This document shows positions 1 through 64,000 of a stretch of DNA of 64,000 bases, piece after piece. Source of the stretch: Candidatus Baldrarchaeota archaeon (GTDB lineage: Archaea > Asgardarchaeota > Baldrarchaeia > Baldrarchaeales > DXJG01). Position numbers and translations under genes: made by a program. Where the stretch lies: contig DXJG01000002.1 in the NCBI GenBank assembly GCA_019056805.1, positions 480,515-544,514 of the forward strand, read 5' to 3'. The number at the start of each line of letters is the position of its first letter. The first letter of the stretch is position 1. The notes beneath the pieces were generated by a model. That model searched no databases, was not told where the DNA came from, and saw only the letters and a list, made by a program, of their open reading frames with translations.

Positions 1-665
1 ACTACGCAGCAAGGATGATTCTTCCACAGTTCGCCACTTCTCACAAGATAATATCCGATATTTTTGGTAACTGCATCTGCACAAAATGGTTCCCACGCTA
101 CAAATCCATCAATGTCACCACCACTAAGCATTAACTCCATATTTGAAGGTCCAAATCCTCTAGTGATTGTAACATCCTTCTCAGTAAGATTAGCCTTTTC
201 TAATGCTAATAGTAATAAGAAATGTTGGACAGTTCCGTATCCAGGTATCGCAATATTCTTACCAGCTAGATCCTGTAGGCTATTAATCTGGGAATTTTTA
301 CCAACAATTATAGCACTACCATTAACGTTCACAGCAGAAATTACCGTTATGTTAATATCTGCGTTAATTCTTTTAATTAATGCAGGTGCAATGCCTAAAT
401 ATCCTATATCGATTTCACCAGCTTTGAACCCATCCATTTCAGCCATTCCATTTTGATATACACGAGTAACTATCTTTAATCCCTCTTCCTCAAACCACCC
501 CTTCTCTAAAGCAACAAACAAAGCTAAATGATGTAAATCCGCCTCCAAAAAACCTATTGTAATTGTTGGCTCCACTAGGTAGACGCTATACACGTAGTAA
601 CCCGTAAGAGAAACACCAAAAACAATAATAAGAATTATTATTGCTTTAGCTTTAGTTAATTCCAA
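1..665 (-). CDS. ABC transporter substrate-binding protein (NMT1/SsuA/TauA-like), 3' end runs off window
   Basis: The minus-strand reading frame is open from a TTG start at about 665 down to position 1, with GGGTGA about 6 nt upstream. It reads LELTKAKAIIILIIVFGVSLTGYY (signal/anchor) then EPTITIGFLEADLHHLALFVALEKGWFEEEGLKIV...DGFKAGEIDIGYLGIAPAL...IPGYGTVQHFLLL. This periplasmic-binding-protein pattern matches the aliphatic sulfonate/nitrate/thiamine-precursor binders. It is absent from the ORF track because no stop lies inside the window. Confidence 0.55.
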   Translation of the reverse strand, partial: MELTKAKAIIILIIVFGVSLTGYYVYSVYLVEPTITIGFLEADLHHLALFVALEKGWFEEEGLKIVTRVYQNGMAEMDGFKAGEIDIGYLGIAPALIKRINADINITVISAVNVNGSAIIVGKNSQINSLQDLAGKNIAIPGYGTVQHFLLLLALEKANLTEKDVTITRGFGPSNMELMLSGGDIDGFVAWEPFCADAVTKNIGYYLVRSGELWKNHPCCV

Positions 666-1010
666 TATAAGTCACCCAAGAAATTATATAATACCTAAAT
701 ATAAATTTCACTTTTAGGAAAAAAATATACCACAAAAAGGAAAAATTATTAATGTTATTTCCTTTTTAGGTTAAATATTATCACCATTGGTAACTAACAA
801 TGTTTATTATTCGATTTTGAAGAAATGCCAAAAATAACTTAAAATTGAAAGAGTGATATTATGCAGTATTTCTTCTGTCAATCTACTTCATTTTTAGCTT
901 GTTAGATTAATTATTAATTCTAACAGTTTATTTTATTTAATTAAATTAAAAATTAATGGTAATCGTTAAATTTAATTGAAGATAGGCGTAGTTTTCTTGG
1001 AGGTAAAAGC

Positions 1011-1502
1011 TTGACATGGGACTATGAGAGGATTAGAAACAAACTCCTTGAAGCAAGAGAACACTTAGTTAAGGCGCTTCAAAAACTTAAATCATCAAGG
1101 AACTGGTCTTTTCTAGACATGTTTCTTGGGAGAGGTCTCAGCCTCTTTGCCGATTTTATGGAACATGAAAAGTATGGCGAAGCGGTGGAGGAAATAAGAC
1201 GAGCAAAACATATAATATCTCAAGTTCAAGAACACATCGGCGATGTGGATTTAGAGGTGGATGACAGTTTATTCGGTACTTTTCTCGATATAGCCTTCGA
1301 TAATATTTTCATAGATTTTCTGAGACATGGAAGAATTAATAAGGCAAGAAAAAAGGTCATAGAAGTTATAAGGAAAATAGACAATGTATTGGCAACATTA
1401 AAACCCCCTAAAATCGTAGAAGAAGAAAGGTTTTGCTCCACTTGCGGAGCAAGTATACCAACTAGTTCAAAATTTTGTCCATACTGTGGAGCAAAACAAT
1501 AG
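1011..1502 (+). CDS. hypothetical protein with C-terminal double zinc ribbon
   Basis: A TTG start lies 8 nt after GGAGGT. The C-terminus reads CSTCGASIPTSSKFCPYCGAKQ, a CxxC-x10-CxxC ribbon. Confidence 0.5.
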   Translation: MTWDYERIRNKLLEAREHLVKALQKLKSSRNWSFLDMFLGRGLSLFADFMEHEKYGEAVEEIRRAKHIISQVQEHIGDVDLEVDDSLFGTFLDIAFDNIFIDFLRHGRINKARKKVIEVIRKIDNVLATLKPPKIVEEERFCSTCGASIPTSSKFCPYCGAKQ

Positions 1503-1623
1503 GATAGCATTGCAACAACTTTAAAATCTTTTCAACATTTTCCAAATACATATCCCTGCTTAGTGTTTAAACTATCTTAGATTAATTTGAATAATAAATC
1601 TGAATTTATGAATTTACTGAAGG

Positions 1624-3759
1624 TTGCAGAGGTTGAAATCACAACGAATTCTAATAGTATCAGAGAAATATAAACAGGCTTTAGCCATTGCGAAAGCTCT
1701 TGGTAAGGTCAAGAGAGAAACACTTAACAATGTGCCAATTCTTTTTGTAAATGCTAACAATTCTAACATCGTTATTGTTCCTCTCCGCGGACATATTACA
1801 GAATATACAACTAAACCAGAATATGAAAAATGGTCGAAAACCGATCCAAAACTCATATTACTAGACAAGAATGCCTTAGAAAGGGTATATAAAGAAATAA
1901 AATACATTAAAGCCTTAAAAACGTTGGCAAAACAATGTGATGAACTAATATTTGCAACAGATGCTGACGAAGAGGGAGAAAATATCGCTTTAGAAGCGTG
2001 GGAAATTATTAGACAAGTAAATCCAAATCTTAAACCAAAACGACTCTGGCTACATACTCTAGTTCCAAGAGACATTCGAGAAGCTTTTAAAAACCTTATT
2101 GAGCCTAAATGGACTTGGGCATATGCAGTTGAAGCTAGAAGACAAATAGATGCTTTAATAGGCTTTGCCGCTACACGTGAACTTACACTAGCATTAAAAC
2201 CATTTCTGAAACAAATAGGAACTAACATTATCAGCGTTGGACGGGTCCAAACACCTACACTCTACCTTATATATGATAGAGAAAGAAAAATTAAAAATTT
2301 TATACCTGAACTTTACTGGAATCTATTAGCAGAAATAAATATCCATGGAGAAATTATTAAAGCAAAGCATGTGAAGTCTCCTTCAAAAGATAAAAACACG
2401 ATTTTTACCATTTATAATAAGATTAGAGGAGAAAAATTTGCAACACTAAAGGATATTAAGAGAAATGAAATCTATATCCAACCTCCAACACCATTTAACA
2501 CTACAGAAGCCCTAAAAACAATAACAAAAATACTTCCAATAACAGCTAAAACAGCCATGAGAATATTAGAAGACCTTTACTTAGACGCTTTAATAAGTTA
2601 TCCAAGAACCGACACTGACAAGTATTCTCCTTCTTTTCCTCATAGAGAAACTATTGCAAAATTTTTGAAAAGCAGAATATATCGTATGTATGCTGAAGAA
2701 ATTATGGAAAGAGGAGTTTTTAAACCTAGACAGGGCAGAGTGTTTAAAGGGGATCATGACCCTATCACCCCGATAGATGTAGCTGAACCTAATGATCGAA
2801 GATTTAGAACACAAAACCACTGGAAAGTATATGATATAGTTGTCAGAAGATATCTCGCGCTCTTCATGCCACCCGCAAAAGAACTTGGAATAAAACTGCT
2901 ATTTTTAATTAATGAAGAACAATTTAAAGCTGAAATAACCACTCTTCTTGAAGAAGGGTTCATGAAAGTTTGGCCATGGATGAAAAAAGAATACACCTTA
3001 ATACCGAAATTACCAAGACTTGGAGTTACACAAATTTATCCAATTAAAAAAATTTATACTGAAGAAAAAAAGACAAAACCGCCACCAAGACTTACCGAGA
3101 GTAATTTAATAGCTATGATGCAAAAATTTAACTTAGGAACAAAATCAACTAGACCACAACACATAGAAACCAATAAAAAACGAGGTTACATTATCAAAAA
3201 GGGAAGAAGTATATTTTGCTCCGACCTTGGATGGACTCTAGCTTCCAATTTAGAAAAAATTTGGCCAGAATTTGTTCTACCAAAATTCACCGCTAAGATT
3301 GAAGAAATGCTTCAAAAAATAATGGACGGATCAACCGATTGGATTAATGTTGTAGAAAATATAAGAAAAGAATTTTTAGACATGTTTGACAAGCTTAGAG
3401 AACGAAAACCAAAAATAGTTGGAGAAATCGAGAAAATCGTTGATAAAATGATGCAAGAAGGCATAACTTCTGAAACTTATGCTAAATGTTTAAAATGCGG
3501 AGGATCAATGATTTTAAGAAAGGGAAAAACTGGCAAACGATATATAAAATGCACCAATTGCGGTGAAACCCGCCCCTTACCTCAACGAGGATCTATTAGA
3601 ATACTTAAAACAAAAATTTGCCCAATATGTGGAAACAACGTTCTATCAATTTCTATTAGAAACTTTTCATATAAATTATGTCCAGTTTGTTGGATATCTA
3701 CGGGTATATGTGCAAAATGTACCTATAATGCTTGTAACATAAATAAAAAACAAAAATAA
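1624..3759 (+). CDS. DNA topoisomerase IA (Topo III/TopA type) with C-terminal C4 zinc ribbons
   Basis: TOPRIM motifs ILIVSEKYKQALAIAKALG and IFATDADEEGENIALE are present, together with the topo IA signatures GRVQTPTL and ISYPRTDTD. Three to four CxxC pairs lie in the last about 100 aa. At 711 aa with no helicase domain, this is not reverse gyrase. Confidence 0.85.
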   Translation: MQRLKSQRILIVSEKYKQALAIAKALGKVKRETLNNVPILFVNANNSNIVIVPLRGHITEYTTKPEYEKWSKTDPKLILLDKNALERVYKEIKYIKALKTLAKQCDELIFATDADEEGENIALEAWEIIRQVNPNLKPKRLWLHTLVPRDIREAFKNLIEPKWTWAYAVEARRQIDALIGFAATRELTLALKPFLKQIGTNIISVGRVQTPTLYLIYDRERKIKNFIPELYWNLLAEINIHGEIIKAKHVKSPSKDKNTIFTIYNKIRGEKFATLKDIKRNEIYIQPPTPFNTTEALKTITKILPITAKTAMRILEDLYLDALISYPRTDTDKYSPSFPHRETIAKFLKSRIYRMYAEEIMERGVFKPRQGRVFKGDHDPITPIDVAEPNDRRFRTQNHWKVYDIVVRRYLALFMPPAKELGIKLLFLINEEQFKAEITTLLEEGFMKVWPWMKKEYTLIPKLPRLGVTQIYPIKKIYTEEKKTKPPPRLTESNLIAMMQKFNLGTKSTRPQHIETNKKRGYIIKKGRSIFCSDLGWTLASNLEKIWPEFVLPKFTAKIEEMLQKIMDGSTDWINVVENIRKEFLDMFDKLRERKPKIVGEIEKIVDKMMQEGITSETYAKCLKCGGSMILRKGKTGKRYIKCTNCGETRPLPQRGSIRILKTKICPICGNNVLSISIRNFSYKLCPVCWISTGICAKCTYNACNINKKQK

Positions 3760-3777
3760 AAACAATTTAAGCCAAAT

Positions 3778-4410
3778 TCAAAGTTTTTCCATAACCTTTT
3801 TTACAAGTTCTCTCACAGCTTTTCTCCCGCCTAAAAACAAAGCTAATTCTGCAAGTCTTTCTACATGTCTTTCTAAGACAGGCATTATTATATCTTTTGA
3901 TTGAGTATCTAAGCTTGTTACGAGGTCTATTAATTCGCTTAAGGTATCAAAAACGCTTCTAAACATGTCATAAACATACATAGGAGCGTCTGAAACTCTT
4001 CTCTTCGCAATTAGATTCCCAACATTATAGTAAACTTCTTTAACAACAATTTCAGGAGAAGCACCATTTCCAAGTTTGTTGAGACCGTTCTTTAGGATTT
4101 CCTCTACGGTATTTTGCATTTGCCAAATCTGTTCATTGCTTTTACTTTTGCTCTCAAAAAATACCGCTAACGCATAGTGTTCAACTTCTTTTGTTTTTCC
4201 AAAGAAAATACATGCTATCATACCTAAATCTGGAAAAAGAGTTTGTACACAACCTTCAGCTTCGCTCAAATCTTTTGCACCACTGCTTACCCAAACATCC
4301 AAAGCCATATTCCAAAGTTTCTCTCGAGGGATAAATCCCTCGGGAAACATAGCCTCCGCTATAGGTCCCAGTTTATAATCAAACTTAATAAGAAGTACAC
4401 CTTTGAGCAT
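3778..4410 (-). CDS. longin-like domain protein (family member 1 of 3 in window)
   Basis: The N-terminus MLKGVLLIKFDYKLGPIAEAMFPEGF fits a profilin/longin-like alpha-beta pattern, followed by a helical C-terminal half. It lies 18 nt downstream of the KaiC-like gene on the same strand. It is a paralog of 6189-6839 and 8613-9089. Confidence 0.55.
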   Translation of the reverse strand: MLKGVLLIKFDYKLGPIAEAMFPEGFIPREKLWNMALDVWVSSGAKDLSEAEGCVQTLFPDLGMIACIFFGKTKEVEHYALAVFFESKSKSNEQIWQMQNTVEEILKNGLNKLGNGASPEIVVKEVYYNVGNLIAKRRVSDAPMYVYDMFRSVFDTLSELIDLVTSLDTQSKDIIMPVLERHVERLAELALFLGGRKAVRELVKKVMEKL

Positions 4411-4428
4411 TTATAAGCCACACACCAA

Positions 4429-5835
4429 TTATTCTATCGGAACGAGACGAGTTTCAATATAACCTTTCTCAGTGCTTACGGTCATAACATACATTTCGGT
4501 CCTAGGTATAAGTCCGTAAATTACAGTAGTTCCTTCAATATTTTCCAACTTAAAGTGGGTAGTAGCCATATGGCAAAGCGTTCTAATAAGTTTCTGACCA
4601 TATTTTACTATAGCTAGAACCAAAAGATTTCTAGTCCTTGAAAGTATAGACAACTGACTCAGAAACTTGTAAACAGTTTGAGGATCATATATATGTTCCA
4701 CCGTATCCACACCAATAATAAAAGCCAAGTCCCTGCTACCAACTTTTTCTCTTAATTCATTTACTGCTTTCGAAGCTATTTGATGTGCTTTAGCAACATC
4801 TCCTCTCGGTATTTTTAAAATATAGGGCTTTTCAGCTTCTGCTTCTTCAACCTCTAAAATCCTAACGCACGCATTAAATTTTTCTTCTCCAACAAAGGGA
4901 ATAATCCACTTTTCTAACTCTTCGACAGGTTCTCCTTCACATGGAATAATCATCACTGGTATATTATGTTGGACAAGATTTGCCACAAGAGGGGCTACAA
5001 GCCAAAGATAGTATGGTCCTACTTCTTCTCCGATTTCTAAGAGGTTAAAGCTTCCTCTTCTATAACCTCCAGCCGTTAAATTGTTTAAATCTTCCACTCC
5101 CGTTGAAATTCTCTCCTTACTCGTGATTAAAGGCGGACTGACAACTTTCTCAGGGAAGTAAATTGGTTCATCTCTGAAGTGCGTAAATCTTCCATCTTTT
5201 AAAGTAAAAAGAAATGTAGGTTTCTTAATTTCTTCCCCCCTTATTTTCTCAAATATAATTTTTCTAATAAGTCTCCCTTGGATAATTTCACGAGTTAAAG
5301 TTACGATCCCATCGACTAGATAATCTATAGTTAACGCTTCATATCTTTCTACAACAAATATCACATTAGAATTGGTAGATTCTCCCAATTCTAATAAAGC
5401 TCTTTCTATTCTTAAATTTTCTAATGGAATATCCAAATTAGTTTTTAATGCGTCTAAACTATCGATCACGATTGTAACTGGTCGCTTTTTTGAACTCTCA
5501 ATTTTAGCATATAAAGCTCTTAAGAAATCAGGCTCGTCTGAATATTCAAAAAGTATATATTCTGGAGCTGACACAGGAATCTGGGGTTTTCTAGCATCTA
5601 AAATGTTTTCTTCGGGAATACTATCTTTAATCCAAGGAAACTGCCTTAAAAGTTTCTTGCTTGACACACGTGTAGAAACATAATAGCTTGTTCCATTTAT
5701 TCCCATCTTCTTAATTAATTCCAAAGCTAAAGTTGTTTTTCCCGTACCAGCTAAGCCTTTTATTAATAGAGAAAAACCACCCTTGTTTAAAGCACTAATC
5801 AGTTCTTTTGGCACACCAAAAGAAACACTAACCAT
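4429..5835 (-). CDS. KaiC-like double RecA-fold ATPase (second domain degenerate)
   Basis: The N-terminal Walker A is GLAGTGKTT within MVSVSFGVPKELISALNKGGFSLLIKGLAGTGKTTLALEL, and a Walker B-like IVIDSLD follows. The second RecA-like half (…GGYRRGSFNLLEIGEEVG…) lacks an intact P-loop. Confidence 0.75.
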   Translation of the reverse strand: MVSVSFGVPKELISALNKGGFSLLIKGLAGTGKTTLALELIKKMGINGTSYYVSTRVSSKKLLRQFPWIKDSIPEENILDARKPQIPVSAPEYILFEYSDEPDFLRALYAKIESSKKRPVTIVIDSLDALKTNLDIPLENLRIERALLELGESTNSNVIFVVERYEALTIDYLVDGIVTLTREIIQGRLIRKIIFEKIRGEEIKKPTFLFTLKDGRFTHFRDEPIYFPEKVVSPPLITSKERISTGVEDLNNLTAGGYRRGSFNLLEIGEEVGPYYLWLVAPLVANLVQHNIPVMIIPCEGEPVEELEKWIIPFVGEEKFNACVRILEVEEAEAEKPYILKIPRGDVAKAHQIASKAVNELREKVGSRDLAFIIGVDTVEHIYDPQTVYKFLSQLSILSRTRNLLVLAIVKYGQKLIRTLCHMATTHFKLENIEGTTVIYGLIPRTEMYVMTVSTEKGYIETRLVPIE

Positions 5836-6188
5836 AGATAGTCACCCTTATTCTTGGAAATAAACCGTTTAATTATTTTTTCTTTTAGTTTTATAAAGTC
5901 TTAAATATTTATTGTATTGATAGATTTTAAATTTTCGGTATTTACACCTAACTTCGTAATTTAGACCGTTTAAAGACGAATGACGACTTAAAAACCAGAT
6001 AACCTTCAATGTTTACAAATAATATAATTTCACTTAGCTGGGATTTTAAAAAAGCTAATTCTTCCTTTACAAAGTGTTAGAGGCTTATAGTAAAATTAAT
6101 ATTGGGTTGAAATTAAATGTAGTATCATGTATAATAACATTGTACTTAAAAATCGAGGGGGTTCAAAAGACGTCGTGAGGGAGCTTTC

Positions 6189-6839
6189 GTGTTAAAAGGA
6201 GTCTTACTAGTTCGATTCGATTCAAAACTTGGACCAATACCAGAAGGAATGTTTCCACAAGACTTCATAGACAGAAATAAGATTCCAGAGATAACCATGC
6301 AAATCTGGGCTAATCTTCCTAAAGCTGGTGGCAACGGCTACACCCTAGTTAACTTCAACAAAATAAATTTGTTTGGTTTTCTTCTTTACGATGAAGATGG
6401 CAATCTAGGACCGTACTGTATAGCAAGTTTTTTTGATTCTGATGCTGTGGCCGAAATATGGGGGAGATTTGAAGATATTAAAAAACTAATGGAAATTATA
6501 AATAACAAAATTAAAGAAAAACTACCTGTTCAGGTCGCGTTACAGGAACTCTATGAAAATATCATGAAGATTATTACAAGGCCTATCATAAGTGGAGTTT
6601 TAAAAGACAATGTTTATTCTACTTTTAAAGAGGTTTTTGAAAACTTAGCTTATTTAATATCAACTATAAAAAACATAAAAGATGAAGATATTAAGAAAAA
6701 AATGATCGAGAAAGTAAAAAACTTGTCCGAAAACCTGTTAACATTATCAATATTATGGGGTGGAAGAGAAATAGCAACTCTTCTAATAAAACGGTTATTG
6801 TCATCAACTACTACTCCTAAGGAAAAACTAAAATTTTAA
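6189..6839 (+). CDS. longin-like domain protein (family member 2)
   Basis: A GTG start follows GAGGGAG. The N-terminus MLKGVLLVRFDSKLGPIPEGMFPQDF is near-identical to that of 3778-4410. It is divergently oriented from the KaiC operon. Confidence 0.55.
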   Translation: MLKGVLLVRFDSKLGPIPEGMFPQDFIDRNKIPEITMQIWANLPKAGGNGYTLVNFNKINLFGFLLYDEDGNLGPYCIASFFDSDAVAEIWGRFEDIKKLMEIINNKIKEKLPVQVALQELYENIMKIITRPIISGVLKDNVYSTFKEVFENLAYLISTIKNIKDEDIKKKMIEKVKNLSENLLTLSILWGGREIATLLIKRLLSSTTTPKEKLKF

Positions 6840-6862
6840 CTAGGTTTTAATTTAGTTAATTA

Positions 6863-6926
6863 TTGGCGATGATGAGACTCGCATCGGCCGATGAAATGAG
6901 GTTAACGGTGGGCTTGCTGAGTCTCC
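6863..6926 (+). ncRNA. candidate archaeal C/D box sRNA (2'-O-methylation guide)
   Basis: It is a GC-rich island in AT-rich intergenic DNA. A C box ATGATGA sits at 6869-6875, followed by a 12-nt guide and a degenerate D' box CCGA. A C'-like GATGAAATGA element follows, and the D box CTGA sits at 6917-6920. Orientation is set by the C and D boxes. Confidence 0.35.
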
Positions 6927-6983
6927 ATATTTAAATGTAGACAATCTTTTTAGGCGTTTTCAATTCGATATGAAAGTTTTGCT

Positions 6984-7481
6984 TTATAATTCGCGGTGTT
7001 CTCTAATAACTGCTTTTAGATTTTTGTAAGTTTCATTTAACGCCTCAGATATAACTTTTGTATTTGCTATTACAGGCATAAAATTGGTATCACCGGTCCA
7101 CCTAGGCACAATATGTACATGTACATGGTCTTCTATTCCAGCACCGGCAACCCTGCCTATATTCACGCCAATATTAAATCCATCAGGCTTCATAACCTTT
7201 CTTATCACTTCTAATGAAAAATTAACAAGCTTAAAAATCTCTAGAAGTTCATCATCATCTAAATTCTCCAAGGAAGGAATATGTCTATAGGGCGCAACCA
7301 TTAAATGCCCATTATTGTAGGGGAAGGCATTCATAATTATGAAAGCCTTTTTACCTCTATAAAGAATAAGATTCTCTTCATCTTTTTTCTCTTTCACCTT
7401 TTGACAAAAAATGCAACCTCGAGGTTTTTTCATTTTAATGTATTTAATTCTCCAAGGAGCCCACAATCTTTCCATATTCAT
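6984..7481 (-). CDS. HIT family hydrolase
   Basis: The histidine triad HVHVHIVPR is present, and an N-terminal CIFC motif. Confidence 0.8.
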
Positions 7482-7575
7482 TCACCTTTAACCATATATT
7501 TAAATGCAAGCTTAAGATTTCTAATAACCCATACGTATGATAAGGATTTGGATCAGTATCTTGGGGTCGAATTAA

Positions 7576-8451
7576 ATGAGCTGGAACATTCTTGTCACAT
7601 GCTTGTTGGCTTTAGGCCTAGGAGTATTGCAGGGCTGCTTAGAATGGATTCCTGTAAGTAGTGAAGCTTTCTTAATGATTTATTTAATAGTTATTTTAAA
7701 ACTTGACCCCCTAACTGCCTTAGCTATCTCTATCTTCCTACACTTCTCTACAATGCTTACAGTTGTTATATATTTTAAAAAGGATTTTATTGGAGCATTA
7801 AAAGTTTTAATCAATATTTTTAATATGGAAAAAAGAAGCAATACAAGGAATAATGCCGTTTTTAAACTTCTTGTAACATCATTTATAGGATCCATTATCT
7901 CTGGTGGCGCCACTTACATGTTTTACACGATTCTCCTTAAAACACTTGAAAAAAGTTTTTTGGAGACTGTTGGTTTATTCATCTTAATTTTAATAGGCAT
8001 TGCGATGGTTTTCACCGGATTTCTAATGAAAAAACAAGCTATAGGGCTTAGAACACTTGAAGAAGCAAATGAAGTCGACGGTTTATTGGGAGGTTTAGCT
8101 CAAGGGTTGGCGGTTATCCCTGGAATTAGTAGATCAGGTATTACACTAGCAACATTTCTTTATAGGAAATTTCAAAAAGAAGACGCCTTAACAATTTCTT
8201 TCCTAATATATGTCTCTGCGGTGATTCTATCCACTTTATACTACCTTTTAGTAAATAATATCATCATTATGATCCAAAGTGTGGGAATTTTCTTCTTTAC
8301 TATCGCATTTGTTTCTACATTTGTTTCTTCTTTAATAACTATGAAAAGTTTTCTCTATGTAGCTAAAAAACTGAGTTTTTCTAGGTTCTTGATTTCTATA
8401 GGTGTTTTAATTTTTGTATTAAATCTTTTTGTCCTTTTTTTGTCGAGATAA
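7576..8451 (+). CDS. uppP: undecaprenyl-diphosphatase (BacA/UppP family)
   Basis: GVLQGCLEWIPVSSEAFLM and PGISRSGITLATFLY match the two BacA signature blocks. The protein is polytopic. Confidence 0.8.
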   Translation: MSWNILVTCLLALGLGVLQGCLEWIPVSSEAFLMIYLIVILKLDPLTALAISIFLHFSTMLTVVIYFKKDFIGALKVLINIFNMEKRSNTRNNAVFKLLVTSFIGSIISGGATYMFYTILLKTLEKSFLETVGLFILILIGIAMVFTGFLMKKQAIGLRTLEEANEVDGLLGGLAQGLAVIPGISRSGITLATFLYRKFQKEDALTISFLIYVSAVILSTLYYLLVNNIIIMIQSVGIFFFTIAFVSTFVSSLITMKSFLYVAKKLSFSRFLISIGVLIFVLNLFVLFLSR

Positions 8452-8612
8452 TAGTAGTGAAAAATTATTTAGGTAACCTTTTCATATTTTTTTAATAGAG
8501 CGATTTAAATTAGCTACATAGTTAGTCTAAAAACACAAACTTTATAACTAATATTGTAGTAACAAATACTGCTACTAAAGAATACCTAAATCTAGAAGTA
8601 ATATTTCTTGAC

Positions 8613-9089
8613 ATGATACCTGTTTCGTTTCATAATGATGTGAAGGGATATGTTATGAAAATCAAAGGAAATTATAACAGCAAACTAAAGGGCATTGTTT
8701 TAGGACGTTTATTACCAACCTTACCAAGTCCGCATTTCATATATCCTAACGATTTTTTAAATACTAAAGAGCTCAGGTACGTTATTATGCAGGCATGGTT
8801 AAACTATGGTAGCACAACATGGACGGATAAACCTGAATTTGTATTTGTACACTATAACTGGCTTAAAATGATAGGATGCGCATACTTTGATAAATCAAAT
8901 CATCTTGGAGAATATACACTTATTTGCATGTTTGATGAAAATGAAGGCGTAAAAGTTTGGAAGTATCTTCCGAAAATTAAAGAGTTCTTGGAAAAGGCTA
9001 GCCAAAAAATACGACACGAACAGAACATGGTCACAATAATAAAAAACTTATACAGGGAACTTTCAGAGAAAATATCACAATTAGAATAA
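8613..9089 (+). CDS. longin-like domain protein (family member 3); true start probably ATG at 8655
   Basis: LKGIVLGRLLPTLPSPHFIYPNDF...W..G...IGCAYFDK...YTLICMFDE...W aligns position-by-position with LKGVLLIKFDYKLGPIAEAMFPEGF...W..G...IACIFFGK...YALAVFFES...W of 3778-4410. It lies immediately upstream of the TrmB-GTPase pair. Confidence 0.45.
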   Translation: MIPVSFHNDVKGYVMKIKGNYNSKLKGIVLGRLLPTLPSPHFIYPNDFLNTKELRYVIMQAWLNYGSTTWTDKPEFVFVHYNWLKMIGCAYFDKSNHLGEYTLICMFDENEGVKVWKYLPKIKEFLEKASQKIRHEQNMVTIIKNLYRELSEKISQLE

Positions 9090-9223
9090 TTTTATTAAAT
9101 GATAAAGCGGTAAGTAAAGTATATTTTAGATTGCTAGTTTTGACAAAACGTTTTCATGTAGTAACATTTATTATTACCATTGTACTAATTTATAGATATA
9201 CTCTATTACAAATAATATGTGGG

Positions 9224-10042
9224 ATGCTAAAATTGCCGTTGCAAGACCTTATTGAAACACTGGAACGATTAGGATTCACAAAAAATGAAGCAAAAGTATA
9301 CTTAACATTAGTTATGACAAGAAATCCCCTCAATGCATCAGAAATTAGCAGGAGATCAGGCGTACCAAGAGCAAACGTCTACGAAACCTTAAATAAACTA
9401 GTGGGGAGAGGATTCGTTTTAAGAGAAGCTGCAGGAAGAGGAGCAAGATACGTAGCAGCATCACCCGACCAGATATTCGAAGCTCTCAGAGAAGAACATA
9501 AAAGATATATTCAACTGGTTGAAGAAGCAAGAAAAACATTTGACCAGCTTATGTCAAAAGTTACAAGACCGTTTCCAGGAGAAGCAGCATGGCTTGTAAG
9601 CGGAGAAACCAGAATCGACAACATTCTTAAAGATATTTTAGATACTGCCACACAAAGATTTACATCCTTAATGACACCCGATATAATTACAAGAAACGGA
9701 GAAGGAATCTTTTCAATGCTGAAGAGGAAGGCAGAGGATGGCGTTGAAATTCTCATTTCACTTAAAATTACAAGTGATATTCTTGATAAAGTTAAGGAAT
9801 TAGCAAATTCCGTGTCAGTTTTTCATTGGCAACTTGGAGAAATCCCCATGGGATGCTACGTTAGTGACGGTTCCCGTTGCTTAATGACCCTCGTCGGAAA
9901 ATGGGCTCCAATATTAACATACGACATAGGTATTTGGACCGAAAACCCGGTCTACGCAAAGTCCTTCGAATATTTAACTGAAAAACTTTTAACATTAAAT
10001 GTACCCTTTAAGAAATATCTTGAGGAGGAAGAAAAGGATTGA
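9224..10042 (+). CDS. TrmB-family winged-HTH transcriptional regulator (start at MLKLPLQDL; ORF track gives 9131)
   Basis: LGFTKNEAKVYLTLVMTRNPLNASEISRRSGVPRANVYETLNKLVGRGFV is a TrmB-type HTH. A TATA-like tttataga element sits about 30 bp upstream of 9224. The C-terminal block GCYVSDGSRCLMTLVGKWAPI is shared with the paralog at 28333. The stop overlaps the GTPase start (ATGA). Confidence 0.7.
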   Translation: MLKLPLQDLIETLERLGFTKNEAKVYLTLVMTRNPLNASEISRRSGVPRANVYETLNKLVGRGFVLREAAGRGARYVAASPDQIFEALREEHKRYIQLVEEARKTFDQLMSKVTRPFPGEAAWLVSGETRIDNILKDILDTATQRFTSLMTPDIITRNGEGIFSMLKRKAEDGVEILISLKITSDILDKVKELANSVSVFHWQLGEIPMGCYVSDGSRCLMTLVGKWAPILTYDIGIWTENPVYAKSFEYLTEKLLTLNVPFKKYLEEEEKD

Positions 10043-10554
10043 GTGGAGAGTACATCCTAAAAGTTGTTGTAGTAGGAGACTTAGCTGTAGGAAAAACAAG
10101 TTTAGTCATTAGATACGCAGAAAACAAGTTTCCAACAAGTTACAAACCGACAATAGGAGCAGACATAATGGTTAAAATGGTGGATCTCAAAGGAAAGAAA
10201 ATTAGACTTGCGATCTGGGATATAGCTGGACATGAAACTTTCCAGAAGATAAGGCGTTACTATTATCAAGGAGCTGCAGGCGCGCTAATACTTTATGATG
10301 TAACAAATCCAGAATCATTTGAACACGTAAAAGATTGGTACGATGATGTAGTCACTCATTGCGGAAAAATACCCATTGTCCTAATTGGAAATAAAATAGA
10401 TTTGAAAGATCAAAGAAAAATAACAACAGAACAAGGTGTGAAAAAAGCTGATGATATGGGTCTAGTAAAATTCATCGAAACAAGTGCAAAAACCGGTACA
10501 AATGTACACAACGCCTTTGTATCAATAATAGAAGAAGTGCTAAAAATATCATAA
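10039..10554 (+). CDS. Ras/Rab-like small GTPase (switch II Gln replaced by His)
   Basis: G1 is GDLAVGKTS, switch I is PTIGAD, G3 is WDIAGHE, G4 is GNKID and G5 is ETSAKTG. There is no C-terminal prenylation Cys. Confidence 0.8.
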   Translation: MSGEYILKVVVVGDLAVGKTSLVIRYAENKFPTSYKPTIGADIMVKMVDLKGKKIRLAIWDIAGHETFQKIRRYYYQGAAGALILYDVTNPESFEHVKDWYDDVVTHCGKIPIVLIGNKIDLKDQRKITTEQGVKKADDMGLVKFIETSAKTGTNVHNAFVSIIEEVLKIS

Positions 10555-10837
10555 AACGAGTAGCAATAATACTTCCATAACTTTCATCCAGTTCCCCCAA
10601 TAGACTGCTATTGTACCTTTTATTAGCTATTAAACTAAAACTGATTGTAACAACAATTTTAACTAATTTCAAAGGCCTAGCCCATTACCAGAATTTTTTT
10701 GAATACTCAAATCTATGTTTAATGCTATGTAGTGAAAACAAGATGAAATATACTGTGGTGAGGACTCTACGAAAAAATAATTAACAAATTAAGATTTAAT
10801 GAGAAATATTTGTTAGTTGCTAGCCTTAAATACCAAG

Positions 10838-12187
10838 CTATGTATTCTTCTTAAAATTTGAAAATATGTCGTGAATTTCTTTTCTCCACATTTCAAAGTC
10901 CTCTGGCCCAGGATAGCTTTGATAGAGCTGCTTAACCCTTTTCATAATATTTGCAACTTCCCTAAGTTTCTGTAGAAAAGATAATCTTCTAATTCCCCTG
11001 AAAAATCTAATAGCCCTCTCTGTTATATTTAACCTTAAGTCCTCACCCAAATTCGCCTTTAATATATCTTGTTCCGTAACCAACTTATGTTTCATACCCC
11101 AGTTTAATTCTTCATCACCTAATTTCTGAAGAAACCATCTGAAAATATCCAACGAAGCTTGCTTAGCACCGTATTCCTGCATAAACTTTACATTATAGCT
11201 CCATAACCCCTCCCTACTAAAGTCCTCTTTCTCCAAAGCTTTAACAGCAGTTTCCCCAGCAATTTTACCAGCAATCATCGAAGGACCAATACCACCACCA
11301 TGCACAGGATTCACTTGAAAAGCAGCATCACCAACAAACATAACACCATTTGCAACCAAACAATCCAAAGGTCTTCTCGTTGGAACAGCTCCTCCTCCAC
11401 CATGAACAATTTTTGACCCTTCGAAAATCTCTTGATTTAACACATATTCATAAATCTGCTTCTTAGGGTTTGGCGCATTTGGACCACTCTGAACACCTAG
11501 CCCAACATTAACTATAATCCCATCCTTTTTAGGAAATATCCAATAATACCCACCAGGAGCGATAGCTTGAGATAAGTAAATTTTCGCATAGACAGGAGTT
11601 TCTATCGGTTCTTTCAATTCTCTAATCTCTCTATAAGCAACAATAAGATCTTCTTGCAAAATTTCCTTTTCCACACCAAAATCAGACGGTAATCTCTTAC
11701 GAATAACTCCAGCAACACCACTAGCATCAATAACAATATCCGCTTCTATACTCGTCTTTTCTCCATCGTTTCGAACCACAACCCCCTTTACAAAACGATC
11801 CATAACTATTGGCTCTATTACGGTAGTATTGTCCATTAACTCTGCTCCAGCATCTAACGCTTCCCTAAGCAATCGTTGACCAAAACGATGTCTGTTTACA
11901 CCAAAACCCTCAAGTCTCTCCCCTTTTACCTTAAATACGGTCTCGAGGTCAGGTGAATATATTTCAATACCTTCAAATACGCTTTCTAATTCCTCTCCTT
12001 TTGGATAAGATAAGCCTAAATTGTCAAAATGATGTCTCCCTATAGCATCTCCGCACACTTTGTCTCCTATTTTTTCCTTAGGTTTCCTATCAATTAAAAG
12101 AACTTTCAATCCTCTTCTTGCCGCTTCTCTTGCCGCCATTGTACCGCCTGTACCAGCACCAACAACTACAACATCAAATTTACTCAT
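10838..12187 (-). CDS. geranylgeranyl reductase family FAD-dependent oxidoreductase
   Basis: The FAD dinucleotide fold is DVVVVGAGTGGTMAAREAARRGLKVLLIDRK, and the GGR motif KVCGDAIG is present. Confidence 0.75.
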   Translation of the reverse strand: MSKFDVVVVGAGTGGTMAAREAARRGLKVLLIDRKPKEKIGDKVCGDAIGRHHFDNLGLSYPKGEELESVFEGIEIYSPDLETVFKVKGERLEGFGVNRHRFGQRLLREALDAGAELMDNTTVIEPIVMDRFVKGVVVRNDGEKTSIEADIVIDASGVAGVIRKRLPSDFGVEKEILQEDLIVAYREIRELKEPIETPVYAKIYLSQAIAPGGYYWIFPKKDGIIVNVGLGVQSGPNAPNPKKQIYEYVLNQEIFEGSKIVHGGGGAVPTRRPLDCLVANGVMFVGDAAFQVNPVHGGGIGPSMIAGKIAGETAVKALEKEDFSREGLWSYNVKFMQEYGAKQASLDIFRWFLQKLGDEELNWGMKHKLVTEQDILKANLGEDLRLNITERAIRFFRGIRRLSFLQKLREVANIMKRVKQLYQSYPGPEDFEMWRKEIHDIFSNFKKNT

Positions 12188-12555
12188 TTAAATAACCCCC
12201 ATTAAAGAAACAATTTTACAACGAATCTCATCAACCTAACGTATTCCCTTGGTAGAAAATAAAAGTGTCACAATTATATTTTAGCCTTACTACTCAGACC
12301 TTTACAAACAAATCATAAATCATCTAAACTTTGCTATTAACATCGACATTAAATAACCACGTCAAAATAGTCCCCCTGCTTTTGTTTTATGCGGCCTTTC
12401 TAAATTACTTTTGTAAAAGTTTTTAGCTCGAGGAGATAGAACAAAACCCCAATATATTTACCTAATATTTATCCTTAGTTAGAATATTGTTTAGGAATCT
12501 TTATAAGGGTGTTTAGGGTAACATGGTTTTAACTTTAAAATAACGGTGTTGCGTT

Positions 12556-12978
12556 TTGGCGGAAGGTAAAGAAAAAGTAATTGTAAACGTTATCTGGAAA
12601 GGAAAAAACGAACTTGAAGCAGATATAAGAGGAGCAAAATTAATTGTAAGAACAGTTGAAGAAGAGGAGAGGGGCCCGACAGCATCAGAGTTACTATTAG
12701 CAGCGCTTGGAAGTAGTTTAGCAACAGAATTACTTAAAGAAGCTAGAAAAATGAGAGTCTCCATCAACAATGTAGAAATTAAAGTAAAAGGAGTTCAAAC
12801 AGGCAAGAAAATCCCAAGATTTACAGACATTAATGTACAAGTATCAACAACTACAGTTCAAGGTGAAGATACAAAGAAACTACAAGAATTAGTAAGGCGG
12901 TTAGAAAGAAACTCCATAGTAAGTAACACATTAAAAGAACAGACAAAAGTAAGGGTAAAAACAACCTTTGAAACATAG
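12556..12978 (+). CDS. OsmC/Ohr-family protein
   Basis: A TTG start. The OsmC-like core GPTASELLLAALGSSLATEL is present. Confidence 0.6.
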   Translation: MAEGKEKVIVNVIWKGKNELEADIRGAKLIVRTVEEEERGPTASELLLAALGSSLATELLKEARKMRVSINNVEIKVKGVQTGKKIPRFTDINVQVSTTTVQGEDTKKLQELVRRLERNSIVSNTLKEQTKVRVKTTFET

Positions 12979-13003
12979 AGAATTCTGAAATCGAAATTAC
13001 CAA

Positions 13004-13543
13004 GTGATATACATGAGTGAAACTTCGAAAAAACATAAAGAAGAAGCTCCAAAAAAACTTACATTTGCAGTAATAACAGTAAGCTCATCAAGATACGAAA
13101 AACAAATGAAAGGAGAAAAAGCAGCAGACATTTCAGGCAATCTAATAATTAAATTATTAAAAAACGCTAACCACGACGTAAAATTATATAAAATAATTCC
13201 TGATGATATACTTGAAATAAGAAAAACATTAACAGACGCAATACATGAACATAAAATTGACGTTATAATATTTTCAGGTGGAACCGGAGTTTCAAAGAAA
13301 GATGTAACAATAGAAGCTATCTTACCTCTACTTGAAAAAGATATTCCAGGATTCGGAGAAATATTTAGATTTTTATCATTTCAAGAAATAGGAACAGCAA
13401 CCATCGTTACAAGAGCTATAGCCGGAATTTATAGAAATACCTTAATTTTTTGTATTCCAGGTTCACCGCAGGCAGCAAAACTAGCAGTTGAAAAACTAAT
13501 TTTACCGGAAGCACCTCACATAATAAAACACACAAAAGAATAA
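13004..13543 (+). CDS. moaB: molybdenum cofactor biosynthesis protein MoaB/MogA
   Basis: FAVITVSSSRY...IIFSGGTGVSKKDVT...FCIPGSP is the MogA/MoaB signature. Confidence 0.8.
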   Translation: MIYMSETSKKHKEEAPKKLTFAVITVSSSRYEKQMKGEKAADISGNLIIKLLKNANHDVKLYKIIPDDILEIRKTLTDAIHEHKIDVIIFSGGTGVSKKDVTIEAILPLLEKDIPGFGEIFRFLSFQEIGTATIVTRAIAGIYRNTLIFCIPGSPQAAKLAVEKLILPEAPHIIKHTKE

Positions 13544-13579
13544 AAGAATAAGAGATAAAGAGTGATAGCGAAGCTATTG

Positions 13580-13756
13580 CTATTCAAATGATATGGCGTT
13601 GTTTGGACAAGCTGCTTCACATGCTTGGCACTCACTACATTCATCTGGGTTAGCTACGTATGCTTTGTCATCTTGAATCTCTAGAACACCCATTGGACAT
13701 GTATCGATACATGTTCCGCATCCAGTACATTTCTCTAAATCAATTTTCGGCGGCAT
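13580..13756 (-). CDS. 4Fe-4S ferredoxin (58 aa, below ORF-track size cutoff)
   Basis: The minus-strand translation is MPPKIDLEKCTGCGTCIDTCPMGVLEIQDDKAYVANPDECSECQACEAACPNNAISFE, with two CxxCxxCxxxCP cluster motifs. Confidence 0.6.
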   Translation of the reverse strand: MPPKIDLEKCTGCGTCIDTCPMGVLEIQDDKAYVANPDECSECQACEAACPNNAISFE

Positions 13757-14047
13757 AGCTATTCACCTCAAAAACCTAACTTCAAATACCAATATAAATT
13801 TTAGTACTCAAAATCGGGAAGATTAAGTTAAATCTAATCAAACCTAATACTATGGAAATACGTCTTTAACTTATAACTAAGTAAAAACTGTTATATCCAA
13901 ACGATTTACAAATAATTGCTAAATTATCACAAAGCATAATATTCCGTTTTTAAATTATAATTTACAGTAAAAAGATACTCAGGCTATAATCGTTCAGAAA
14001 TATATTAGCGTCTTTATAACGAGTTATGGTCCCATTGAGGTGTTTTT

Positions 14048-14482
14048 ATGAAGCTTCTAAGGATTAATGCTGGCGATAGAAGGGCAAAGGAGAAGGGAAA
14101 ACTTCTCATACACGGCGAATGTATAAAAGATATGTGGCCACAATTTTTTGAAAAATTTTCGGAAGACCATTTTCCTGCTGCGGTGTGTTTAGAAGCAGAA
14201 CACATGAATATGGTTGCCTTCAAATTAGCTACAATAATAAAAAACATAAAACCAAAAGAAGTAACAGTTCTAACGGTAGACGGTTCACCGCATTGCGTTC
14301 AACTTCATATGATGGTAGAGGAAGTTAGAAAAATAGTAGAAAACTTAAGCCCCCATACAAATTACAAATATTATGTCGTAAATAAAGGAGAACTAATAGA
14401 AATACCTAGAGAATGCATAAAAACCAGTAGATACCTATCAAAAATAAAAAAATTAATTAAAACAAAACCAAAATACCAATAA
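14048..14482 (+). CDS. hypothetical protein
   Basis: A 144-aa ORF with an ATG start and several conserved-looking Cys/His. It lies immediately upstream of thyX. No family was recognised. Confidence 0.4.
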   Translation: MKLLRINAGDRRAKEKGKLLIHGECIKDMWPQFFEKFSEDHFPAAVCLEAEHMNMVAFKLATIIKNIKPKEVTVLTVDGSPHCVQLHMMVEEVRKIVENLSPHTNYKYYVVNKGELIEIPRECIKTSRYLSKIKKLIKTKPKYQ

Positions 14483-14508
14483 CATTTAGAGTAGAGAGTG
14501 AATAAACC

Positions 14509-15195
14509 TTGAAAGTAGAACTCATAAGTTATACCCCGAATCCAGAACTACTTGTAGCCTCAGCTGCCAGAACATGCTACTCAAAAAAACCAGCAAGCCA
14601 AATAATCAAAAAAATAACACACAAAAGAGCCAGCAAACTAATCAAAAAACTCGTAAAAATCGGGCACCACAGTATTTTAGAACACATAGCCTTCACCTTT
14701 AGCGTAGAAGGAATCTCGCGAGCATGCAGTCATCAGCTAATCCGGCATAGAATAGCGTCGTATAGTCAACAGAGCCAAAGATATGTATCGCTTGAAAACA
14801 CGGATTTTGTAATGCCTTCGACGATAAGAAAGAATGAAAAAGCGAAAGAACTATTCAATCGAATTGTGAAAGAAGCAAAGAACGCGTATAAGAAATTGTT
14901 AGAGTTAGGAATACCAGAAGAGGATACAAGATATATTATTCCTCAAGCAGTGCAAACAAACATTGTAGTAACTATGAATGCAAGAGAACTTCTTCACTTT
15001 TTTAACTTAAGATGTTGTATGAGAGCGCAGTGGGAAATAAGAGCATTAGCTTGGAGGATGCTAAGCATAGTTAAAAAAGTGGCACCAACAATATTTGAGA
15101 ACGCAGGACCACCATGTATATCAGAAGGAAGATGCCCAGAAGAAGATTTCCCATGCAAATTAAGAAAAATACTAGAAAAAGGTGGAAAAAAATGA
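14509..15195 (+). CDS. thyX: flavin-dependent thymidylate synthase ThyX
   Basis: The ThyX motif RHRIASYSQQSQRY is present. A TTG start. Confidence 0.85.
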   Translation: MKVELISYTPNPELLVASAARTCYSKKPASQIIKKITHKRASKLIKKLVKIGHHSILEHIAFTFSVEGISRACSHQLIRHRIASYSQQSQRYVSLENTDFVMPSTIRKNEKAKELFNRIVKEAKNAYKKLLELGIPEEDTRYIIPQAVQTNIVVTMNARELLHFFNLRCCMRAQWEIRALAWRMLSIVKKVAPTIFENAGPPCISEGRCPEEDFPCKLRKILEKGGKK

Positions 15196-16016
15196 AAATA
15201 TCGACAAAACCAGTAATAGCCATAATAGGACATAAAAACTCAGGAAAAACACTACTAATAGAAAAACTAGTTAAAGAATTAGTAAAGAAAGGATACAAAG
15301 TGGCATCTGTCAAACACATAGGTAGAAAAGGACACGGATTCGACATGCCAAGAAAAGATACAACAAAACACCTAGAAGCAGGCGCAAATCCAGTAATAGC
15401 AATAACAGAAGACCAAATAATAACAATAAAGAAAACTCATATCGAAAACCCCCTAGAAACTCTATGGGAAAATATCCCAGAAAAAATTAACATAGTGTTC
15501 TTGGAAGGGTTTTCAACCTGGACATTAAGTAATGAAAACATCCCCAAAATAATTTGCATTAGAAATAAAGAAGATCTAAAGGAATATCAAGAAAAAGCCA
15601 AAAATACGCTACTTTTTGGAAGTTTAAAAAGAATAGAAAATGAAAAAATACTACATATAATTGAAGACTTCCGTGAAATCTTAGAAAAAACCATATCATA
15701 CATAAAAAATCAAGAGAAACTCATAGAGGTGTATAATCTTTTACCTAGATTAAATTGCGGGAAATGCCGATTCAAAACATGTTTTAATCTAGCTAAAGCA
15801 ATTCTAGATAATAAGGCTTCAAAAGAAGAATGTGTAGTGTTAACACAGAAAAAAGGAATTAAAATTTTAATTGATGGGAAAGAAATACCAGTAACATCTT
15901 TTGTTGAAAAAATAGTGAAGACTACGATTTTATCTATGCTATCAACTCTAAAGGGAGTTAATATAGAGGATGAACAAAAGGCTAAGTTAAAAATAGAGGT
16001 AGAAACATCAAATTAG
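15192..16016 (+). CDS. mobB: MobB-like (molybdopterin-guanine dinucleotide biosynthesis) P-loop protein with C-terminal Cys-rich domain
   Basis: VIAIIGHKNSGKTLLIEKL...VASVKH is the MobB P-loop. The C-terminus reads NCGKCRFKTC. The ATG overlaps the thyX stop. Confidence 0.65.
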   Translation: MKISTKPVIAIIGHKNSGKTLLIEKLVKELVKKGYKVASVKHIGRKGHGFDMPRKDTTKHLEAGANPVIAITEDQIITIKKTHIENPLETLWENIPEKINIVFLEGFSTWTLSNENIPKIICIRNKEDLKEYQEKAKNTLLFGSLKRIENEKILHIIEDFREILEKTISYIKNQEKLIEVYNLLPRLNCGKCRFKTCFNLAKAILDNKASKEECVVLTQKKGIKILIDGKEIPVTSFVEKIVKTTILSMLSTLKGVNIEDEQKAKLKIEVETSN

Positions 16017-16540
16017 ACTTTCAATCTAAACTTTATTTCTTCTTCTCCTCCAATCTTATCTCCTTTTCTAGCCCATAAAACCATAAAATTACCATAAATA
16101 TCCTTATTCATGTAGGTTTTTACATCTAAAATTTTAGTACCAGTTGGAAAACACCAATAAGCTTCACAATCATACTCTAAAGTTTCCTCCTCATAAATAG
16201 ATCTATAAATGTTAACACCACGTCTAAATCTACCCTTAAAATTAATTATCCAAATGAAATAGGGAAGGGTACCACTACCTCGATGTTGAATATCCATAAA
16301 AATAACACGAGGTCTGACACGCACACCATTAATATAAAGCTCTCCCTCATCAAGAATTGACTGCATATTCGACCATAACTTGTCAACTTCACGAACAAAT
16401 TCTTTCTCTTTATGAGTTAATTTACGATAATATTCCTCTTCATCATAATAATCGTAAATTAATGTCTGAAAAAACTCACCATTGTTGGAAACGAAGAAAA
16501 AACTCTCAGCGTGCAATGGAATAATTTTATCTTTTATCAT
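16013..16540 (-). CDS. hypothetical protein
   Basis: A 175-aa ORF convergent with mobB with a 4-nt overlap. No family was recognised. Confidence 0.4.
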   Translation of the reverse strand: MIKDKIIPLHAESFFFVSNNGEFFQTLIYDYYDEEEYYRKLTHKEKEFVREVDKLWSNMQSILDEGELYINGVRVRPRVIFMDIQHRGSGTLPYFIWIINFKGRFRRGVNIYRSIYEEETLEYDCEAYWCFPTGTKILDVKTYMNKDIYGNFMVLWARKGDKIGGEEEIKFRLKV

Positions 16541-16657
16541 AAAACCACCACATTATATTGCAACAAAAGGAAATTTCGGTGTAAAACCTAAAATATGTTA
16601 TGTTTGATGTTCTATCACTTAGCAGCCTAAAAATATTTATATTGTGCAGTTGAACTG

Positions 16658-17185
16658 TTAAGGTCTAAACCGACGTCGTGGAGGAGGTTTTATTCCACGT
16701 TTCTTCAATTGTCTTATCATGTATAGTCTAAAGAAGTACATGTAAACTGTGTAGAAGAACAACCCGTAAACCAGACCAAGAATAGCTAAAAATACAATAC
16801 TAGAAGCAACTACGGATAATTGATAAGCTTCAATAAACGTAGCACTTCCAGTTACGGCATAGAGTAAAATATCACCTACAAACCTTGATATAGGAAATAA
16901 AATAGCCCATGCCAATGCCATCTGTAAAAATGGAATTTTTACTCTTGAAATCAAAGGTGTCTTTAAATACACAATGTCAACAGGATAGCTAAAGACAGCT
17001 AATGAAACAAATGTTATAATAACCCATGTAATGGACATTGAAGTCATATAAAACCTAGTAATTAAATTCAATATACCAAGAAGTACAGCTGGTATTAAAC
17101 TACACAAGACACCAAGCCATCTCATATAAATTAACTTAGGCGGCCTATGAAACAAATCTAAACCCCCAACTTTAACCAAACACAT
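16658..17185 (-). CDS. hypothetical membrane protein
   Basis: Four to five hydrophobic segments and a basic C-terminus. Confidence 0.45.
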   Translation of the reverse strand: MCLVKVGGLDLFHRPPKLIYMRWLGVLCSLIPAVLLGILNLITRFYMTSMSITWVIITFVSLAVFSYPVDIVYLKTPLISRVKIPFLQMALAWAILFPISRFVGDILLYAVTGSATFIEAYQLSVVASSIVFLAILGLVYGLFFYTVYMYFFRLYMIRQLKKRGIKPPPRRRFRP

Positions 17186-17348
17186 TTGAAATTATTAAGA
17201 CTAAAATTATACCAGCAATACCTATGGCAATATACAATATGTTTATTTGTCTTTTCTTTCTTTGCCATTGCTCATATTCTTCCTTACATTTCCTAGAACA
17301 AAATGTTTTCCCTTCAGCAGTTACCCGTCTACACCATAAACAATGCAT
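17172..17348 (-). CDS. small zinc-ribbon membrane protein (58 aa)
   Basis: MHCLWCRRVTAEGKTFCSRKCKEEYEQWQRKKRQ followed by one TM helix. Its stop overlaps the start of 16658-17185. Confidence 0.3.
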   Translation of the reverse strand: MHCLWCRRVTAEGKTFCSRKCKEEYEQWQRKKRQINILYIAIGIAGIILVLIISNVFG

Positions 17349-17479
17349 ATGAGGCGGTACACTTGTATATGTCTGTTTTTTCTTCGAAATCCTTATCTCC
17401 CTCCAAAATTCTGAAATACAGATATCATTATGTCTTCATAATAGTAAACTAAAAAATAAAAAGTTGTTGAGAGTTATTT

Positions 17480-18946
17480 TTACTTGAATTGCAGTGGCAG
17501 GTACATTACGAAGAAGACGTACCAGAAGATCAGTGTAGAAATCAGCAGGAAGATAAATGGAATCCACGTTGGCCTAACTTTCTCCTTAGCCGGGTGAATC
17601 TTTGGCAATAGGAACCAGTTCAAATACAGTAGCCCGACACAGTAAATGCACATTATTAACATGTTTCCGACACCGGTCAGAACAAGAAGCACTCCAGGTC
17701 TCTTTGCTATTACCTGATACATTGCTATTACTGTGAATATTGTAACTACAATGTAGTAAAGCTTTCTATATTCGATCTTCCTTGTCTGCGGGACGTTGGT
17801 ATATATGTTACTTGCAACAGTCCTTGAAATACCGTCTAAACCAGTTAGATAAGTGTCAGCAAGGAAGAAGAATCCAAGTACATAGAATATATTTCTTCCA
17901 GCAGCTCCCCAGAGTTCAGCAAACCATTCGCCCTGAATTACAACTATATCGAAACCGGTGGGTATGAGGCCTTCTGGATGTAAAATACCAAGAGAGAGCA
18001 GCGATGTCAAAACGATAGTTAGTGTATTTAATATAACTCCAAAAGCATTGTCGCACCATAGCCATTTAACCCAGGCTTTCCATTCATCTATATCTTTCTC
18101 TGTAAATGCAACTCCTACGCCTGGAATTGGTTCAGGTTTTCCTGTGATTGGGCTTGTTACTCTTCCGATTAGCGCAGACATTCCAGCGTTCTTGTCTCTA
18201 ACCCAGAAGGAATAGTATAGGTTCCAGAAGCCACCAGCACCAGTGTAACAAATCAATGTAACAAGCTTACCTGTGTCTGCAGGATCCCAGTTTGGTGGTG
18301 TAAGTGGTATATGTGGTGTAAATAGAGCAGCAAAAAATTCACCAACAACTGCATGTACTGCTGGGGCAGCAATAACGATAACCAACATTCCAAAGAAGCT
18401 TGCAATTGCTGCAATAGATTCTACAACTTCAACTATACGATATGCCACGGGACCTAACAAAAACAATATAAACACTATGATAAGACATAGTTCCGCCCAG
18501 AAATGTGTTTGAGCTTTGTCCGACCATCCGGGTGGGAAGTTTGTAAGAGCTTTTAGCGCTGTGGCTCCAGCTGATATATATCCTCCTATCCAGAAGGATA
18601 CTATTATAACCATGACAAATATTAGCCATCCGAAGAGATGGTGTATTCTGTGAAATCCTTCATATATTGACTCTCCTGTCGCTATTGAATATCTTGCTAT
18701 CTCCAAGTTAACCCAGTATTGTAGTGATGCCCATATGAACATCCAGCCAAGGAAGTAGGTACCGTATTTTGCAACCATGTATGGCCACCAAATTAACTCA
18801 CCGCTACCTTGGGAAAGCCCTGCCCATACTAGTCCTGGTCCAAACATTGCTACCCATCCGGGCCACTTAGGCATATCTTTTACGTCCCATGGTTCTTCAA
18901 GTTTGCCAGCAATTATTTCAGATGCAGATGGATTTTTTTCTGCCAT
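17480..18946 (-). CDS. NRAMP-like polytopic membrane transporter
   Basis: About 11-12 TM segments. The N-terminal block MFGPGLVWAGLSQGSGELIWWP resembles the Nramp/MntH first-helix signature. Confidence 0.5.
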   Translation of the reverse strand: MAEKNPSASEIIAGKLEEPWDVKDMPKWPGWVAMFGPGLVWAGLSQGSGELIWWPYMVAKYGTYFLGWMFIWASLQYWVNLEIARYSIATGESIYEGFHRIHHLFGWLIFVMVIIVSFWIGGYISAGATALKALTNFPPGWSDKAQTHFWAELCLIIVFILFLLGPVAYRIVEVVESIAAIASFFGMLVIVIAAPAVHAVVGEFFAALFTPHIPLTPPNWDPADTGKLVTLICYTGAGGFWNLYYSFWVRDKNAGMSALIGRVTSPITGKPEPIPGVGVAFTEKDIDEWKAWVKWLWCDNAFGVILNTLTIVLTSLLSLGILHPEGLIPTGFDIVVIQGEWFAELWGAAGRNIFYVLGFFFLADTYLTGLDGISRTVASNIYTNVPQTRKIEYRKLYYIVVTIFTVIAMYQVIAKRPGVLLVLTGVGNMLIMCIYCVGLLYLNWFLLPKIHPAKEKVRPTWIPFIFLLISTLIFWYVFFVMYLPLQFK

Positions 18947-19283
18947 TTCCCTCTACCCCTAACAATTTTTAATTTCACGTACCCTTTTCTCTACTATTAT
19001 TGAACGGTCTTATATAATCTTTACGACCATGTTTAGGTACATTTTTACATATGAAAAGAACTCTGTAAAGTACTCGTGGAATACTCATACCAACTTATGT
19101 TTAATAATGCATATTTAATAATGCATAATTATCTTTATGTAAAAAATAAATTAAAAATTAAAGTTCTGTTCTTCCGATTTTTGACGTCGCTATATATCTG
19201 GTAAAAATAAATAACACACACTATTATTATGTACCATGATGTACCTTACCTAACCTAAGTAGTGTTAAAGGTGTAGATATGCG

Positions 19284-20660
19284 ATGATTAAAAATTATTC
19301 AGAGCTAATTGAAAACGGCTTTACACCCAAGAATAGAGATGCAAGACGTATAATATTAGATTGTATTTTAGCTGCCTTAAATACTGTAGATCCCCCGAAA
19401 GCGATTTTCAACAATGTTAAACTTGAAAATAATACTTTATCAATTGGCCATTACAATTTTAATCTAGCAGACTATAAAAATATCTACGTTCTAGGTGGAG
19501 GAAAAGCAAGCGGCTTAATGGCTGAAACAATCGAAACAATATTACAAGACAGAATAAGCGAAGGAGTTGTAAATGTCCTAAAGGGAACAGAAAAAAGAGT
19601 AAAAACAAAGAAAATCAAAATTAACGGTGCAACGCATCCAATACCAGGAGAAGAGGGGATGAATGGAGTAAAAAATATGCTTGAAATAGCCAAAAAAGCA
19701 GGTAAAAACGATTTAATTATTGTTTTAATTTCAGGAGGCGGTTCAGCTTTAATGCCATACCCAGCTGAACCTGTAACGTTAGAAGAGAAAAAGAAGGTTA
19801 CAGACCTTCTCCTAAAATGTGGCGCTACAATAAATGAAATAAATGCTGTTCGAAAACACATATCAGCCTTTAAAGGAGGTCAACTTGCAAAAGCAGCTTA
19901 CCCAGCGACAGTAATTAGCCTGATCATCTCTGATGTAGTCGGAGACCCCTTAGACGTTATAGCTTCCGGTCCAACTGTACCAGATACCTCTACATTCCAA
20001 GATGCCTATAAAGTCTTGAAAAAATACAATATATTAGATAAAGTTCCTAAAGCTGTAAGAGAAAGAATCGAGTTAGGACTATCAGGTGAAATCGAAGAAA
20101 CTCCAAAGCCAGGCGACAAAGTTTTTGAAAAAGTATACAACGTGATCGTAGCCAGTAATAGAACAGCATGTCTAGCAGCGGTGAAAAAGGCAAAAGAACT
20201 AGGAGCGAATTCTATACTACTTTCAACCTATATCGAAGGAGAAGCAAGACATGTAGGCACGGTTCTTGCAGGAATAGCAAGAGAAATACATGAATATGAA
20301 AATTTGATCAAAAAACCAGCAATTATCGTATGTGGCGGAGAAACAACTGTAACAGTTACTGGAAGCGGTAAAGGTGGTAGAAACCAAGAATTGGCACTAG
20401 GAGCAGCATTCAAAATCTCAGGTTTAGACGGTGTTGCTATTGGCTCAATTGGCACTGATGGTATTGATGGAATTTGTGATGCTGCAGGAGCTATTGTTGA
20501 TGGTCAAACTCTAGAAAGATCGCAGAAATTAGGTCTTGACGCAATGGAATACTTATTGGATAACAATTCTTACGAGTTTTTCACAAAACTTGGAGATGCA
20601 ATTTTCACTGGTCCAACAGGAACAAATGTAAACGACTTGATGATTATTGCCGTTCTATAA
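19284..20660 (+). CDS. glycerate 2-kinase (MOFRL family)
   Basis: The MOFRL/DUF4147 pattern is present, with VLGGGKASGLMAETIE and a C-terminal GSIGTDGIDG block. Confidence 0.8.
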   Translation: MIKNYSELIENGFTPKNRDARRIILDCILAALNTVDPPKAIFNNVKLENNTLSIGHYNFNLADYKNIYVLGGGKASGLMAETIETILQDRISEGVVNVLKGTEKRVKTKKIKINGATHPIPGEEGMNGVKNMLEIAKKAGKNDLIIVLISGGGSALMPYPAEPVTLEEKKKVTDLLLKCGATINEINAVRKHISAFKGGQLAKAAYPATVISLIISDVVGDPLDVIASGPTVPDTSTFQDAYKVLKKYNILDKVPKAVRERIELGLSGEIEETPKPGDKVFEKVYNVIVASNRTACLAAVKKAKELGANSILLSTYIEGEARHVGTVLAGIAREIHEYENLIKKPAIIVCGGETTVTVTGSGKGGRNQELALGAAFKISGLDGVAIGSIGTDGIDGICDAAGAIVDGQTLERSQKLGLDAMEYLLDNNSYEFFTKLGDAIFTGPTGTNVNDLMIIAVL

Positions 20661-20755
20661 TCCTATACGATCTTGTTAAATAAGATTGCAAAAGAAATAT
20701 TATTTTAAATTTGGTTGGATTGTTTGATTAATGATTAAACTTGTTGGTGAATTTT

Positions 20756-22429
20756 ATGAATCTTAAAATCTTAAGAAGCCGAAACGTGACAGAGGGAGTG
20801 GATCGCGCCCCTCATAGATCGCTTTTTAAGGCGTTAGGTCTTACAGATGAAGATTTATCTAAACCTCTTATAGCTGTAGCTAATTCGTGGAATGAAATAG
20901 TACCCGGACATGTACATTTAGAAAAAATCGCAGAAGCAGTTAAAAGGGGTATAAGAACTGCCGGCGGAACACCTTTTGAATTTAATACAATAGCAATATG
21001 TGATGGCATAGCTATGGGACATGAAGGTATGAGAACGCCTCTTCCAAGCAGAGAAATAATAGCTGCATCAATAGAATTAATGATTCAAGCACACATGTTT
21101 GATGCCATGGTACTAATTGCATCCTGCGATAAAATAGTACCTGGAATGCTTATGGCCGCCTGCCGCCTAGATATCCCGTCAATAATGATCACTGGTGGGT
21201 GTATGTTACCCGGTGTATATAAGGGCAAGGAAATAGCACTAAGCCAAGTTTTTGAAGCAGTGGCAAAAGTTAAATCAGGTGAAATGAGTGAAGAAGATCT
21301 TAAACTTTTGGAAGAATCTGCATGTCCAGGACCTGGATCTTGTGCAGGCATGTACACTGCTAATACAATGGCATGCCTTGTTGAAGCCCTTGGTATGTCA
21401 TTACCAGGGTGTGGTGCGTGTCCCGCTGTCTATGCAGAAAAACTCCGTATTGCCGAAGAAAGCGGTAAACAAATTATAAAATTACTAGAAAGGGAAATTA
21501 CCCCTTCAAAAATAATCACTGAAGAGTCTATGGAAAATGCGATTCGTGTTGATATGGCTTTAGGTGGATCAACTAATACAATTTTACATTTAACCGCAGT
21601 TGCACATGAACTTGGAATAAATTTAACACTAGAAAAGTTTGATGAATTGGGACGAAGTACGCCTCACATATGTAATATGAATCCTTCTGGTCCACATTAC
21701 CTAAAAGACCTTTACCTTGCGGGCGGGGTTCCTGCTGTTATGAAAGAATTGAAACCACTATTAAATCTTAATACTTTAACAGTAACTGGGAAAACGTTAA
21801 AGGAAAACCTAAAAAGCGTTCATGTCTTAAATAGAGAAGTTATTCGACCATTAAACAACCCATATCATAAAGAAGGCGGAATTGCTATTCTATTCGGCTC
21901 GCTCGCACCAGAAGGCGCTGTAGTAAAACAATCTGCAATCGACCCAACTATGCAGAAATTCGAAGGAGAAGCTAGAGTTTTTGACAAAGAAGAGGATGCA
22001 GTAAATGCCATACTTAATAATGAGATAGAAAAAGGACAGATTATTGTTATAAGATATGAAGGACCCAAAGGTGGACCAGGAATGCGTGAAATGCTTTCTG
22101 CAACCTCCGCATTAGTTGGTGCTGGCTTAGATAAAAGTGTAGCACTTATTACGGATGGAAGATTTTCTGGAGCAACTAGAGGACCAGCAATAGGCCACGT
22201 TTCACCAGAAGCAATGGATGGAGGTCCAATAGCCATCGTGGAAGATGGAGATATTATCTCGATAAATATACCTGAGAGAAAATTGGACTTAAAGATCTCT
22301 GAAGACATTGTTAAGGAAAGATCTTCAAAATGGAAACCACCAGAACCAAGAGTGAAAAAAGGGTACCTCTATTTATATTCAAAAATAACAGAATCAGCAA
22401 GCAAAGGAGCAATTTGGAAAAAACTCTAA
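20756..22429 (+). CDS. ilvD: dihydroxy-acid dehydratase
   Basis: An N-terminal [12 protein letters not shown] motif and the Fe-S loop [12 protein letters not shown]. Confidence 0.9.
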
Positions 22430-22625
22430 ACTATACACGAATCGCTTCACGCGAAATAGATAAAACTCTCTAACATTTCATCTCTGCATTCAATTATTAT
22501 CTTCTAATTTATCTGGGAGGCTTTAAATTAAGCGAAACTCTTACCAAAAATTTAATAGGAAAAATATTTTATGGCAAATGAATAAAACGTTAAAAATGGC
22601 TAAATTACGATAGAGGTGCTTAAAC

Positions 22626-24029
22626 TTGAACATTAGCTGGGGAAATATTGCAAAGAAAATTTCAGAGATTGTAGGGGAAGAAAATATTACCACATCACTA
22701 GTAGACCTAATAACTTATTCCTCAGATGCATCAATTGATTCAGGAATGCCAAATCTCGTAGTATGGCCAACCACACCAGAACAGATCTCAAAAATAGTGA
22801 AACTAGCTAATGAGTATCATTTTCCCATAATTCCTCGAGGGGCAGGCACAGGTTTAAGTGGTGGAGCAGTTCCCAAATATGGTGGAGTTATTTTAGATTT
22901 ATCACGTATGAATAAAATACTCGAAATAAGTACACAAGATCTTCAAGTCCTTGTAGAAGCTGGAGTTGTAGCAGATGACTTAAATCAAGAACTTGCAAAA
23001 CATGGATTATTTTTCCCACCAGATCCTGCAAGTAGTAGTGCAGCCACAATAGGCGGTATGTTGGCAGAAAATGCAGGAGGAATTCGAGCAGTCAAATATG
23101 GTACTACAAGAGAGTGGGTACTTGGTTTAGAGGTCGTTTTACCGACAGGCGAAGTGCTATGGGTTGGGCGGAGGGCAATGAAGTGGGTTGCCGGATACGA
23201 TCTTGTAAGATTATTTATTGGAAGTGAAGGAACACTAGGAATCATTACAAAAGCTTTGCTAAAGGTTAGACCACTCCCAGAAACCGCATTGTCAGCTTTT
23301 GCAATGTTTAGCAGCCTAGAACAAGCAGTTCATTGCGTATACAAAATTATTATAGAGGGACTAGAACCCTCAAAGGTTGAATTTCTTGACCAAATAACAC
23401 TAGATGCTATTAGCAAATATACTGGAACAAGTTTTCCTCCTGGAGAGGCTGCCATTATAATAGAACTTGATGGTGAAAAATTAAGCGTCGAAAAAAGGCT
23501 CGAAAGACTAATTGAAATATTTAAAGAAGAAAAAGCATTAAGCTATGATGTTGCTAGGACACCCGAAGAAAATATGAGAATATGGCAGGCTAGAAAGGCA
23601 GCTCTTCCGGCATTATCATCAGTAAAACCAACCGTAGTTATAGAAGACGTTACCGTACCCATTAGTAAACTCCCATATATGGTAAAAGTTGTTCAAGAAA
23701 TTTCCAAGAAATTTAATATTCCCGTAGCTACCTTTGGCCACGTAGGTGATGGCAATTTTCACCCATGTATTCTGTTAGATATTAGAAATCGCGATGAAGT
23801 TGAAAGAATGGAAAAATGTGCATTAGAAATTGCTAAGGCTGCAATAAAAGTTGGAGGTACAGTGAGCGGTGAACATGGAATTGGAACATTAAAAATGAAC
23901 ATGTACAGACATGAAGCACCAACAGAACTAGTAAAATTGCTGTTAAAAATAAAGAGAGCGCTGGATCCCAATAACATTATGAACCCCGGAAAAATCTTCC
24001 CCAAAGAATATTTGGAGGGAAATGCATGA
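22626..24029 (+). CDS. FAD-linked oxidase (GlcD / D-lactate dehydrogenase-like)
   Basis: The FAD-binding PCMH domain contains IIPRGAGTGLSGGAVP. A TTG start. Confidence 0.8.
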   Translation: MNISWGNIAKKISEIVGEENITTSLVDLITYSSDASIDSGMPNLVVWPTTPEQISKIVKLANEYHFPIIPRGAGTGLSGGAVPKYGGVILDLSRMNKILEISTQDLQVLVEAGVVADDLNQELAKHGLFFPPDPASSSAATIGGMLAENAGGIRAVKYGTTREWVLGLEVVLPTGEVLWVGRRAMKWVAGYDLVRLFIGSEGTLGIITKALLKVRPLPETALSAFAMFSSLEQAVHCVYKIIIEGLEPSKVEFLDQITLDAISKYTGTSFPPGEAAIIIELDGEKLSVEKRLERLIEIFKEEKALSYDVARTPEENMRIWQARKAALPALSSVKPTVVIEDVTVPISKLPYMVKVVQEISKKFNIPVATFGHVGDGNFHPCILLDIRNRDEVERMEKCALEIAKAAIKVGGTVSGEHGIGTLKMNMYRHEAPTELVKLLLKIKRALDPNNIMNPGKIFPKEYLEGNA

Positions 24030-25150
24030 AATTGCTTCCAGATGACTTTGAAACACAGTTGATTAAATGTTCTGAATGTGGATTTTGCAGGCCAGCTTGT
24101 CCAACTCTCGCAGTCAAGATGACTGAGTCTTGGGGTGCTCGAGGAAGGAACATGATTATAAAAGCTGTAATTGATGGGCGTCTCAAAGTTGATGAAGAAG
24201 TTTTGAAAAGACTTTACAGTTGCGCACTCTGTAAAGCGTGCGAAGTTGTATGTCCATCTAAAGTTAAAGTTGTGGACATAATGGAGATAGTGAGAAGCAA
24301 ACTTACAGAATTAGAACTAGCCCCCTTAAAAGAACATAAAGAAATGATAGATACCATGTTTACCACTGGAAATATTTTTGGAGAATCGTTAGAATTTGAA
24401 AAAACCATTATATCATCTCCAGTTGAAACTTTGCTATTTCCTGGCTGCATGGCTGTAGTAAAAAATCCTGAAATAAAAGATGCTTGCATTAAGCTTCTCG
24501 AAAAGGCGGGAATAAACTTCACAGTTTTCGAGGATAAAAATCTATGTTGCAGCGGTTATGCGAAAATGCTTGGTGTCGAAAAGAAATTTGAGGAATATGT
24601 AGCTAAACAAGCAGAAAAAATATTTTCTCTCGGCATCAAGCAGATTGTTACCCCATGTCCCCTATGTTATACAACCCTTAAAGAAGATTATCCTTTTGAC
24701 GGCAAAATCAAGGTTATACATTTATCGGAACTATTAAGCGACCTACTAAAAAGTGCAAAAATAAATTTTACAAGAAAAGTCGACTCTGTTGTTGTTTTCA
24801 AAGATCCATGCCATCTAGGAAGATGGGAACAGATTTACGATCCGCCAAGATATGTTCTTTCTCAAATTCCCGGAATAAAAATAATTGAATTTACAAAAAA
24901 CCGCGAAAATGCTCAATGCTGCGGTGGAACAATAAGAATACCCTTTATGGACATGCGAACAGAAATGAGCAACAAATTAATAGAAGACGCTGAAAATCTA
25001 GGGGCTGATCTAATAGTTACATCATGTCCATCATGCTTCTTCAACATAAGTTCATCAGCATACTTCTCAGATGTAAAAGTTGTCGATCTCAGCATTTTAG
25101 CAGCATATGCCGCAGAACTGATAGACGAACTGATAATTGGAGGAGAATAG
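24026..25150 (+). CDS. Fe-S oxidoreductase, GlcF-like (2x[4Fe-4S] + two CCG domains)
   Basis: The cluster motifs are CSECGFCRPACP and CALCKACEVVCP. The CCG motifs are CPLCY and SCPSCF. The start overlaps the GlcD-like stop. Confidence 0.8.
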   Translation: MKLLPDDFETQLIKCSECGFCRPACPTLAVKMTESWGARGRNMIIKAVIDGRLKVDEEVLKRLYSCALCKACEVVCPSKVKVVDIMEIVRSKLTELELAPLKEHKEMIDTMFTTGNIFGESLEFEKTIISSPVETLLFPGCMAVVKNPEIKDACIKLLEKAGINFTVFEDKNLCCSGYAKMLGVEKKFEEYVAKQAEKIFSLGIKQIVTPCPLCYTTLKEDYPFDGKIKVIHLSELLSDLLKSAKINFTRKVDSVVVFKDPCHLGRWEQIYDPPRYVLSQIPGIKIIEFTKNRENAQCCGGTIRIPFMDMRTEMSNKLIEDAENLGADLIVTSCPSCFFNISSSAYFSDVKVVDLSILAAYAAELIDELIIGGE

Positions 25151-25383
25151 TATCTATCAAGCTAACTTAAAATCCACAAGACCTCCATATCCCTAGAACA
25201 GATGGCGGCACCGAAAATTCCACCAAAATACATAAAAAACCAGAACATTTTTTATACAGAAAAATTAAACCATGGTAATTCTCGTGAAAAACTTATTTTA
25301 TTATAGCATACGTAAGCCGCTAGTAAAAGTATATATAGCTGAGAGTGTAGTGTAAATGTACGTTTAATCTCTAAAATGAGTCC

Positions 25384-26328
25384 GTGGTGAAAAATTTGGT
25401 TGAAGCAGGTAGTCAATCATTAAGGCCCTTAAGCGTCTCTGAAATTATTAGTAAAGGGTTATCTATTCTATTTAAACGATACTTTGCATTTGTATTACCA
25501 TTCTTTATCCTATCGTTAATTGAATGGCCAATATCTGTAATCTTTTCGGCTCTTTTATATATTCGGTCACAGCACCCAGCCTTAATGGGAATCCTTATAT
25601 TCGGAGGGTTTGCTTCTTTCATCTTAACATTGATTTTCAACGCTTTAAGCACAGGTATAGTTACACAAATGGCAGCTGACGAGTTTCTAGGCCAAGAAAC
25701 TGGTCTTAGAAAGAGTTTTGACGCAGCTTTAGGAGTTATTTTATCATTAATTGTCGCTGCAATCATAGTAGGTATAGTCATAGTAATAGGTTTGATGCTT
25801 TTCATTATTCCAGGAATAATATTTTGGGTATGGTTCTGCTTAACCTCAACAGTCATAGTTTTGGAGAGAAAGGGAGCATTTGAAGCTATGGGTAGAAGTA
25901 AAGAACTCGTCAAGGGCAACTGGTTTCACGCATTCGTTGTGCTACTTGTTACCATAATAATAACCTTTATAGCCTCCCTAATTAGTGGGGTTATCAGTGG
26001 AATATTTGCTTGGCTACTACCACCTGTATTAGCTATCTTCGTCAGAAAACTTATTTCAAGCTTTATCTCCCCGATTTCAGCAGTAATATTAACCGTCTTA
26101 TACTTCGATCTTTCAGCTAGAAAAACCATAGCAGAAATTCCACCAATTCCTCCTCCAACCCCTGTCACTCCTCCACCACCGCCAACACCTTACATTGAAA
26201 CTCGAGAAGAAATTGAAGCCGAAAAACCTCCAACAATCACCTATAAATTCTGTCCCTATTGCGGAGCACAAATACCACCCGGCGCGAGATTCTGTCCCAG
26301 ATGCGGAGCATCGCTCGAAGCAAAGTAA
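25384..26328 (+). CDS. membrane protein with Pro-rich linker and C-terminal double zinc ribbon
   Basis: Four to five TM helices, then PPIPPPTPVTPPPPPTP, then FCPYCGAQIPPGARFCPRCGASL. Confidence 0.55.
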   Translation: MVKNLVEAGSQSLRPLSVSEIISKGLSILFKRYFAFVLPFFILSLIEWPISVIFSALLYIRSQHPALMGILIFGGFASFILTLIFNALSTGIVTQMAADEFLGQETGLRKSFDAALGVILSLIVAAIIVGIVIVIGLMLFIIPGIIFWVWFCLTSTVIVLERKGAFEAMGRSKELVKGNWFHAFVVLLVTIIITFIASLISGVISGIFAWLLPPVLAIFVRKLISSFISPISAVILTVLYFDLSARKTIAEIPPIPPPTPVTPPPPPTPYIETREEIEAEKPPTITYKFCPYCGAQIPPGARFCPRCGASLEAK

Positions 26329-26343
26329 CAAAGAGGGGTATCT

Positions 26344-26784
26344 GTGCCCCTAAAAATATATTTTTCAGCCCCCATTAAGGGAGATCGCTCCAATCTTGAA
26401 ACAAACAAGTTTATTGTAGATTTTCTGAAAAAAGCCGGATATACTATTCTAACCGAACATGTAGTTTCTGAAAATCCAATTGAAGAGGGGCTAAGTCCTA
26501 AGCAAATATACTTAAGAGATATGAAGTGGCTTAAAGAAAGCAACGTTTTAATTGCAGAAGTTTCCTATCCTAGCTTGGGAGTTGGCTTTGAAATCGCAAA
26601 AGCTCTTTTTCTAGGTAAATCTGTAATATGCTTACTAAAAAAGGAACTGAAAGAAAGATGTTCCCTACTAATTAGAGGAATTCAAGATCCCAAATTCAAG
26701 ATCATTGAATACGCCGATCTCTCCGAATTAAAAGAAAAACTATTAAGAACTTTATCTATTGTAGAAACTCGAAATAGATCATAA
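26344..26784 (+). CDS. nucleoside 2-deoxyribosyltransferase-like protein
   Basis: KIYFSAPIKG...LIAEVSYPSLGVGFEIAKA shows the Rossmann-like deoxyribosyltransferase pattern. A GTG start. Confidence 0.45.
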   Translation: MPLKIYFSAPIKGDRSNLETNKFIVDFLKKAGYTILTEHVVSENPIEEGLSPKQIYLRDMKWLKESNVLIAEVSYPSLGVGFEIAKALFLGKSVICLLKKELKERCSLLIRGIQDPKFKIIEYADLSELKEKLLRTLSIVETRNRS

Positions 26785-26798
26785 AATCAAACCATTTT

Positions 26799-27383
26799 TT
26801 AGATTTCCCCTTCTGCCAGTTTTTTGAGAGCATTTTTTCCCTCTATAAAACCTCTTGCAATAATAATATCTCCAGCCTTTAATACAAAGTCACTCGGTGG
26901 ATTATAAAACCATTTGTCCTCTCTCTTTAACGCTATTATTTTTACTCCGATTTTTTCTTCAAGTTTTGCTTCTCCTATCATTTTACCATTTAATATAGAG
27001 TTTTCAGAAATTGTTGCTTGCATCACCATTTCTTCAGCTTCTTCCATCACCATTTTCAATATTGGATGAGGTTCAACACCTCTAAGAACGATATCCGCTA
27101 TCTCAGCAGCTGCATCAGCTAAGTTCTCTGTTGCCACACCCAGCCTTAGAAGACCTAGCAAGTTCTTTTCATCCTCTTTTCTTTTAATTCCTATCTTTAA
27201 AACCTTTAGCTCAAATTTTGTATGCAATTTATCAACGTATTCTTCTAAATCCATAACTCTCTCTGCCAAGTCCTTGTCATCGAAGATCAGAGCGGAATAT
27301 GCCAAATCTATCATAAACTCACATGTGTTTTTCAACTGTCTTATCATGTCTTCAATCATTATCCACTCTTCTTCACTTGTCAC
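26799..27383 (-). CDS. PhoU-like / TrkA-C (RCK_C) domain protein
   Basis: A C-terminal GKMIGEAKLEEKIGVKIIALKR...AGDIIIARG matches TrkA-C. A 4-nt overlap with the upstream paralog. Confidence 0.5.
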   Translation of the reverse strand: MTSEEEWIMIEDMIRQLKNTCEFMIDLAYSALIFDDKDLAERVMDLEEYVDKLHTKFELKVLKIGIKRKEDEKNLLGLLRLGVATENLADAAAEIADIVLRGVEPHPILKMVMEEAEEMVMQATISENSILNGKMIGEAKLEEKIGVKIIALKREDKWFYNPPSDFVLKAGDIIIARGFIEGKNALKKLAEGEI

Positions 27384-27994
27384 TTAGCTACCTCCGGAAG
27401 CTTATTAACCTTACCTGAAGACAATTTATCAAGAAATTCTATACTTTCAACACTCCCCCTAGCAATTAAAATGTCTCCAACTTGTAGCTTAATTTTCTTG
27501 TTTGGATTTAAAATCCAGTCTTTCCCCCTTCTAAGAGCTATGACATCCACACCTATCCTTGTTTCTAACTCTAAATCTTCAAAAGTTTTATTTATTAATA
27601 CGCTTTTTTCTCGTATTTTAATTCTTCCAATAATCTCTTCAGTCTTCTTGAAAGCTGAATGAATAGTTGGATGTACAGATATGTCGAGGAGTACGAGATT
27701 TGCTATATCTGCTGCTGCATCTGACATTTTATCAACTGCCGATGCAACTTTAAGTATTCCTGATACTTGTTCAGCATCTTCTCTATCACGGGCTGCTAAA
27801 GCTGCCTGTATACCGAGAAGATAACCGAGATAATCTACTCTTTCCTCTAGTCTCATAACTTCCTCTGCAAGTTTTTTATGATCATATAGAAAAGCAGAAT
27901 ATGCCAAATCTATCATGAGAGACGAAAGATTTTTCATCTCTTTAAGAAGTTCTTTAACAGAAAGTGGTTTATACTGAACTTCTTGAGTTCCCAC
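27380..27994 (-). CDS. PhoU-like / TrkA-C (RCK_C) domain protein (tandem paralog)
   Basis: It has the same architecture as its neighbour, with ...VGDILIARG. Confidence 0.5.
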   Translation of the reverse strand: MGTQEVQYKPLSVKELLKEMKNLSSLMIDLAYSAFLYDHKKLAEEVMRLEERVDYLGYLLGIQAALAARDREDAEQVSGILKVASAVDKMSDAAADIANLVLLDISVHPTIHSAFKKTEEIIGRIKIREKSVLINKTFEDLELETRIGVDVIALRRGKDWILNPNKKIKLQVGDILIARGSVESIEFLDKLSSGKVNKLPEVAK

Positions 27995-28332
27995 TTCTTA
28001 TACTCCTCCAACTTCACCTATTCCATTTAAAATTTAAAACTTATTCCATAAATTCATGGTTCTTAGAAAAAATATTGTTTTCCTCTTAATTGTTATTAAT
28101 TGTTTCTCATAAGTATTTCTCTAATAATAGTTATTCATTTCATGGTATCCACTTTTTTAATATTAAAAGCACATGAAATCAAAAACACATATCTAGAATT
28201 TCTTAGTTCTTGAATTCTTAGAAAAGGATTCATAAATGTTTTCATCTTGTTTCGACCTTTTTTGTCGAGTATTATAAATAATAGTAAAATATATTACCAC
28301 ATTAAGATGTAATATTTACTATAACATTTTTC

Positions 28333-29175
28333 ATGATGATCAAAATGAATACATCGCTCCAAAAAAAGCTACTTAAAATACTCGAAGAATTAGGATTTAC
28401 GCAAAATGAAGCCAAAATATACTTAGTTCTATTTTTCTCCGGCGCCCCGCTAAATGCATCCGAAATATCAAATTATTCAAATGTCCCCCGTCCCAATGTT
28501 TATGAAACAATAAATAAACTCATAGAAAAGGGTTTTGTTTTAAAAGAGGCCTCTAGTAGAGGAGGACGATATGTAGCTATTATACCTCAAGAAATGCTAG
28601 ATATGCTACGTAAAAGATATGAACAACGCCTAAAACTAATCGATGAAACAATATTACAGTTTAAGGAAATGCTTAACAGGAGTTTAGGTGAATCTAAACT
28701 CTCAGCCATGAGTACAATAGAATTTATTAACGATGAAGAAAAAATCACTAGAATTATTGGAGAGGTCCTTGAATCTGCTCAATCCAAACTAATTACAATC
28801 ATCACCCCCGATGTCTTAGAGATCGAAGGGAAAAATATTGTTAGAATGCTTAGACGTTTGGCCAAAAGGAATGTGGATATTACCGTGGGAATAAAGACAA
28901 ATGATGATTATAAGTACTATGTTCGTGAACTATCAAAAATCTCTACTTTATATCTCTGGACTTATGGCGAATTACCACTTGGTTGCTATATTGCTGACGA
29001 TACTAACTGCTTAGTTACATTAGTTGGGAAATGGTCACCAATTGTATCCTATAATGTTGGTATTTTTACCGGAAATCCACTATACACAAAATCCTTCGGA
29101 TACTTCGCTCAAAAACTCCTAACATTGACGACACAAGAAATAGAGATAGTTAAAGAAATTCGTAGAAGAAGATAG
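28333..29175 (+). CDS. TrmB-family transcriptional regulator (paralog of 9224-10042)
   Basis: LGFTQNEAKIYLVLFFSGAPLNASEISNYSNVPRPNVYETINKLIEKGFV is the HTH. The C-terminal block GCYIADDTNCLVTLVGKWSPI is shared with the paralog. Confidence 0.7.
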   Translation: MMIKMNTSLQKKLLKILEELGFTQNEAKIYLVLFFSGAPLNASEISNYSNVPRPNVYETINKLIEKGFVLKEASSRGGRYVAIIPQEMLDMLRKRYEQRLKLIDETILQFKEMLNRSLGESKLSAMSTIEFINDEEKITRIIGEVLESAQSKLITIITPDVLEIEGKNIVRMLRRLAKRNVDITVGIKTNDDYKYYVRELSKISTLYLWTYGELPLGCYIADDTNCLVTLVGKWSPIVSYNVGIFTGNPLYTKSFGYFAQKLLTLTTQEIEIVKEIRRRR

Positions 29176-29196
29176 AGTACAAGGTTTACATGAATG

Positions 29197-29786
29197 TTAT
29201 CTTGTCTTTTTTATCTTCTGCAATCTCAACAATAGCTCTCTGGCTTGGGAGTTTTTTTCGAAGTATTCTCTTACAGGTTTCAAAAATTCTATTAGTGCCT
29301 CTGCCGCGGCATTTTTTAGATCCAATGGGTGAAGTTCACCCTTTAAATATATTTGTTCTAATTCGGGATAACTTTCAACAATTAAATCTCCACCATACTT
29401 TTCGGGTCTATGTATCTCTAATGTAAAATCATCTCGTGCAAATAATAAGTACTTATTTATTTCCATAATCGGATTAAATTCTATATCTTTTGGTGGACAA
29501 TAAGCTTGTTTAATCTTTTTCCTTATATCTTCCGGTGTATCATGAACAAATATACATGTTTCAGGCAGACTTTTACTCATTTTCGTATCTAAAAGAATTT
29601 CTTCTCTTGATTTTCCCGTAACATCCATCCTTCCTACCCCAGCCAAACCTGAGAGAAGAGGTGTATGAACAGCTACCGGCTTTCTTCTACCAAGTTTCGG
29701 TGCAATATCCCTACATAACATGTGGACACTTCTTTGATCCATTCCACCATAAGCTACATCCACATCAAGAAGAAAAACATCTGCTG
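29197..29786 (-). pseudogene. tyrosyl-tRNA synthetase paralog, C-terminal half only; in-frame TAA inside conserved motif, N-terminal half decayed
   Basis: The 188-aa GTG ORF starts GGMDQRSVHMLCRD...KMSKS...NPIMEINKY...RPEKYGGDL...ELHPLDLKNA, closely matching the archaeal TyrRS C-terminal half. The upstream frame continues ...KIFDVLSAR*AADVFLLDVDVAYGGMDQR, which corresponds to the YPxMQ-VDV-GGMDQR region. Further upstream all frames are closed. Confidence 0.5.
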
Positions 29787-29802
29787 CTTAGCGCGCGCTA
29801 AG
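29787..29802. repeat. perfect 16-bp GC-rich palindrome CTTAGCGCGCGCTAAG
   Basis: A conspicuous GC core in AT-rich DNA that supplies TAA in both orientations. It sits at the exact break point of the TyrRS paralog. Confidence 0.9.
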
Positions 29803-30257
29803 AACATCAAAAATCTTACAGTTAAGTCCATTTATCCGCAATATTTTAAAATTCAGGTATTTTTCATATCTTGGGTGGAAGTGATGGTGCTTCAATGTCA
29901 AGAAGATTGCTTCAGAGAAAATATTCAGGACTTACGTAGATTCCTCTTCAGGGCTCTATATAGAAATTAAATTCTAATGTTATCGCGTGGATCTTAAAAA
30001 TTCTTCTTCCTGATATTTCTATTGACCTTTTTGAGCGGAAGATTCCGAATATCACCTTCTGCTCTTAAAATTTAATGCAAGGGTTCTAGAGAACCTTGAT
30101 CTAACAGAAAGAAAACAAAAACTACGTTTCCCATAAGCTAGCCAGATAGTTCCTAGACTTCTATTATGCGAAAATGCTTTAAGTTAAATTTTTCAAAGTT
30201 GTTAAATTAACATGATATTCAGAAAAATAAAAGTTCAATAGAAGGAGGAATATAGAC

Positions 30258-31331
30258 ATGGATGTAGAAGAAAGATTAAATTTGATTAAACGACCACCAA
30301 CAGAAGAAATAATAACAGAAGAGGAGTTAAGAGAGCTTCTAGAAACCACTACCCATCCTAAGCATTACATAGGATTTGAAATTTCCGGTTTATTACACTT
30401 AGGAACTTTAATAATATGTGGTTATAAGATAAATGACTTAGCAGAAGCTGGTGTTGACGTTACAGTTTATCTTGCAGATTGGCATAGTTTTATCAATAAA
30501 AAGCTAGGTGGAAACTGGGAAAACATTCTAAAGGCTGCAAAGTATTATGAGAAAGCTTTTAAATTCTTTTGTCCCAAAGCAAAAATTGTTCTTGGATCAG
30601 AATTATATCATCATAACGATGAGTATTGGAAAGATGTTATAAGATTCTCTTCGCATATAACGTTGGCCAGGAATGTACGTTGCCTAACAATAATGGGAAG
30701 AAGTGAAAAGGAAAAATTAAATTTTGCGCAATATATTTACCCGCCCATGCAAGCTGTGGATATAAAATATCTGGGTGAAGATATACCACATGGTGGGATG
30801 GATCAAAGAAAGGTTCATGTTTTAGCAAGAGAAGTATTTCCAAAACTTGGTTGGAAAAAACCCGTAGCACTTCATCATCATTTGTTAATGGGTTTGGCAG
30901 GACCACCGAGAATAAAAACTAAGGATAAATTAGAGAAAGTAATTGCAATGAAAATGAGTAAAAGCAAACCATGGACATGTATATTTATTCATGACTCTGA
31001 AGAACAAATAAAGAAAAAACTATTAAAAGCATGGTGTCCCGAGAGGCAGGTTGAATTCAACCCTGTATTAGAATTGGTTAAATACATAATTTTTCACGAA
31101 AAAAAGGAGTTCTTAGTTGAGAGGGAAAGTAAACATGGCGGAGATATAGTTTTTTCTTCTTATGAAGAGTTGGAAAAAGAATACATTAAAGGGAATCTCC
31201 ATCCTTTAGATTTGAAACTATCTGTCGCGCGAGAAATCTCAAATATACTAGATCCCATCAGGAAGTATTTTGAAAGACCATCAAATAGGAAATTGTTAAA
31301 CGTTTTTAAAGAAGTTAAAATTATAAGATAG
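30258..31331 (+). CDS. tyrS: tyrosyl-tRNA synthetase (archaeal type), HIGH motif reads HLGT
   Basis: IGFEISGLLHLGTL, YPPMQAVDIKYLGEDIPHGGMDQRKVH and KMSKSKP are present, plus the anticodon-binding C-terminus. Confidence 0.8.
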   Translation: MDVEERLNLIKRPPTEEIITEEELRELLETTTHPKHYIGFEISGLLHLGTLIICGYKINDLAEAGVDVTVYLADWHSFINKKLGGNWENILKAAKYYEKAFKFFCPKAKIVLGSELYHHNDEYWKDVIRFSSHITLARNVRCLTIMGRSEKEKLNFAQYIYPPMQAVDIKYLGEDIPHGGMDQRKVHVLAREVFPKLGWKKPVALHHHLLMGLAGPPRIKTKDKLEKVIAMKMSKSKPWTCIFIHDSEEQIKKKLLKAWCPERQVEFNPVLELVKYIIFHEKKEFLVERESKHGGDIVFSSYEELEKEYIKGNLHPLDLKLSVAREISNILDPIRKYFERPSNRKLLNVFKEVKIIR

Positions 31332-32679
31332 AAACTATATTTTTGATGGTTTTTCCAAAGTCTGTTAATTCCCAACATTCTTGATTATTTTTTCCGCTAA
31401 CTCGTCTAACAATACCGCTTTTTTCCATCGATTTTAGAAGTCGCATAATAAAATAGCCGTTTCTTCTTATGGAATTTTGAAGCTCGAGCGTTGTAAACTT
31501 AGAATTCATAATGTTAAGGTAGCTTAGTACTCTATATTTTCGATGAGATTTTAAAGCATATGCGAGTATATTGAATTGTTTGGAATCCTTAGGAAAGATT
31601 TGCATAATTTCAATTAAGCTGCGCCAGTTCAAGTACGAGGTCAAGATGAAAAGGTTTCTTGCTTTAGATTTTTTAATTTTACCTTTAATGTTCACATGAC
31701 TCAGTATTTTTTCATAATCTTTTATGTACTGTTCATTGCTTTCAAAAATTTGTAATCTCACATTTAAAGAATTGTTTTTGTCTCTATAACAATATACATT
31801 ACCATCTCCAAGTAACAGTCCTTGTAAAAAGAATTTTAGTATGTCCTTATCAGGATTAGATTTTGTTAAATATCTTCTAATTTCATTCATTGCATTATAG
31901 CAAAATTCCGCCAGTAAGGAATTTGTTACCCAAAGTTTAATTGTAAATTCTTTTACTCTTTCTATTTTTCTTGTGAAAATATTTTTGTTTGGAATTCCAA
32001 GTTTGATCAAAAATGACTTTACTTTTTTGACTTGATTAAACTTTGGATTTATTGAGATAGTCGCATTGAATAACGATATATCAATAAAAGTTTTAGATAG
32101 TTGAAGAAAGTCAGAAATGATTGTCAACGACTTATTAGTAAAGCTAAATTCCCTTCCCCTGCGCCGCTTTAGAATGGTTTTTCCCCCTTCCGCTTGTAGA
32201 TAACCCAACAATTTTGCAAAACTCTTCGAAACGTATCTGTTAAACACTATTTCTTTAGGTCTACCTTTAGCTGGATACCACAAAAATATATTATTTTTAT
32301 AACACCTACAACATATAGGAAAACCTGACATAGTTTTTTGGATTAAAAAGTAAAGTAGATCTATAGAATTCCCATTTAACATTTTAGTTGGTTTCTGTGC
32401 AGCTTCCACTTTTTTAATATGCATAGTGATGATTTGACCTTTTTTTAGTTGGAGAGCTTCTCTACACTTTTTGGGAATAATGATTCTCCTTCCCTTGGTG
32501 AAATAAGTAACAAAAAATTTAGTTCCAATATTCGTAGTTATTCCTATCTCCAAAAATCCATTGTTTATCTTATTTTGTATTTGAGCTGGTACCCAAATAC
32601 GATTACCTTTGTATACTAGTTTCAATTTCATACATATTTGTGGTTTTGAATTAATAAAAAGTCCACCATTTTGTATCAA
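31321..32679 (-). CDS. free-standing two-motif LAGLIDADG-family protein with N-terminal AbrB/SpoVT-like repeats and C-terminal winged helix
   Basis: Motif 1 is FAKLLGYLQAEGGK and motif 2 is FLQGLLLGDGNVY, about 105 aa apart. The N-terminus has NRIWVPAQIQ and GRRIIIPKKCREAL (swapped-hairpin-like). The C-terminus has a wHTH (NSIRRNGYFIMRLLKSMEKSGIVRRV). Confidence 0.6.
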   Translation of the reverse strand: MIQNGGLFINSKPQICMKLKLVYKGNRIWVPAQIQNKINNGFLEIGITTNIGTKFFVTYFTKGRRIIIPKKCREALQLKKGQIITMHIKKVEAAQKPTKMLNGNSIDLLYFLIQKTMSGFPICCRCYKNNIFLWYPAKGRPKEIVFNRYVSKSFAKLLGYLQAEGGKTILKRRRGREFSFTNKSLTIISDFLQLSKTFIDISLFNATISINPKFNQVKKVKSFLIKLGIPNKNIFTRKIERVKEFTIKLWVTNSLLAEFCYNAMNEIRRYLTKSNPDKDILKFFLQGLLLGDGNVYCYRDKNNSLNVRLQIFESNEQYIKDYEKILSHVNIKGKIKKSKARNLFILTSYLNWRSLIEIMQIFPKDSKQFNILAYALKSHRKYRVLSYLNIMNSKFTTLELQNSIRRNGYFIMRLLKSMEKSGIVRRVSGKNNQECWELTDFGKTIKNIVSIL

Positions 32680-32841
32680 TACTCGAAATTTTTTAATTTA
32701 TCAAAATCAAAGCTTGAACCTTATATTTATTTATAATCCCCCAGGAAGAGATAAAATTTTCAATACTTTTCGCTTTTCAGCAAGGAAAGTTTCGCTCTCC
32801 AAAAATATAAAAGAGAATATCTGTCTAATTTTTCTTACCTA

Positions 32842-33366
32842 TTATTTCTTCAATCTTTTCAATAATTGATGAATAAGATCTATTGCTGATTCCAATAAGG
32901 AAAGTTCATACTCTATTTGTTTTTTCAATTGTTCCTTATATTCTTTACGAGTAATCGGATCTGATATTTGATTTATTTTCTCGAACCTATTGACTAGCTT
33001 CCTAATCGATGGATATTTACTCAATATTTCCACATTTCTTTCCGTGTAGGGAGTTGATAATTGATGCACGTGTACACCCTTAGGTGAGACTTCCAATAGA
33101 AGTGTTAGATTACGAGATATTTGAAAATATCTTCTAGGCGGCCCCCCTTCCACTGGCTTTATAAAAGAGTCAATTAGTCCACATCGAAGAAGTTTATCTA
33201 TATATTTTTTAAGGACCCACCTATGCATATCCAGCTCTTCTATTAGTTGAGACCAATATTTTGGTTCATTAAGAGCTTGAAGTATTTTTAGACAGTTTCT
33301 ACCCGAAAGAGCCTTTAACAGCTCTATTATGTCCTCTAATTCTTTTTCGGACTCTCTATTGGTCAT
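32842..33366 (-). CDS. winged-HTH transcriptional regulator (ArsR/Phr-like)
   Basis: ALSGRNCLKILQALNEPKYWSQLIEELDMHRWVLKKYIDKLLRCGLI is the HTH. It is divergent from an Hsp20-like gene. Confidence 0.55.
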   Translation of the reverse strand: MTNRESEKELEDIIELLKALSGRNCLKILQALNEPKYWSQLIEELDMHRWVLKKYIDKLLRCGLIDSFIKPVEGGPPRRYFQISRNLTLLLEVSPKGVHVHQLSTPYTERNVEILSKYPSIRKLVNRFEKINQISDPITRKEYKEQLKKQIEYELSLLESAIDLIHQLLKRLKK

Positions 33367-33400
33367 TGCAGGGACCCTCTATGTTAGATAATAGAATCGT

Positions 33401-33470
33401 TACCTTTATATATGTATCACCTATTAGTGACCATAGTCACCTAATAGTGACATTTCCTATTAGGAGGTGA
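33401..33470. promoter_or_regulatory. TATA box plus three operator-like repeats (TCACCTATTAGTGA / TCACCTAATAGTGA / CCTATTAGGAGGTGA)
   Basis: A tttatata element sits at 33405-33412. Imperfect palindromic sites lie at 33417-33430, 33437-33450 and 33456-33470, the last overlapping the GGAGGTGA RBS of the downstream gene. Confidence 0.5.
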
Positions 33471-33476
33471 ATTCAA

Positions 33477-33956
33477 GTGGCAGACTGGGAAGATCCCCTA
33501 GAAAAAGAAATAAGAAAAATACTTGAAAAAATGATAAAAAACTTCACGATAATTTCAGAAATCGATCCAGGAGAGGCCCAATTTTTCGGTTATGAACGAA
33601 TAGAAATTACACTACCCAACGGTAAAAAGATAATTAAAGAACGAAGAACGCCCTCAATCAACAACCATCCAATACTGAATGTAATTAAAGAAAGCCAACC
33701 GGAACAAGATGTCTCAAGCTTTCTAAGCGATGTAATCCGAACACCAAACGAAGTTATAGTCATCGCCGAAGTACCTACACTTGACGAAAGAGACGTAAAT
33801 TTTGAAATCAAAGATGGAGCCGTTAGAATTTTCTGCAATGGTGAAATGATCCACGAAATTAAGATAGAAAACGATGTTGATCCTACCTCCATCAAAAAAG
33901 AATTCAAAAACAGAATCTTAGAGCTCAAAATACCCTTAAAAAAGAAATCCAAATAA
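33477..33956 (+). CDS. small heat shock protein (Hsp20/alpha-crystallin family)
   Basis: The alpha-crystallin domain reads VIVIAEVPTLDERDVNFEIKDGAVRIFCNGEM...VDPTSIKKEFKNRILELKIPLKK. A GTG start follows GGAGGTGA. Confidence 0.5.
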   Translation: MADWEDPLEKEIRKILEKMIKNFTIISEIDPGEAQFFGYERIEITLPNGKKIIKERRTPSINNHPILNVIKESQPEQDVSSFLSDVIRTPNEVIVIAEVPTLDERDVNFEIKDGAVRIFCNGEMIHEIKIENDVDPTSIKKEFKNRILELKIPLKKKSK

Positions 33957-34168
33957 CATCATTACTACATACAAAATTCACATTATTTTTAAACCGTAAG
34001 TTATCCAAACTTACAAAATTGAAAACTTATACCATTATATTTTTTAATCAAAATTAGTGTAACGTATTTTTCATATATTTTAATTTTGAGATGTAGTAAA
34101 TTTTAATATGCAAAAACGGAAAGGTATCTTGTACTGTTCAAAGAATTTTAAAAAGAAAAGTGGTAGCC

Positions 34169-35575
34169 ATGAACAATGAAAAACAGGTATCTGACCTTGA
34201 CAAATTCTTTAAAGCTAAATCTGTAGCTGTTATAGGAGCCTCCGCAACACCTGGTAAAATCGGATATGAGGTCCTTCGCAATCTTGCTTGTTTTGAATAT
34301 AAAGGCAAGATTTTTCCCGTTAATCCTAGAAGAAGCGAAATCCTAGGCCTAAAATGTTATCCATCAGTTCTCAACATACCTGAAAATATCGACCTAGCTG
34401 TCCTAGTTGTATCCGCAGAACTTACACCCAAGACTGTTGAAGAATGCGGAAAAAAAGGCATAAAAAACATCGTAATAATTTCCGGTGGTTTTAAAGAACT
34501 TGGAGAACGCGGAAAAGAACTAGAAGAAAAAACAGCAGAAATCGCCAAAAAATATGGAATTAGAATCATCGGACCAAACTGCATAGGAGTTTTTGATTCA
34601 AAAACAAGACTTGACACGTTCTTTCAAAGCAGAGAACGTATGATTAGACCTCCTCCAGGCCCTATAGCTTTTCTCACCCAAAGCGGCACTTATGGATGCG
34701 CTTTTCTTGAATGGGCCGCTGAAGAAGGCATAGGCATTAGTAAGTTCGTTAGCTACGGTAACAGAATCGATGTTGATGAAGCAGACCTATTACACTACTT
34801 AGCAATGGACGAGGACACAAAGGTAATTGCTATTTACATAGAAGGCTTAGGTGATGGTAGAAAATTTATTGAAGCCGCAAAATACGTTGCTAAGAAAAAA
34901 CCCATAATTGTTCTTAAAGGAGGCAGAACTAAGGAGGGCGCTAAAGCAGCTCAAAGCCACACAGGCTGGCTTGGCGGTGAAGACCGTGTTTACAGAGGAG
35001 CTTTCAAACAAGCAGGCATAATTTGGGCAGACACATTTGAAGAACTTTTCGATATGGCCAAAGCCTTAGCTATGCAACTTCCAGCCCAAGGTCCAAACGT
35101 TGCAATGGTAAGTAATGGAGCTGGACCCATGGTTCAAGCAGTTGACGCATGCGTCGAAAAAAATCTAAAAATAGCTAAACTTACCGAAAAAACAATAAAT
35201 ATCCTTAAAGAAAAACTCCCTCCCTACTATATCGTTAATAATCCCGTTGACGTAACTGGTAGCGCTAATAGTAAAGATTACAAAATTGTTCTTGAAACTC
35301 TTCTAGAAGATCCTAACGTACATATTTTGATGCCTTTCTTCGTCTTCCAAGATACACCTCTAGATGAAGGTATTCTCGATGTTATGAAAGAAATAAATGA
35401 AAAATCCAACAAACCCATCGTTGTTGGCGCTGCTGGTGGACCTTACACAAGAAAAATGTCAAAAGAATTAGAGAAAATAGGAGTTCCCGTTTATCCTATA
35501 CCTGAAAGGACCGTAGCGGCGGCATACGCCCTATATACTTATGGAAACATCAAAAAACGATCAAAATCTGAATAA
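34169..35575 (+). CDS. acetyl-CoA synthetase (ADP-forming), alpha subunit
   Basis: The CoA-binding fold KSVAVIGASATPGKIGYEVLRNL plus a succinyl-CoA-synthetase-like flavodoxin domain and the GxxxQSGxxG block (FLTQSGTYG). Confidence 0.75.
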   Translation: MNNEKQVSDLDKFFKAKSVAVIGASATPGKIGYEVLRNLACFEYKGKIFPVNPRRSEILGLKCYPSVLNIPENIDLAVLVVSAELTPKTVEECGKKGIKNIVIISGGFKELGERGKELEEKTAEIAKKYGIRIIGPNCIGVFDSKTRLDTFFQSRERMIRPPPGPIAFLTQSGTYGCAFLEWAAEEGIGISKFVSYGNRIDVDEADLLHYLAMDEDTKVIAIYIEGLGDGRKFIEAAKYVAKKKPIIVLKGGRTKEGAKAAQSHTGWLGGEDRVYRGAFKQAGIIWADTFEELFDMAKALAMQLPAQGPNVAMVSNGAGPMVQAVDACVEKNLKIAKLTEKTINILKEKLPPYYIVNNPVDVTGSANSKDYKIVLETLLEDPNVHILMPFFVFQDTPLDEGILDVMKEINEKSNKPIVVGAAGGPYTRKMSKELEKIGVPVYPIPERTVAAAYALYTYGNIKKRSKSE

Positions 35576-35624
35576 GTTGAAATCTGCCGATGTAAAGAAA
35601 TATACGTGGGGTGGTAGTTTTTCG

Positions 35625-35930
35625 TTATTCAAACCCGAATTTTTTCCTTAGTTCTTTAGACATCATACTTGGATTCCATGGCGGATCAAAAGTTAACTCT
35701 ACCTCAACTTCTTTAGCTCCAAGTTTCTTCACTGCATCCTCTACCTGTCTTGGTATCACTAAGGCTAAAGGACAGCCAACCGTTGTTAAAGTCATTTTAA
35801 CATAGACCTTTTCATCTTCAACCTTGACATCATATATTAAGCCTAAATCAACTACGCTTACACCTAATTCCGGGTCATATACATTTTTTAATGCTTCCAT
35901 TACCTGCTCTTTTGTAAGCATCAAAACCAC
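35625..35930 (-). CDS. DUF59 / MIP18-family Fe-S cluster assembly protein
   Basis: VYDPELGVSVVDLGLIYDV...TLTTVGCPLA is the DUF59 signature. Confidence 0.7.
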   Translation of the reverse strand: MVLMLTKEQVMEALKNVYDPELGVSVVDLGLIYDVKVEDEKVYVKMTLTTVGCPLALVIPRQVEDAVKKLGAKEVEVELTFDPPWNPSMMSKELRKKFGFE

Positions 35931-36213
35931 CTTTAAAATGGAAACTTACGGAAAATAGATAAACTTTTCTATGACCACTTTGAAAAGAAATAACATTCTC
36001 CGAAATTAAACGTGTTTTCAATTTAACATTGAACTTATCTAACGATTTCTTATGATGTTTGTACAGGTTTAATTGAATTGATCTTTCGTAAGATGTATAT
36101 TTGCGGCTTGGCAATATAATTTTGAATAACTAATTGTTCATTTAAAGATAAAGTCAGCTATAAAAAGGAGGCATAGTAGTAGTTATAAATTTGATATTTG
36201 GGAGGTGGAATAA

Positions 36214-36723
36214 ATGCTTATCGGCATTATTTCTGACACTCATGATCACCTAAATGCAATGGCAAAAGCTGTTAGTAAACTCAACGAATTGAAAGTCGAG
36301 TTAGTTATTCATTGTGGAGATTTTATTTCTCCTTTTGTTATAAGAGAGCTTGGAAAATTAAATTGCAAATTAATCGGTGTTTTTGGAAACAATGACGGAG
36401 ATAAATATACTCTTACTGAAAAGTTTTCTGGTCTTGGCTTTGAACTTCATGATGGACCACATACCCTTGAAATCGAAGGACTAAGATTTCTAGTTTTTCA
36501 TGGCTACCGTTCTCCAGATATGACCATTAACATTGCTTACAAGCTTGCTGAAACTGGTAAATATGATGTAGTTGCCTACGGTCATACTCACAAAGTTGAT
36601 CAACAGAAAATTGGAGAAACCCTTGTTCTAAATCCGGGTGAAGTTTGCGGCTATCTATCACATGTTTCCACCATAATGATTTTAGACACTAGAAGAATGG
36701 AAGTAAGAAAAATTACACTATAA
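36214..36723 (+). CDS. metallophosphoesterase (YfcE/MJ0936 family)
   Basis: ISDTHDH, GDFISP, GNND and GHTH metal-ligand motifs. Confidence 0.75.
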   Translation: MLIGIISDTHDHLNAMAKAVSKLNELKVELVIHCGDFISPFVIRELGKLNCKLIGVFGNNDGDKYTLTEKFSGLGFELHDGPHTLEIEGLRFLVFHGYRSPDMTINIAYKLAETGKYDVVAYGHTHKVDQQKIGETLVLNPGEVCGYLSHVSTIMILDTRRMEVRKITL

Positions 36724-36786
36724 AATAGAAAGAATTATTAACGAATTATAACTGTTAAATGAGAAATATGATGGAGAGCGATAATA

Positions 36787-37689
36787 GTGATCGTTGCAGT
36801 TCATGGCGATGATTGCGACGGTATATGTTCAGCAGCTCTTATTCTCTTAAAATTTCCAAACGCCAAAATAAAATTTCTGAATCCTAGAAGCATCTTTAAA
36901 GTCGATAAAGAATTCGATCTAGTTGTGGATCTCCCTAAACCAAAAAAGTGCAAAATAAACATAGATCACCACAAAAGCAACCTAGAAAGGCTAAAAAACG
37001 AAGGCTCGCTCACTTCACAAGATATAATTGACCCCGAAGCTCCTGCCGCAGCCCTTCTACTCATGAAATATCTAAACTTAGAGAAAAATGAAAAAGCCAA
37101 GGAAATCGTTGAAATAGCCGTCGCCGCCGACACTGCTAGACACACCGAAGAAACTCTAATTTTAGATAAAATCATTAAAGCATCTGAAAATAACGAGGAA
37201 AATCTCTTAAGAATTGCTAAAATCCTTGCCGAAAAAGGCAAAGACTTTTTAAGCGATGAGTGGCTGAAGGAAAAACAGAAAGAAATTGAAACAGAACTTC
37301 AAAAGATTAGAGCTTCCCTGGAGAATTTTGTCAATTCTCTAAGCGTCAATAGCGGATTTGTTATAGTTGACGAAATTGACGCAATTCCTTATCATTCAGC
37401 CAAAGATATTGCACATATGCTTTTAGATCGTGGTTGTGATGCTGTTGCTGTTCTCTATAGAGATATAACTGAACCTTCAAAAATTAGAATTTCCATTAGA
37501 GTTAGACGCGATAGCGAGGCATTAGATGCAGAAGAAGTTACCAAAAAGCTAGGCGGTGGAGGGCATAAAAAAGCAGCCGGAGCAATAACTACAAAGGTTG
37601 AAGAAGTGGTCTTTACACTTTTAAACGAGTTTTCTGAAAGATCTCCTACGAGATCGGTAGTATTTGTAAAGCTTCCTAAAATTCCATAA
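36787..37689 (+). CDS. DHH/DHHA1 phosphoesterase (NrnA-like)
   Basis: The N-terminus HGDDCDGICSAA is DHH motif I/II-like. The C-terminal GGGGHKKAAG is the DHHA1 signature. A GTG start. Confidence 0.6.
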   Translation: MIVAVHGDDCDGICSAALILLKFPNAKIKFLNPRSIFKVDKEFDLVVDLPKPKKCKINIDHHKSNLERLKNEGSLTSQDIIDPEAPAAALLLMKYLNLEKNEKAKEIVEIAVAADTARHTEETLILDKIIKASENNEENLLRIAKILAEKGKDFLSDEWLKEKQKEIETELQKIRASLENFVNSLSVNSGFVIVDEIDAIPYHSAKDIAHMLLDRGCDAVAVLYRDITEPSKIRISIRVRRDSEALDAEEVTKKLGGGGHKKAAGAITTKVEEVVFTLLNEFSERSPTRSVVFVKLPKIP

Positions 37690-37896
37690 TTAAATTATTA
37701 TATTAATGGTCATATATTTGGTAATTGGTCTTAATTTCAAAAAGTATTCTAACTATTTTATTTTCCTAAACTAATTATATGGAAAGATATTTATGGTATT
37801 GTGTTAACGTTTACTTGTATCTTAAGGGGGAGAAAAAATTATATCATCGTAACTATCAAAAACTACTATTCAAATAAATCAAGTTGGGGTTCAGGG

Positions 37897-38121
37897 ATGA
37901 AAAGCGAAATAAAGAAAATACTAAGTAAATTAAAGCTTAAAGGGATCTCGGTAGCACTTTTATTTATAGCTACAGGTATTTTCCTAGGTAGCTTGTTCGT
38001 TATAGCTGGAATTTTAAAGGTAGCACCCCTTCAAAAAACATTCACCTTGGTCTCAGCCTTCATAGTTTTCATCGTTTCCGCTATATTTGCATGGGTTGGA
38101 GACATTATTGAAGAATCTTAA
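37897..38121 (+). CDS. small two-TM membrane protein (start at MKSEIKK inside listed ORF)
   Basis: GGGTTCAGGG precedes the ATG. Two hydrophobic helices. Confidence 0.35.
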   Translation: MKSEIKKILSKLKLKGISVALLFIATGIFLGSLFVIAGILKVAPLQKTFTLVSAFIVFIVSAIFAWVGDIIEES

Positions 38122-38134
38122 GTGAGGTATATTT

Positions 38135-38629
38135 ATGAGTGTAAAAAGATTTTTTGCAAAGCATGGTTTTATCACAAACGGTATGCGTGTTAATCTCATA
38201 GGAGAAAAATTTTATACATTAATGGTAGGTATAGCCGACCTACTTAAAGAGAACTTTGGAGAGAAGGGTGAGCAACTACTTATCGATCTTCTAAGAAAAT
38301 TTGGAGAAGAAGATGGAAAAAGATTAAAAGAAGAGCTAAAGCTCGGCAACGATATAAACGATGCCGCTGATGCATGGATTATTATGGGTAACATTTTCAA
38401 AGTCAAAATGTTTACCCGCAAAACTAGCGATAAGGAAATAGAGTTTTACCATCCAAATTGCCCTATGTGGAACTTTTTTAAATCCAAAGGAAAAATATAC
38501 TGCGAAACTCTATGCTTACCCTATGTTGAGTCAGTTGTTAAAGCCATTGCCCCAAATATCGATATGGAGATTGTTCATCCACCTACAATTGAACGTACCT
38601 GCGTCAAAAAACTAGTCGTCAAAAGTTAG
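38135..38629 (+). CDS. V4R-domain (Bet3/TRAPP-fold) protein
   Basis: NGMRVNLIGEKFYTLMVGIADLLKENFGEKGEQLLIDLLRKFGEEDGKRL fits the V4R N-terminal pattern. The conserved Cys cluster HPNCPMW...CETLC is in the C-terminal half. Confidence 0.4.
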   Translation: MSVKRFFAKHGFITNGMRVNLIGEKFYTLMVGIADLLKENFGEKGEQLLIDLLRKFGEEDGKRLKEELKLGNDINDAADAWIIMGNIFKVKMFTRKTSDKEIEFYHPNCPMWNFFKSKGKIYCETLCLPYVESVVKAIAPNIDMEIVHPPTIERTCVKKLVVKS

Positions 38630-39190
38630 CTTCGGATATCTACCAAACTTTTTTCTAAATTCCTCCACATAGTATTGCAAGGTACGAGCTGAAAAACGAC
38701 TTCTATCTATTTTCAATTTTTGTATAATATCCTCTATATCTTCTTTATTTCCCTCTACCTCAATAAAGGACCCTATCTCTGGAAAAATATCCAACATTAT
38801 TTTTACTTTTTTATCTTTAAACTCGTATATTTCCCTGATTCTATCCACTCTGAACACTTGTTTAAAACCAAGATGTTCAAAAATCTTAATCGCGTTAAAA
38901 CCATCACTAACATGAACTTCAACTTCTTCTCTAACCTTGTATTTTTTATCGGCTATTCTAGGACCTTTAAAAGTTATCATACCCTCGCCATTCTCAAAAA
39001 CCCGTATTCTAAAAACGTAATCTTTCCTTTGAAACTCTCTATTTCCATAGTCAAAACTAAAATCCCTAATCAAATTTTTAAAAACCAATTTCCCACCAAT
39101 AGTCCTTATCTTTTTCCGCACTTCTTCTACATCGTCAACTTTCGCTTTAACTTCAATTTCCATATTATTGTAAAAACCATCACCAAACAT
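38612..39190 (-). CDS. CYTH-domain protein (class IV adenylyl cyclase / triphosphate tunnel metalloenzyme family)
   Basis: The N-terminal MEIEVKAKV (ExExK) motif and repeated acidic/basic beta-strand pattern. Confidence 0.6.
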   Translation of the reverse strand: MFGDGFYNNMEIEVKAKVDDVEEVRKKIRTIGGKLVFKNLIRDFSFDYGNREFQRKDYVFRIRVFENGEGMITFKGPRIADKKYKVREEVEVHVSDGFNAIKIFEHLGFKQVFRVDRIREIYEFKDKKVKIMLDIFPEIGSFIEVEGNKEDIEDIIQKLKIDRSRFSARTLQYYVEEFRKKFGRYPKLTFDD

Positions 39191-39246
39191 TTTAACTTTC
39201 TCTTATCAACTACTCACATTACTATCCAAAATACGACTTCGCAAGC

Positions 39247-39825
39247 TTACACTGACTGATATTTCCTGATTGCGTATATTAATAATTGTGCTAATTCCTG
39301 AAATGCTGGCTGTACATTTTCACCGGTTTTGGCGGAAGTCTCTATAAAAACTATCGGAACGTCAAATTTTTCCTCTAAATATCTTTTTAGTATTTGTCCT
39401 TCCTCGTTGCTGACCCAGTCACGGCTTGGATCTGGTGGTGTATCTATCTTAGGTCTAAGATCTATTTTATTTCCAACTAAAACTACTGGTACTTTTCCAG
39501 TATTTTTCACTAACTCTTCCATCCAAAAGACTGTATTCTTAAAGGTACTTCTTCTCATTACATCATAAACAAGTAATGCTCCACTTGTGCCTCTATAAAA
39601 GGATTCTCTTACTGCTTTGAAGTGTGGTTGTCCAGCTAAGTCCCATATTTGAAACTTAACCTGAACCTCATCAGATAACTTGATATCCATCACTGCAAAG
39701 TCAGCACCAATAGTCATTATATATGCACTGTCGAAACCTTCGCCCATAAATTTTCGTCTAAGTGCCGTTTTTCCGACACCACCATCGCCAATTAAGACAA
39801 CTTTGAAAAGATAACTGTTTTTCAT
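39247..39825 (-). CDS. Ras/Rab-like small GTPase (tandem copy A)
   Basis: GDGGVGKTA, TIGADF, WDLAGQPHF, GNKIDL and ETSAKTG motifs. GGAGG precedes the ATG. Confidence 0.8.
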   Translation of the reverse strand: MKNSYLFKVVLIGDGGVGKTALRRKFMGEGFDSAYIMTIGADFAVMDIKLSDEVQVKFQIWDLAGQPHFKAVRESFYRGTSGALLVYDVMRRSTFKNTVFWMEELVKNTGKVPVVLVGNKIDLRPKIDTPPDPSRDWVSNEEGQILKRYLEEKFDVPIVFIETSAKTGENVQPAFQELAQLLIYAIRKYQSV

Positions 39826-40010
39826 GACCTATACCTCGCACCCCGTCCTCCAGTAAGGTTGGGGTTAATAAAGTTATTACGATAAAGATTATAAATTTTT
39901 TGATAACGTAAAGCCTCATTTAAACGTAAAATTTGAGGAAATCTAAAAAATAGAACCGTTATTTTGCGAGAGGTTCAATGTTTAAATAAAGACAAAATAA
40001 ATTAAATAAA

Positions 40011-40568
40011 TCATTCTTTAGACATATTTAAAATCAAATCAGCAAGTGTTATGAACGCAGTATTCACATTTTCCCCAGTTTTTGCAGAAGTTTCTATAAA
40101 ATGCACCTTAACTCCAAACTTTTCCTCTATAATCTGTTTTTTCTTAAGGCCTTCCTCAGTAGTAATATGGTTTCCACCTGGAACACGCAAATCTATCTTA
40201 TTACCAACCAAAACTATAGGCACTTTCGTTCCTGCATTCTCAAGAAGTTCAGTTACCCAAAGCTCAACATGATCATAAGTTTCCCTTCTAGTCACATCAT
40301 ATACCAGAAGAGCACCTCGCGATCCTCTGTAGAATCCCTCTCTTACTGCTTTGAAGTGTGGTTGTCCAGCTAAGTCCCATATTTGAAACTTAACCTGAGT
40401 CCCGTCAGATGTCTCAACATTTTTTACAGCAAAGTCAGCACCAATAGTAACTAAATATGATGCTGTAAAACCTTCGCCCATAAAACGTCGTCTCAAGGTT
40501 GTTTTTCCGACACCGCCATCGCCAATTAACACAATCTTAAAGAGATAGACCATCGCACTCAACCTCAA
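40011..40568 (-). CDS. Ras/Rab-like small GTPase (tandem copy B; start possibly MVYLFKIV at 40553)
   Basis: The same G1-G5 set as copy A. It shares a roughly 60-nt identical block with copy A. Confidence 0.8.
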   Translation of the reverse strand: MRLSAMVYLFKIVLIGDGGVGKTTLRRRFMGEGFTASYLVTIGADFAVKNVETSDGTQVKFQIWDLAGQPHFKAVREGFYRGSRGALLVYDVTRRETYDHVELWVTELLENAGTKVPIVLVGNKIDLRVPGGNHITTEEGLKKKQIIEEKFGVKVHFIETSAKTGENVNTAFITLADLILNMSKE

Positions 40569-40894
40569 ATGTAGGATTTAATATTGAGTTATTGAATCTA
40601 GTGTTTCTTAACTCTTACGGTTAAGATTACGTAGGAAAATATAATATTAAATTTTAGGTTCACTTGCCATAGATTGAAGAGCTTAACTTTACGCAATGTT
40701 GAAAGATGATCCGTGTACAAACTAATAATATGTAGTGTTCTTCTGGTTAAATAAACTTTAAAGCATAAAATTAACATGTGAGAAGAGAAGTACAACAAAG
40801 TTAAATGTAATCTTATCTACTGCTTTAGATAATTTAAATCAAAATTATAAATGAATTTAATACTTTAAGCTTTAAATAAAGAGGGAGAAGAATC

Positions 40895-42007
40895 ATGTCA
40901 CTTGTAGAAGGCGGCGAAGTTAAGAAAATTACAGATTATGATAAGCTCATAGAATATTTTGGCGTATCCAGAATAGATCCTATTTTAGATAGATTTAAAG
41001 ATCCTCATAGACTTTTAAGACGAAAAATAGTCTTTGCACATAGAGACTTTGACAAAATACTAGATGAAGTTGATAAAGGCAACATTTTCGCCGTTTTAAG
41101 CGGACGAGGCCCATCAGATAAAATACATTTAGGTCATCTAATTCTCTTCGAACTTAATCTCTATCTTCAAAAAAAGATGGGTGCCAATGTTTATATCCCT
41201 TTATCTGACGATGAAAAATACGTTTTCAAAAAAGTAGAGAGCTTAGAAAAAGCAAAATATTTTGCCTTAGACAACGCCTTAGATATCGTAGCTCTTGGTT
41301 ACGATCCTAACAAGACAGAACTTTTTATTTCTACGGAACTTCCATGGGTATATAAAACTGCAATAAAACTATCACGACACTTAACATATAGTACTGTAAA
41401 GGCTGTTTTCGGATTCAAAGGAGAAAATAACCCAGGAGAAATCTTCTATTCATGCCTTCAAATGGCGCACATACTTTATCCCATCTTGGTACATAAATTA
41501 CCCACCGTGGTTCCAGTTGCTATTGATCAAGATCCTTACATAAGAATTAGTAGAGATGTAGCGGATAAAATTAGAGTATTTAAACCCGCTGGTCTATATC
41601 TTAAGTATCTCAAAGGGTTAACCGGAGAGCCCATGAGTGCAAGTCAACCAGAAACATGTATATTCGCAACAGACAGTCCTGAAGAAGCAAGGAAAAAAAT
41701 CTGGGAGGCATTTACAGGAGGTCAACCAACAATTAAGGAACAGCGAGAGAAAGGCGGAAACCCGGATATATGCGTAGTTTATGAAATGTTAAACGTATAC
41801 TTTGTTGAAGATGACAAAGAAATGGAGAAACTGAGAAACGATTGTATTAGCGGAAATATTCTATGTGGTGAGTGTAAACAAAAATTAACAAATTATGTAA
41901 TTAATTTCCTAGAAAAACACAAAAAGGCAAGAGAAAAATACAGATACAAACTAAAAGACTTCTTCATACATGAAATAGATGAAGATATACTGGCGAAGAT
42001 TCCATAA
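40895..42007 (+). CDS. trpS: tryptophanyl-tRNA synthetase (archaeal/eukaryotic type)
   Basis: SGRGPSDKIHLGHL (HIGH) and GEPMSASQP (KMSAS) are present. Confidence 0.85.
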   Translation: MSLVEGGEVKKITDYDKLIEYFGVSRIDPILDRFKDPHRLLRRKIVFAHRDFDKILDEVDKGNIFAVLSGRGPSDKIHLGHLILFELNLYLQKKMGANVYIPLSDDEKYVFKKVESLEKAKYFALDNALDIVALGYDPNKTELFISTELPWVYKTAIKLSRHLTYSTVKAVFGFKGENNPGEIFYSCLQMAHILYPILVHKLPTVVPVAIDQDPYIRISRDVADKIRVFKPAGLYLKYLKGLTGEPMSASQPETCIFATDSPEEARKKIWEAFTGGQPTIKEQREKGGNPDICVVYEMLNVYFVEDDKEMEKLRNDCISGNILCGECKQKLTNYVINFLEKHKKAREKYRYKLKDFFIHEIDEDILAKIP

Positions 42008-42065
42008 AATCGTTACCTGCATTAAAATGGGAATTAGAGAGATCTCACTGCTTGTAGCTATTTTA

Positions 42066-42800
42066 TTACTTTGATGAAGCTGTTTTTGATGTACTTTCCA
42101 AAAGGGCTTTCATTAACAATTTTTTTAGGTCTTTTTCTATCTCTGAGAGATCTTTTATAGTATCTATTGCTCTCCAAAATCCTCTAGACTTGTATGAACC
42201 CAATAATCCCTTTTCTGCAAGAATCGGGAAGGTTTCTTTTTCTATATCTCCTTTTTCCGGTAAAAATTCTTCAACTTGTCTCCGTAGTACATATACTCCT
42301 CCATTAATCCAATAAGGTAGCTCTGGTTTTTCTCTAAATCCTCTTATCCTATTGGTTTCATCTACATCAACAATTCCATAGGGACTTTTGAAAGGTACCA
42401 AAAGTATTGTAGCCATGAAGTTAGATTGTTTATGATATTCAAACATTGGTCTCAAATCTATTGTTGTAATTATATCGCCATTAGTTACCACAATATCGTT
42501 CTCGTTGTCATCAATATACTTTAAGGCTTGTTTTATACCTCCTCCAGTTCCAAGTTTTTCTTTTTCAATTGAATATTGTATGTTCACATCAAATTTTTCC
42601 CCATTTCCAAAATAATCCATTATTTTTTCATGTTTATACCCGCATGCAATAATAAAATTCCTGATTCCCTGAGATTTTAACCACTCTATTTGATATTCTA
42701 AAATAGGCTTTCTCAAGATTTCAACCATCGGTTTCGGTTTCCGGTTGGTTAGAGGCCTTAAACGGAGACCCAACCCCCCGGCCAATATAATCGCATACAT
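42066..42800 (-). CDS. sugar-phosphate nucleotidyltransferase
   Basis: The NTP_transferase fold is MYAIILAGGLGLRLRPLTNRKPKPMVEI. Confidence 0.75.
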   Translation of the reverse strand: MYAIILAGGLGLRLRPLTNRKPKPMVEILRKPILEYQIEWLKSQGIRNFIIACGYKHEKIMDYFGNGEKFDVNIQYSIEKEKLGTGGGIKQALKYIDDNENDIVVTNGDIITTIDLRPMFEYHKQSNFMATILLVPFKSPYGIVDVDETNRIRGFREKPELPYWINGGVYVLRRQVEEFLPEKGDIEKETFPILAEKGLLGSYKSRGFWRAIDTIKDLSEIEKDLKKLLMKALLESTSKTASSK

Positions 42801-42934
42801 AGAATCATACTCCCTTCAAATTTTAGTACACTATCAATTTAATTTTCAACTTAGTTAAATTTTACTCCTAAAAATATAAGCTGTTAATCAATGAGCCTCT
42901 GCTTTTCGAAGTATTCTCGTAATTTCTTTAGTTA

Positions 42935-43294
42935 CTACTGAAGAATTCTAACAACATTTTTAAATAATTTAATAATTTCCTTACGAATTAAATACAGTTT
43001 TTCACGCAACCCTGAATCTTCCCTAGAAAAAACAACCACAGATTGAATACTATTTTTCTTAACTAACAATTCTTTCCCTCTAACACTTATCTTTACAGCG
43101 TCTTCACCGCTCTTTAACTTAACATTCAAATCAACTATTGTACCCACCACCGACGATAAAGGTTCTACTTCCCCATATATTATTCCAATTACCCTATTTT
43201 TGTTATGTGAAAGAACTTCATCAAAACTTTCCTCAAATCGAGTTCTAAAATAAACATTAAGCTCCAACATCTTTCTCACCCCAAATATGCTCAA
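42935..43294 (-). CDS. hypothetical protein
   Basis: A 119-aa ORF between the VWA gene and the nucleotidyltransferase on the same strand. Confidence 0.35.
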   Translation of the reverse strand: MSIFGVRKMLELNVYFRTRFEESFDEVLSHNKNRVIGIIYGEVEPLSSVVGTIVDLNVKLKSGEDAVKISVRGKELLVKKNSIQSVVVFSREDSGLREKLYLIRKEIIKLFKNVVRILQ

Positions 43295-43309
43295 GTAAAT
43301 TAATAACGG

Positions 43310-44623
43310 TCAAATTTTTCCAGTTTTGGCAACAGTTATACTTGTTATTGCTTTTTCAATAGCCTTAGTCATTCTCTCTGGTGATAAAGTTGTTTTAAAC
43401 AATCCAGTTTTAAAACCATAGTATCTTCCTCGAGTAACTTGCGCTATCCATATTAAGAGGTGTGTGGGAGATATTATGAGTTTTGCATCCCACTTATCAA
43501 TATGAACCGGATTAACAACTATAACTGGGATATTTTTCCTTGCCAAAATTTGAGTTGCAGCTATTACATCAGCCTGCGCTGGTGCTGGAATTTTTTCTCT
43601 CAATGATATGTTTAACGGCTGCTTTAATGGTACATTTGCCAAACCATCACTAACTAATACAACTATTGGAATCGTATCAGGATTTCTTCTTAACTCCTGC
43701 GTTAATACCTGTGTAGCTTTTAACAATCCATCAGCTAGAGGTGTACTACCCCCAGCCCTTAACTTGATAATTTTCCTTGCAACTATGTTAATATTCGTAG
43801 TTGGATGAAACACAATTCTAGCTCGTTCCCCTTGTAGAACAATTAAACCTACTTTATCTCTATAACGATAGGCCTTCCTATGCAAAGAAAAAACAGCTTC
43901 AGCAATTGTTTGAAGATGATATACCATACTTTCACTTAAATCCAAAACCAGTAGTATCGTAATTGGAGTCTTATACATCCTAACATTTGTTCTTAAATCC
44001 TGAAGTTCGACCTGGATAGCTAGTTGTTCTGCTAACCGCATTTGACGTAGCGCCGCAACTCTTATCGTTGGTCCAAAAGCTATATCAATTGTAGGGCTCT
44101 TAGGAATCTCATATCCTACAATTCGACCCTTATGAACAGATGTTACCGCCAAAGCCCTTTTACCAGAAAGATACCTCCTCTTCCTAGCTTTAACTTTTAC
44201 ATCAAAACCAAATTCAAACCTTTCTTTATGTGACTTAAGTTCTTTAAGCACAGTTTTACCGGGAGCAAAAGGCACTTTCCTAGAGACATCTATTGCTGAA
44301 AAATCCATCGGAGCGATTTCTACCATAACTTTTGCTTCGTCCCTTTCTTTCTCTTGCCTCCCTCTCAGTATATAATCTTTGGATATTGTCCGTTTCCAAA
44401 GAGCCTTTAACTTTCTAGTAACCCTATTGAAACGACTTGCCTTCGTTTCCTTAAAAATGGAAAGATAAGTTCCTCTCCTAAAAATTTTCGGCAATTTTTC
44501 TTTTTCTACAGCCATCAAAGGAACCAGTGAAAAAATTCTTTGAAATGTAGGCTGCTTATCCGTTGAAATTCCTCGTCTACCTTCTACCTCAACAGTTGGA
44601 ACTACTTTCTCCCTACCTTTCAC
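43310..44623 (-). CDS. VWA-domain protein (ChlD/BchD C-terminal-like)
   Basis: The MIDAS motif is LVLDLSESM ... GGSTPLADGL. The N-terminal half is basic. It lies immediately downstream of the ChlI-like gene. Confidence 0.65.
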   Translation of the reverse strand: MKGREKVVPTVEVEGRRGISTDKQPTFQRIFSLVPLMAVEKEKLPKIFRRGTYLSIFKETKASRFNRVTRKLKALWKRTISKDYILRGRQEKERDEAKVMVEIAPMDFSAIDVSRKVPFAPGKTVLKELKSHKERFEFGFDVKVKARKRRYLSGKRALAVTSVHKGRIVGYEIPKSPTIDIAFGPTIRVAALRQMRLAEQLAIQVELQDLRTNVRMYKTPITILLVLDLSESMVYHLQTIAEAVFSLHRKAYRYRDKVGLIVLQGERARIVFHPTTNINIVARKIIKLRAGGSTPLADGLLKATQVLTQELRRNPDTIPIVVLVSDGLANVPLKQPLNISLREKIPAPAQADVIAATQILARKNIPVIVVNPVHIDKWDAKLIISPTHLLIWIAQVTRGRYYGFKTGLFKTTLSPERMTKAIEKAITSITVAKTGKI

Positions 44624-44651
44624 CTTAGCATCAGCTTTTCTTAAAACATAC

Positions 44652-45731
44652 TTACCTTCTCGCTGAACGAAAAAAGCCTTTCATCGACCCCATTATTTTT
44701 TTGAAAACACTATCTATCTCTTCGGGAGTTGCCGGCTCTTCAAACCCTCCCCGTCTAGTTCTGTGACCCAAAGCAAGCTTTGCTGCAATATTAATATCCT
44801 CTGGCTCAACCATAGTTCTGCCCTGAAAAGCCGCAAGAGCCCTTGCCGCTTGAACTATAATTATATCAGGTCTATGCCCGTCAACTTGAAGGATTAAACA
44901 TAATTTCGCTACAGCCCTTAGAATAGGGTCAGGTACTTGTACACTTGGAAAGATTTCAATGGCTTTCATTATTCTTTCCCTAAGCTCCCTTTGCTGATCT
45001 TCATATCTATTTCTAAACCCTATCGGATCTTCTGAAAACTCCAAATTTCTCTTAATAACCTCAACTCTCAAATCTTCGTCTTGAATTCCTCGAATCGTAA
45101 CTGATAAAGGCAAACGATCCAAAAGTTGTGGTCTTAATTCCCCTTCCTCCGGGTTCATGGTTCCCACAAGTATAAAACGAGAAGGATGGGCAATGGATAT
45201 ACCCTCTCGTTCAACAATATTCCATCCTGAAGCAGCTGCATCTAAAATATCATCCACAATATGATCAGGTAATAAATTAATTTCATCAACATACAAAATA
45301 TTTTGATTAGCCTCTGCAAGAATTCCAGGCTGTAAAGCTCTTACACCTTCTTTTAAAGCTTTTTCTATGTCCAACGACCCTATAACTCTATCCTCTGTAG
45401 CTCCAATAGGCAGTGTAACAACACGCATTTTTCTTCTTTCAACAGGTAGTTTCTCTCCTCTTTCAAATTTCTCTCTACAGACATCACACATATTTGTAGG
45501 ATCTTCCGGATTACAATTGAAAGGACAGTCCTTTACAACTTTTATTTCAGGTAATAAATCTGCCAAAGCTCTTACCACAGTACTTTTACCCGATCCTTTT
45601 TCTCCCCTTACTAATAAACCTCCTATCTTGGGATTTATCGCATTTAAAATTAAAGCTAATTTCAAGAGATCTTGATCAACTATAGCTGTAAACGGGAAAA
45701 CGATTCTTTCTTCTGATAAACTTCTTGACAT
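44652..45731 (-). CDS. ChlI/BchI-type AAA+ chelatase subunit with 4-Cys insertion
   Basis: [10 protein letters not shown]..., GEKGSGKST and ...[21 protein letters not shown]...YVDEINLL...[38 protein letters not shown] are colinear with Mg-chelatase ChlI. The insert is [17 protein letters not shown]. The start is set at [14 protein letters not shown]. Confidence 0.8.
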
Positions 45732-45841
45732 TTTAGACAGTAACCCCCAAATTATAGAAATGAAAAAGGAAATATAAAATATTCGAAATCGGAAATAAGC
45801 AATCAAGACTTTCAACAATTTACGTGCAATAAATCTAAGAA

Positions 45842-47209
45842 TTACGTCTTCTTTTTCCTTTTTTCCAATTTCCTCATAACTGAATCAGCTGCTACGATTA
45901 GAGGATCCCACACAGGTGATATCGGTGGAGCATAAACAGTTTCCAAAGACAAAAACTCTTCAATTGTCAATTTTCTCAGTAATGCCAAAGATATAACATT
46001 TATTCTTATTGCAGCCCCTTCTTCACCAATTATTTGCGAACCAATGATACGGCCATCTTCAGAATTTACTAGAATTTTAACATAAAGAGTCTTACTACTA
46101 GGGAAATACTCCGGTTTTGTTCTTCCTCTTATAGTTCCAACAATTGCTTTTATATCTCTTTTCTCTGCTTGTTGGCTTGTTAAACCAACTGACGCCACTT
46201 CATATCCAAAAAGCTTAGTAGTTCTTGTAAGAACGGTTCCATAATAAGTCATTTTTCCCCCAGCAGCATTTATACCAGCTACTTTTCCTTGTCTCACAGC
46301 AACTGTTCCCATCGCAGCTAAAATAGGTTCATTTGTTACAAGATATTTTGTTTCTACACAATCTCCTGCAGCAAAAACATCTTCCACACTCGTCTCCATG
46401 TACTCGTTTGTTTTTATTCCTCCAGTCTTACCAAGTTCAACACCCATCTTTTGAGCAAAATCCGTATTAGGCTTAACTCCAGTGGAAACAACAACAAAAT
46501 CTCCTGGTATCTCTTCTCCTTCAACAACAACTCCCTTAGCATTTTCATTGCCCATGATTTCTTCTACACGTTTCCCAGTTAACACGGTAATTCCGTGTTC
46601 CTCCATCTTACTCTGCAGGATCCTTGCAAAATCAGCGTCAAGGATGGTGGGTAAAATCTGAGGGAGAAGTTCTACAACAGTAACTTTTAACTCTAAGTGA
46701 CGCAGAGCTTCAGCAACTTCAAGCCCGATTAACCCAGCACCAACAATAACAGCACTTCTACTTTTCCTTGCGACATCGTTAATCCTTGTAGCATCATTTA
46801 TAGTCTTAAGTGTGAAAACTCTTCCTTTATCAACGCCAGTTATGGGCGGAATCGAAGGAGAACTACCTGTCGCAACTATTAATTTATCATAACTTTCCTT
46901 CTCCATCTTATCATGCTTTAAATTCTTTATTTCCAGAATTTTTTTATCAGGATCCCCATCTACTGCAACGCAGTTCAACTTCAACCGTATTCTCAAAAAT
47001 TTATCGTACCAAGAAGTAGGATGTTCTATGAGGCTTTTAGGGTTAGGAATTATTTGACTAATAACATAAGGTAAGCCGCATCTTGAATATTCTGGAAACT
47101 CTTCGCGATTTATCACTATGATTTCCGCTTTTCTATTTACCTTTCTAGCCCATAAAGCTGCTGAAACACCAGCAGCCCCTCCACCAACAACCACAATTTT
47201 TTCAACCAA
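45842..47209 (-). CDS. NADH oxidase / CoA-disulfide reductase family flavoprotein
   Basis: [14 protein letters not shown]...EYSRCGLPY (redox Cys) and a second [11 protein letters not shown] fold. Confidence 0.75.
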
Positions 47210-47248
47210 AATTTTCCTCTCCTAAGATTATTGAAATACATAAGACTA

Positions 47249-48403
47249 TTAAATACAAATTAGCCTATCAGGAGTTTTTGACAACACTTTATGACCTTTC
47301 TCTGTTACAAGCACGTCGTCCTCAATCCTCACTCCGCCTTTACCTTGAATATAGATTCCCGGCTCTATTGTTACAATCATCCCTGGCAATAGTTTCATCT
47401 CCGCTTTTTTAGACTTACCCTTTTCACCTAGTAATGGTCCTATGTCGTGCACATCAATACCTATAGGATGACCTGTAGAATGTGGAAAGTCCTCTTCCTT
47501 AAAACCATGCTTCAAAATAATATCTCTAGCCACTTTATCTATTTTCCATGCTTCTACCCCAGGTTTAACAGATCTAATTGCAGCTCTCTGTGCTTCTAAA
47601 GCAACATTAAACATTCGTTGAAATAATTCTGGTGGATGCTCCCCTACATACACGGTCCAAGTTATATCACTAGTTCTCAATTTATACTCTGCTCCAAGAT
47701 CGATAACTACTAAATCTCCTTCTTGAATCTTCCTTTCTCCAGTTTGGTGATGCGGATCTGCACTATTTGGGCCAGATGCCACAATTATAGGAAAACTAGG
47801 AGTAGCACCTCTTTTCCTCATAAAGTATTCGGCTTCAGCAGCTACTTCCACTTCTGTAACCCCAGGCTTTATAGTTTCTATTGCTTTTTTCATAGCTTCA
47901 AGAGCTATTTTGACCGCTTTTTCATGTAATTTTACTTCTTCCATAGTTTTTATCATTCTTAAATTTTCTAAAAGTTTTTGAGCGGAAACAAAAGTAGCAT
48001 CTGGAAAAAGGTCTTTTAATGCGAGGTAATCTCCATGCGTTATCGTGTTAACAGCCTCTCCTCCTTCTGTATAAAGATTTTCCACATAGTTAAGGGCTAT
48101 AACTGGTTTCTTAGAAATTTCATAAACCATATCTTTAAGTTTTTCAGTAAACTCCTCACTCTTCTTATATGCTACTACTTTCTCTATTTGTTTCGCTTTT
48201 TGAACCATGGGAGCCTCCATCAAAGTACATATGACAGTTGCCTCTCCTTCTTTAGGTATAATTATAGCGTGTCTACCATAACAACGAGTTCCTAAAAGAA
48301 AAGGGCTATGAATATCTTTTCCTTCCGCTGTTACAATTAACCATAAATCTATGTCGTGTTTTTTAAGATATTCCTGTGCTTTTATGATTTTAGAGTTTGA
48401 CAT
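47249..48403 (-). CDS. M24 family Xaa-Pro aminopeptidase / prolidase
   Basis: The pita-bread motifs HSTGHPIGIDVHD and IEPGIY. Confidence 0.8.
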   Translation of the reverse strand: MSNSKIIKAQEYLKKHDIDLWLIVTAEGKDIHSPFLLGTRCYGRHAIIIPKEGEATVICTLMEAPMVQKAKQIEKVVAYKKSEEFTEKLKDMVYEISKKPVIALNYVENLYTEGGEAVNTITHGDYLALKDLFPDATFVSAQKLLENLRMIKTMEEVKLHEKAVKIALEAMKKAIETIKPGVTEVEVAAEAEYFMRKRGATPSFPIIVASGPNSADPHHQTGERKIQEGDLVVIDLGAEYKLRTSDITWTVYVGEHPPELFQRMFNVALEAQRAAIRSVKPGVEAWKIDKVARDIILKHGFKEEDFPHSTGHPIGIDVHDIGPLLGEKGKSKKAEMKLLPGMIVTIEPGIYIQGKGGVRIEDDVLVTEKGHKVLSKTPDRLICI

Positions 48404-48491
48404 ATTAGGTACACCACACATTTTTATACTGCTTTATCAAATATTGTGATTACATGCAGATTAATGCACACATATAATTAACTATTTTAAG

Positions 48492-48806
48492 GTGAACAAT
48501 ATGGCTAAGAAGATCACCCTAAGTGATAAAATGTTTAAAGAGTTAATTGATAGATTTAAAGAAAAGAAAGGATTTCTAGGCGTTATATTATCCACAAACG
48601 ACGGTCTACCGGTGAAATCCACCTTAGATACAGATATAACTGAAGAATTCACCGCCAGAATGGCATACCTTCTCGGTAAATTAGACAAATTTGCAAAGAA
48701 ACTTGATGGCACACAGGTTGTCGGATTAACCGTTGAAACAGAAAACACAGAAATTATTCTTATAAGAGAAGATACAACCTTTATGAGCGTTTTACTCGCA
48801 AAATAA
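48492..48806 (+). CDS. Roadblock/LC7 (MglB-like) domain protein
   Basis: KGFLGVILSTNDGLPVKS ... VVGLTVETENTEIILIR is the roadblock alpha-beta-beta pattern. Confidence 0.6.
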   Translation: MNNMAKKITLSDKMFKELIDRFKEKKGFLGVILSTNDGLPVKSTLDTDITEEFTARMAYLLGKLDKFAKKLDGTQVVGLTVETENTEIILIREDTTFMSVLLAK

Positions 48807-48988
48807 AAAACTTCACTCAAAACTAATTACAACCCAGTTATTCCATTTTATAAAACTAAATAATTTCATCATAGGAGTTTTTCTTAACAAAAGTTTTCTT
48901 CAAATAAGTTTAAATAAATTTATAAAATGTTATATTCTCACCCTAGTTCTTAACATTCCATTTCACACCTTCACACGAGGGACGCTCG

Positions 48989-50842
48989 GTGAACAAGTTA
49001 AAAGACGATCTAAAAACCAAAAAAGTCGGGATAAAAAGACATCCAGAAATAGCATTGATAATTCTCATAGCTGTATTCCTATTAGGTTCCGCAACCGGCG
49101 TAGAAAGAACCATAATTTCCCTATACGCAGAAAACTACGTTACACTAAGCGTTCAATTAGGAGCTATAATATCAGCCTTTGGAGCTTTCAAAGCAGCCAT
49201 GGACATGCCAAGCGGCATAATCAGCGACAAAATCGGAAGAAAAAGAGCATTTCTCATTGGTAGTGTAATATATATTTTTGGAGCTATTATTCTCGCATAT
49301 TCAAGATCTTATCTCGAAATTTTAATTGCAAACTGTTTAATTGGAGGAGGTACTGGAACATTTCTTGCAGCTGCAATGATTTCCTTAAGTGATGTGGGAG
49401 GTTACGAAGAAAGAGCTTTTTCTTTCGGATTAATGGAGTTTTCTGTATATGCAGGTTTAAGTGCAGGTGCATTAATAGCAGGATTATTAGCAGTAATTTA
49501 CCAGTCGCTTAGAATACCGCTATTCTTCACCGTTGGAATGGCGCTTCTTGTCTTCGCAACGTCAGCCATCTTCATTAAAGAAACTAAAAAATTTGCTGAG
49601 GAAAGTTATGTTTCTAGGATAAAATTATCTCCTAAAAGAAGTTTATCAAAATTTGCTAAAAATCCCGGACTTCTAACTATCTATTTCACTGCGCACGTAA
49701 CAAAAATTGGAGACGGCCTAATATGGGCTTTTCTACCCATATACTTAGCTGAAATACTTCAATTTAATATAAGACAAGTTGGAATTATTCAAGGTGTTTT
49801 TACAATTGTTTGGGCACTCTCAATGCCTCTAAGCGGTAAAATAAGTGACATTGTTGGCAGAAAAATTCCATGTATCACAGGTCTTCTACTTAACGGAATA
49901 TTCATATTTCTTCTCCTTTGGACTCAAAGTTTCCAAATGATACTCATCTTTGTAATCATGGCTGGAGTCGGTGTAGGTCTATATTACCCAGTTCTACCCG
50001 CTGTTTCAGCAGACGTTGTAAGACCAGAGTTAAAAGGATCAGCACTAGGATTATATAGAAGTCTTCGAGACGCAGGCTATTTCACAGGCCCAATTCTCCT
50101 AGGTCTTATCGTTGACATTTATAATATAGAATTAGCCTTTTCTATGGTTTTTTCCTTATTAATCATTTGTGCAGGAGCTGTATTAGTAGTTGTTAAAGAA
50201 ACTAGACCCGGCTGGCCAGCTTTCGAATTCTCCATTAAACACGCCGAGATAATACGTGAAGCCGCAAGAAGAGTAGAATTAGCAGTACGCGCTTTCACCG
50301 ATGGAGACATAGAAACAACAAAACACCTCGTACAAGAAGCAAAAACACTTGAAAGAGAGGCAGACGAAGTCAAAAGAGAAATAATGCTTAGATTATCCAT
50401 GGGAGTGTTAGAAGCCCCAGACAGACCTGACTTCCTAAGATTAACAGAACTTGTAGATGATGTTGCTGGATACGTTGTTGGTGCAGGCCGCAGACTTACT
50501 TTACTCGACCCTAAAGACTTCCCCGAAGATATTAAAGAATGTTTCGCCAGATTTTCCAAAGGGGTAACAAAAATCTCAGATCTAGTTAAACAAGCAATCG
50601 AAACCCTGAGAATTAATGTTGAGGAAACTCTTAAGATAGTAGAGGAAATCGAAAAACTAGAAACCGACATGGACGATTTATATCACGAAATTTCAAGCAA
50701 AATCATTAAAATAAGCAACAAAATCAGTACACCAACACTTCTAACCGTTAGAGACTTCATAAACCTAATAGAATTTGCGATAGACACAGCAGAGGACGCA
50801 GGAGACCAAATACGAATGATAGCAATAAAACACTACATCTAA
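48989..50842 (+). CDS. MFS transporter fused to C-terminal DUF47 (PhoU-like) domain
   Basis: MFS motif A is GIISDKIGRKRAFL, with 12 TM helices. A roughly 220-aa soluble helical tail carries the DUF47-like repeats. A GTG start. Confidence 0.65.
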   Translation: MNKLKDDLKTKKVGIKRHPEIALIILIAVFLLGSATGVERTIISLYAENYVTLSVQLGAIISAFGAFKAAMDMPSGIISDKIGRKRAFLIGSVIYIFGAIILAYSRSYLEILIANCLIGGGTGTFLAAAMISLSDVGGYEERAFSFGLMEFSVYAGLSAGALIAGLLAVIYQSLRIPLFFTVGMALLVFATSAIFIKETKKFAEESYVSRIKLSPKRSLSKFAKNPGLLTIYFTAHVTKIGDGLIWAFLPIYLAEILQFNIRQVGIIQGVFTIVWALSMPLSGKISDIVGRKIPCITGLLLNGIFIFLLLWTQSFQMILIFVIMAGVGVGLYYPVLPAVSADVVRPELKGSALGLYRSLRDAGYFTGPILLGLIVDIYNIELAFSMVFSLLIICAGAVLVVVKETRPGWPAFEFSIKHAEIIREAARRVELAVRAFTDGDIETTKHLVQEAKTLEREADEVKREIMLRLSMGVLEAPDRPDFLRLTELVDDVAGYVVGAGRRLTLLDPKDFPEDIKECFARFSKGVTKISDLVKQAIETLRINVEETLKIVEEIEKLETDMDDLYHEISSKIIKISNKISTPTLLTVRDFINLIEFAIDTAEDAGDQIRMIAIKHYI

Positions 50843-50977
50843 CATTAAAACAGATTGTTAAGGATGGTTTATTCCCATATTTTTAAATATTAACTTTATC
50901 GTATGGAATTTCATGTAAACGCATCTTCTTTTGATTCCTCCACTATTTCATTAAAAATATTTCTTCTTACATGTAAA

Positions 50978-51679
50978 TTAGTTATGTCTTTTAAATTCCA
51001 ATCTTCTTTCCACAACCTTGGTTATCATTGTAGCAACTATTGTACCAAGTATCAGTCTTTCCCAAATCGCCATTAATGGAAAAGCTATCATAAACACTTC
51101 TGTTGGAAGATTCATAATATACACAGCTATCATAAGCATTGCTGCTTGTTCACCCATTGTAGCATTAAAAGCGACCACAAAACGCTTTATTTCACCCCAC
51201 TTATTAACATTCATAAAAATTACAAGTACCACAAGAAGTCCAGCAACCAAATGAGGAACTATCCAGTAAGGAAATGCGATATGAATTCTTAAATAAAAAT
51301 AGGCAATTATACCAAAGAAAATAAGCGGAACAAATGTAAAGACTTTTTTACCCTCAAATGTCGCCTTTACGAGTGATCCTATTATAACACCTGTAACAGG
51401 GAGAAAAATCCATAATAATCCAAACATAGCCTCCGTAGGCGTAAATCCAGCAAGAAAACCACCAATTAAAGCTATAAACAACGCCTCCTTAAAAGGAAAA
51501 AGAAGAGAAAACATAGCTGGACAAATAATATTAAGAGTTATAAAGCCAGGTCCTCCAATGAACTTACTAACGGGTATTAATGTGAAGACAACATATAGAG
51601 ATGAAAATATTCCTATTCTCGCTATTTTCAAGCTAAGAGGTGCTTTCTCTTCAAAAACTTCATCACGATGACTGCTCAT
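50978..51679 (-). CDS. polytopic membrane protein (possible ECF-type S component)
   Basis: Six TM helices. No diagnostic motif was found. Confidence 0.4.
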   Translation of the reverse strand: MSSHRDEVFEEKAPLSLKIARIGIFSSLYVVFTLIPVSKFIGGPGFITLNIICPAMFSLLFPFKEALFIALIGGFLAGFTPTEAMFGLLWIFLPVTGVIIGSLVKATFEGKKVFTFVPLIFFGIIAYFYLRIHIAFPYWIVPHLVAGLLVVLVIFMNVNKWGEIKRFVVAFNATMGEQAAMLMIAVYIMNLPTEVFMIAFPLMAIWERLILGTIVATMITKVVERRLEFKRHN

Positions 51680-51822
51680 GATCTCACCACTCTAAATCAT
51701 TATAAACACAAGTGGCCAAAGTAGAATTTCGTCAAAAATATATTGAAACTCTATATAAATTATCGTCTTAGAAAACAGTTAGTGTAAATTAAAAATACTG
51801 GACAAAAATTAAAAATAAAAGG

Positions 51823-52500
51823 TTAACGGAATAGCTTTATAGTTTTCTTATCATGAACTATGTTGTCTATTGCCACTACGAAACCTAAAAGTAGTAATCT
51901 GTCTACATCGTCTTTGAAAACATGAACCGCATATTTATCGCTAAAGTCAAATACTCCACCTATAAACATGTCTCGAAGAGCATCTCCTTTACTAACTTCC
52001 GCCACTAACTTATTTTTTGCATCAAAGATTTTAAAGTTCCACCCGAACAAATTACCTTTTGCAGTTAAAAGCTTTTTACCCTTTTCATCTTGAAGCCAGA
52101 GAGATGGACGGAAAAAACTTAAAATCTTTTTTGCAACTCTACCTACAAGCCTATCGTTTGCATCTTTAATATCGTAAGTTGGACGTACCGCAACAATTTT
52201 CCTATGAACAGCACCAACTATCGTTTCATTATCTGCTTCCCTAAGCTCCACCAAAGCTCTCAAAGAAATTAATCTCCGGTGCATACGGCCGATGATATCT
52301 CCCTTTTCATCATAAATATCTCCGTAACCTAGATCCCAATACCTTTCTTTAATGAAATAATATTTCCTTGAAGGATCTAAAAGACCGCTTCGACCCGAAG
52401 ATGGTATTGTTGCTTCAGTAGTTAGTTGTTGACCGCATTTTGTACAAAATTTCGCATCTGGGCTATCTATTTTCTCTCCACAATGCGGACAGGAATCCAC
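51823..52500 (-). CDS. N-terminal zinc ribbon + LURP-one-related/tubby-C-like (DUF567) protein
   Basis: MDSCPHCGEKIDSPDAKFCTKCGQ is followed by a 12-strand-like F.I.D..G pattern (YYFIKERYWDLGYGDIYDEKGDIIGRM..., NFKIFDAKNKLVAEVSK). Confidence 0.45.
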   Translation of the reverse strand: MDSCPHCGEKIDSPDAKFCTKCGQQLTTEATIPSSGRSGLLDPSRKYYFIKERYWDLGYGDIYDEKGDIIGRMHRRLISLRALVELREADNETIVGAVHRKIVAVRPTYDIKDANDRLVGRVAKKILSFFRPSLWLQDEKGKKLLTAKGNLFGWNFKIFDAKNKLVAEVSKGDALRDMFIGGVFDFSDKYAVHVFKDDVDRLLLLGFVVAIDNIVHDKKTIKLFR

Positions 52501-52669
52501 TCATATCCACTCCAAACATAAATTAATATTTTAGTTGATCTGCATGTTTATAAATGCATCGAAAATGTAGTAATACATACTAAAACAAAGTTATTTTCCA
52601 ACAAAAACCTCTAAAAATACTAACGACTTATATACATGGTCATTCTAAATAAAATCGGAGGTTAAAAGC

Positions 52670-53848
52670 TTGAAAAGAGGAAGAACCCTCTTAATGATAC
52701 CAGGACCAACAATGTGCGACTCAGAAGTCCTAAGATCATTATCTAAACCAACACTATCCCATGTAAGCTCAAAATTCATAGAAATATTCTCAGAAACACT
52801 CAAAGGACTAAAAAAGGTGTTTTTAACCGAAAAAGGAGAAATGTTCATCGTAGCCGGAAGTGGAACCCTAGCTATGGAAATGGCTATCGTAAATACGTGT
52901 GAAACAGGTGACAATGTGTTAATTCTTTCAAATGGGTATTTTGGGGAGAGATTCAAAGAAATATGTGAAAGATATCAGCTAAACGTAGATTATATTGAAG
53001 TTAAACAATGGGGTGAAAATATTCACCCCGAAACTGTAAAAGAAAAACTTGAGAAAAAAGACTACAAAGCAGTGACCTTAACCCATGTAGATACAAGTAC
53101 AAGTGTATCAGCTCCAGTAAAAGAAATAGGAGAAATAGTAAAAGATACAGATGCAATATTCATTGTCGACGGCGTATGTGCAACAGCAGGAGAAGAAGAA
53201 AGAATGGATGAATGGCACATAGATGTACTTTTCACAGCATCCCAAAAAGCTATAGGGGTTCCACCTGGACTAGCAATAATAGCCTTCTCTCAAAAAGCCC
53301 TAGAAATATACCAAAAAAGAAAGGAACCAGTAAAATCATATTTCATGGATATCGGATTGTGGAAGCCCATAATGGACGCTTACCTTGAAGGTCGACCAGC
53401 TTACTTCGCAACCCCACCAGTTAACATGATATATGCGCTACATGAAAGCGTAAAACAGATATTGAAAGAAGGAATGGAAGAAAGATTTAAAAGACATAAA
53501 ATAATTGCCAAAGCCTTTAGAGAAGCATTAAAAACACTAGAACTAAAAATAGTTCCCGTAAGCGAAGAATATGCTGCAAGCACTGTAACAGGAATATACT
53601 ATCCCCAAGGCGTAACAGACGAGGAATTTAGAAAAAACATGGTAGAAAATGGAGTCATTGTTGCTGGAGGTCTTGGAAAACTTAAGGGAAAAATCTTTCG
53701 AGTAGGGCATATGGGAACAGTTCAACCCTCAGATATTTTAGCAACAATAGCAGCAATAGAGAATTCACTAATAAAATGTGGATACAAAGTTGAACCTGGA
53801 TCAGGACTAGAAGCTGCACAAGAACTGTTCACAAAACATAGAATATAA
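52670..53848 (+). CDS. class V aminotransferase (serine-pyruvate/alanine-glyoxylate type)
   Basis: LLMIPGPTMCDSEVL, SQKAIGVPPGLA (PLP Lys) and the class V fold. Confidence 0.85.
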   Translation: MKRGRTLLMIPGPTMCDSEVLRSLSKPTLSHVSSKFIEIFSETLKGLKKVFLTEKGEMFIVAGSGTLAMEMAIVNTCETGDNVLILSNGYFGERFKEICERYQLNVDYIEVKQWGENIHPETVKEKLEKKDYKAVTLTHVDTSTSVSAPVKEIGEIVKDTDAIFIVDGVCATAGEEERMDEWHIDVLFTASQKAIGVPPGLAIIAFSQKALEIYQKRKEPVKSYFMDIGLWKPIMDAYLEGRPAYFATPPVNMIYALHESVKQILKEGMEERFKRHKIIAKAFREALKTLELKIVPVSEEYAASTVTGIYYPQGVTDEEFRKNMVENGVIVAGGLGKLKGKIFRVGHMGTVQPSDILATIAAIENSLIKCGYKVEPGSGLEAAQELFTKHRI

Positions 53849-53856
53849 TAAATATT

Positions 53857-54114
53857 TTATTCTTTTCCTTCTGGCTCAGCGAAGGGACGAAGTTCTGGAG
53901 GATACTTCTCAGTATATTCCTTAAGTTTCATTATTGCATCTGCAAAATCCTCAGCAGGAATTCCAGGAGACTGTATACCATATTTCTTAAACACTTCTTT
54001 AATCTTCTCTACAATGTCTTCATGATTAAGAGTCATACCCTTTAATGCTGTTTCTATCTTTGAGACACCGTCCTCAGGAACCATAAAGAAGTCTCCAGTA
54101 ATCATAATATCCAA
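53857..54114 (-). CDS. LplA C-terminal-domain-like small protein (LplB-like) or frameshifted LplA tail
   Basis: ITGDFFMVPEDGVSKIETALKGMTL resembles the LplA C-terminal accessory domain. It overlaps the lplA 3' end by 41 nt in another frame. Confidence 0.35.
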   Translation of the reverse strand: MDIMITGDFFMVPEDGVSKIETALKGMTLNHEDIVEKIKEVFKKYGIQSPGIPAEDFADAIMKLKEYTEKYPPELRPFAEPEGKE

Positions 54115-55021
54115 AAATTTTATCGCCTATAACCTCTGCTGTAACCTTAATAAGTTTCTTAGCCTTATGAACAACCTCGATAACCTTTACACCGTCAGCA
54201 ATCTTAACAGCTCTATCGATAGTCAACTCTCTGTGTGTTAATTCAGGCATATGAAGCCATTCATAAGACATATGTTTCGGTTTAACCTCGTTCTCAAAAA
54301 TATGGAGTTCATCTTCACTAGGACTAGATGGAATAAGCTTGATTCCAAGAATTTTTTCATATCCTTCTACAAGAAGCTTCTTAATTTCATCTACAGAAGG
54401 TATATAGCCTAATTCTCTTTTTAAAGAAGTAACCCATTCTCTCATACTTTTAGCCATTTTATCCCTAAATTTTTCATCAGGAATCTTCAATACACGAGCC
54501 ATAAGATCATAATCCAAATCTAGAATAATATTACCGACAAGAATGATCGCTTTACCAATTCTACCCGCACCGTTACCAGAAATCTTTCTATTATTAACAA
54601 CAACATCGTTTAAGGGTTTAAATTCAGCTTCAAGACCAAGTTTACGATAAACATAAACAGTAACCTGTAGCAATTTTTCAAAAAGCTCATCAACCCTATG
54701 TGGAATGACCTTACTATCCTCGCTGGCAACAACCTGATAAAAAACTTGATCATTATTCAAATAAACGGTTCCACCGCCCTGAGACCTTCTAATAATAGGC
54801 AACCCCTGTTTCTTACAAAACTCAACGTCAACCTCCTTCTCCAAAATCTGGTGATACCCCAAACAGACATATGGACTCGCAGGTTGAACCAAAATAATAG
54901 TGTTCGGAGATAAACCTCTATCAATAGCGAGAGCAACAGCCTCATAAAAACATTGAGCCACATAAGGTTCAGCCATACCTAAATCAATCAAACGCCAATT
55001 CTCCACATACATCCCCCACAA
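54074..55021 (-). CDS. lplA: lipoate-protein ligase A
   Basis: RRSQGGGTVYLNNDQ matches the LplA RRxxGGGAVxHD motif. The N-terminal RLIDLGMAEPYVAQCFYEAVALA also matches. Confidence 0.75.
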   Translation of the reverse strand: MWGMYVENWRLIDLGMAEPYVAQCFYEAVALAIDRGLSPNTIILVQPASPYVCLGYHQILEKEVDVEFCKKQGLPIIRRSQGGGTVYLNNDQVFYQVVASEDSKVIPHRVDELFEKLLQVTVYVYRKLGLEAEFKPLNDVVVNNRKISGNGAGRIGKAIILVGNIILDLDYDLMARVLKIPDEKFRDKMAKSMREWVTSLKRELGYIPSVDEIKKLLVEGYEKILGIKLIPSSPSEDELHIFENEVKPKHMSYEWLHMPELTHRELTIDRAVKIADGVKVIEVVHKAKKLIKVTAEVIGDKIFGYYDYWRLLYGS

Positions 55022-55128
55022 GTAATCATCGATTACGTTCTGTTCAATATCGATTTAAAATTAATGCTATGCTTTATATTCCATAAGAAAAACATTGAAG
55101 ATAAGACTGATTAGAGAGGAGGAAAATA

Positions 55129-56529
55129 TTGAACCTAGATGATCTCCAAAGCTTAATGAACCTCGTTTCCGTTAAAAATGTAAAATATGCAGACATAAGA
55201 TATGAACATGTCTTTACAACTTCTATATCGATAAAAAGAACCAGAAATAACAGAACAGAAGCCATAATAATCCCCTCAACAACAAAAGGGATAAGCACAA
55301 GAATCCTAGTCGAAAACTCTTGGGGATTCTCACACACCAGTTTAACAGATAAGAAAGACATAGAAAAATCAATACAAGAATCTATAAAAATAGCAAAAGC
55401 CACATCAAAATACAAAAAAGAAAAAATAGAGCTTTCAGATGCAAAAAGGGTGCAAGGAAAATATGCATTAAACGTTAAAAAAGAATTTAGTAATATTCCT
55501 ATCAACGAGAAAATCGAATTACTTAGAAAAACGACAGAACTAGCTTTTGAAACCTCAAAAAATGTAATCAAAGTTGAAATAGACTATGAAGACAATGTTA
55601 AAAGAAAGCTTCTCGTTTCAACAGATGGCGTTAAAGCAGAAATGCAGAGATCAGAATACACCATAAGAATAAAAACAATTGCAAAAGAAGACGAAAAAAT
55701 AACTGAAACAATTAAGAGAATCGGAGGAGTGGGAGGATGGGAAAAAATAACTTTCAAAGAACTAGAAGAAAAAACAATTGAAGGAGCAAAAGAAGCAGAA
55801 AATCTATTAAAAGCAAAAAAAAAACCACCATCGGGAAAAACAACCGTAATTCTAAGTCCACAAATAGCCGGAACACTAATACATGAAGCTTTAGGCCATG
55901 CAATGGAAGGAGACATAGTAGCAGCAGGATTCAGCATCCTAGCAAACAAAATAAACAGCAAAGTAGGTTCCGAACTAGTAACAATAGTCGACGACCCAAC
56001 AATAGAAGCCTACGGCCTTTACTGGTTTGACGATGACGGTACACCAGCCCAAAAAACAATCCTCGTTGAAAAAGGAATACTAAAAACCTTCATGCACAAT
56101 AGAGAAACAGCATGGAAACTTAAAGCCCAACCAACATCAAACTCCTACGCTGTCAGCTACGAATACCTCCCAATTGTAAGACAAACAAACATAATGCTCA
56201 TGCCAGGAGACTGGACCCTAGAAGAAATGATCGAAGACATAAAATCTGGCTTATTAATTGGCTCCAGTAGCGGAGGAACAGCCGCCACAAGCATAGGAAC
56301 ATTTCAATTCGGCTTCCAATACGCCCACCTAATAAAAAACGGAGAAATAAAAGAAGTGACCAAAGGATCAAGCATCGCAGGATCAATGTTCGATGCGCTA
56401 AAAAACGTGGATGCACTAGGGAAAAAAGTTGAAATAATACCGGGAGCTTGCGGAAAAGATGGACAATACATGAATCAAGGTAGAATAATGCCCTACGTAA
56501 GATTAAAAGAAATCTTAATAGGTGGTTAA
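55129..56529 (+). CDS. tldD: TldD-family metalloprotease
   Basis: The HExxxGH motif is HEALGHAMEGD, and the C-terminal block GGTAATSIGTFQF. A TTG start. Confidence 0.8.
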   Translation: MNLDDLQSLMNLVSVKNVKYADIRYEHVFTTSISIKRTRNNRTEAIIIPSTTKGISTRILVENSWGFSHTSLTDKKDIEKSIQESIKIAKATSKYKKEKIELSDAKRVQGKYALNVKKEFSNIPINEKIELLRKTTELAFETSKNVIKVEIDYEDNVKRKLLVSTDGVKAEMQRSEYTIRIKTIAKEDEKITETIKRIGGVGGWEKITFKELEEKTIEGAKEAENLLKAKKKPPSGKTTVILSPQIAGTLIHEALGHAMEGDIVAAGFSILANKINSKVGSELVTIVDDPTIEAYGLYWFDDDGTPAQKTILVEKGILKTFMHNRETAWKLKAQPTSNSYAVSYEYLPIVRQTNIMLMPGDWTLEEMIEDIKSGLLIGSSSGGTAATSIGTFQFGFQYAHLIKNGEIKEVTKGSSIAGSMFDALKNVDALGKKVEIIPGACGKDGQYMNQGRIMPYVRLKEILIGG

Positions 56530-57904
56530 AATGGAAAAAGAAGAACTTTCACAACAATGCTCAAAAATTTTGAACATTGCCGAAAAACTGAACGTTACAC
56601 AGTTTGAAGTGTATGGCATAAAAAAAGAAACTTTAAGCATAGAATTCGAAAAAGGAGAAGCAAAAATAGGCTATAAAGGCAGTATAATAGGATTTGCTAC
56701 AAGATGTATAATCGATGGAAAAATAGGATTCTCAACAACCAACGACATTGAAAAACTTGAAGAACTAGTAAAACTTAGTATAAGCTCCGCTAAAACCCAA
56801 ACAGAAACCAAAAAAATTAAAGAATTTCCACAACCAGAAACACCAACCAAAGTTAACGGTATATATGATAAAAGACTCGTGGAGACGGATTCTTCTGGTT
56901 TAACGGAATTACTTTCAGCAATAGTTCAAGAAGCATCAAATAACAAAAAAGTTGAAGCAGTAAGCGGGAGAATAGATGTTGAAATCGAAGAAAGAGTAGT
57001 AACAAACTTAAATAACCTTGAAGTAACTGATAAAGGCACCTTTTTAAGTGCTATGGTTTTTGTAAAGGTTAAAGAAAAAGATGATGTTGGAAGCGGCTAT
57101 GAAATTCATGTATCAAGAAAACTTGATGTTAACCCTGATAAACTAGGATCCTCAGCTCTCAAAAATGCCTTACAAAACCTAGGGAAAGAAAAAATAGAAT
57201 CAGGAATCTATACAGTCATATTTGAACCATCCGCTTTATCTTCTCTACTAGGATTTGTCCTTATACCCGCTTTCTACGCTGATAGCATAGCAACAAGGGC
57301 GTCTTTCCTTTCAGAAAAACTTGGAAAACAAGTCTTTTCAGAAAAGATTAACATCATAGATGATGGCACACTTGAGGAAGGAGTATGCAGTTATAGTTTT
57401 GATGACGAAGGAATTCCAACAGAAAGAAAAACCCTGGTAGAAAAGGGAATATTAAAAAATTTACTCTATGACCATGCAACAGCCTTATTAAATAATGTTG
57501 AAAGCACAGGAAACGCCATACGCTACGATTGGTGGTATGGAAGATCCTACAAATATCCACCAAAAATATCCGCTCTAAACTTCATAATCGAAGGTCAAAT
57601 AGAACCATTAGACCACATAATTCAAGACATCAGACATGGAGTATTAATTAGAGACATAGTTGGAGGACATAGCTCCAAAGTTGCAAGCGGAGAATTCTCC
57701 ATAACAGTAACAAACGGATTACTAATAGAAAACGGAGAAATCAAAAAACCAATCACAAGAGCAATTATTTCAGGAACAATACAAGAAACCCTAAACAAAC
57801 TAGAGTGCCTAGCAGGAGACATAAAAACATATCCAATGTTTGGAACAGCGGCATGCCTCATGTCACCATGCCTAGTTTTCAAAGAAACAAAAATAACCAC
57901 ATAA
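56522..57904 (+). CDS. pmbA: PmbA/TldE-family protein (partner of TldD)
   Basis: It shows the TldD/PmbA fold without HExxxH. An 8-nt overlap with tldD. Confidence 0.75.
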   Translation: MVKMEKEELSQQCSKILNIAEKLNVTQFEVYGIKKETLSIEFEKGEAKIGYKGSIIGFATRCIIDGKIGFSTTNDIEKLEELVKLSISSAKTQTETKKIKEFPQPETPTKVNGIYDKRLVETDSSGLTELLSAIVQEASNNKKVEAVSGRIDVEIEERVVTNLNNLEVTDKGTFLSAMVFVKVKEKDDVGSGYEIHVSRKLDVNPDKLGSSALKNALQNLGKEKIESGIYTVIFEPSALSSLLGFVLIPAFYADSIATRASFLSEKLGKQVFSEKINIIDDGTLEEGVCSYSFDDEGIPTERKTLVEKGILKNLLYDHATALLNNVESTGNAIRYDWWYGRSYKYPPKISALNFIIEGQIEPLDHIIQDIRHGVLIRDIVGGHSSKVASGEFSITVTNGLLIENGEIKKPITRAIISGTIQETLNKLECLAGDIKTYPMFGTAACLMSPCLVFKETKITT

Positions 57905-58012
57905 ACAAACTATTAAAATACAATGAGAAATAGAAGAAAAAGAAACACTCAAAATTATTTTAGAATTAAAGAAACTACACTATTCACATATCTCAAGACA
58001 GCTTCAAAGATG

Positions 58013-58693
58013 TTATTTGACTTTAGACCAATTTACTACAATTTCCACGGCTTCTCTCAAATCTTTTGCAACAGCATCTGGAATACTACTATCTCTACTC
58101 TCCATTTTTCTATCTAATAAAATAGTACGCATACCAAGTTTTTTAGGAAGTAAAACATCAATCCGCAGATCATCTCCAATAACAACCGTCTCCTCTGGTT
58201 TAACATCTAAAACATCCAGAACTTTCCTATACATTTTAGGATTTGATTTATCACATCTAGCTTCATAACCAGTGCAAATAAAATCAAAATATTTTTTAAT
58301 CGGTTCTATTGCTTCTTCAAAAAAGAAATGAGGAGTTGTAGTAACAATGGCAGTTCGAAAACCGTAACTCTTCACCTTACTAACCGCTTCTCCAACTTCC
58401 GGGTACAACACATTTCTACTTTTTCTAGATAATTCTCTAAATTTCACAAATGTCTCTTCATCAACTTCGACTTCCAATCTCCAAAATACACGTTTCAAAA
58501 AAGAATTCCAGTCTCCGTAACCATACTTCGGATAATCTACTATGGATACAAAGTACCATGCTGCCTTAAACTGTTGTGGAGAAATTTCGTAGCCACGATT
58601 AAAAAGATATTCAGAAGCCTCATCATCAGAAACTTCATTTATAACATGGACAAGTGTTCCGTATAGATCAAACAACACAGCCCTAATTCTCAT
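58013..58693 (-). CDS. HAD-superfamily hydrolase
   Basis: Motif I is AVLFDLYGTLV and motif IV is VIGDD. Confidence 0.75.
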   Translation of the reverse strand: MRIRAVLFDLYGTLVHVINEVSDDEASEYLFNRGYEISPQQFKAAWYFVSIVDYPKYGYGDWNSFLKRVFWRLEVEVDEETFVKFRELSRKSRNVLYPEVGEAVSKVKSYGFRTAIVTTTPHFFFEEAIEPIKKYFDFICTGYEARCDKSNPKMYRKVLDVLDVKPEETVVIGDDLRIDVLLPKKLGMRTILLDRKMESRDSSIPDAVAKDLREAVEIVVNWSKVK

Positions 58694-58879
58694 AATTTCC
58701 CCTCGCATACCACACCAAAGTTTTCACTTAAATTTACACATGAACCACTTATAATTCCCGAACCCATAAAAATATAATCACGTAGCATTTCATGAAATTT
58801 AATTAAAAGAGAAAAGTTTCATAGGTTTTGAATACCATAAATACATACTTCCATATTTTCACGAAGAAATACATGATAT

Positions 58880-59947
58880 ATGGAAACCACGGTTAAGGAG
58901 GAGAAATATGTGACACAAGCCATTGTTAACCTTCTAAAAAAGTTATCAAATGCTTATGGTCCACCTGGATACGAGGAAGAGGTTCGTCAAATCATAATTA
59001 GTGAAATGGAGAAAATAGCTGATGAAGTTTATGTAGACAACCTTGGAAATGTCATAGCAGAACATAAAGGCAGTGACCCAAAGATTATGATAGCAGCACA
59101 TATGGATGAAGTTGCCCTTCTGATAACACACATAGATAAAAACGGATTCCTCAGATTTCATACATTAGGAGGCATAGATCCCCGAGTACTCTATTCCCAA
59201 GAAGTAATGATAAAAACCGAAGAAGGAAACATATACGGCTATATAGGCGCGAAGCCTCCACATCTCCTTAAGCCAGAAGAATTAAAAAAGGCACCAAGTA
59301 TTGAACAACTTTTCATAGATATAGGTGCATCATCCAAAGAAGAAGCTGAAAAACAGGGAATTTCAATAGGATCCACTGCAGTATTTTCTCCAAGATTCAA
59401 GGAACTAGGAAACAACAAAGTAATGGGGAAAGCTTTTGATGACCGTGCCGGATGTACCGCTCTAATAGAAATAATGAAAAACATTAAAGACACGTCTTGC
59501 ACAGTATATGCGGTTGCAACAGTTCAAGAAGAAGTAGGATTGAGGGGAGCAAGAACAGCTACATGGCAAATAGAACCAGACATAGGAATAGCAATAGAAG
59601 GAACCACAGCTTCAGATACTCCTGGAACCCCTGAACACTTAACATCCACAAAAATGGGGCAGGGTCCTGCAATAACAATAGCTGATAGAAGTGTAATAGC
59701 ACACCCCAAAATTTTAAGAAAACTTATTGAAACAGCCAAAGAAATCAATATTCCATTTCAATTTAAACGAACAGTAAGTGGAGGAACAGACGCGGGAGTT
59801 ATCCACCTCACAAAAAGAGGAATTCCATCAGGCGTTGTAAGCATCCCCTGTCGCTATATACATAGTCCACTATCACTACTTAACATTAATGATCTCGAAA
59901 ACACTATCAAACTAATAACAGCCTTCATACAAAAAGAAGAAAAATAA
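58880..59947 (+). CDS. M42 family (TET/FrvX-like) aminopeptidase
   Basis: IMIAAHMDEV, FDDRAGC and EEVGLRGA metal-ligand blocks. Confidence 0.8.
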   Translation: METTVKEEKYVTQAIVNLLKKLSNAYGPPGYEEEVRQIIISEMEKIADEVYVDNLGNVIAEHKGSDPKIMIAAHMDEVALLITHIDKNGFLRFHTLGGIDPRVLYSQEVMIKTEEGNIYGYIGAKPPHLLKPEELKKAPSIEQLFIDIGASSKEEAEKQGISIGSTAVFSPRFKELGNNKVMGKAFDDRAGCTALIEIMKNIKDTSCTVYAVATVQEEVGLRGARTATWQIEPDIGIAIEGTTASDTPGTPEHLTSTKMGQGPAITIADRSVIAHPKILRKLIETAKEINIPFQFKRTVSGGTDAGVIHLTKRGIPSGVVSIPCRYIHSPLSLLNINDLENTIKLITAFIQKEEK

Positions 59948-60486
59948 ACAAAAACAATCTAACTCCTTTTTTAGAGATTTAAAATCCATTTTAAAAACTT
60001 ATAGAAATAAAGCATCGTACATTTCTCTGAAACAGTATATTATAACGCTTGTATTTTTCGCTGAACTTGCTTATCTTTTTGTATATATCGCAATCTTATT
60101 TATAGTGATCTCAAAATTTATATGTAGTAATTGCTATAATAACAATCAACACTGTCGATAGAAACAACTAACCTAACCGACGATTTTAGAGAAAAGAAAC
60201 ATGTACTATCCAATCGACAAAGAGGTAGATGAAGCAGCCTTAAAAATAAATAAAATATTACGTCTTATATAACTTTAAAGTTACTAGGTGATCACCTAAA
60301 ATTGCAAACGAGCCCGTAGCAAACGAGAAAAACAGAAAGATTAACATAAAAAATAGTAAACTACCTGTAGAAGAAACACTATAACTCAAATACGCAGTTA
60401 AAGGTAAAAGGCCTAATGCACCATAATAACCTGAAAGATAATAATAGTCAAAGATCGTTAAGAAGTATAAAATAGAGGGGATATTA

Positions 60487-61470
60487 GTGGAAATTAAAGA
60501 ACTGGTATATGAAGGAGTAAAACTAGTTTTTGATCCACCTAAATTAAAAACATCAATCGAAGAATTGTTGCTTCAAGTAGGGGGCATTCTTAGCGAAGCA
60601 GTGGTAGTTCTTAAGGGAGGAGATGGAGAAGCATACTACCCAAGTGTGGTTTCATTTCAAAGTGAAAAACTAAGAGAATTGGGACTAAAAATGGTAAATC
60701 TGCTAAAAGATGTAGATATAGAGGTGAAAGGACTCATATATGTTCATTATGATGAATATCTAGCGGAAGAATGTGGGACAGTTGAAACAAGTGGCAAAAA
60801 GCCTGAAGGATTTATATGTCCTCTAAATGAAATGTACGAAGAACAATTCCTAAAAATACTTGAAGAAATATCACAAATAAACATTGAAAACCTAATTTTT
60901 GCATTAACTGGGTATGCAAGCGGTTCGTATTGTTTCTGTGAAAAATGCAAAGCAACATTCGCCATGGATAGAAGGATGCCCAAAGACTTTAATCTCACTA
61001 CTTTACAAGGAGAAAAAGAACTATATAATGAGTGGATAGAATGGAGGAGTAACAACATTGAAATATTTCTCTCAAAAGCAGTTGAAAAAGCAAAAGAACT
61101 AAACATAAATCCCGTCTTTGCTATTGAATTTGATCCTATACTTCGCTTCGAAGAAGGTCTAAAGGAATCTTTGGGTATAGATGTAAAAAAGGTTGCGAAT
61201 CTTTTCAACCATTTTATAATTATGGTAAATCCATGGGAAGTACTATTACCAAGGATGGGAAGCAAAGGTTTCAATGAATTAGTTCAAAGAATCAAAAAAT
61301 TAAGACGTGAAGTGAACAAAAAACTTTCACTCATGTACTGGCCACCCAACGAAGAAGAACTAAAAACACTTGTACAGTTAAAAGAAGAAACAAACAGCGA
61401 GAATTTATATGTTTTCCTTCAATACCCAGAACAATTCAAAAATTGGAGAGAAATAAGAACTATAACATAA
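60487..61470 (+). CDS. hypothetical protein
   Basis: A 327-aa ORF with a GTG start and a Cys cluster CFCEKCK. No family was recognised. Confidence 0.45.
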   Translation: MEIKELVYEGVKLVFDPPKLKTSIEELLLQVGGILSEAVVVLKGGDGEAYYPSVVSFQSEKLRELGLKMVNLLKDVDIEVKGLIYVHYDEYLAEECGTVETSGKKPEGFICPLNEMYEEQFLKILEEISQINIENLIFALTGYASGSYCFCEKCKATFAMDRRMPKDFNLTTLQGEKELYNEWIEWRSNNIEIFLSKAVEKAKELNINPVFAIEFDPILRFEEGLKESLGIDVKKVANLFNHFIIMVNPWEVLLPRMGSKGFNELVQRIKKLRREVNKKLSLMYWPPNEEELKTLVQLKEETNSENLYVFLQYPEQFKNWREIRTIT

Positions 61471-61492
61471 CAGCATAACAGTAATCCTCATT

Positions 61493-61666
61493 TTATTCCT
61501 CTATTATTTCATATTCTCTATCATATATTTCTTCTTCATATCCACATATGGGGCATTCGAAGAAGGGCATAACATCAATAATAGCATTTGTATCAGGGTT
61601 AACGCGTACTCTAATGTATATACGTAACTCTACAGTTTCACCACAACCGGGGCATACGATTTGCAC
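61493..61666 (-). CDS. small CPxCG zinc-ribbon protein (57 aa)
   Basis: (M)QIVCPGCGETVELRIYIRVRVNPDTNAIIDVMPFFECPICGYEEEIYDREYEIIEE. A GTG start. Below the ORF-track cutoff. Confidence 0.3.
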   Translation of the reverse strand: MQIVCPGCGETVELRIYIRVRVNPDTNAIIDVMPFFECPICGYEEEIYDREYEIIEE

Positions 61667-62080
61667 AGCAACACCCCCATATTAACTGTGAAACTTTCAC
61701 ATTAAAACTCTTAATTAAAATTTTCTGGTGGTAATTCGGAGTTACAAAGAATAGATGATTCCAATAAGAACCGTCAAAATACTCGATTACAAACAATAAG
61801 TGTTATTTATTGTTTAAATAAATTTTAAAAGCCTCAGAGGCCATTTCACCTTTCAAAAGGTTAAACTTTGAATGATAAGTTTACATAAAATAAATACTTT
61901 ATCTAGATTAGAGCGAAAATACTCCTTTTCTCTTCATAGCTAATACGGTCTTCACCTTTTCAAGTACTTATGATATTAAGTTTAAGTGTGTTATATCATA
62001 GGTCACAGATATTTATAGTAGAGAATTATGATCGCAACTTTAAAATAGATAATGATATGCAAAGATTTCAGTGATTAACC

Positions 62081-62404
62081 ATGTCAATTGAGAACATCGC
62101 AAAACAACTAGAAGCTGAAGTAGATAACCTAGTAATAATGGACGAATCAGGTAATATACTAACAAGTAAAGGATCTCTTACTCTCGATCCCGATATAATA
62201 TCAACGATCGAAAATAAAGAACCTTCAGTAACACTTCAGGGAACAAAATATATCACCCTAACCGTGGAAGAAGACAGATATATAGCTTTAAACATACCAC
62301 AACAAGAATACTTCGCAGGAATTAAAGTAGAAGACAAATGGATTTTCTTCACCACAAAGGAGGATCCCAAAAACATAATAAACAAAATATGGAAATCCAT
62401 CTAA
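62081..62404 (+). CDS. profilin-like small protein (profilin/roadblock fold)
   Basis: LVIMDESGNILTSKG, DPDIISTIENK and VTLQGTKYITLTVEEDRYI parallel profilin's AAIVGHDGSVWAQS, KPEEITGIM and LGGTKYMVIQGEPGAVI blocks. There is a C-terminal helix. Confidence 0.4.
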   Translation: MSIENIAKQLEAEVDNLVIMDESGNILTSKGSLTLDPDIISTIENKEPSVTLQGTKYITLTVEEDRYIALNIPQQEYFAGIKVEDKWIFFTTKEDPKNIINKIWKSI

Positions 62405-62645
62405 CCCTCTTTTTCTATTAACTAAACAAAATAGCCCGACAAAACTTTAGATTGTACGAACCCCTAATTAACCTTCTTTTCACAGAAACAAAAATCCCTT
62501 AGTTGTATTTTGTAAAAAGAAAGATATATAAAATATAAAAGCAACAAAAATAAAACCAAAAATCAAATTAGCAAAATAATAATCAGATTCTTTTAGTGCA
62601 GTATCAAATCGGTCTGGAAGCTGATTGGTGGAGGGGATTATTTAC

Positions 62646-63374
62646 ATGTTGAATGAGAAGGTTAGAACTGGAATTAATGGTCTTGACGAGTTGCTCGGAG
62701 GTGGAATACCAAAGGGATCAACAGTTCTTATTACAGGGGAAGCAGGAACAGGGAAAACAACTCTAGCAGTGCAATATATAGTAAATGGAATAAAAATGTT
62801 CAATGAAAAAGGTCTCATAGTAGTAGCTGGAGAAGATGTCGAAACATTACAAAAATTTATGCTACAATTTGGATGGGATTTAAGACAATTTGAAAAGGAA
62901 GGAAAACTCGTATTGATAGATTTGACAAGCGTAAAAATTGGGATACCAGCGGATGTGAGATTCACAGAGTTTCAGCTTACAACAACCGACATAAAACAAC
63001 TGATATCGACAATATATAGGGCAGTAAAGCAAAATAATATAAAAAGAGTAGTAATAGACTCTGTACCCAATTTAGTTACGGAAACAAGTAGTGTAGAAGA
63101 TTTAAGAACTGCATTATTAATGCTATGTACCCTACTGGGAAGAATTGGCTGTACAACGTTGATAACAACGGAGATACCTGAGGGAGCAGAAAAATTAAGC
63201 ACATATGGAATGGAGGAATTCGTAGCATCAGGAATAATAAAATTGATGTTTAAAAAAGAAGGAAATAGATGGATAAGAAAAATACAAGTAAGAAAAATGA
63301 GAGGAACAAAACACAAATTAGAGGAACATGTATTTGAAATAGGAAAAGAAGGAATAAAAATATCAAACAAGTAA
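62646..63374 (+). CDS. single-domain KaiC/RadB-like RecA-fold ATPase
   Basis: GINGLDELLGGGIPKGSTVLITGEAGTGKTTLAVQY is the Walker A, and VVIDSV is Walker B. Confidence 0.7.
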   Translation: MLNEKVRTGINGLDELLGGGIPKGSTVLITGEAGTGKTTLAVQYIVNGIKMFNEKGLIVVAGEDVETLQKFMLQFGWDLRQFEKEGKLVLIDLTSVKIGIPADVRFTEFQLTTTDIKQLISTIYRAVKQNNIKRVVIDSVPNLVTETSSVEDLRTALLMLCTLLGRIGCTTLITTEIPEGAEKLSTYGMEEFVASGIIKLMFKKEGNRWIRKIQVRKMRGTKHKLEEHVFEIGKEGIKISNK

Positions 63375-63573
63375 CCTAAAATATTGAACTTTATTTTTAT
63401 CTATAAAATGAAATCTAAGATGCAAACTTCATAATAACGCATTAAAATTCTCTATTTTAGTTATAGGGGTAGAAGAAAAACGAAACAAAAATAGTAATAT
63501 TTATAACTACAAATAAGAATATTCCTTCTAACAAGATTTATGGCTATTCCATGTAGAATTTAGGTGTTTAACT

Positions 63574-64000
63574 TTGGGAATATTTGACGAGTTATATTTT
63601 TGGCTTGAAAGTCTCATATCTATCAATCCTTGGATATCTGCTACATTAATAGGATTTTTCAGTTCATTTGGAGTCTTCTTTTCCTTCGCACCCTCAATTG
63701 TACTATTCATAATTCTTTTTGCGCAGGGATACAACCCCTTATTCATTTCCATATGTGCAGGATTTGGATCTATGATGGGAGAATTGGCAAGCTACTACCT
63801 AGGCTACGTTGGTAAAAAAACCATAGATATTGCTTCAAACAAATTTTCCACAGACATAGAACTTTCACCGAAAATGAAAGACTTCTTCGCATGGCTAGAT
63901 AAAGTACTTTACACCATGGGAGAAGAAACGGTCTTCATATTTTCATTAACTCCTCTACCAGATGATCTACTTCTCATCTATTTAGGAGCCAAAAAATACC
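63574..64000 (+). CDS. DedA/VTT-domain-like membrane protein, 3' end beyond window
   Basis: An open TTG-initiated frame not in the ORF track (no stop). It reads LGIFDELYFWLESLISINPWISATLIGFF...GFGSMMGELASYYLGYVGKK...FSLTPLPDDLLLIYLGAKKY. Confidence 0.4.
   Translation, partial: MGIFDELYFWLESLISINPWISATLIGFFSSFGVFFSFAPSIVLFIILFAQGYNPLFISICAGFGSMMGELASYYLGYVGKKTIDIASNKFSTDIELSPKMKDFFAWLDKVLYTMGEETVFIFSLTPLPDDLLLIYLGAKKY

Follow-up and report, generated by a model that had tools for sequence, protein, structure and literature searches.

Does the window, as we call the analysed stretch of 64,000 nucleotides, come from an Asgard archaeon, and does it carry an unusual concentration of eukaryote-signature proteins (ESPs)? 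A sequence-only reading had claimed both. The Asgard origin was borne out, and the special density of ESPs was not. The window is very probably an ordinary part of the chromosome of a thermophile from the Asgard class Baldrarchaeia; this estimate applies to the explanation as a whole, an ordinary Baldrarchaeia stretch with ESP loci and a longin module. The features are collected in Table 1.

Table 1. Annotated features of the window (scores in bits unless E is given)
Feature	Coordinates	Strand	Length	Matches
Type IA DNA topoisomerase	1624-3759	+	711 aa	Pfam Topoisom_bac 346; NCBIfam DNA topoisomerase I 442
Longin paralogue A	3778-4410	-	210 aa	Predicted NPRL2-like longin domain plus C-terminal helical bundle (AF2 model, Foldseek)
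GvpD/KaiC-like two-domain ATPase	4429-5835	-	468 aa	Pfam GvpD_P-loop 50, KaiC 41, GvpD_bR2 34
Longin paralogue B	6189-6839	+	216 aa	Family HMM 229
Longin paralogue C	8655-9089	+	144 aa	Putative longin domain only; family HMM 169
TrmB-family winged-helix regulator	9224-10042	+	~272 aa	Pfam TrmB 79
Rab-like small GTPase 1	10039-10554	+	171 aa	Pfam Ras 201
2x[4Fe-4S] ferredoxin	13580-13756	-	58 aa	Pfam Fer4 58, two stretches
Dihydroxy-acid dehydratase IlvD	20741-22429	+		Pfam 466 and 270, two domains
Fer4+CCG protein	24026-25150	+		
TrmB paralogue	28333-29175	+		Pfam TrmB 63
Tyrosine-tRNA ligase, full length	30258-31331	+		NCBIfam NF006330 434 (cut-off 220)
Distant Hsp20/alpha-crystallin-like protein	33477-33956	+	159 aa	NCBIfam archaeal Hsp20 48 (cut-off 140)
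DUF59/FeS_assembly_P protein	35625-35930	-	101 aa	Pfam 89.5
ATC_hydrolase-family protein	38135-38629	+		Pfam ATC_hydrolase 28.3 (cut-off 28.1)
Rab-like small GTPase 2	39247-39825	-	192 aa	Pfam Ras 152
Rab-like small GTPase 3	40011-40568	-	185 aa	Pfam Ras 163
Tryptophan-tRNA ligase	40895-42007	+		TIGR00233 254 (cut-off 177)
Roadblock/LC7 protein, short eukaryote-like form	48501-48806	+	101 aa	Pfam Robl_LC7 47 (cut-off 23)
Profilin-like protein	62081-62404	+	107 aa	phmmer E=2.1e-7 to PDB 5zza chain P
Single-domain KaiC-family ATPase	62625-63374	+		Pfam KaiC 236

The labels of near-identical proteins and synteny argue for the Asgard placement. Exact copies of window proteins were found on a 612,202-bp NCBI contig, and cluster mates at least 90% identical to window proteins are named Candidatus Baldrarchaeia or Baldrarchaeota, a lineage that falls in the kingdom Promethearchaeati, the Asgard archaea. 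A stretch of ~20 kb was fully syntenic with the Baldrarchaeia MAG GCA_054385895.1. Gene order was identical over ~20 kb in Baldrarchaeia contigs, where longin paralogue A is 63-65% identical. Conserved order within Baldrarchaeia also covers housekeeping genes and by itself is uninformative on function. The small GTPases are Rab-like members of the Ras superfamily and not of the bacterial MglA/Era type, which had been named as evidence against an Asgard source. The GC content of the window is 32-38%. The amino acid composition of its proteins (IVYWREL fraction 0.437) points to ~75 °C, and published work has inferred that Baldrarchaeia are thermophiles or hyperthermophiles, or have an optimum near 64 °C. 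Composition and literature thus uphold the description as thermophile-like; the Hsp20, DUF59 and ferredoxin genes first offered as grounds for it are non-diagnostic.

Approximately 67 genes occupy 85% of the window, the majority of them housekeeping or metabolic (topoisomerase IA, TyrRS, TrpRS, IlvD, ThyX, a TldD/PmbA pair, lipoate ligase and transporters, among others). The topoisomerase was also considered as a reverse gyrase and rejected in that role, as the reverse gyrase model matches the topoisomerase part only. Eight genes are ESPs of trafficking or the cytoskeleton: three for Rab-like GTPases, three for NPRL2-like longin proteins, one for a Roadblock/LC7 protein and one for profilin. 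Most members of the inventory in the sequence-only reading proved real, including two KaiC-family ATPases (one clear KaiC and one GvpD/KaiC-like, with scores above cut-off), DUF59 and the ferredoxins (both by Pfam matches); V4R and Hsp20 were weaker than stated.

All three GTPases score far above the Pfam Ras cut-off of 21.6 bits, and G1-G5 motifs are visible in the sequences. GTPase 1 has the G3 motif DIAGHE, with His at the usual catalytic Gln position, and no C-terminal Cys; its best PDB matches were Rab2B and Rab8A (~150 bits), and a Thorarchaeota Rab scored 136 bits. GTPases 2 and 3 are tandem paralogues (64% identity, BLASTP), the former with an insertion after G4 and the latter with the canonical G3 motif DLAGQ. 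The best PDB match of GTPase 3 was the Thorarchaeota Rab 7ezb (150 bits), ahead of Rab14, Rab8A and Rab1. For GTPases 1 and 3 together, the best solved relatives are eukaryotic Rab2/8/14/1/11 and 7ezb.

The roadblock gene lies antisense to a longer ORF, which is spurious. The protein matched 7f8f_A (E=2.5e-9) and dynein light chains roadblock (E=1e-8 to 1e-6) in the PDB, and its cluster mates carry the NCBI name roadblock/LC7 domain-containing protein. The profilin-like protein had no Pfam Profilin match, in which it differs from Asgard profilins, and is profilin-like as judged by sequence: it shows significant similarity over residues 1-84 to 5zza chain P, which we take to be Odin profilin bound to rabbit actin, and is of similar size (107 versus 121 aa). 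The Odin profilin-rabbit actin structure was reportedly described by Akil and Robinson in 2018. A match to the 7pbh chain "Profilin" reached E=0.08 (phmmer). The gene is located 220 nt upstream of the single-domain KaiC gene, in which the Walker A motif GEAGTGKTT is visible; relatives of this KaiC are called at 242 aa, which would place the start near 62646.

No ORF of the window matched Pfam V4R. The sole candidate, the ATC_hydrolase-family protein, has four invariant cysteines (C109, C123, C127 and C156). Among the small ORFs with weak or no Pfam assignment, those re-scanned at E<=10 yielded no V4R, and neither did the candidate or four homologues in that re-scan; the remaining ORFs were scanned at E<=0.01. 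ATC hydrolase, V4R and HNOB have been described as related (PMC5847659). The Hsp20 assignment held as a distant homology (NCBIfam archaeal Hsp20, E=9.8e-13), with scores below both curated cut-offs (for Pfam HSP20, 15.7 versus 20.8 bits). The proposal that every small ORF of unassigned function here is a candidate signature protein failed for the one modelled, 42935-43270, whose predicted structure gave only weak Sm/Hfq-like matches. The small ORF 14048-14482 falls in family AF_0155, which takes its name from a protein of Archaeoglobus fulgidus.

Could the sequence be non-Asgard after all, from a mis-binned or chimeric contig or from another archaeon with acquired Ras-like GTPases? IlvD, suggested as a taxonomic marker, was uninformative: its closest relatives are mixed in taxonomy (an unclassified archaeon at 62% identity, then Methanolobus and Nitrospirota/Deltaproteobacteria at 54-58%), which would fit such an origin, as would one roadblock cluster mate labelled Odinarchaeota. 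However, Odinarchaeota is also an Asgard lineage, a single contig bears eight different ESP-type genes with a profilin homologue among them, several Baldrarchaeia assemblies, obtained independently from different samples, repeat the same gene order, and the taxon labels agree across different proteins. We therefore regard a non-Asgard source as hardly credible. An Asgard window might still hold a true ESP island, meaning a supercluster, regulated or inherited as a unit, with trafficking and cytoskeleton genes well above the genome average. At an ESP fraction of 3.3%, which we take to be the Lokiarchaeum value and not that of the window's own genome, ~2.2 ESP genes are expected per 67 genes, and the eight found give a Poisson P of ~0.002 if genes are independent. 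The ESP genes are non-independent, however, and form four separate loci; merging the tandem paralogues that reduce eight genes to four loci gives P ~0.18, not clearly above the Asgard background. The three GTPases, compared with ~1.3 expected from the rate in MK-D1, whose genome alone has 74 small GTPases (PMC10933270), give P ~0.13. Stretches of 10-30 kb with unrelated housekeeping genes, encoded on both strands, lie between the loci, the window was chosen for its ESP feature, which introduces selection bias, and most Asgard ESP genes lie outside conserved neighborhoods (Liu et al. 2021). An island is thus unlikely. Asgard ESP genes abound, tend to duplicate in tandem and are for the most part dispersed between unrelated genes, which explains the four loci.

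The sole organized ESP piece of this ordinary Baldrarchaeia stretch is 3778-10554. Here, the GvpD/KaiC-like ATPase gene is followed 18 nt downstream by longin A, and longin B is divergent from the ATPase gene. Two unrelated genes, HIT and BacA, lie between longin B and longin C. Longin C opens a string that continues with the TrmB-type regulator (relatives called at 269 aa) and, overlapping it by 4 nt, GTPase 1. The ATPase has the Walker A motif GLAGTGKTT and the Walker B motif IVIDSLD, KaiC and GvpD_P-loop scores that are both above cut-off, a second KaiC-like domain without a P-loop, and an internal repeat when compared with the window's other KaiC. It resembles haloarchaeal GvpD and archaeal KaiC-like ATPases in its N-terminal KaiC/RecA-type P-loop domain with Walker A and B, the GvpD basic-region-2 match and the second, degenerate KaiC-like domain. 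It differs in that no gas-vesicle genes are near it and its conserved neighbor is a longin-family gene.

The three-member longin-like family is a true paralogous family: B and C match A with 29% identity (E=2e-28) and 22% identity (E=2e-10), respectively, in BLASTP. The length of C is counted from the ATG at 8655, in agreement with a cluster representative of 144 aa; the ORF opens at 8613. Paralogue A had no Pfam match. Its AF2 model (pLDDT 81) has the topology bbabbbaa, the longin order, and the family is classed as longin from this predicted fold. In Foldseek the best match was the longin domain of the Lokiarchaeota Roadblock-Longin protein 8yqg (E=1.8e-5, TM 0.68 normalized to the target, rmsd 3.3 Å over 144 columns, sequence identity only 12%), a fusion, whereas the longins of the window stand alone and carry a helical extension. 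The family might instead be a small-molecule-binding GAF/PAS/LasR-type alpha/beta sandwich with a superficial longin likeness, and Foldseek did return LasR/SdiA ligand-binding domains, GAF domains and LOV kinases at E=6e-4 to 0.1. However, TM-scores are low or rmsd values very large (15-21 Å) for these matches, which are driven by the C-terminal helices, whereas the two best matches, and the majority of those to compact domains, are longins (8yqg, NPRL2/3, FLCN/FNIP2, Lst4, SMCR8 and DENND1A). The secondary-structure order is likewise that of longins. In addition, an independent sequence-profile search found the NPRL2 longin (E=0.003), the NPRL2 N terminus aligning with the family motif around strands 1-2 (F-D-x-x-L-G-P...F-P-x-x-F). 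The sandwich alternative is accordingly improbable.

The predicted longin fold is common to the N termini of NPRL2/NPRL3 (GATOR1) and FLCN/FNIP. Genes of the family also lie beside small GTPases and occur in adjacent paralogue pairs, recalling obligate longin heterodimers. In contrast, the window longins are 144-216 aa long with a helical tail or none, without the NPRL2 C-terminal domain, a DENN module or any DEPDC5 partner, and the neighboring GTPase is Rab-like, not Rag-like. Conservation throughout the family extends to P23 and F85 only, and to no arginine, arginine finger or further candidate for a catalytic residue. The association with KaiC-type ATPases has no eukaryotic counterpart. Besides the three copies in the window, adjacent pairs occur in contexts L090, L096 and L099; the family has KaiC-family ATPases beside it in three different genomic contexts, and Rab-like GTPases in two. 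In an Asgardarchaeia MAG, a full-length homologue of the window ATPase (28.6% identity over 476 aa, E=3e-52) is located 1.5 kb from a longin-family member whose other neighbors differ from those in the window. L090 has two KaiC-family genes directly before the longin gene and a Robl_LC7 gene after it, and L096 has a Rab-like GTPase followed by two longin-family members. In L095 and L097, no ATPase or GTPase was found on the side present.

By analogy with NPRL2-NPRL3, FLCN-FNIP and Mon1-Ccz1 in eukaryotes, the longin paralogues may pair into homo- or heterodimers, which would serve the neighboring Rab-like GTPase as a regulatory platform, whether GAP, GEF or scaffold; a GAP or GEF role is proposed purely by analogy. 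The KaiC-type ATPase would give ATP-dependent input to this platform. Elsewhere, the roadblock protein may partner a GTPase or provide a scaffold, and profilin may regulate actin.

The eukaryote-like genes here are of kinds already known in Asgard genomes. Liu et al. (2021) defined 505 ESP asCOGs, including 130 families of the Roadblock/longin/profilin superfamilies and 94 of small GTPases, and NPRL2-like longins have been described as abundant in Asgard archaea. With that repertoire and the Rab, roadblock and TRAPPC3 structures of Tran et al. (2024), the window shares the same protein classes: Rab-like GTPases without prenylation signals, short Roadblock/LC7 proteins, longins and profilin, scattered among housekeeping genes and with lineage-specific paralogue expansion. 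There is no difference in kind; the structurally studied proteins are from Thor-, Loki- and Odinarchaeota and the window is from a Baldrarchaeia genome, and for its longin family Pfam offers no model and the annotation reads hypothetical. What is mildly new is only that this unnamed longin family recurs beside KaiC-type ATPases and Rab-like GTPases.

The window was assigned to the thermophilic Asgard class Baldrarchaeia on the basis of near-identical proteins and synteny, which bore out the Asgard source proposed in the sequence-only reading. Cluster mates with at least 90% identity to the 175-aa protein, Rab-like GTPase 1 and the roadblock protein were labelled Candidatus Baldrarchaeia or Baldrarchaeota, and one older record among them carried the label Odinarchaeota. 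The cluster of the 175-aa protein has 30 members at this threshold across Baldrarchaeia MAGs. Orthologues of longin A in Baldrarchaeia MAGs showed 63-68% identity, and gene order around longin A was unchanged over 20 kb in three other contigs, including GCA_054385895.1. Baldrarchaeia have been placed in the kingdom Promethearchaeati, the Asgard archaea. IlvD, which had been proposed as a taxonomic check, was uninformative. It is a poor marker because its nearest relatives in species-representative genomes were taxonomically mixed (unclassified archaeon, 62%; Methanolobus, 58%; Nitrospirota/Deltaproteobacteria, 54-56%), and this spread suggests a history of transfer.

ORFs were picked in all six frames, and about 70 were scanned against Pfam. 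After correction, about 67 genes were mapped, which together take up 85% of the sequence, and the GC content is 32-38% all along the window. The window yielded no tRNA genes or Rfam families, and no ribosomal protein or rRNA genes lie within it. The majority of the genes have ordinary archaeal housekeeping or metabolic functions. They include those for undecaprenyl-diphosphatase, geranylgeranyl reductase, OsmC, a MoaB-like protein, ThyX, MobB, a glycerate kinase-like protein, IlvD and a GlcD/GlcF-like oxidase pair. Two PhoU-TrkA_C proteins, TyrRS and TrpRS, an ADP-forming acyl-CoA synthetase, a MoxR-VWA pair, an NADH oxidase-like flavoprotein, M24 and M42 peptidases, an MFS transporter, lipoate ligase and a TldD/PmbA pair are also encoded. 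The 175-aa and 327-aa proteins are conserved and had no Pfam, NCBIfam or PDB match.

Coordinates of the features discussed (window positions unless a contig is named)
Feature	Position	Strand	Match or description
Type IA topoisomerase	1624-3759		housekeeping
Longin A	3778-4410	-	
GvpD/KaiC-like ATPase	4429-5835	-	KaiC 41 bits, GvpD_P-loop 50 bits; Walker A GLAGTGKTT, Walker B IVIDSLD
Longin B	6189-6839	+	
Longin C	8655-9089	+	
Rab-like GTPase 1	10039-10554	+	Ras (PF00071) 201 bits
Rejected V4R/roadblock candidate	14048-14482		
175-aa protein	16013-16540	-	
IlvD	20741-22429	+	
PhoU+TrkA_C tandem pair	26799-27994	-	
TyrRS fragment	29197-29763	-	C-terminal half, GGMDQR to KMSKS and end
Upstream of TyrRS fragment	29764-30257		494 nt, stops throughout every frame
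TyrRS, full length	30258-31331	+	NF006330, 434 bits
452-aa Lys/Ile-rich protein	31321-32679	-	LAGLIDADG_3, 26 bits
Hsp20-like protein	33477-33956		NCBIfam archaeal Hsp20 48 bits (cut-off 140); Pfam HSP20 15.7 bits (cut-off 20.8)
V4R relative	38135-38629	+	ATC_hydrolase 28.3 bits (cut-off 28.1)
Rab-like GTPase 2	39247-39825	-	Ras (PF00071) 152 bits
Rab-like GTPase 3	40011-40568	-	Ras (PF00071) 163 bits
Rejected roadblock candidate	42935-43294	-	
111-aa protein	42935-43270	-	last gene of MoxR-VWA string
VWA protein	43310-44623		
MoxR-like AAA protein	44652-45818		
Antisense ORF	48482-48820	-	spurious, low complexity
Roadblock protein	48501-48806	+	Robl_LC7 47 bits (cut-off 23)
MFS-PhoU fusion	48989-50842	+	617 aa; MFS 161 bits, C-terminal PhoU_div/DUF47 103 bits
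327-aa protein	60487-61470	+	
Profilin-like protein	62081-62404	+	PDB 5zza chain P, E=2.1e-7
Single-domain KaiC	62625-63374	+	KaiC 236 bits; GEAGTGKTT
GTPase 1 orthologue, contig L085	3689-4204		
GTPase 1 orthologue, contig L086	3847-4362		
GTPase 1 orthologue, contig L087	4005-4520		

The stand-alone TyrRS fragment, which lies head-to-head with the full-length TyrRS gene, matches residues 175-357 of the full-length protein at 48% identity; it has the appearance of a truncated paralogue or of what is left of a displaced gene. Directly after the TyrRS gene, overlapping its end by 11 nt, lies the gene for the Lys/Ile-rich protein, in which an AbrB/SpoVT-like N-terminus and a wHTH-like C-terminus were recognized by eye on either side of the LAGLIDADG_3 match. 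The gene may represent a homing-endonuclease type, domesticated or mobile, and is perhaps tied to the TyrRS duplication. The MFS-PhoU fusion and the PhoU/TrkA_C pair suggest phosphate- or ion-linked transport regulation.

The gene set had also been described as thermophile-like. This description agreed with amino-acid composition and with published inference, whereas the genes listed for it (Hsp20, DUF59 and ferredoxins) are not diagnostic. The Zeldovich relation links the IVYWREL fraction of encoded proteins to growth temperature; the fraction of 0.437 found here, a measure somewhat inflated by the AT-rich genome, corresponds to a predicted temperature of about 75 °C. The charged-minus-polar bias was 9.7%, and glutamine made up just 2.1% of residues. 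The topoisomerase is not a reverse gyrase. DUF59 and a 58-aa 2x[4Fe-4S] ferredoxin were both found. For Hsp20, distant homology was detected over the full length by the NCBIfam archaeal model (E=9.8e-13), but the scores were below both cut-offs. Hyperthermophily of Baldrarchaeia has been predicted from genomic features, and a GDP-binding optimum of 64 °C has been published for a Baldrarchaeia EF-1A.

All three small GTPases scored far above the Pfam Ras cut-off of 21.6, covered positions 1-160 of the 162 in the profile and contained the G motifs GD(L/G)xVGKT, TIGAD, WD(I/L)AG, GNKIDL and ETSAK. The best 60 PDB matches for GTPases 1 and 3 were all of the Rab/Ypt/Sec4 type or Thorarchaeota Rab (129-151 bits), with eukaryotic Rab2, Rab8, Rab14, Rab1 and Rab11 and the Thorarchaeota Rab 7ezb as the best solved relatives. 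The MMR_HSR1 score was just 21-27 bits. A bacterial-type MglA/Era identity had been named as the outcome that would speak against the sequence-only reading; because the GTPases resolved as Rab-like, not as MglA or Era, that objection falls away. A C-terminal Cys, the prenylation motif of eukaryotic Rab proteins, is absent from all three tails, as reported for Asgard Rab-like proteins. GTPases 2 and 3 are tandem paralogues (64% identity) and have the catalytic Gln after the DxxG motif (DLAGQ). In GTPase 1 and all three of its Baldrarchaeia orthologues, this position is occupied by His (DIAGHE). By eye, GTPase 1 (WDIAGHE) is about 93-95% identical across the Baldrarchaeia contigs, compared with just 63-65% for the neighbouring longin A. 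GTPase 1 is unusually constrained and probably needs a partner for hydrolysis.

The predicted roadblock protein was confirmed by Pfam and by PDB matches to 7f8f_A (E=2.5e-9) and to eukaryotic DYNLRB1/LC7 roadblock chains (E=1e-8 to 1e-6), and its cluster mates are named roadblock/LC7 proteins at NCBI. Longest-ORF calling fails at this locus, where the spurious antisense ORF is longer than the roadblock gene. Another roadblock candidate, chosen by eye for its pattern of secondary structure, was rejected: its AlphaFold2 model (pLDDT 77) was without the central helix, and Foldseek returned no roadblock but weak Sm/Hfq-like (E about 0.007) and Pelota matches for the 111-aa protein encoded there. 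This protein was found in close relatives only (three homologues), with the VWA and MoxR-like genes upstream. The profilin-like protein was recognized by its match over 84 residues to 5zza chain P, deposited as 'Uncharacterized protein', in an entry that we take to be the profilin-actin complex from Odinarchaeota described by Akil and Robinson (2018). The match to the 7pbh chain named Profilin was weak (E=0.08), and there was no match to Pfam Profilin (PF00235) at E≤10. The sister entry of 5zza, 5zzb, is cited as Loki profilin-1 (PMC8410842). No actin gene is present in the window.

The claimed V4R protein was not recovered. No match to V4R (PF02830) or TRAPP was obtained among the ORFs at E≤0.01, or among those re-scanned at E≤10. 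The sole plausible candidate and four of its homologues matched ATC_hydrolase alone, at 24-31 bits around the cut-off, with no V4R match at E≤10, and single-sequence and profile searches of the PDB with the candidate gave nothing meaningful. Across six sequences, the residues C109, C123, C127 and C156 do not vary. The ATC hydrolase, V4R and HNOB domains have been described as related, with a common Cys cluster (PMC5847659). Judged by its sequence, the candidate is related to V4R but is not V4R itself or a TRAPPC3-like protein. Two other proposals were discarded. The C-terminal domains of two TrmB-like proteins had no Pfam match and resemble ordinary TrmB-family C-termini; the candidate at 14048-14482 had no V4R or roadblock match, and its relatives carry the precomputed assignment PF27217 AF_0155.

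Both KaiC-family ATPases were recovered above the Pfam PF06745 cut-off of 26.6 with Walker motifs. The GvpD/KaiC-like ATPase has two domains, with Walker A and B intact in the first and the second degenerate. The single-domain KaiC gene begins 220 nt after the profilin-like gene (62081-63374 for the pair), an adjacency seen only in near-identical contigs. A 49% identical homologue heads a gene string with the longin family on contig L090 (2069-4850). Within the roadblock/longin/profilin fold group, two different members thereby have a KaiC-family ATPase next to them.

The density of eukaryote-signature proteins (ESPs), presented as a special property of the window, was not clearly above the Asgard background. 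Trafficking and cytoskeletal ESPs accounted for 8 of 67 genes, against about 2.2 expected at 3.3%, the ESP fraction reportedly found in Lokiarchaeum; the resulting Poisson P is ~0.002. The genes are not independent, however, and fall into four loci, namely the cluster of longin and Rab-like genes, the GTPase tandem, roadblock and profilin; counted in this way, they give P ~0.18. For the three GTPases, about 1.3 were expected from the rate in MK-D1, which has 74 GTPases (PMC10933270), and P was ~0.13. The window itself had been selected for ESP density. Every protein class found is within the published Asgard ESP repertoire, and the genes are present in public Baldrarchaeia assemblies, some of them already named. 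The main inference of the sequence-only reading is correct, yet not new, and as stated it adds little, since Asgard richness in Rab-like GTPases, roadblock, longin and profilin proteins was already known. The additions are modest: the NPRL2-type longin assignment and the KaiC-family neighbourhood.

The three paralogues A-C, with identities of 29% (E=2e-28) and 22% (E=2e-10), had no Pfam (to E≤10), NCBIfam or direct PDB sequence match. When 1.84 billion representatives were searched exhaustively with a profile, only 23 relatives came up, the labelled ones from Baldrarchaeia and Asgardarchaeia. In the AlphaFold model of longin A (pLDDT 81, pTM 0.65), the N-terminal order is b-b-a-b-b-b-a-a (E2-11, E15-22, H29-42, E53-59, E64-72, E78-86, H89-97, H99-114), a five-stranded sheet followed by a helical bundle. 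The top Foldseek match in the PDB was the longin domain of a Lokiarchaeota Roadblock-Longin protein, 8yqg (E=1.8e-5, rmsd 3.3 Å); next were GATOR1 NPRL2/3 (E=3e-3 to 2.5e-2), FLCN/FNIP2, Lst4, the SEA complex, SMCR8-C9orf72 and DENND1A. A profile of 26 family sequences gave a weak match to human NPRL2 residues 9-68 (E=0.003, 20 bits). Because of the element order of the model, the Foldseek ranking and the NPRL2 match, the 'longin-like' call appears right, and the members are more exactly described as predicted NPRL2-type longins. The modest gain is that a 'hypothetical' three-paralogue family can be assigned, by its predicted fold, to a known type. NPRL2-like longins are abundant in Asgard archaea (Liu et al.). 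No conserved catalytic arginine was found in the family.

The sole structured part of the ESP layout is 3778-10554. There the GvpD/KaiC-like ATPase gene is followed by an 18-nt gap and longin A, and longin B is divergent from the ATPase. After HIT and BacA genes, which are unrelated, come longin C, a TrmB-type regulator and Rab-like GTPase 1, whose gene overlaps that of the regulator by 4 nt. Synteny among Baldrarchaeia is weak evidence alone because housekeeping genes are conserved in order too, and distant family members in other surroundings are more telling. In an Asgardarchaeia MAG, a full-length homologue of the GvpD/KaiC-like ATPase, with which it shares 28.6% of residues over 476 aa (E=3e-52), lies 1.5 kb from a family member. 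On L090, two KaiC-family genes, one of them the 49% identical homologue of the single-domain KaiC, precede a family member, and a second member and a Robl_LC7 gene follow. Contig L096 has a Rab-like GTPase and then two longin-family members, and on L099 two members overlap head-to-tail. Two further contexts are cut by the contig end, with neither a KaiC-family nor a GTPase gene on the part present. Of six informative contexts, three had a KaiC-family gene close by; the chance of this is ~5e-4, a rough figure because the background of 0.5% of genes is assumed. These contexts show that the longin family recurrently neighbours KaiC-family ATPases and Rab-like GTPases. No description of a longin-KaiC link in Asgard archaea was found in the literature searched.

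By analogy with NPRL2-NPRL3, FLCN-FNIP and Mon1-Ccz1, the longin paralogues are inferred to dimerize; such dimers would provide the Rab-like GTPase with a regulatory platform, and the KaiC-type ATPase would supply an input. The hints of dimerization and of GTPase binding or regulation come from the gene neighbourhood, in which paralogues lie in adjacent pairs and Rab-like genes are close by. It is conceivable, although we consider it unlikely, that heterodimeric longins, the GvpD/KaiC-like ATPase and the His-variant Rab-like GTPase make up a signalling module conserved in Asgard archaea. It would then be a prokaryotic precursor of GATOR1 and FLCN-FNIP, the GAP/GEF complexes built on longins. 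In contrast to those complexes, the Asgard longins of such a module would be wired to a KaiC-type ATPase hub, not to TOR. If a genuine complex lies behind the recurrent neighbourhood with KaiC-family ATPases and Rab-like GTPases, it would offer a tractable thermostable system for studying pre-eukaryotic longin-domain regulation of small GTPases.

What the first reader, a model, noticed from the sequence alone, without database searches (positions are those of the whole stretch)
8613..10554. Three-gene module: longin-like protein - TrmB-family regulator - Rab/Ras-like GTPase, translationally coupled
The TrmB-like gene ends with its stop overlapping the GTPase start (ATGA), so the regulator and GTPase are almost certainly co-translated. 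The third member of the window's longin-like family sits 40 bp upstream on the same strand. In eukaryotes longin-fold proteins (Mon1/Ccz1, DENN, TRAPP) act as GEFs or GAP platforms for Rab GTPases. A small GTPase genetically welded to a DNA-binding regulator suggests a GTPase-controlled transcription switch, which to my knowledge is not a described system. A second TrmB paralog at 28333-29175 lacks the GTPase partner.
Basis: partly seen in the sequence, partly recalled or inferred. Interest (0 to 1): 0.78.

Follow-up and report, generated by a model that had tools for sequence, protein, structure and literature searches.

The report
Asgard regulator–Rab-like GTPase operon
In several classes of Asgard archaea, a DNA-binding regulator and a Rab-like GTPase are kept as an adjacent, usually overlapping gene pair behind a conserved operator, which suggests one archaeal small-GTPase family is wired to transcription and can be tested for this.

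Summary
The three genes are real, but the details need correcting. The longin-like gene most likely starts at 8655, not 8613. The TrmB-like gene starts at 9224, so the gap upstream is 134 nt with its own promoter, not 40 nt. The regulator/GTPase overlap is TTGA, not ATGA.

The core claim holds strongly. The regulator is followed by an orthologous Rab-like GTPase in every locus that could be assessed. These come from Baldr-, Jord-/Frey-, Prometh-/Hod- and Odinarchaeial genomes and from two unnamed lineages. Flanking genes differ completely between lineages. None of 61 other TrmB-family loci has a GTPase.

A palindrome, GTAGT-Nx-ACTAC, sits in the regulator's promoter in every clade, which implies autoregulation.

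So this is a conserved two-gene system with a clade-specific longin regulon member, not a three-gene operon. A GTPase-controlled transcription switch is the best reading but remains inferred. I found no description of it in the searchable literature.

The parts
8540..8548 (+). TATA-like box (CTTTATAAC) of the longin-like gene's own promoter
   Evidence: Conserved block in an alignment of 8 relatives while the flanks diverge. Coordinates.
8556..8575 (.). Operator-like palindrome GTAGTAACAAATACTGCTAC (GTAGT-N10-GCTAC), between the TATA box and the start codon, over the predicted transcription start
   Evidence: One mismatch to GTAGT-N10-ACTAC. Relatives L007, L009, L037 and L038 have the exact motif at this place. 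The window holds 6 matches with up to one mismatch against 1.22 expected, and 0 of 100 shuffles reach 6.
8655..9089 (+).
9158..9177 (.). Operator-like palindrome GTAGTAACATTTATTATTAC (GTAGT-N10-ATTAC), 11 nt upstream of the TATA box of the TrmB-like gene
   Evidence: Conserved in the window's clade. The same half-sites lie upstream of orthologs in every clade and of bacterial relatives. Enrichment.
9189..9198 (+). TATA box TTTATAGATA; predicts a nearly leaderless transcript starting about 9218-9224
   Evidence: Conserved in the window's clade. Coordinates. The spacing argument is inference from general archaeal promoter architecture.
9224..10042 (+). TrmB-family regulator with TrmBL2-like architecture, 272 aa: winged helix, long helix, divergent PLD-like C-terminal domain; no sugar-binding subdomain
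   Evidence: Pfam TrmB 3e-22. Profile against PDB: TrmBL2 5bpd 1.4e-17, TrmB 3qph 8e-16. Foldseek TrmBL2 8.6e-11 over about 270 columns. Only 15 cluster representatives of the C-domain in 1.84e9 proteins; one of them co-hits PF11495 positions 2-132.
10022..10029 (+). Shine-Dalgarno-like GAGGAGGA inside the end of the regulator gene, 9 nt before the GTPase TTG start
   Evidence: Read from the sequence. Conserved in L008 and L009.
10039..10554 (+). Rab-like small GTPase, 171 aa. TTG start overlaps the regulator's TGA stop (TTGA). P-loop GDLAVGKT, G3 WDIAGHE (His at the catalytic Gln position), no C-terminal Cys
   Evidence: Pfam Ras 8.5e-60. Best PDB hits Rab2B 2.3e-43, Rab8A, Rab35, Thorarchaeota Rab 8.5e-39. 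Orthologs lie downstream of the regulator in all assessable loci. They form their own clade against the window's other Rab-likes.
28333..29175 (+). Context: GTPase-less paralog of the regulator (42% identity), Baldrarchaeial duplication
   Evidence: Orthologs L011 and L042-L046 also lack a GTPase. It differs at 8 C-domain positions that are invariant in the GTPase-linked orthologs.
3781..6839 (.). Context: two longer paralogs of the longin-fold protein (3781-4410 minus strand, 6189-6839 plus strand) flanking a GvpD/KaiC-like ATPase (4429-5835 minus strand)
   Evidence: The ATPase-longin adjacency recurs in L007 and in the distant homolog's locus L116.

Best explanation
The window comes from a Baldrarchaeia-like Asgard archaeon. 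Positions 9158-10554 are a vertically inherited, autoregulated two-gene operon.

The first gene encodes a dimeric TrmBL2-architecture transcription factor. It binds a GTAGT-N10-ACTAC-type palindrome in its own promoter. The second gene encodes a dedicated Rab-like GTPase, translated by coupling from a weak TTG start that overlaps the regulator's stop.

The most likely working principle is that the two proteins form a complex. The GTPase replaces the sugar ligand of classical TrmB. Its nucleotide state is read by the regulator's unusually conserved C-terminal PLD-like domain and changes operator occupancy. The output is autoregulation of the operon and, in this clade, repression or derepression of the longin gene at 8655, whose promoter carries the same operator over its predicted transcription start. 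The longin-fold protein is then a regulon member and a candidate regulator of the GTPase.

Shown: gene content, overlap, conservation of the pair, the conserved operator, and the folds. Inferred: the physical interaction, the direction of control, and any GAP or GEF role of the longin protein. The confidence given (0.5) is for the whole statement including the inferred complex; the part that is shown (a conserved autoregulated regulator-GTPase operon) I hold at about 0.9.
For: Pair conservation:
- 14 of 14 assessable GTDB species-representative loci have the GTPase downstream.
- 13 of 13 assessable metagenome loci do too.
- So do L001-L006, L120, L123 and L124.
- These carry Baldr-, Jord-, Frey-, Prometh-, Hod- and Odinarchaeial labels.

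No other synteny: flanks are TyrRS/TrpRS-type and V4R genes; eRF1 and a class-I aaRS; TFB, SUI1 and a transglutaminase; or Zn-ribbon, cyclase and ILVD genes.

Specificity: 0 of 61 other TrmB-family loci have any GTPase.

Junctions: TTGA, ATGA, stop followed at once by TTG, or 7-10 nt gaps in most clades.

Co-inheritance: the partner GTPases form their own clade, whose branching mirrors the regulator's.

Operator:
- The exact GTAGT-N(1-10)-ACTAC motif occurs in 353 kb of Asgard loci only in promoters of the regulator or of the longin gene.
- Chance expectation is 0.23 per 64 kb.
- Bacterial relatives that share the recognition helix VPRxNVY carry the exact N10 version just upstream of their own gene.

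Signs of a protein partner:
- C-domain block 196-258 has 25 of 63 invariant columns, against 21 of 80 in the winged helix.
- 8 of the 9 positions that are invariant in GTPase-linked orthologs but changed in the GTPase-less paralogs lie in the C-domain.
- The regulator lacks TrmB's sugar-binding subdomain.
- The partner P-loop has bulky residues at the Ras G12/G13 positions, and His or Ser replaces the catalytic Gln in two lineages. This suggests non-canonical cycling.
Against: - There is no direct evidence of a regulator-GTPase contact. Only single-chain structure prediction was available, so no complex was modelled, and no fusion of the two domains turned up among the C-domain's relatives.
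- The AF2 model of the C-domain is poor (pLDDT below 50 for residues 204-246).
- In Jord-/Freyarchaeia the two genes are 60-240 nt apart, so translational coupling is not universal.
- GTPase-less paralogs keep most of the C-domain, so that domain can work without this GTPase.
- Operator spacing differs between clades (3, 5, 6, 7 or 10 nt). The window's own two sites each have one mismatch.
- An autoregulated operon of a regulator plus its target gene is a common arrangement that needs no protein-protein signalling.
- Distribution in Thor-, Hel- and most Heimdallarchaeia could not be assessed, because the genome scan used exact peptide patterns.
Confidence: 0.5

Rival explanations
1. Plain local regulation. 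The TrmB-like protein is an ordinary autoregulator whose job is only to set the expression of the GTPase gene, and of the longin gene in this clade. The GTPase acts elsewhere, for example at the membrane or cytoskeleton, and never touches the regulator. The signal sensed by the regulator's C-domain is an unknown small molecule.
For: Regulator-plus-target operons with an operator in the promoter are the commonest prokaryotic arrangement (general knowledge). The operator is conserved. The C-domain is homologous to the ligand-binding region of TrmB. GTPase-less paralogs keep the domain. The Jord/Frey pairs have intergenic gaps that could hold a second promoter.
Against: The adjacency holds in every assessable locus, with stop-start overlap in most clades and weak TTG starts. 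That pattern is typical of subunits made in fixed ratio. The C-domain is more conserved than the DNA-binding domain, and its subfamily-specific residues are lost exactly where the GTPase is lost. There is no sugar-binding subdomain.
Confidence: 0.3
2. The longin protein is the GEF or GAP of this Rab-like GTPase, and the three genes form one functional module that controls transcription. This would be an archaeal analogue of FLCN/FNIP acting on Rag GTPases acting on TFEB.
For: The longin fold is closest to FLCN, FNIP, NPRL, C9orf72 and DENN. The same operator lies in the longin promoter and in the regulator promoter, and is conserved in 8 relatives. A weaker, conserved GTAGTA-containing block lies upstream of the paralog at 6189.
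Against: The longin gene is beside the pair only in the window's close relatives. It is absent there in Baldrarchaeum yapensis and in the Jord, Frey, Odin and Prometh/Hod loci. It has its own promoter and a 134-nt spacer. The wider family's recurrent neighbour is a KaiC/GvpD-like ATPase. The 8655 protein lacks the Gly of the 'GP' motif that marks GAP-type longins in PMC12290439, and the family has no invariant Arg.
Confidence: 0.2
3. Chance or selfish adjacency. The pair is a mobile cassette, such as a toxin-antitoxin-like or defence module with a DNA-binding antitoxin followed by an NTPase toxin, or simply neighbours by accident.
For: The layout (a small DNA-binding autoregulator overlapping a downstream gene) superficially resembles type II toxin-antitoxin operons (general knowledge).
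Against: The trees of both genes track each other and the organismal groups. Neighbours are housekeeping genes, with no mobile-element genes beside the pair. The GTPase keeps intact G1-G5 motifs of Rab type. The association holds in every assessable ortholog.
Confidence: 0.03

Closest known systems
TrmB / TrmBL1 / TrmBL2 of Thermococcales (PDB 3QPH, 5BPD/5BOX)
   Same: N-terminal winged helix (PF01978), long dimerisation helix and an alpha/beta domain that follows. Overall length and architecture match TrmBL2 (about 264 aa). It uses a palindromic operator, as do TrmB and TrmBL1.
   Different: No sugar-binding C-terminal subdomain. The C-domain is a very narrow, highly conserved subfamily (15 cluster representatives in 1.84e9 proteins). 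The operator is GTAGT-Nx-ACTAC rather than the Thermococcales TATCAC-N5-GTGATA motif (the latter from my own knowledge). It is always paired with a Rab-like GTPase gene. TrmBL2 is an abundant, non-specific chromatin protein, whereas this protein shows signs of sequence-specific autoregulation.
Asgard Rab-like GTPases (e.g. Thorarchaeota Rab, PDB 7EZB; Tran et al. 2024, PMC10933270)
   Same: Rab-type G domain. No prenylation motif. Comparable similarity to eukaryotic Rab1, Rab2, Rab8 and Rab35.
   Different: [quoted passage not shown] This GTPase family has a fixed genomic partner, and that partner is a transcription factor. Its P-loop has bulky residues at the G12/G13 positions, and the window's copy has His for the catalytic Gln.
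Asgard LAMTOR1-like / Rab-like GTPase / DENN operon (Liu et al., bioRxiv 10.1101/2020.10.19.343400)
   Same: A conserved Asgard gene neighbourhood built around a Rab-like GTPase, with a longin/DENN-class protein implicated.
   Different: Different partners. Here the constant partner is a TrmB-family DNA-binding protein, no roadblock or DENN gene is in the pair, and the longin protein is clade-specific and separately transcribed.
FLCN:FNIP - RagC/D - TFEB/TFE3 axis of eukaryotes
   Same: Works like it, if the model is right: a FLCN/FNIP-class longin protein, a small GTPase and a transcription factor whose activity depends on the GTPase state.
   Different: No homology of the transcription factor. 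The GTPase is Rab-like, not Rag-like. No lysosome or mTORC1. The interaction is unproven. Resemblance only, not membership.
CodY (GTP-sensing repressor) and partner-controlled regulators such as PipX-NtcA
   Same: Guanine-nucleotide status or a small partner protein is coupled to a DNA-binding regulator.
   Different: CodY binds GTP itself. Here a separate Ras-superfamily GTPase would be the nucleotide-binding subunit.
MglA/MglB (small GTPase with roadblock GAP operon)
   Same: A prokaryotic small Ras-like GTPase encoded next to its protein partner.
   Different: The partner there is a roadblock GAP, and the output is cell polarity rather than transcription. The GTPase subfamily is also different.

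Membership tests
TrmB family transcription regulators | N-terminal TrmB-type winged helix-turn-helix (PF01978) | tested here: met
   E 3e-22, 78.7 bits against a cutoff of 25.6, full-length domain match.
TrmB family transcription regulators | Long helix plus following alpha/beta domain, as in TrmB and TrmBL2 structures | tested here: met
   Profile A4 against PDB: TrmBL2 1.4e-17 over residues 8-178, TrmB 8e-16. Foldseek aligns about 270 columns to TrmBL2, E 8.6e-11. A relative of the C-domain co-hits PF11495 positions 2-132. The AF2 confidence of the C-domain itself is low.
TrmB family transcription regulators | Sugar-binding C-terminal subdomain of the effector-binding domain (classical TrmB/TrmBL1) | tested here: not met
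   The protein ends at residue 272. No PF11495 hit for the window protein. The length equals that of TrmBL2, which also lacks this subdomain.
TrmB family transcription regulators | Sequence-specific binding to a palindromic operator | tested here: inconclusive
   A conserved palindrome lies in the promoter in all clades and in bacterial relatives. Binding itself was not tested.
Rab-type small GTPase (Ras superfamily) | G1-G5 nucleotide-binding motifs and best similarity to Rabs | tested here: met
   GDLAVGKT, PTIG, WDIAGHE, NKID, ETSAK. Pfam Ras 8.5e-60. Top PDB hits are all Rabs.
Rab-type small GTPase (Ras superfamily) | C-terminal Cys prenylation motif | tested here: not met
   The C-terminus is ...EEVLKIS. 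No partner ortholog ends in Cys.
Rab-type small GTPase (Ras superfamily) | Catalytic Gln in DxxGQ and small residues at the Ras G12/G13 positions | tested here: not met
   The window and other Baldr copies have DIAGH. L120 has DIAGS. The other clades keep Q. The P-loop is GD[LEA][ARNEK]VGKT, against GDGGVGKT in the window's two other Rab-likes.
Longin domain | beta-beta-alpha-beta-beta-beta-alpha-alpha topology without an N-terminal helix | tested here: met
   AF2 model with pLDDT 85.8; elements E11-19, E24-30, H37-51, E61-67, E72-81, E85-94, then helices.
Longin domain | Significant structural match to solved longin domains | tested here: met
GAP-type longins (FLCN/NPRL2/SMCR8 class; PMC12290439) | 'GP' motif just before strand beta-2 | tested here: not met
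   The 8655 protein has TL-PSP: the Pro is kept and the Gly is absent. The longer paralogs (6189, 3781) and all homologs of about 210 aa have KLGP or RLGP.
GAP-type longins (FLCN/NPRL2/SMCR8 class; PMC12290439) | Catalytic arginine finger | tested here: inconclusive
   The 22-sequence family alignment has no invariant Arg. The structurally equivalent position was not mapped.
Translationally coupled operon | Stop-start overlap or near-abutment with an upstream ribosome-binding site, conserved in relatives | tested here: met
   TTGA in the window, with GAGGAGGA 9 nt upstream. ATGA in L017 and L019. Stop followed at once by TTG in the Odin loci. A 60-240 nt gap only in Jord/Frey.
Translationally coupled operon | Single transcript spanning both genes | not testable with these tools
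   Needs RT-PCR or RNA-seq.

The most novel reading that the evidence does not exclude
One ancient Rab-like GTPase family, present in several Asgard classes, may have as its primary effector a sequence-specific transcription factor encoded in the same operon. That would be a small-GTPase-to-transcription signalling device in a prokaryote. In Baldrarchaeia it would be further wired to FLCN/FNIP-class longin proteins, prefiguring the eukaryotic longin-GAP, Rag and TFEB logic. It would suggest that some Rab-like GTPases served gene regulation before, or alongside, membrane traffic.
Probability: 0.35. Interest if true: 0.88.

Novelty: new variant of a known kind. Interest (0 to 1): 0.72.

Why it matters
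Asgard genomes encode dozens of eukaryote-like small GTPases. Almost nothing links any of them to a partner or a function. Published work notes that genome layout rarely helps (PMC10933270) and that most eukaryotic signature genes lack conserved neighbourhoods (bioRxiv 10.1101/2020.10.19.343400).

This pair gives a fixed partner (a DNA-binding protein), a predicted DNA target and, in one clade, a candidate longin regulator. All of these can be tested with recombinant proteins, and the organism does not need to be cultured.

If the GTPase does gate the regulator, it is the first prokaryotic case of Ras-superfamily control of a transcription factor. It would then bear on what small GTPases did before endomembranes existed.

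Tried and rejected
2. A single-sequence homolog search for the longin ORF gave only 4 close hits. A profile search widened this to 19 clusters, still a tiny family.
3. AF2 of the regulator from a 5-sequence alignment gave a poor C-domain, so nothing is claimed from its detailed structure.
4. The exact GTAGT-N1-10-ACTAC pattern has 0 matches in the window. The window's own sites each carry one mismatch, so the motif was established from other clades and relatives and then scored allowing one mismatch. At two mismatches the enrichment is weak (30 against 19.6), so the extra candidate sites at 6119 and 28281 are only leads.
5. hhalign of the 346-aa gene that follows the pair in L120 against the longin family found nothing.
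6. Literature searches for TrmB combined with GTPase or Asgard terms returned no relevant paper.
7. The afdb50 fold library was unavailable.
8. The toxin-antitoxin and mobile-cassette reading was rejected on vertical inheritance and housekeeping neighbours.
They serve only to root the tree.
10. L017 and L018 (labelled Promethearchaeota) and L019 (labelled Hodarchaeota) are very close to each other, so I count them as one lineage.
Full report
**What is in the window**

The window is AT-rich (33-38% GC). Its closest relatives are Baldrarchaeota MAGs: the regulator is 92-93% identical to those of isolate Yap30.bin4.67 and an uncultured archaeon.

Three same-strand ORFs lie at 8613-10554.
- The first has no Pfam hit.
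- The second has a TrmB winged helix (3e-22).
- The third is Ras-family (8.5e-60).

Flanking genes are BacA/UppP (7576-8451) and a geranylgeranyl-reductase-like gene (10838-12187, minus strand).

**Corrected anatomy**

- The regulator's stop is TGA at 10040-10042. The GTPase starts at TTG 10039, so the overlap is TTGA, not ATGA. A GAGGAGGA run lies at 10022-10029.
- The regulator starts at ATG 9224. Homologs start there, and in L008 the stop-to-stop frame opens two codons before it.
- The spacer to the upstream gene is therefore 134 nt. It carries a TATA box (9189-9198) that predicts a nearly leaderless mRNA.
- The upstream gene most likely starts at ATG 8655 (144 aa). This matches homologs P0004-P0006, and a conserved AAGGGAT precedes it.

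**The pair is conserved; the triplet is not**

- A 54%-identical regulator from Ca. Baldrarchaeum is followed by an overlapping 175-aa Ras-family gene. Its upstream neighbour is a class-Ib aminoacyl-tRNA synthetase, not a longin gene.
- A scan of one genome per GTDB species found 16 Asgard loci with full-length relatives. Fourteen of the 14 assessable orthologs have a Rab-like GTPase (44-92% identical to the window's) directly downstream. Of the other two, one contig ends too early and one locus is the ortholog of the window's second paralog.
- A metagenome scan added 13 of 13 assessable orthologs. Some duplicate the genome contigs. Five paralog loci had no GTPase, and none of 61 loci of other TrmB-family proteins had any GTPase.
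- More divergent regulators reached through their C-domain also carry the GTPase: L120 (33% identity, 8-nt overlap), L123 and L124. Relatives at 28% identity or less do not.
- Flanking genes share nothing between lineages.
- Junctions are TTGA (Baldr), ATGA (Prometh/Hod), stop followed at once by TTG (Odin), a 7-10 nt gap (L018, L124), or a 60-240 nt gap (Jord/Frey).
- In a small neighbour-joining tree the partner GTPases form a clade apart from the window's other two Rab-likes (39250-40577). The branching mirrors that of the regulator.

**The regulator**

- A profile of 18 Asgard members matches TrmBL2 (1.4e-17) and TrmB (8e-16) over the winged helix, the long helix and the start of the next domain.
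- The AF2 model aligns end to end with TrmBL2 (Foldseek 8.6e-11). Its C-domain is poorly predicted.
- The C-domain alone finds only 15 cluster representatives among 1.84 billion proteins. One of them co-hits the N-terminal half of Pfam Regulator_TrmB. So it is a narrow, divergent version of TrmB's PLD-like subdomain, and there is no sugar-binding subdomain.
- Block 196-258 is the best-conserved part of the protein: 25 of 63 columns are invariant, against 21 of 80 in the winged helix.
- Eight of the nine positions that are invariant in GTPase-linked orthologs but changed in the GTPase-less paralogs lie in the C-domain.

**A conserved operator**

Upstream of the regulator gene every clade has a GTAGT...ACTAC palindrome:

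| Clade | Sequence |
|---|---|
| Window's clade | GTAGTAACATTTATTAT[TC]AC |
| B. yapensis | GTAGT-N7-ACTAC |
| Jord/Frey | GTAGTAGCCTACTAC |
| Odin | GTAGT-N3-ACTAC |
| Prometh/Hod | GTAGT-N6-ACTAG |

- In 353 kb of Asgard loci the exact motif occurs only in promoters of the regulator or of the longin gene. Chance expectation is 0.23 per 64 kb.
- Bacterial TrmB-like genes that share the recognition helix VPRxNVY carry the exact GTAGT-N10-ACTAC 20-60 nt upstream of themselves. This ties the half-site to this winged-helix subtype.
- In the window, matches with up to one mismatch number 6 against 1.22 expected, and 0 of 100 shuffles reach 6.
- Two of the six matches are the sites at 9158 and 8556. 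The 9158 site lies just upstream of the regulator's BRE/TATA. The 8556 site lies between the longin gene's TATA box and its start codon, over the predicted transcription start.
- The 8556 site sits in a footprint conserved in eight relatives, four of which have the perfect motif.
- This supports autoregulation and, in this clade, control of the longin gene.

**The longin-like protein**

- With a 22-sequence alignment AF2 gives pLDDT 85.8 and pTM 0.84, with longin topology.
- The family is tiny: 19 clusters.
- The paralogs of about 210 aa carry the 'GP' motif that PMC12290439 reports as specific to GAP-type longins. The 144-aa protein lacks the Gly.
- The recurrent neighbour of the family is a KaiC/GvpD-like ATPase, both in the window and in a distant homolog's locus.

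**Interpretation**

- Shown: a vertically inherited, autoregulated regulator-GTPase pair found in several Asgard classes, and in this clade a co-regulated longin gene.
- Inferred: that the GTPase is the protein 'ligand' of the regulator's C-domain.
- The main rival is simple local regulation of the GTPase gene.

**Literature**

Full-text searches for TrmB with GTPase or Asgard terms, and reading of the main Asgard GTPase papers, found no description of this pair.

Noticed in passing
L024, L027, L029, L030, L031, L034, L080, L083, L097, L099 (bacterial TrmB-like loci): Chloroflexota, Eremiobacterota and other bacterial TrmB-like genes that share the recognition helix S-x-VPR-x-NVY have an exact GTAGT-N10-ACTAC palindrome 20-60 nt upstream of their own start. 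L027 has three copies. This looks like a cross-domain conserved operator for this winged-helix subtype.
   Followed up: partly
window 3781-5835 (minus strand) and L116:3573-5618: A longin-fold paralog of about 210 aa lies directly downstream of a 466-468-aa GvpD/KaiC-like ATPase, both in the window (also L007) and in a distant homolog's locus. This is a conserved longin-ATPase pair of unknown function.
   Followed up: partly
window 6119-6138: GTAGTATCATGTATAATAAC lies 50-70 nt upstream of the longin paralog at 6189. It sits in a block conserved in L007 and L009 (ATGTAGTA-N5-TATAATAACAT). It may be a third, weaker operator in the divergent promoter shared with the ATPase operon.
   Followed up: partly
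window 28281-28325: Upstream of the GTPase-less regulator paralog lies a larger inverted repeat, ATAGTAAAATATATTAC ... GTAATATTTACTAT. It is conserved in L011, which suggests its own, different operator arrangement.
   Followed up: no
window 63491-63510 and 42919-42938: Two further intergenic one-mismatch operator matches: ATAGTAATATTTATAACTAC just after a KaiC-family gene (62625-63374), and GTAATTTCTTTAGTTACTAC about 120 nt upstream of an NTP-transferase gene (42066-42800, minus strand). They are candidate regulon members.
   Followed up: no
window 39250-40577 (minus strand): Two tandem Rab-like GTPase genes (193 and 188 aa, 63% identical to each other) with the canonical GDGGVGKT and WDLAGQP motifs. 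They are not orthologous to the regulator-linked GTPase.
   Followed up: partly
window 29197-32679: Next to the regulator paralog are a C-terminal-half-only tRNA-synt_1b ORF (29197-29763, minus strand), a full-length tRNA-synt_1b gene (30258-31331) and a 452-aa LAGLIDADG-containing ORF (31321-32679, minus strand). In B. yapensis a tRNA-synt_1b gene precedes the regulator-GTPase pair. This may be a remnant of an ancestral arrangement, or a disrupted or intein-related gene.
   Followed up: no
L120:4325-6043: In the most divergent lineage with the pair, two unannotated genes follow the GTPase with 3-4 nt gaps. One is a 346-aa protein whose N-terminus (LIKGLIITSNTGVCLFYKSYG) looks longin-like by eye but has no Pfam or hhalign support. 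The other is a 224-aa multi-pass membrane protein.
   Followed up: partly
L001:39-3514 and 7373-8505: In Ca. Baldrarchaeum the pair sits between two tandem Arf-like GTPase / Roadblock / small-protein triplets and two convergent V4R-domain genes (V4R is the TRAPPC3-related fold). This is a local concentration of GTPase-signalling genes.
   Followed up: no
L017:6456-10007, L018:6461-10012, L121:1-2830: A giant transglutaminase-core protein (1184-1526 aa) follows the pair in the Prometh/Hod loci. It also neighbours a distant GTPase-less regulator relative (P0032).
   Followed up: no

Follow-up and report, generated by a model that had tools for sequence, protein, structure and literature searches.

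Genes for aminoacyl-tRNA synthetases (aaRSs) are classic cases of horizontal replacement, yet the stage at which both genes are present has seldom been caught, and how the exchange happens is mostly not understood. Homeoalleles and xenologous gene displacement have been described for bacterial TyrRS and for archaeal ThrRS and SerRS, and homeoallele pairs within one genome are rare and transient (Andam & Gogarten; PMC3191353). In T4-like phages, free-standing homing endonucleases (SegF, SegG and MobE) carry out 'intronless homing' (PMC2988022, PMC2790892), and the cyanophage psbA intron with F-CphI represents collaborative homing with insert-mediated immunity (PMC6083498). T4 gene 60, with its 50-nt bypass element and MobA, is a comparable case, cited in bioRxiv 10.1101/2022.08.31.505936. 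An archaeal pre-mRNA BHB intron is known in cbf5 (PMC2738675).

In this study, we analysed a 64,000-nt stretch of contig DXJG01000002.1 from a Candidatus Baldrarchaeota archaeon, referred to below as the window; the label of one related MAG also places it in the Baldrarchaeia. It contains two tyrS sequences, one complete and one truncated, next to a LAGLIDADG endonuclease-like gene. The native tyrS has probably been displaced by a mobile cassette, and an essential gene is thus seen midway through its replacement.

The two tyrS sequences and the inserted block

The complete copy is an uninterrupted ORF of 357 aa on the plus strand (30258..31331), which reads GFEISGLLHLGT, is of the GFEISG..HLGT type and carries both class I signatures, HLGT (as HxGx) and KMSKS. 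It matches the tyrosine--tRNA ligase profile NF006330 with 434.4 bits (cutoff 220; residues 1–344 against profile positions 1–334 of 342) and PF00579 with 138 bits, in agreement with the original prediction of an intact tyrS bearing HLGT. Its best PDB match is 2cyc (E = 5e-105, 354.7 bits, residues 1–356), which we take to be the TyrRS of P. horikoshii; HLGT is found in both proteins and also in the PDB TyrRS 7fg6. Because HxGH occurs in none of the 120 closest homologues (HLGT in 65, HLGN in 44) and 2cyc itself reads HLGT, the motif is normal for this TyrRS clade. It is evidently ancestral to the clade, not the departure from HIGH for which it had been taken. The gene shares 96% amino-acid identity with its counterpart in the relative L002 (dN/dS 0.037, dS 0.446), its closest relatives outside its own lineage are genes of Thermoproteota/Brockarchaeota MAGs (82–83%), and the type recurs with 61–83% identity among MAGs whose labels span several archaeal phyla. 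In L090, L091 and L092 the gene is missing from this locus. On these comparisons it is a tyrS of foreign origin, belonging to the type that Thermoproteota/Bathyarchaeia and 2cyc represent. Since it is intact, is preceded by the strong Shine–Dalgarno (SD) motif AAGGAGGA and has a dN/dS of 0.037, the organism most likely lives on this HLGT copy, which had been proposed as one of three options, and the cell would most likely now charge its tRNA-Tyr with the acquired enzyme, whose tyrosylation activity is suggested by the dN/dS and the 2cyc match.

The second copy, on the minus strand, is a 3' tyrS remnant at 29197..29787, of which 29197..29763 forms an ORF of 188 codons and for which homology to orthologues extends to 29787. 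The prediction of a second, opposite-strand ORF for the C-terminal part of TyrRS was therefore correct: its product aligns to positions 173–337 of the 342 in the TyrRS profile with 224.9 bits and retains both GGMDQR and KMSKS as well as the C-terminal domain. Missing are the start codon of the native gene, the GYEPSG/HLGW motif, the Tyr pocket and the YPPMQ motif, and hence a complete catalytic domain (beta1 with GxEPSG, HIGH motif, Tyr pocket and YPxMQ). When the intact L090 protein is used as a tblastn query, its residues 169–364 align to window positions 29787–29200. The fragment is 83.5% identical to the L002 protein and 82% to that of L001, and among non-self sequences a TyrRS of the Jordarchaeaceae (Asgard) comes nearest, with 60%; the 188-aa ORF and the 357-aa copy are only 48% identical to each other. 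Intact native orthologues of 364 aa, reading HLGW or HIGW, occupy the equivalent locus in L090, L091 and L092 and are the only tyrS there. Among PDB structures, 2cya, presumably the A. pernix TyrRS, matches the native type best (403.6 bits), and it reads GYEPSG..HIGW as these orthologues do. The 188-aa ORF is thus what is left of the native tyrS of this lineage. It is not the more canonical of two copies, as its intact orthologues do not read HIGH, and the pair did not arise by the duplication that had been assumed; the fragment is native, whereas the full-length gene is a xenologue that arrived by horizontal transfer and lies within an inserted block.

This block, containing the 357-aa tyrS and the LAGLIDADG gene (31321..32679, minus strand, with an 11-nt overlap at the 3' end of tyrS), has evidently been inserted between orf174 (32842..33366, minus strand) and the native tyrS. 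The gene order in L090, L091 and L092 is CoA-ligase, orf159, orf174, tyrS, TrmB, with 72 nt separating the native tyrS from orf174. The native left flank in the window is a TrmB-family regulator gene (28333..29175, plus strand; Pfam TrmB match), which is syntenic in L001, L002 and L090–L092, while the alleles of orf174 and of orf159 (33477..33956, plus strand) travel with the block. The non-coding left arm of the block (29816..30257), which ends in the ribosome-binding site of the acquired tyrS, shares 76.8% identity with L002 7565–8000, a stretch likewise non-coding and upstream of the 357-aa gene; L090, L091 and L092 do not have this arm. No TyrRS similarity was found in its three minus-strand frames, which contain stops throughout, and this arm is not decayed tyrS. 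Rfam and tRNA scans of the window returned no RNA features.

The flanks of the block have different histories. In the TrmB gene and the native tyrS, identity is 76–78% between the window and L002 and 91–96% between L002 and L090, whereas in orf174/orf159 the window and L002 are 83% identical and L002 shares only 75% with L090 (orf174) and 69% with L091 (orf159). Between the window and L002, dS is ~0.45 for the acquired tyrS and the LAGLIDADG gene and 1.1–1.9 for the left-flank genes. These values show that the block and its orf174/orf159 alleles have moved between lineages by recombination. In every block-carrying lineage the 5' end of the native gene seems to have been lost, at differing points: the L002 gene is broken just after the Gly codon of EPSG and the window gene at YPPMQ. 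Because the identity of the L002 and L090 native genes is uniform at 92–99% up to the junction, the junction arose on the own gene of L002, and a crossover inside that gene was rejected. A first impression by eye that the L002 spacer is the decayed native 5' end was also discarded (local alignment score of 34 against a shuffle mean of 32.5), and the N-terminal half of the native tyrS, as a split gene or exon, is absent from the 750-bp spacer of L002 and from the whole window. Taken together, the relatives with an empty site and the three resident genes that were truncated independently point to a replacement in progress that is tied to a specific endonuclease-like gene.

The LAGLIDADG gene and its putative target

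The 452-aa product of the LAGLIDADG gene (Pfam LAGLIDADG_3) begins with an AbrB-like domain and ends with a winged-helix-like one, and it contains the two LAGLIDADG motifs LGYLQAEGG and LLLGDG. Its family profile matches I-DmoI (E = 1.5e-4) and, weakly, AbrB. The AF2 model (pLDDT 86.8) has I-DmoI, I-AniI, I-MsoI and PI-SceI as its top Foldseek matches in the PDB, all with probability 1.0. As in homing endonucleases, the two motifs carry acidic residues and the predicted fold is a pseudo-dimeric alpha-beta-beta-alpha-beta-beta-alpha arrangement; the catalytic acidic residues E164 (in LGYLQAEGG) and D292 (in LLLGDG) are invariant in 11 homologues that are 24–80% identical. The gene is present in the window and L002 and not in L090–L092, a polymorphism at a fixed locus with incongruent flank identities. 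The family is small, with only 12 clusters among 5.8 billion proteins, and no carriers were found among the viruses of IMG/VR. It lies beside tyrS in all five independent contexts examined, three of which also contain remnants of a resident tyrS. The tyrS genes that it adjoins come from two clades, and the cassette occurs in either orientation and in two arrangements. In L139/L140, where the cassette is oppositely oriented, the last ~42 codons of the resident tyrS are left, and in L142/L143 the first ~22–27 codons.

These features raise the possibility, to which we give somewhat less than even weight, that the LAGLIDADG gene encodes an active homing endonuclease. The enzyme would cut resident tyrS DNA of the EPSG type at the site coding for the HIGH motif, and the break would be repaired from, or joined to, cassette DNA. 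The putative target in native tyrS DNA of the L090 type lies around GAGCCGAGTGGTCTTGTTCAT / GGGTATGAGCCGAGTGGTCTTGTTCATATCGGATGG, and the equivalent in the cassette tyrS around GGATTTGAAATTTCCGGTTTATTACACTTAGGAACT. On the orf174/orf159 side the block would be taken up by homologous recombination, and on the tyrS side by end-joining with resection. Loss of the resident gene would be tolerated because the cassette supplies a cleavage-resistant tyrS. However, no cassette-specific immunity change is seen at the putative target, since EISG there is common to the whole 357-aa clade with or without the endonuclease.

The tyrS genes of other lineages provide a further pointer to this site. Inserts of 30, 29 and 21 nt interrupt tyrS in L007, L137 and L142, respectively, with BHB-like features; the window has no such insert. 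The breakpoint of the L002 native tyrS falls within 1–2 nt of the insert position. Each insert introduces 1–3 stops, and the 29-nt insert also causes a frameshift; removal restores EPSG-xx-HxGx, the canonical two-residue spacing of 104 other tyrS genes. The minimum free energy structure of the L142 insert comprises GUGG/CCAC, an AAA bulge and a CUGA/UCAG hairpin, and the L007 and L137 inserts fold in a similar, imperfect BHB-like manner (z-scores for the three inserts of -0.6, -1.25 and -3.0). The motif would be of the relaxed H-B-h' form, the strict form having a 4-bp central helix with a 3-nt bulge on either side, and the MAGs concerned are labelled Jordarchaeaceae and Aenigmarchaeota. We regard the inserts as putative BHB mini-introns; an earlier report of a BHB intron in tyrS was not found in the literature searched. 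From the work on MobA, the 50-nt bypass element of T4 gene 60 is said to lie at the site that a neighbouring free-standing endonuclease would cut. For the tyrS inserts, ribosomal bypassing instead of splicing is unlikely, as the sequences have no matching landing codon (GGA).

On a broader reading, which we advance tentatively and hold a little below the halfway mark, a free-standing LAGLIDADG-AbrB-wHTH family would target the HIGH site of archaeal tyrS and spread within and between phyla with its own resistant tyrS, replacing the resident gene; the window would record one such event and its palindrome a repair scar. The resistant tyrS of the cassette would be either of the EISG/HLGT type or of the EPSG type, with a BHB mini-intron shielding it where the endonuclease would cut. 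A cassette that destroys and replaces the resident synthetase gene would in effect be a natural gene drive.

Alternatively, the block may spread without an endonuclease, through homologous recombination in the flanks and homology-facilitated illegitimate joining, and the LAGLIDADG-AbrB-wHTH protein may be a domesticated WhiA-like regulator that merely lies near tyrS. We consider this a real possibility, though clearly short of an even one. The additional AbrB-like and winged-helix-like DNA-binding domains, the presence of WhiA among the structural matches (at rank 38) and the purifying selection on the gene (dN/dS 0.22 and dS 0.448 against L002) would suit a regulator. Since orf174 is only 72 nt from the native tyrS, illegitimate junctions near this recombination anchor would often fall within tyrS in any case. 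The putative target without a cassette-specific change points the same way. A separate point against the homing reading is that, of 80 species-representative genomes with this tyrS type, none carries the LAGLIDADG gene near it. Such a regulator, however, accounts less readily for the invariance of E164 and D292 in 11 members as little as 24% identical, for a family that is rare, patchy and variably present in close relatives, for its position beside tyrS of two clades in two arrangements and both orientations with truncated resident remnants in at least three lineages, and for an L002 breakpoint that coincides with the mini-intron site.

The deletion junction and the fate of the native gene

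The junction itself consists of 28 bp of filler (29788..29815) that have no counterpart in relatives. As the original prediction had it, an in-frame TAA lies in the YPxMQ region: it occupies plus-strand coordinates 29788–29790 on the minus strand, at the position expected for the Q of YPPMQ. It sits inside the palindrome TTAGCGCGCGCTAA (29788–29801), whose plus-strand TTA is the minus-strand TAA. The predicted disruption at a GC palindrome is also real, with a perfect and unique 16-mer, CTTAGCGCGCGCTAAG, spanning 29787–29802; GCGCGCGC occurs once in the window against an expectation of 0.03, and the palindrome has a (GC)4 core in a genome of ~33% GC. The blastn breakpoints lie at 29787/29816 in the window and 6952/7565 in L002, and the window is without the 612 bp of L002 6953–7564. 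The catalytic half had been described as decayed upstream of the stop; this did not hold, as 29816–30257 is non-coding sequence of the block and the window is 612 bp short of L002 here. The TAA is no point mutation, because the native codon at its position is CAG and homology to relatives resumes only past it, at the next GCA GCA codons. Reassignment or readthrough of TAA was considered and rejected, the three upstream frames being full of mixed stops with no TyrRS similarity. A search of the window and of every locus compared gave no source for the filler, nor any 12-mer match of plausible origin. By all signs the native catalytic half has been deleted, with the filler supplying the TAA.

A junction created by assembly or consensus error at the GC palindrome, the real native gene being longer or intact, would explain why a perfect palindrome of 16 nt, unique, built around (GC)4 and with no source elsewhere, stands in so AT-rich a genome; one assembly only shows the junction, and the contig of the related MAG L001 ends ~80 bp from the equivalent position. 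We nevertheless think this unlikely. A 612-kb contig is on record with the same proteins, and the sequence left and right of the junction is collinear with that of relatives and carries the divergence proper to this lineage. L146, another contig of the same population, matches with 100% identity as far as it reaches, which is to a point inside the 357-aa gene, short of the junction. Moreover, the resident tyrS is truncated beside the same cassette in four separate contigs from the L002 group, of which three run across the junction and L005 has the 5' part only, and again in L139/L140, and a mis-join is not normally a source of 28 novel bases.

If the deletion is genuine, the fragment could still work alone, for example as an anticodon-binding or regulatory factor for tRNA-Tyr, with selection keeping it after truncation. 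The ORF is open for 188 codons without internal stops, KMSKS and GGMDQR are unbroken, dN/dS is 0.05 against three lineages and the window-specific replacements are mostly conservative (V/L, K/R, I/V); the truncated copy of L002 likewise has a dN/dS of 0.07 against L090. A recent truncation alone predicts such values, however. The compared divergence largely predates the truncation, so the low dN/dS of the remnant mostly reflects its history before the deletion, and that it still stands at 0.05 indicates that the truncation is recent. Essential parts and translation signals have been lost, as in a pseudogene (the 612-bp deletion relative to L002, and no SD or TATA-like element ahead of GTG 29763 or the first ATG); relaxed selection, with dN/dS tending to 1, stops and frameshifts, is not seen, which fits either a very recent truncation or retained function. 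The fragment also begins in the middle of the Rossmann fold, and the truncation point varies by lineage, with 320, 188 and ~42 codons left. On the L002 branch of the native tyrS there are five replacements, one of them P to L in RPEKYGG, and nine silent changes; the intact L090 gene has two and 11. No family of such short proteins was found; the short database matches that were sampled come from short contigs or, for P0001, from the end of a contig, and not from intact short genes. A standalone role is accordingly improbable, and we infer that the remnant is a young pseudogene, with no start context and half a Rossmann fold, that has not yet decayed.

The model first put forward for the locus, in which tyrS was duplicated in situ, one copy drifting to HLGT and the canonical copy being killed by a nonsense mutation with its N-terminal half decaying in place, would account for two tyrS-like sequences head to head and a TAA at the YPxMQ position but is scarcely credible given copies that are 48% identical and of different TyrRS clades, relatives with an empty site and a single intact gene, upstream DNA that is conserved non-coding cassette sequence with 612 bp missing and an HLGT motif that is ancestral to its clade.

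Significance and comparison with known systems

Displacement by a mobile cassette remains the preferred reading of the locus. If its proposed endonuclease step is true, it would explain how one TyrRS type, 61–83% identical, came to be present in MAGs of several archaeal phyla, it would be the first case of archaeal chromosomal free-standing homing with an essential gene as cargo, and immunity would provide a selective rationale for BHB mini-introns in mRNA. There are also three lessons for annotation. HLGT, HLGN and HLGW are normal archaeal variants of the HIGH motif of TyrRS; 2cyc and 7fg6 read GFEISG..HLGT like the 357-aa gene and 2cya reads GYEPSG..HIGW like the native orthologues, and both are bona fide TyrRS variants. 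A short 'partial' tyrS ORF beside a full copy may be a displacement remnant. The third is that many '317-aa' TyrRS entries are start-codon miscalls; a supposed family of N-terminally truncated 317-aa TyrRSs starting with MHIGMG was set aside, L006 having an upstream in-frame TTG that gives a full-length product.

As with the aaRS homeoalleles (PMC3191353), two divergent forms of a synthetase circulate here and are swapped by horizontal transfer, including recombination in conserved syntenic flanks. Unlike in those cases, the intermediate is preserved, with both forms adjacent and the resident one truncated; the incoming tyrS is linked to an endonuclease-like gene, and the 3' remnants differ by lineage.

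The resemblance to SegF, SegG and MobE lies in an endonuclease gene that adjoins its presumed target gene and in the co-conversion of flanking markers, the neighbouring allele being swapped together with the endonuclease gene. The present locus differs in lying on a cellular archaeal chromosome, in a LAGLIDADG protein that has AbrB-like and winged-helix domains and whose cleavage is putative, and in the carried tyrS allele. The latter is a xenologue only 44–48% identical to the resident gene, and one junction of the block is therefore non-homologous.

With psbA/F-CphI and gene 60/MobA, the tyrS inserts share the position of a short non-coding insert in an essential gene at the cut site, here putative, of a neighbouring endonuclease, and removal or bypassing of the insert at the RNA level, which is likewise putative for tyrS. 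They differ from the psbA intron and the gene 60 element in being only 21–30 nt long and in resembling BHB splicing substrates, with no group I intron, bypass element or landing GGA codon; their splicing and protective effect are putative. Like the cbf5 BHB intron, they would be short introns in a protein-coding gene and presumed substrates of the tRNA splicing endonuclease, although the gene is tyrS, the taxa are others (MAGs labelled Jordarchaeaceae and Aenigmarchaeota) and the motif would be of the relaxed H-B-h' form.

Resident and acquired tyrS genes

The window contains an intact tyrS ORF of 357 aa at 30258..31331 (+), which carries HYIGFEISGLLHLGTLIICGY and KMSKS and is preceded by AAGGAGGA, an SD-type motif, together with a 188-aa ORF on the opposite strand (29197..29763, -). 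The former scores 434 bits against the archaeal tyrosine--tRNA ligase equivalog NF006330 (cutoff 220); the latter covers only positions 173-337 of 342 of this model, the C-terminal half, and is 48% identical to the product of the 357-aa gene. The raw observations of the original prediction, namely an intact HLGT tyrS, an opposite-strand C-terminal ORF and an in-frame TAA at a palindrome, are correct. HLGT, regarded there as an unusual replacement in the HIGH motif, is ordinary: it occurs in 65 of the 120 database homologs closest to the 357-aa protein, followed by HLGN (44), HIGT (6) and a few others, and none of the 120 has His at the fourth position. HLGT is also found in the best solved-structure match, 2cyc (E 5e-105; motif region GFEISGYIHLGT), from Pyrococcus horikoshii. 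The corresponding regions of PDB entries 7fg6 and 2cya (the latter from Aeropyrum pernix) are GFEISGFVHLGT and GYEPSGVAHIGW. T, N, S, W, M, L and I interchange freely at the fourth HIGH position of these archaeal enzymes. There are also dozens of TyrRS entries of '317 aa' (L006 2839-3954 and database proteins P0016-P0120) that start MHIGMG at a Met just before the HIGH motif; these were rejected as start-codon miscalls, gene-calling artefacts whose true ORF start lies ~40 codons upstream at a TTG, from which the L006 ORF encodes the full N-terminus.

A metagenome scan using the longer native copy of L002, a related contig carrying the inserted block, retrieved L090 (97% identity), L091 (91%) and L092 (90%), in which the locus order is CoA-ligase, orf159, orf174, tyrS and TrmB. 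Each has a single intact 364-aa tyrS (MDVE...GYEPSGLVH[IL]GW...), and both the 357-aa gene and the LAGLIDADG gene are absent from this locus. L092 is 95.7% identical to the contig L001, which belongs to a MAG bearing the label Candidatus Baldrarchaeia. The intact native-type tyrS has 2cya as its best structure match (403.6 bits), and the next-closest relatives of the fragment (60%) form a cluster named Candidatus Jordarchaeaceae. Genes of MAGs labelled Thermoproteota, Thaumarchaeota or Brockarchaeota share 82-83% identity with the 357-aa gene, and those of Bathyarchaeia 61-70%; a 96%-identical copy of the 357-aa gene with the same neighbours is present in L002-L005, four contigs from other metagenomes. 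Since block-free relatives carry one intact native tyrS and the 357-aa gene has foreign affinities, the fragment is the resident gene; the HLGT gene is, by its sequence relationships, a xenolog brought in by the inserted block, and the proposed tyrS duplication was mistaken. Elsewhere in the window, a 370-aa ORF (40895-42007, +) matches TyrRS at 26% identity over residues 38-264 and probably encodes the tryptophanyl-tRNA synthetase, unrelated to the tyrS finding, and two tandem overlapping PhoU + TrkA_C genes (26799-27994, -; 194 and 204 aa) are shared by all relatives.

Nucleotide identities across the locus are incongruent. L002 and L090 share 90.9% in TrmB and 96.1% in the 3' part of the native tyrS, where the window and L002 share 75.7% and 78.4%; in orf174 the L002-L090 identity is 75.0% and in orf159 the L002-L091 identity is 69.0%, against 83.2% and 83.5% between the window and L002. 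The 357-aa tyrS and the LAGLIDADG gene, absent from L090/L091, are 92.0% and 85.7% identical between the window and L002. Between the window and L002, the 357-aa tyrS has a dS of 0.446 and the LAGLIDADG core one of 0.448, compared with 1.1-1.9 for PhoU, TrmB and the native tyrS. As L002 is close to the block-free L090, the block and the orf174/orf159 alleles came to L002 by recombination, and the donor of the block must, on these identities, have been a window-like lineage. To the right of orf159, L002 (12218-13501) has a different gene from the CoA-ligase of the window (34160-35575), L090, L091 and L092; therefore, the transferred segment, or a further rearrangement, reaches past orf159.

The deletion junction and the state of the remnant

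Read further upstream, the remnant frame gives ...KIFDVLSAR*AADVFLLDVDVAYGGMDQR, with its in-frame stop at + coordinates 29788-29790, inside TTAGCGCGCGCTAA (29788-29801), part of a perfect palindrome of 16 nt (29787-29802); the 64 kb contain GCGCGCGC a single time (0.03 expected). Two blastn blocks align with L002, 28280-29787 with 5439-6952 (76%) and 29816-32775 with 7565-10515 (86%); therefore, L002 6953-7564 (612 bp) is missing from the window and is replaced by 28 unrelated bases (29788-29815). Because the native codon at the position of the TAA is CAG and homology to the relatives resumes only at the following codons, the TAA is junction filler and thus no nonsense mutation. Between the junction and the 357-aa gene lie 442 bp of conserved non-coding DNA, 76.8% identical to L002 and without TyrRS similarity in any frame; the catalytic half, previously described as decayed, has instead been deleted. 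The window junction is known from one assembly only, which is a weakness of the case: L146, a contig of the window's own population, is 100% identical to the window but ends inside the 357-aa gene. The L001 contig ends (position 1, equivalent to window ~29709) within the native tyrS, ~80 bp away from where the window has its junction, which could be coincidence or strain heterogeneity at the locus.

Up to its own junction, the native gene of L002 keeps a uniform 92-99% identity to L090, and upstream of the junction no homology is detectable; this junction thus formed on L002's own gene, independently of that in the window.

The dN/dS of the remnant against L002, L001, L090 and L091 is 0.05 over 188 codons (Nei-Gojobori), similar to the 0.03-0.11 of neighbouring genes; it keeps GGMDQR and KMSKS, and its window-specific replacements are mostly conservative. 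The truncated copy of L002 has a dN/dS of 0.07 versus L090. When changes are polarised, the L002 branch has five replacements (P to L in RPEKYGG among them) to nine silent changes, compared with two to 11 on the intact L090 branch, a suggestive difference, but one from small numbers. Inspection of the sequence upstream of the GTG at 29763 revealed no SD-like motif or TATA-like element. We read the remnant as a probable young pseudogene; a retained function is the less likely reading.

The tyrS-associated LAGLIDADG family

The LAGLIDADG gene (31321..32679, -; Pfam LAGLIDADG_3) overlaps the tyrS stop by 11 nt. Its family profile matches I-DmoI (E 1.5e-4) and, weakly, AbrB regulators, and the AlphaFold2 model of the protein (pLDDT 86.8, pTM 0.84) matches I-DmoI, I-AniI, I-MsoI, PI-SceI and I-Tsp061I with probability 1.0. 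In 11 homologs of 24-80% identity, the acidic residue of each LAGLIDADG motif (E164 and D292) is invariant, and the dN/dS of the gene is 0.22. The family comprises only 12 clusters among 5.8 billion proteins, none was found in viral contigs, and every retrievable genomic context adjoins tyrS; none of 80 species-representative loci with the 357-aa tyrS type has the gene. The two genes are convergent in the window and L002 (11-nt overlap), in L139-L141 (identical 11-nt overlap) and in L144/L145, and divergent in L137/L138 (an Aenigmarchaeota MAG) and L142/L143. In L002 (~10194) and L003-L005, a 1-nt deletion splits an AbrB-like N-terminal domain from the core of the ORF. Both parts are joined in one protein in P0242 (420 aa), a member from the database. 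In some strains, decay of the endonuclease gene may itself have begun. L137 also carries, at 1-1382 (-), a Toprim/topoisomerase gene with two intein-type insertions (Intein_splicing + LAGLIDADG_3), on the same contig as the tyrS-linked LAGLIDADG gene.

Remnants of resident tyrS genes adjoin the family elsewhere. By tblastn, L139 (3436-3567, -) and L140 (609-740, -) retain the last ~42 codons of a DPANN-type tyrS directly next to the LAGLIDADG gene. This remnant shares 66% identity with the L142 enzyme (E 5e-13) and has stops just upstream; the intact EISG-type tyrS flanks the LAGLIDADG gene on its opposite side, so the cassette orientation is opposite to that in the window. In L142/L143 a 5' tyrS remnant of ~22-27 codons lies just beyond the LAGLIDADG 3' end (L142 6149-6271, -; tblastn). 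These remnant-bearing contigs are unrelated and DPANN-like. A further contig, L071 (an Aenigmatarchaeota MAG), has two intact divergent tyrS genes 69 nt apart (3828-4928, -; 4998-6128, +) of 366 and 376 aa and of EPSG and EISG types, with HLGT in both; their flanks showed no LAGLIDADG gene.

Mini-inserts and the proposed homing mechanism

The tyrS genes that divergently adjoin LAGLIDADG in L142 and L137 are broken directly after the Gly codon of GFEPSG, by inserts of 21 nt (4703-4683, -; TGA + TAA) and 29 nt (4785-4757, -; TGA + frame shift), respectively; a Jordarchaeaceae gene (L007 4953-4982, +) has 30 nt with three stops at the matching site. The site lies two codons ahead of the HIGH motif, and without its insert each gene again reads EPSG-xx-HxG in frame, spaced by two residues as in 104 uninterrupted tyrS genes. 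The predicted fold is a 4-bp helix, a 3-nt bulge and a hairpin (BHB-like H-B-h'; in L142 GUGG/CCAC, AAA and CUGA/UCAG), resembling the relaxed BHB form that broad-specificity archaeal splicing endonucleases accept. We regard the inserts as candidate introns of tyrS pre-mRNA in MAGs labelled Jordarchaeaceae and Aenigmarchaeota. Archaeal pre-mRNA BHB introns have been described for cbf5 (PMC2738675); a full-text search, with incomplete literature coverage, found no report of one in tyrS. In L007 (~3392-3421, +), gene calling divides the S-adenosylhomocysteine hydrolase gene into two ORFs at an in-frame ~30-nt insert with TAA (…TPTK[WET*TPPVFK]PKFDNL…; hairpin AAACAC/GUGUUU, fold z -2.66), which may be a second mRNA mini-intron.

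The native gene of L002 is broken between GG and T of the Gly codon where the mini-inserts sit. Because of this shared site, the strict linkage to tyrS and the remnants, we propose a homing model in which an endonuclease mechanism would lie behind the displacement. Under this model, resection in the window would have removed ~400 nt from the gene side of the break and ~310 nt from the cassette side before palindromic filler closed it.

The window locus is a well-documented displacement of an essential gene by a mobile block, and it suggests a tyrS-associated LAGLIDADG family not described before. The replacement itself follows the 'homeoallele' pattern of aaRS, described for bacterial TyrRS and archaeal ThrRS and SerRS (PMC3191353). 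The endonuclease part of the locus, in which cleavage is putative, resembles intronless homing by free-standing phage endonucleases (PMC2988022, PMC2790892), and the tyrS mini-inserts resemble collaborative homing (PMC6083498) and the T4 gene 60 bypass element (bioRxiv 10.1101/2022.08.31.505936).
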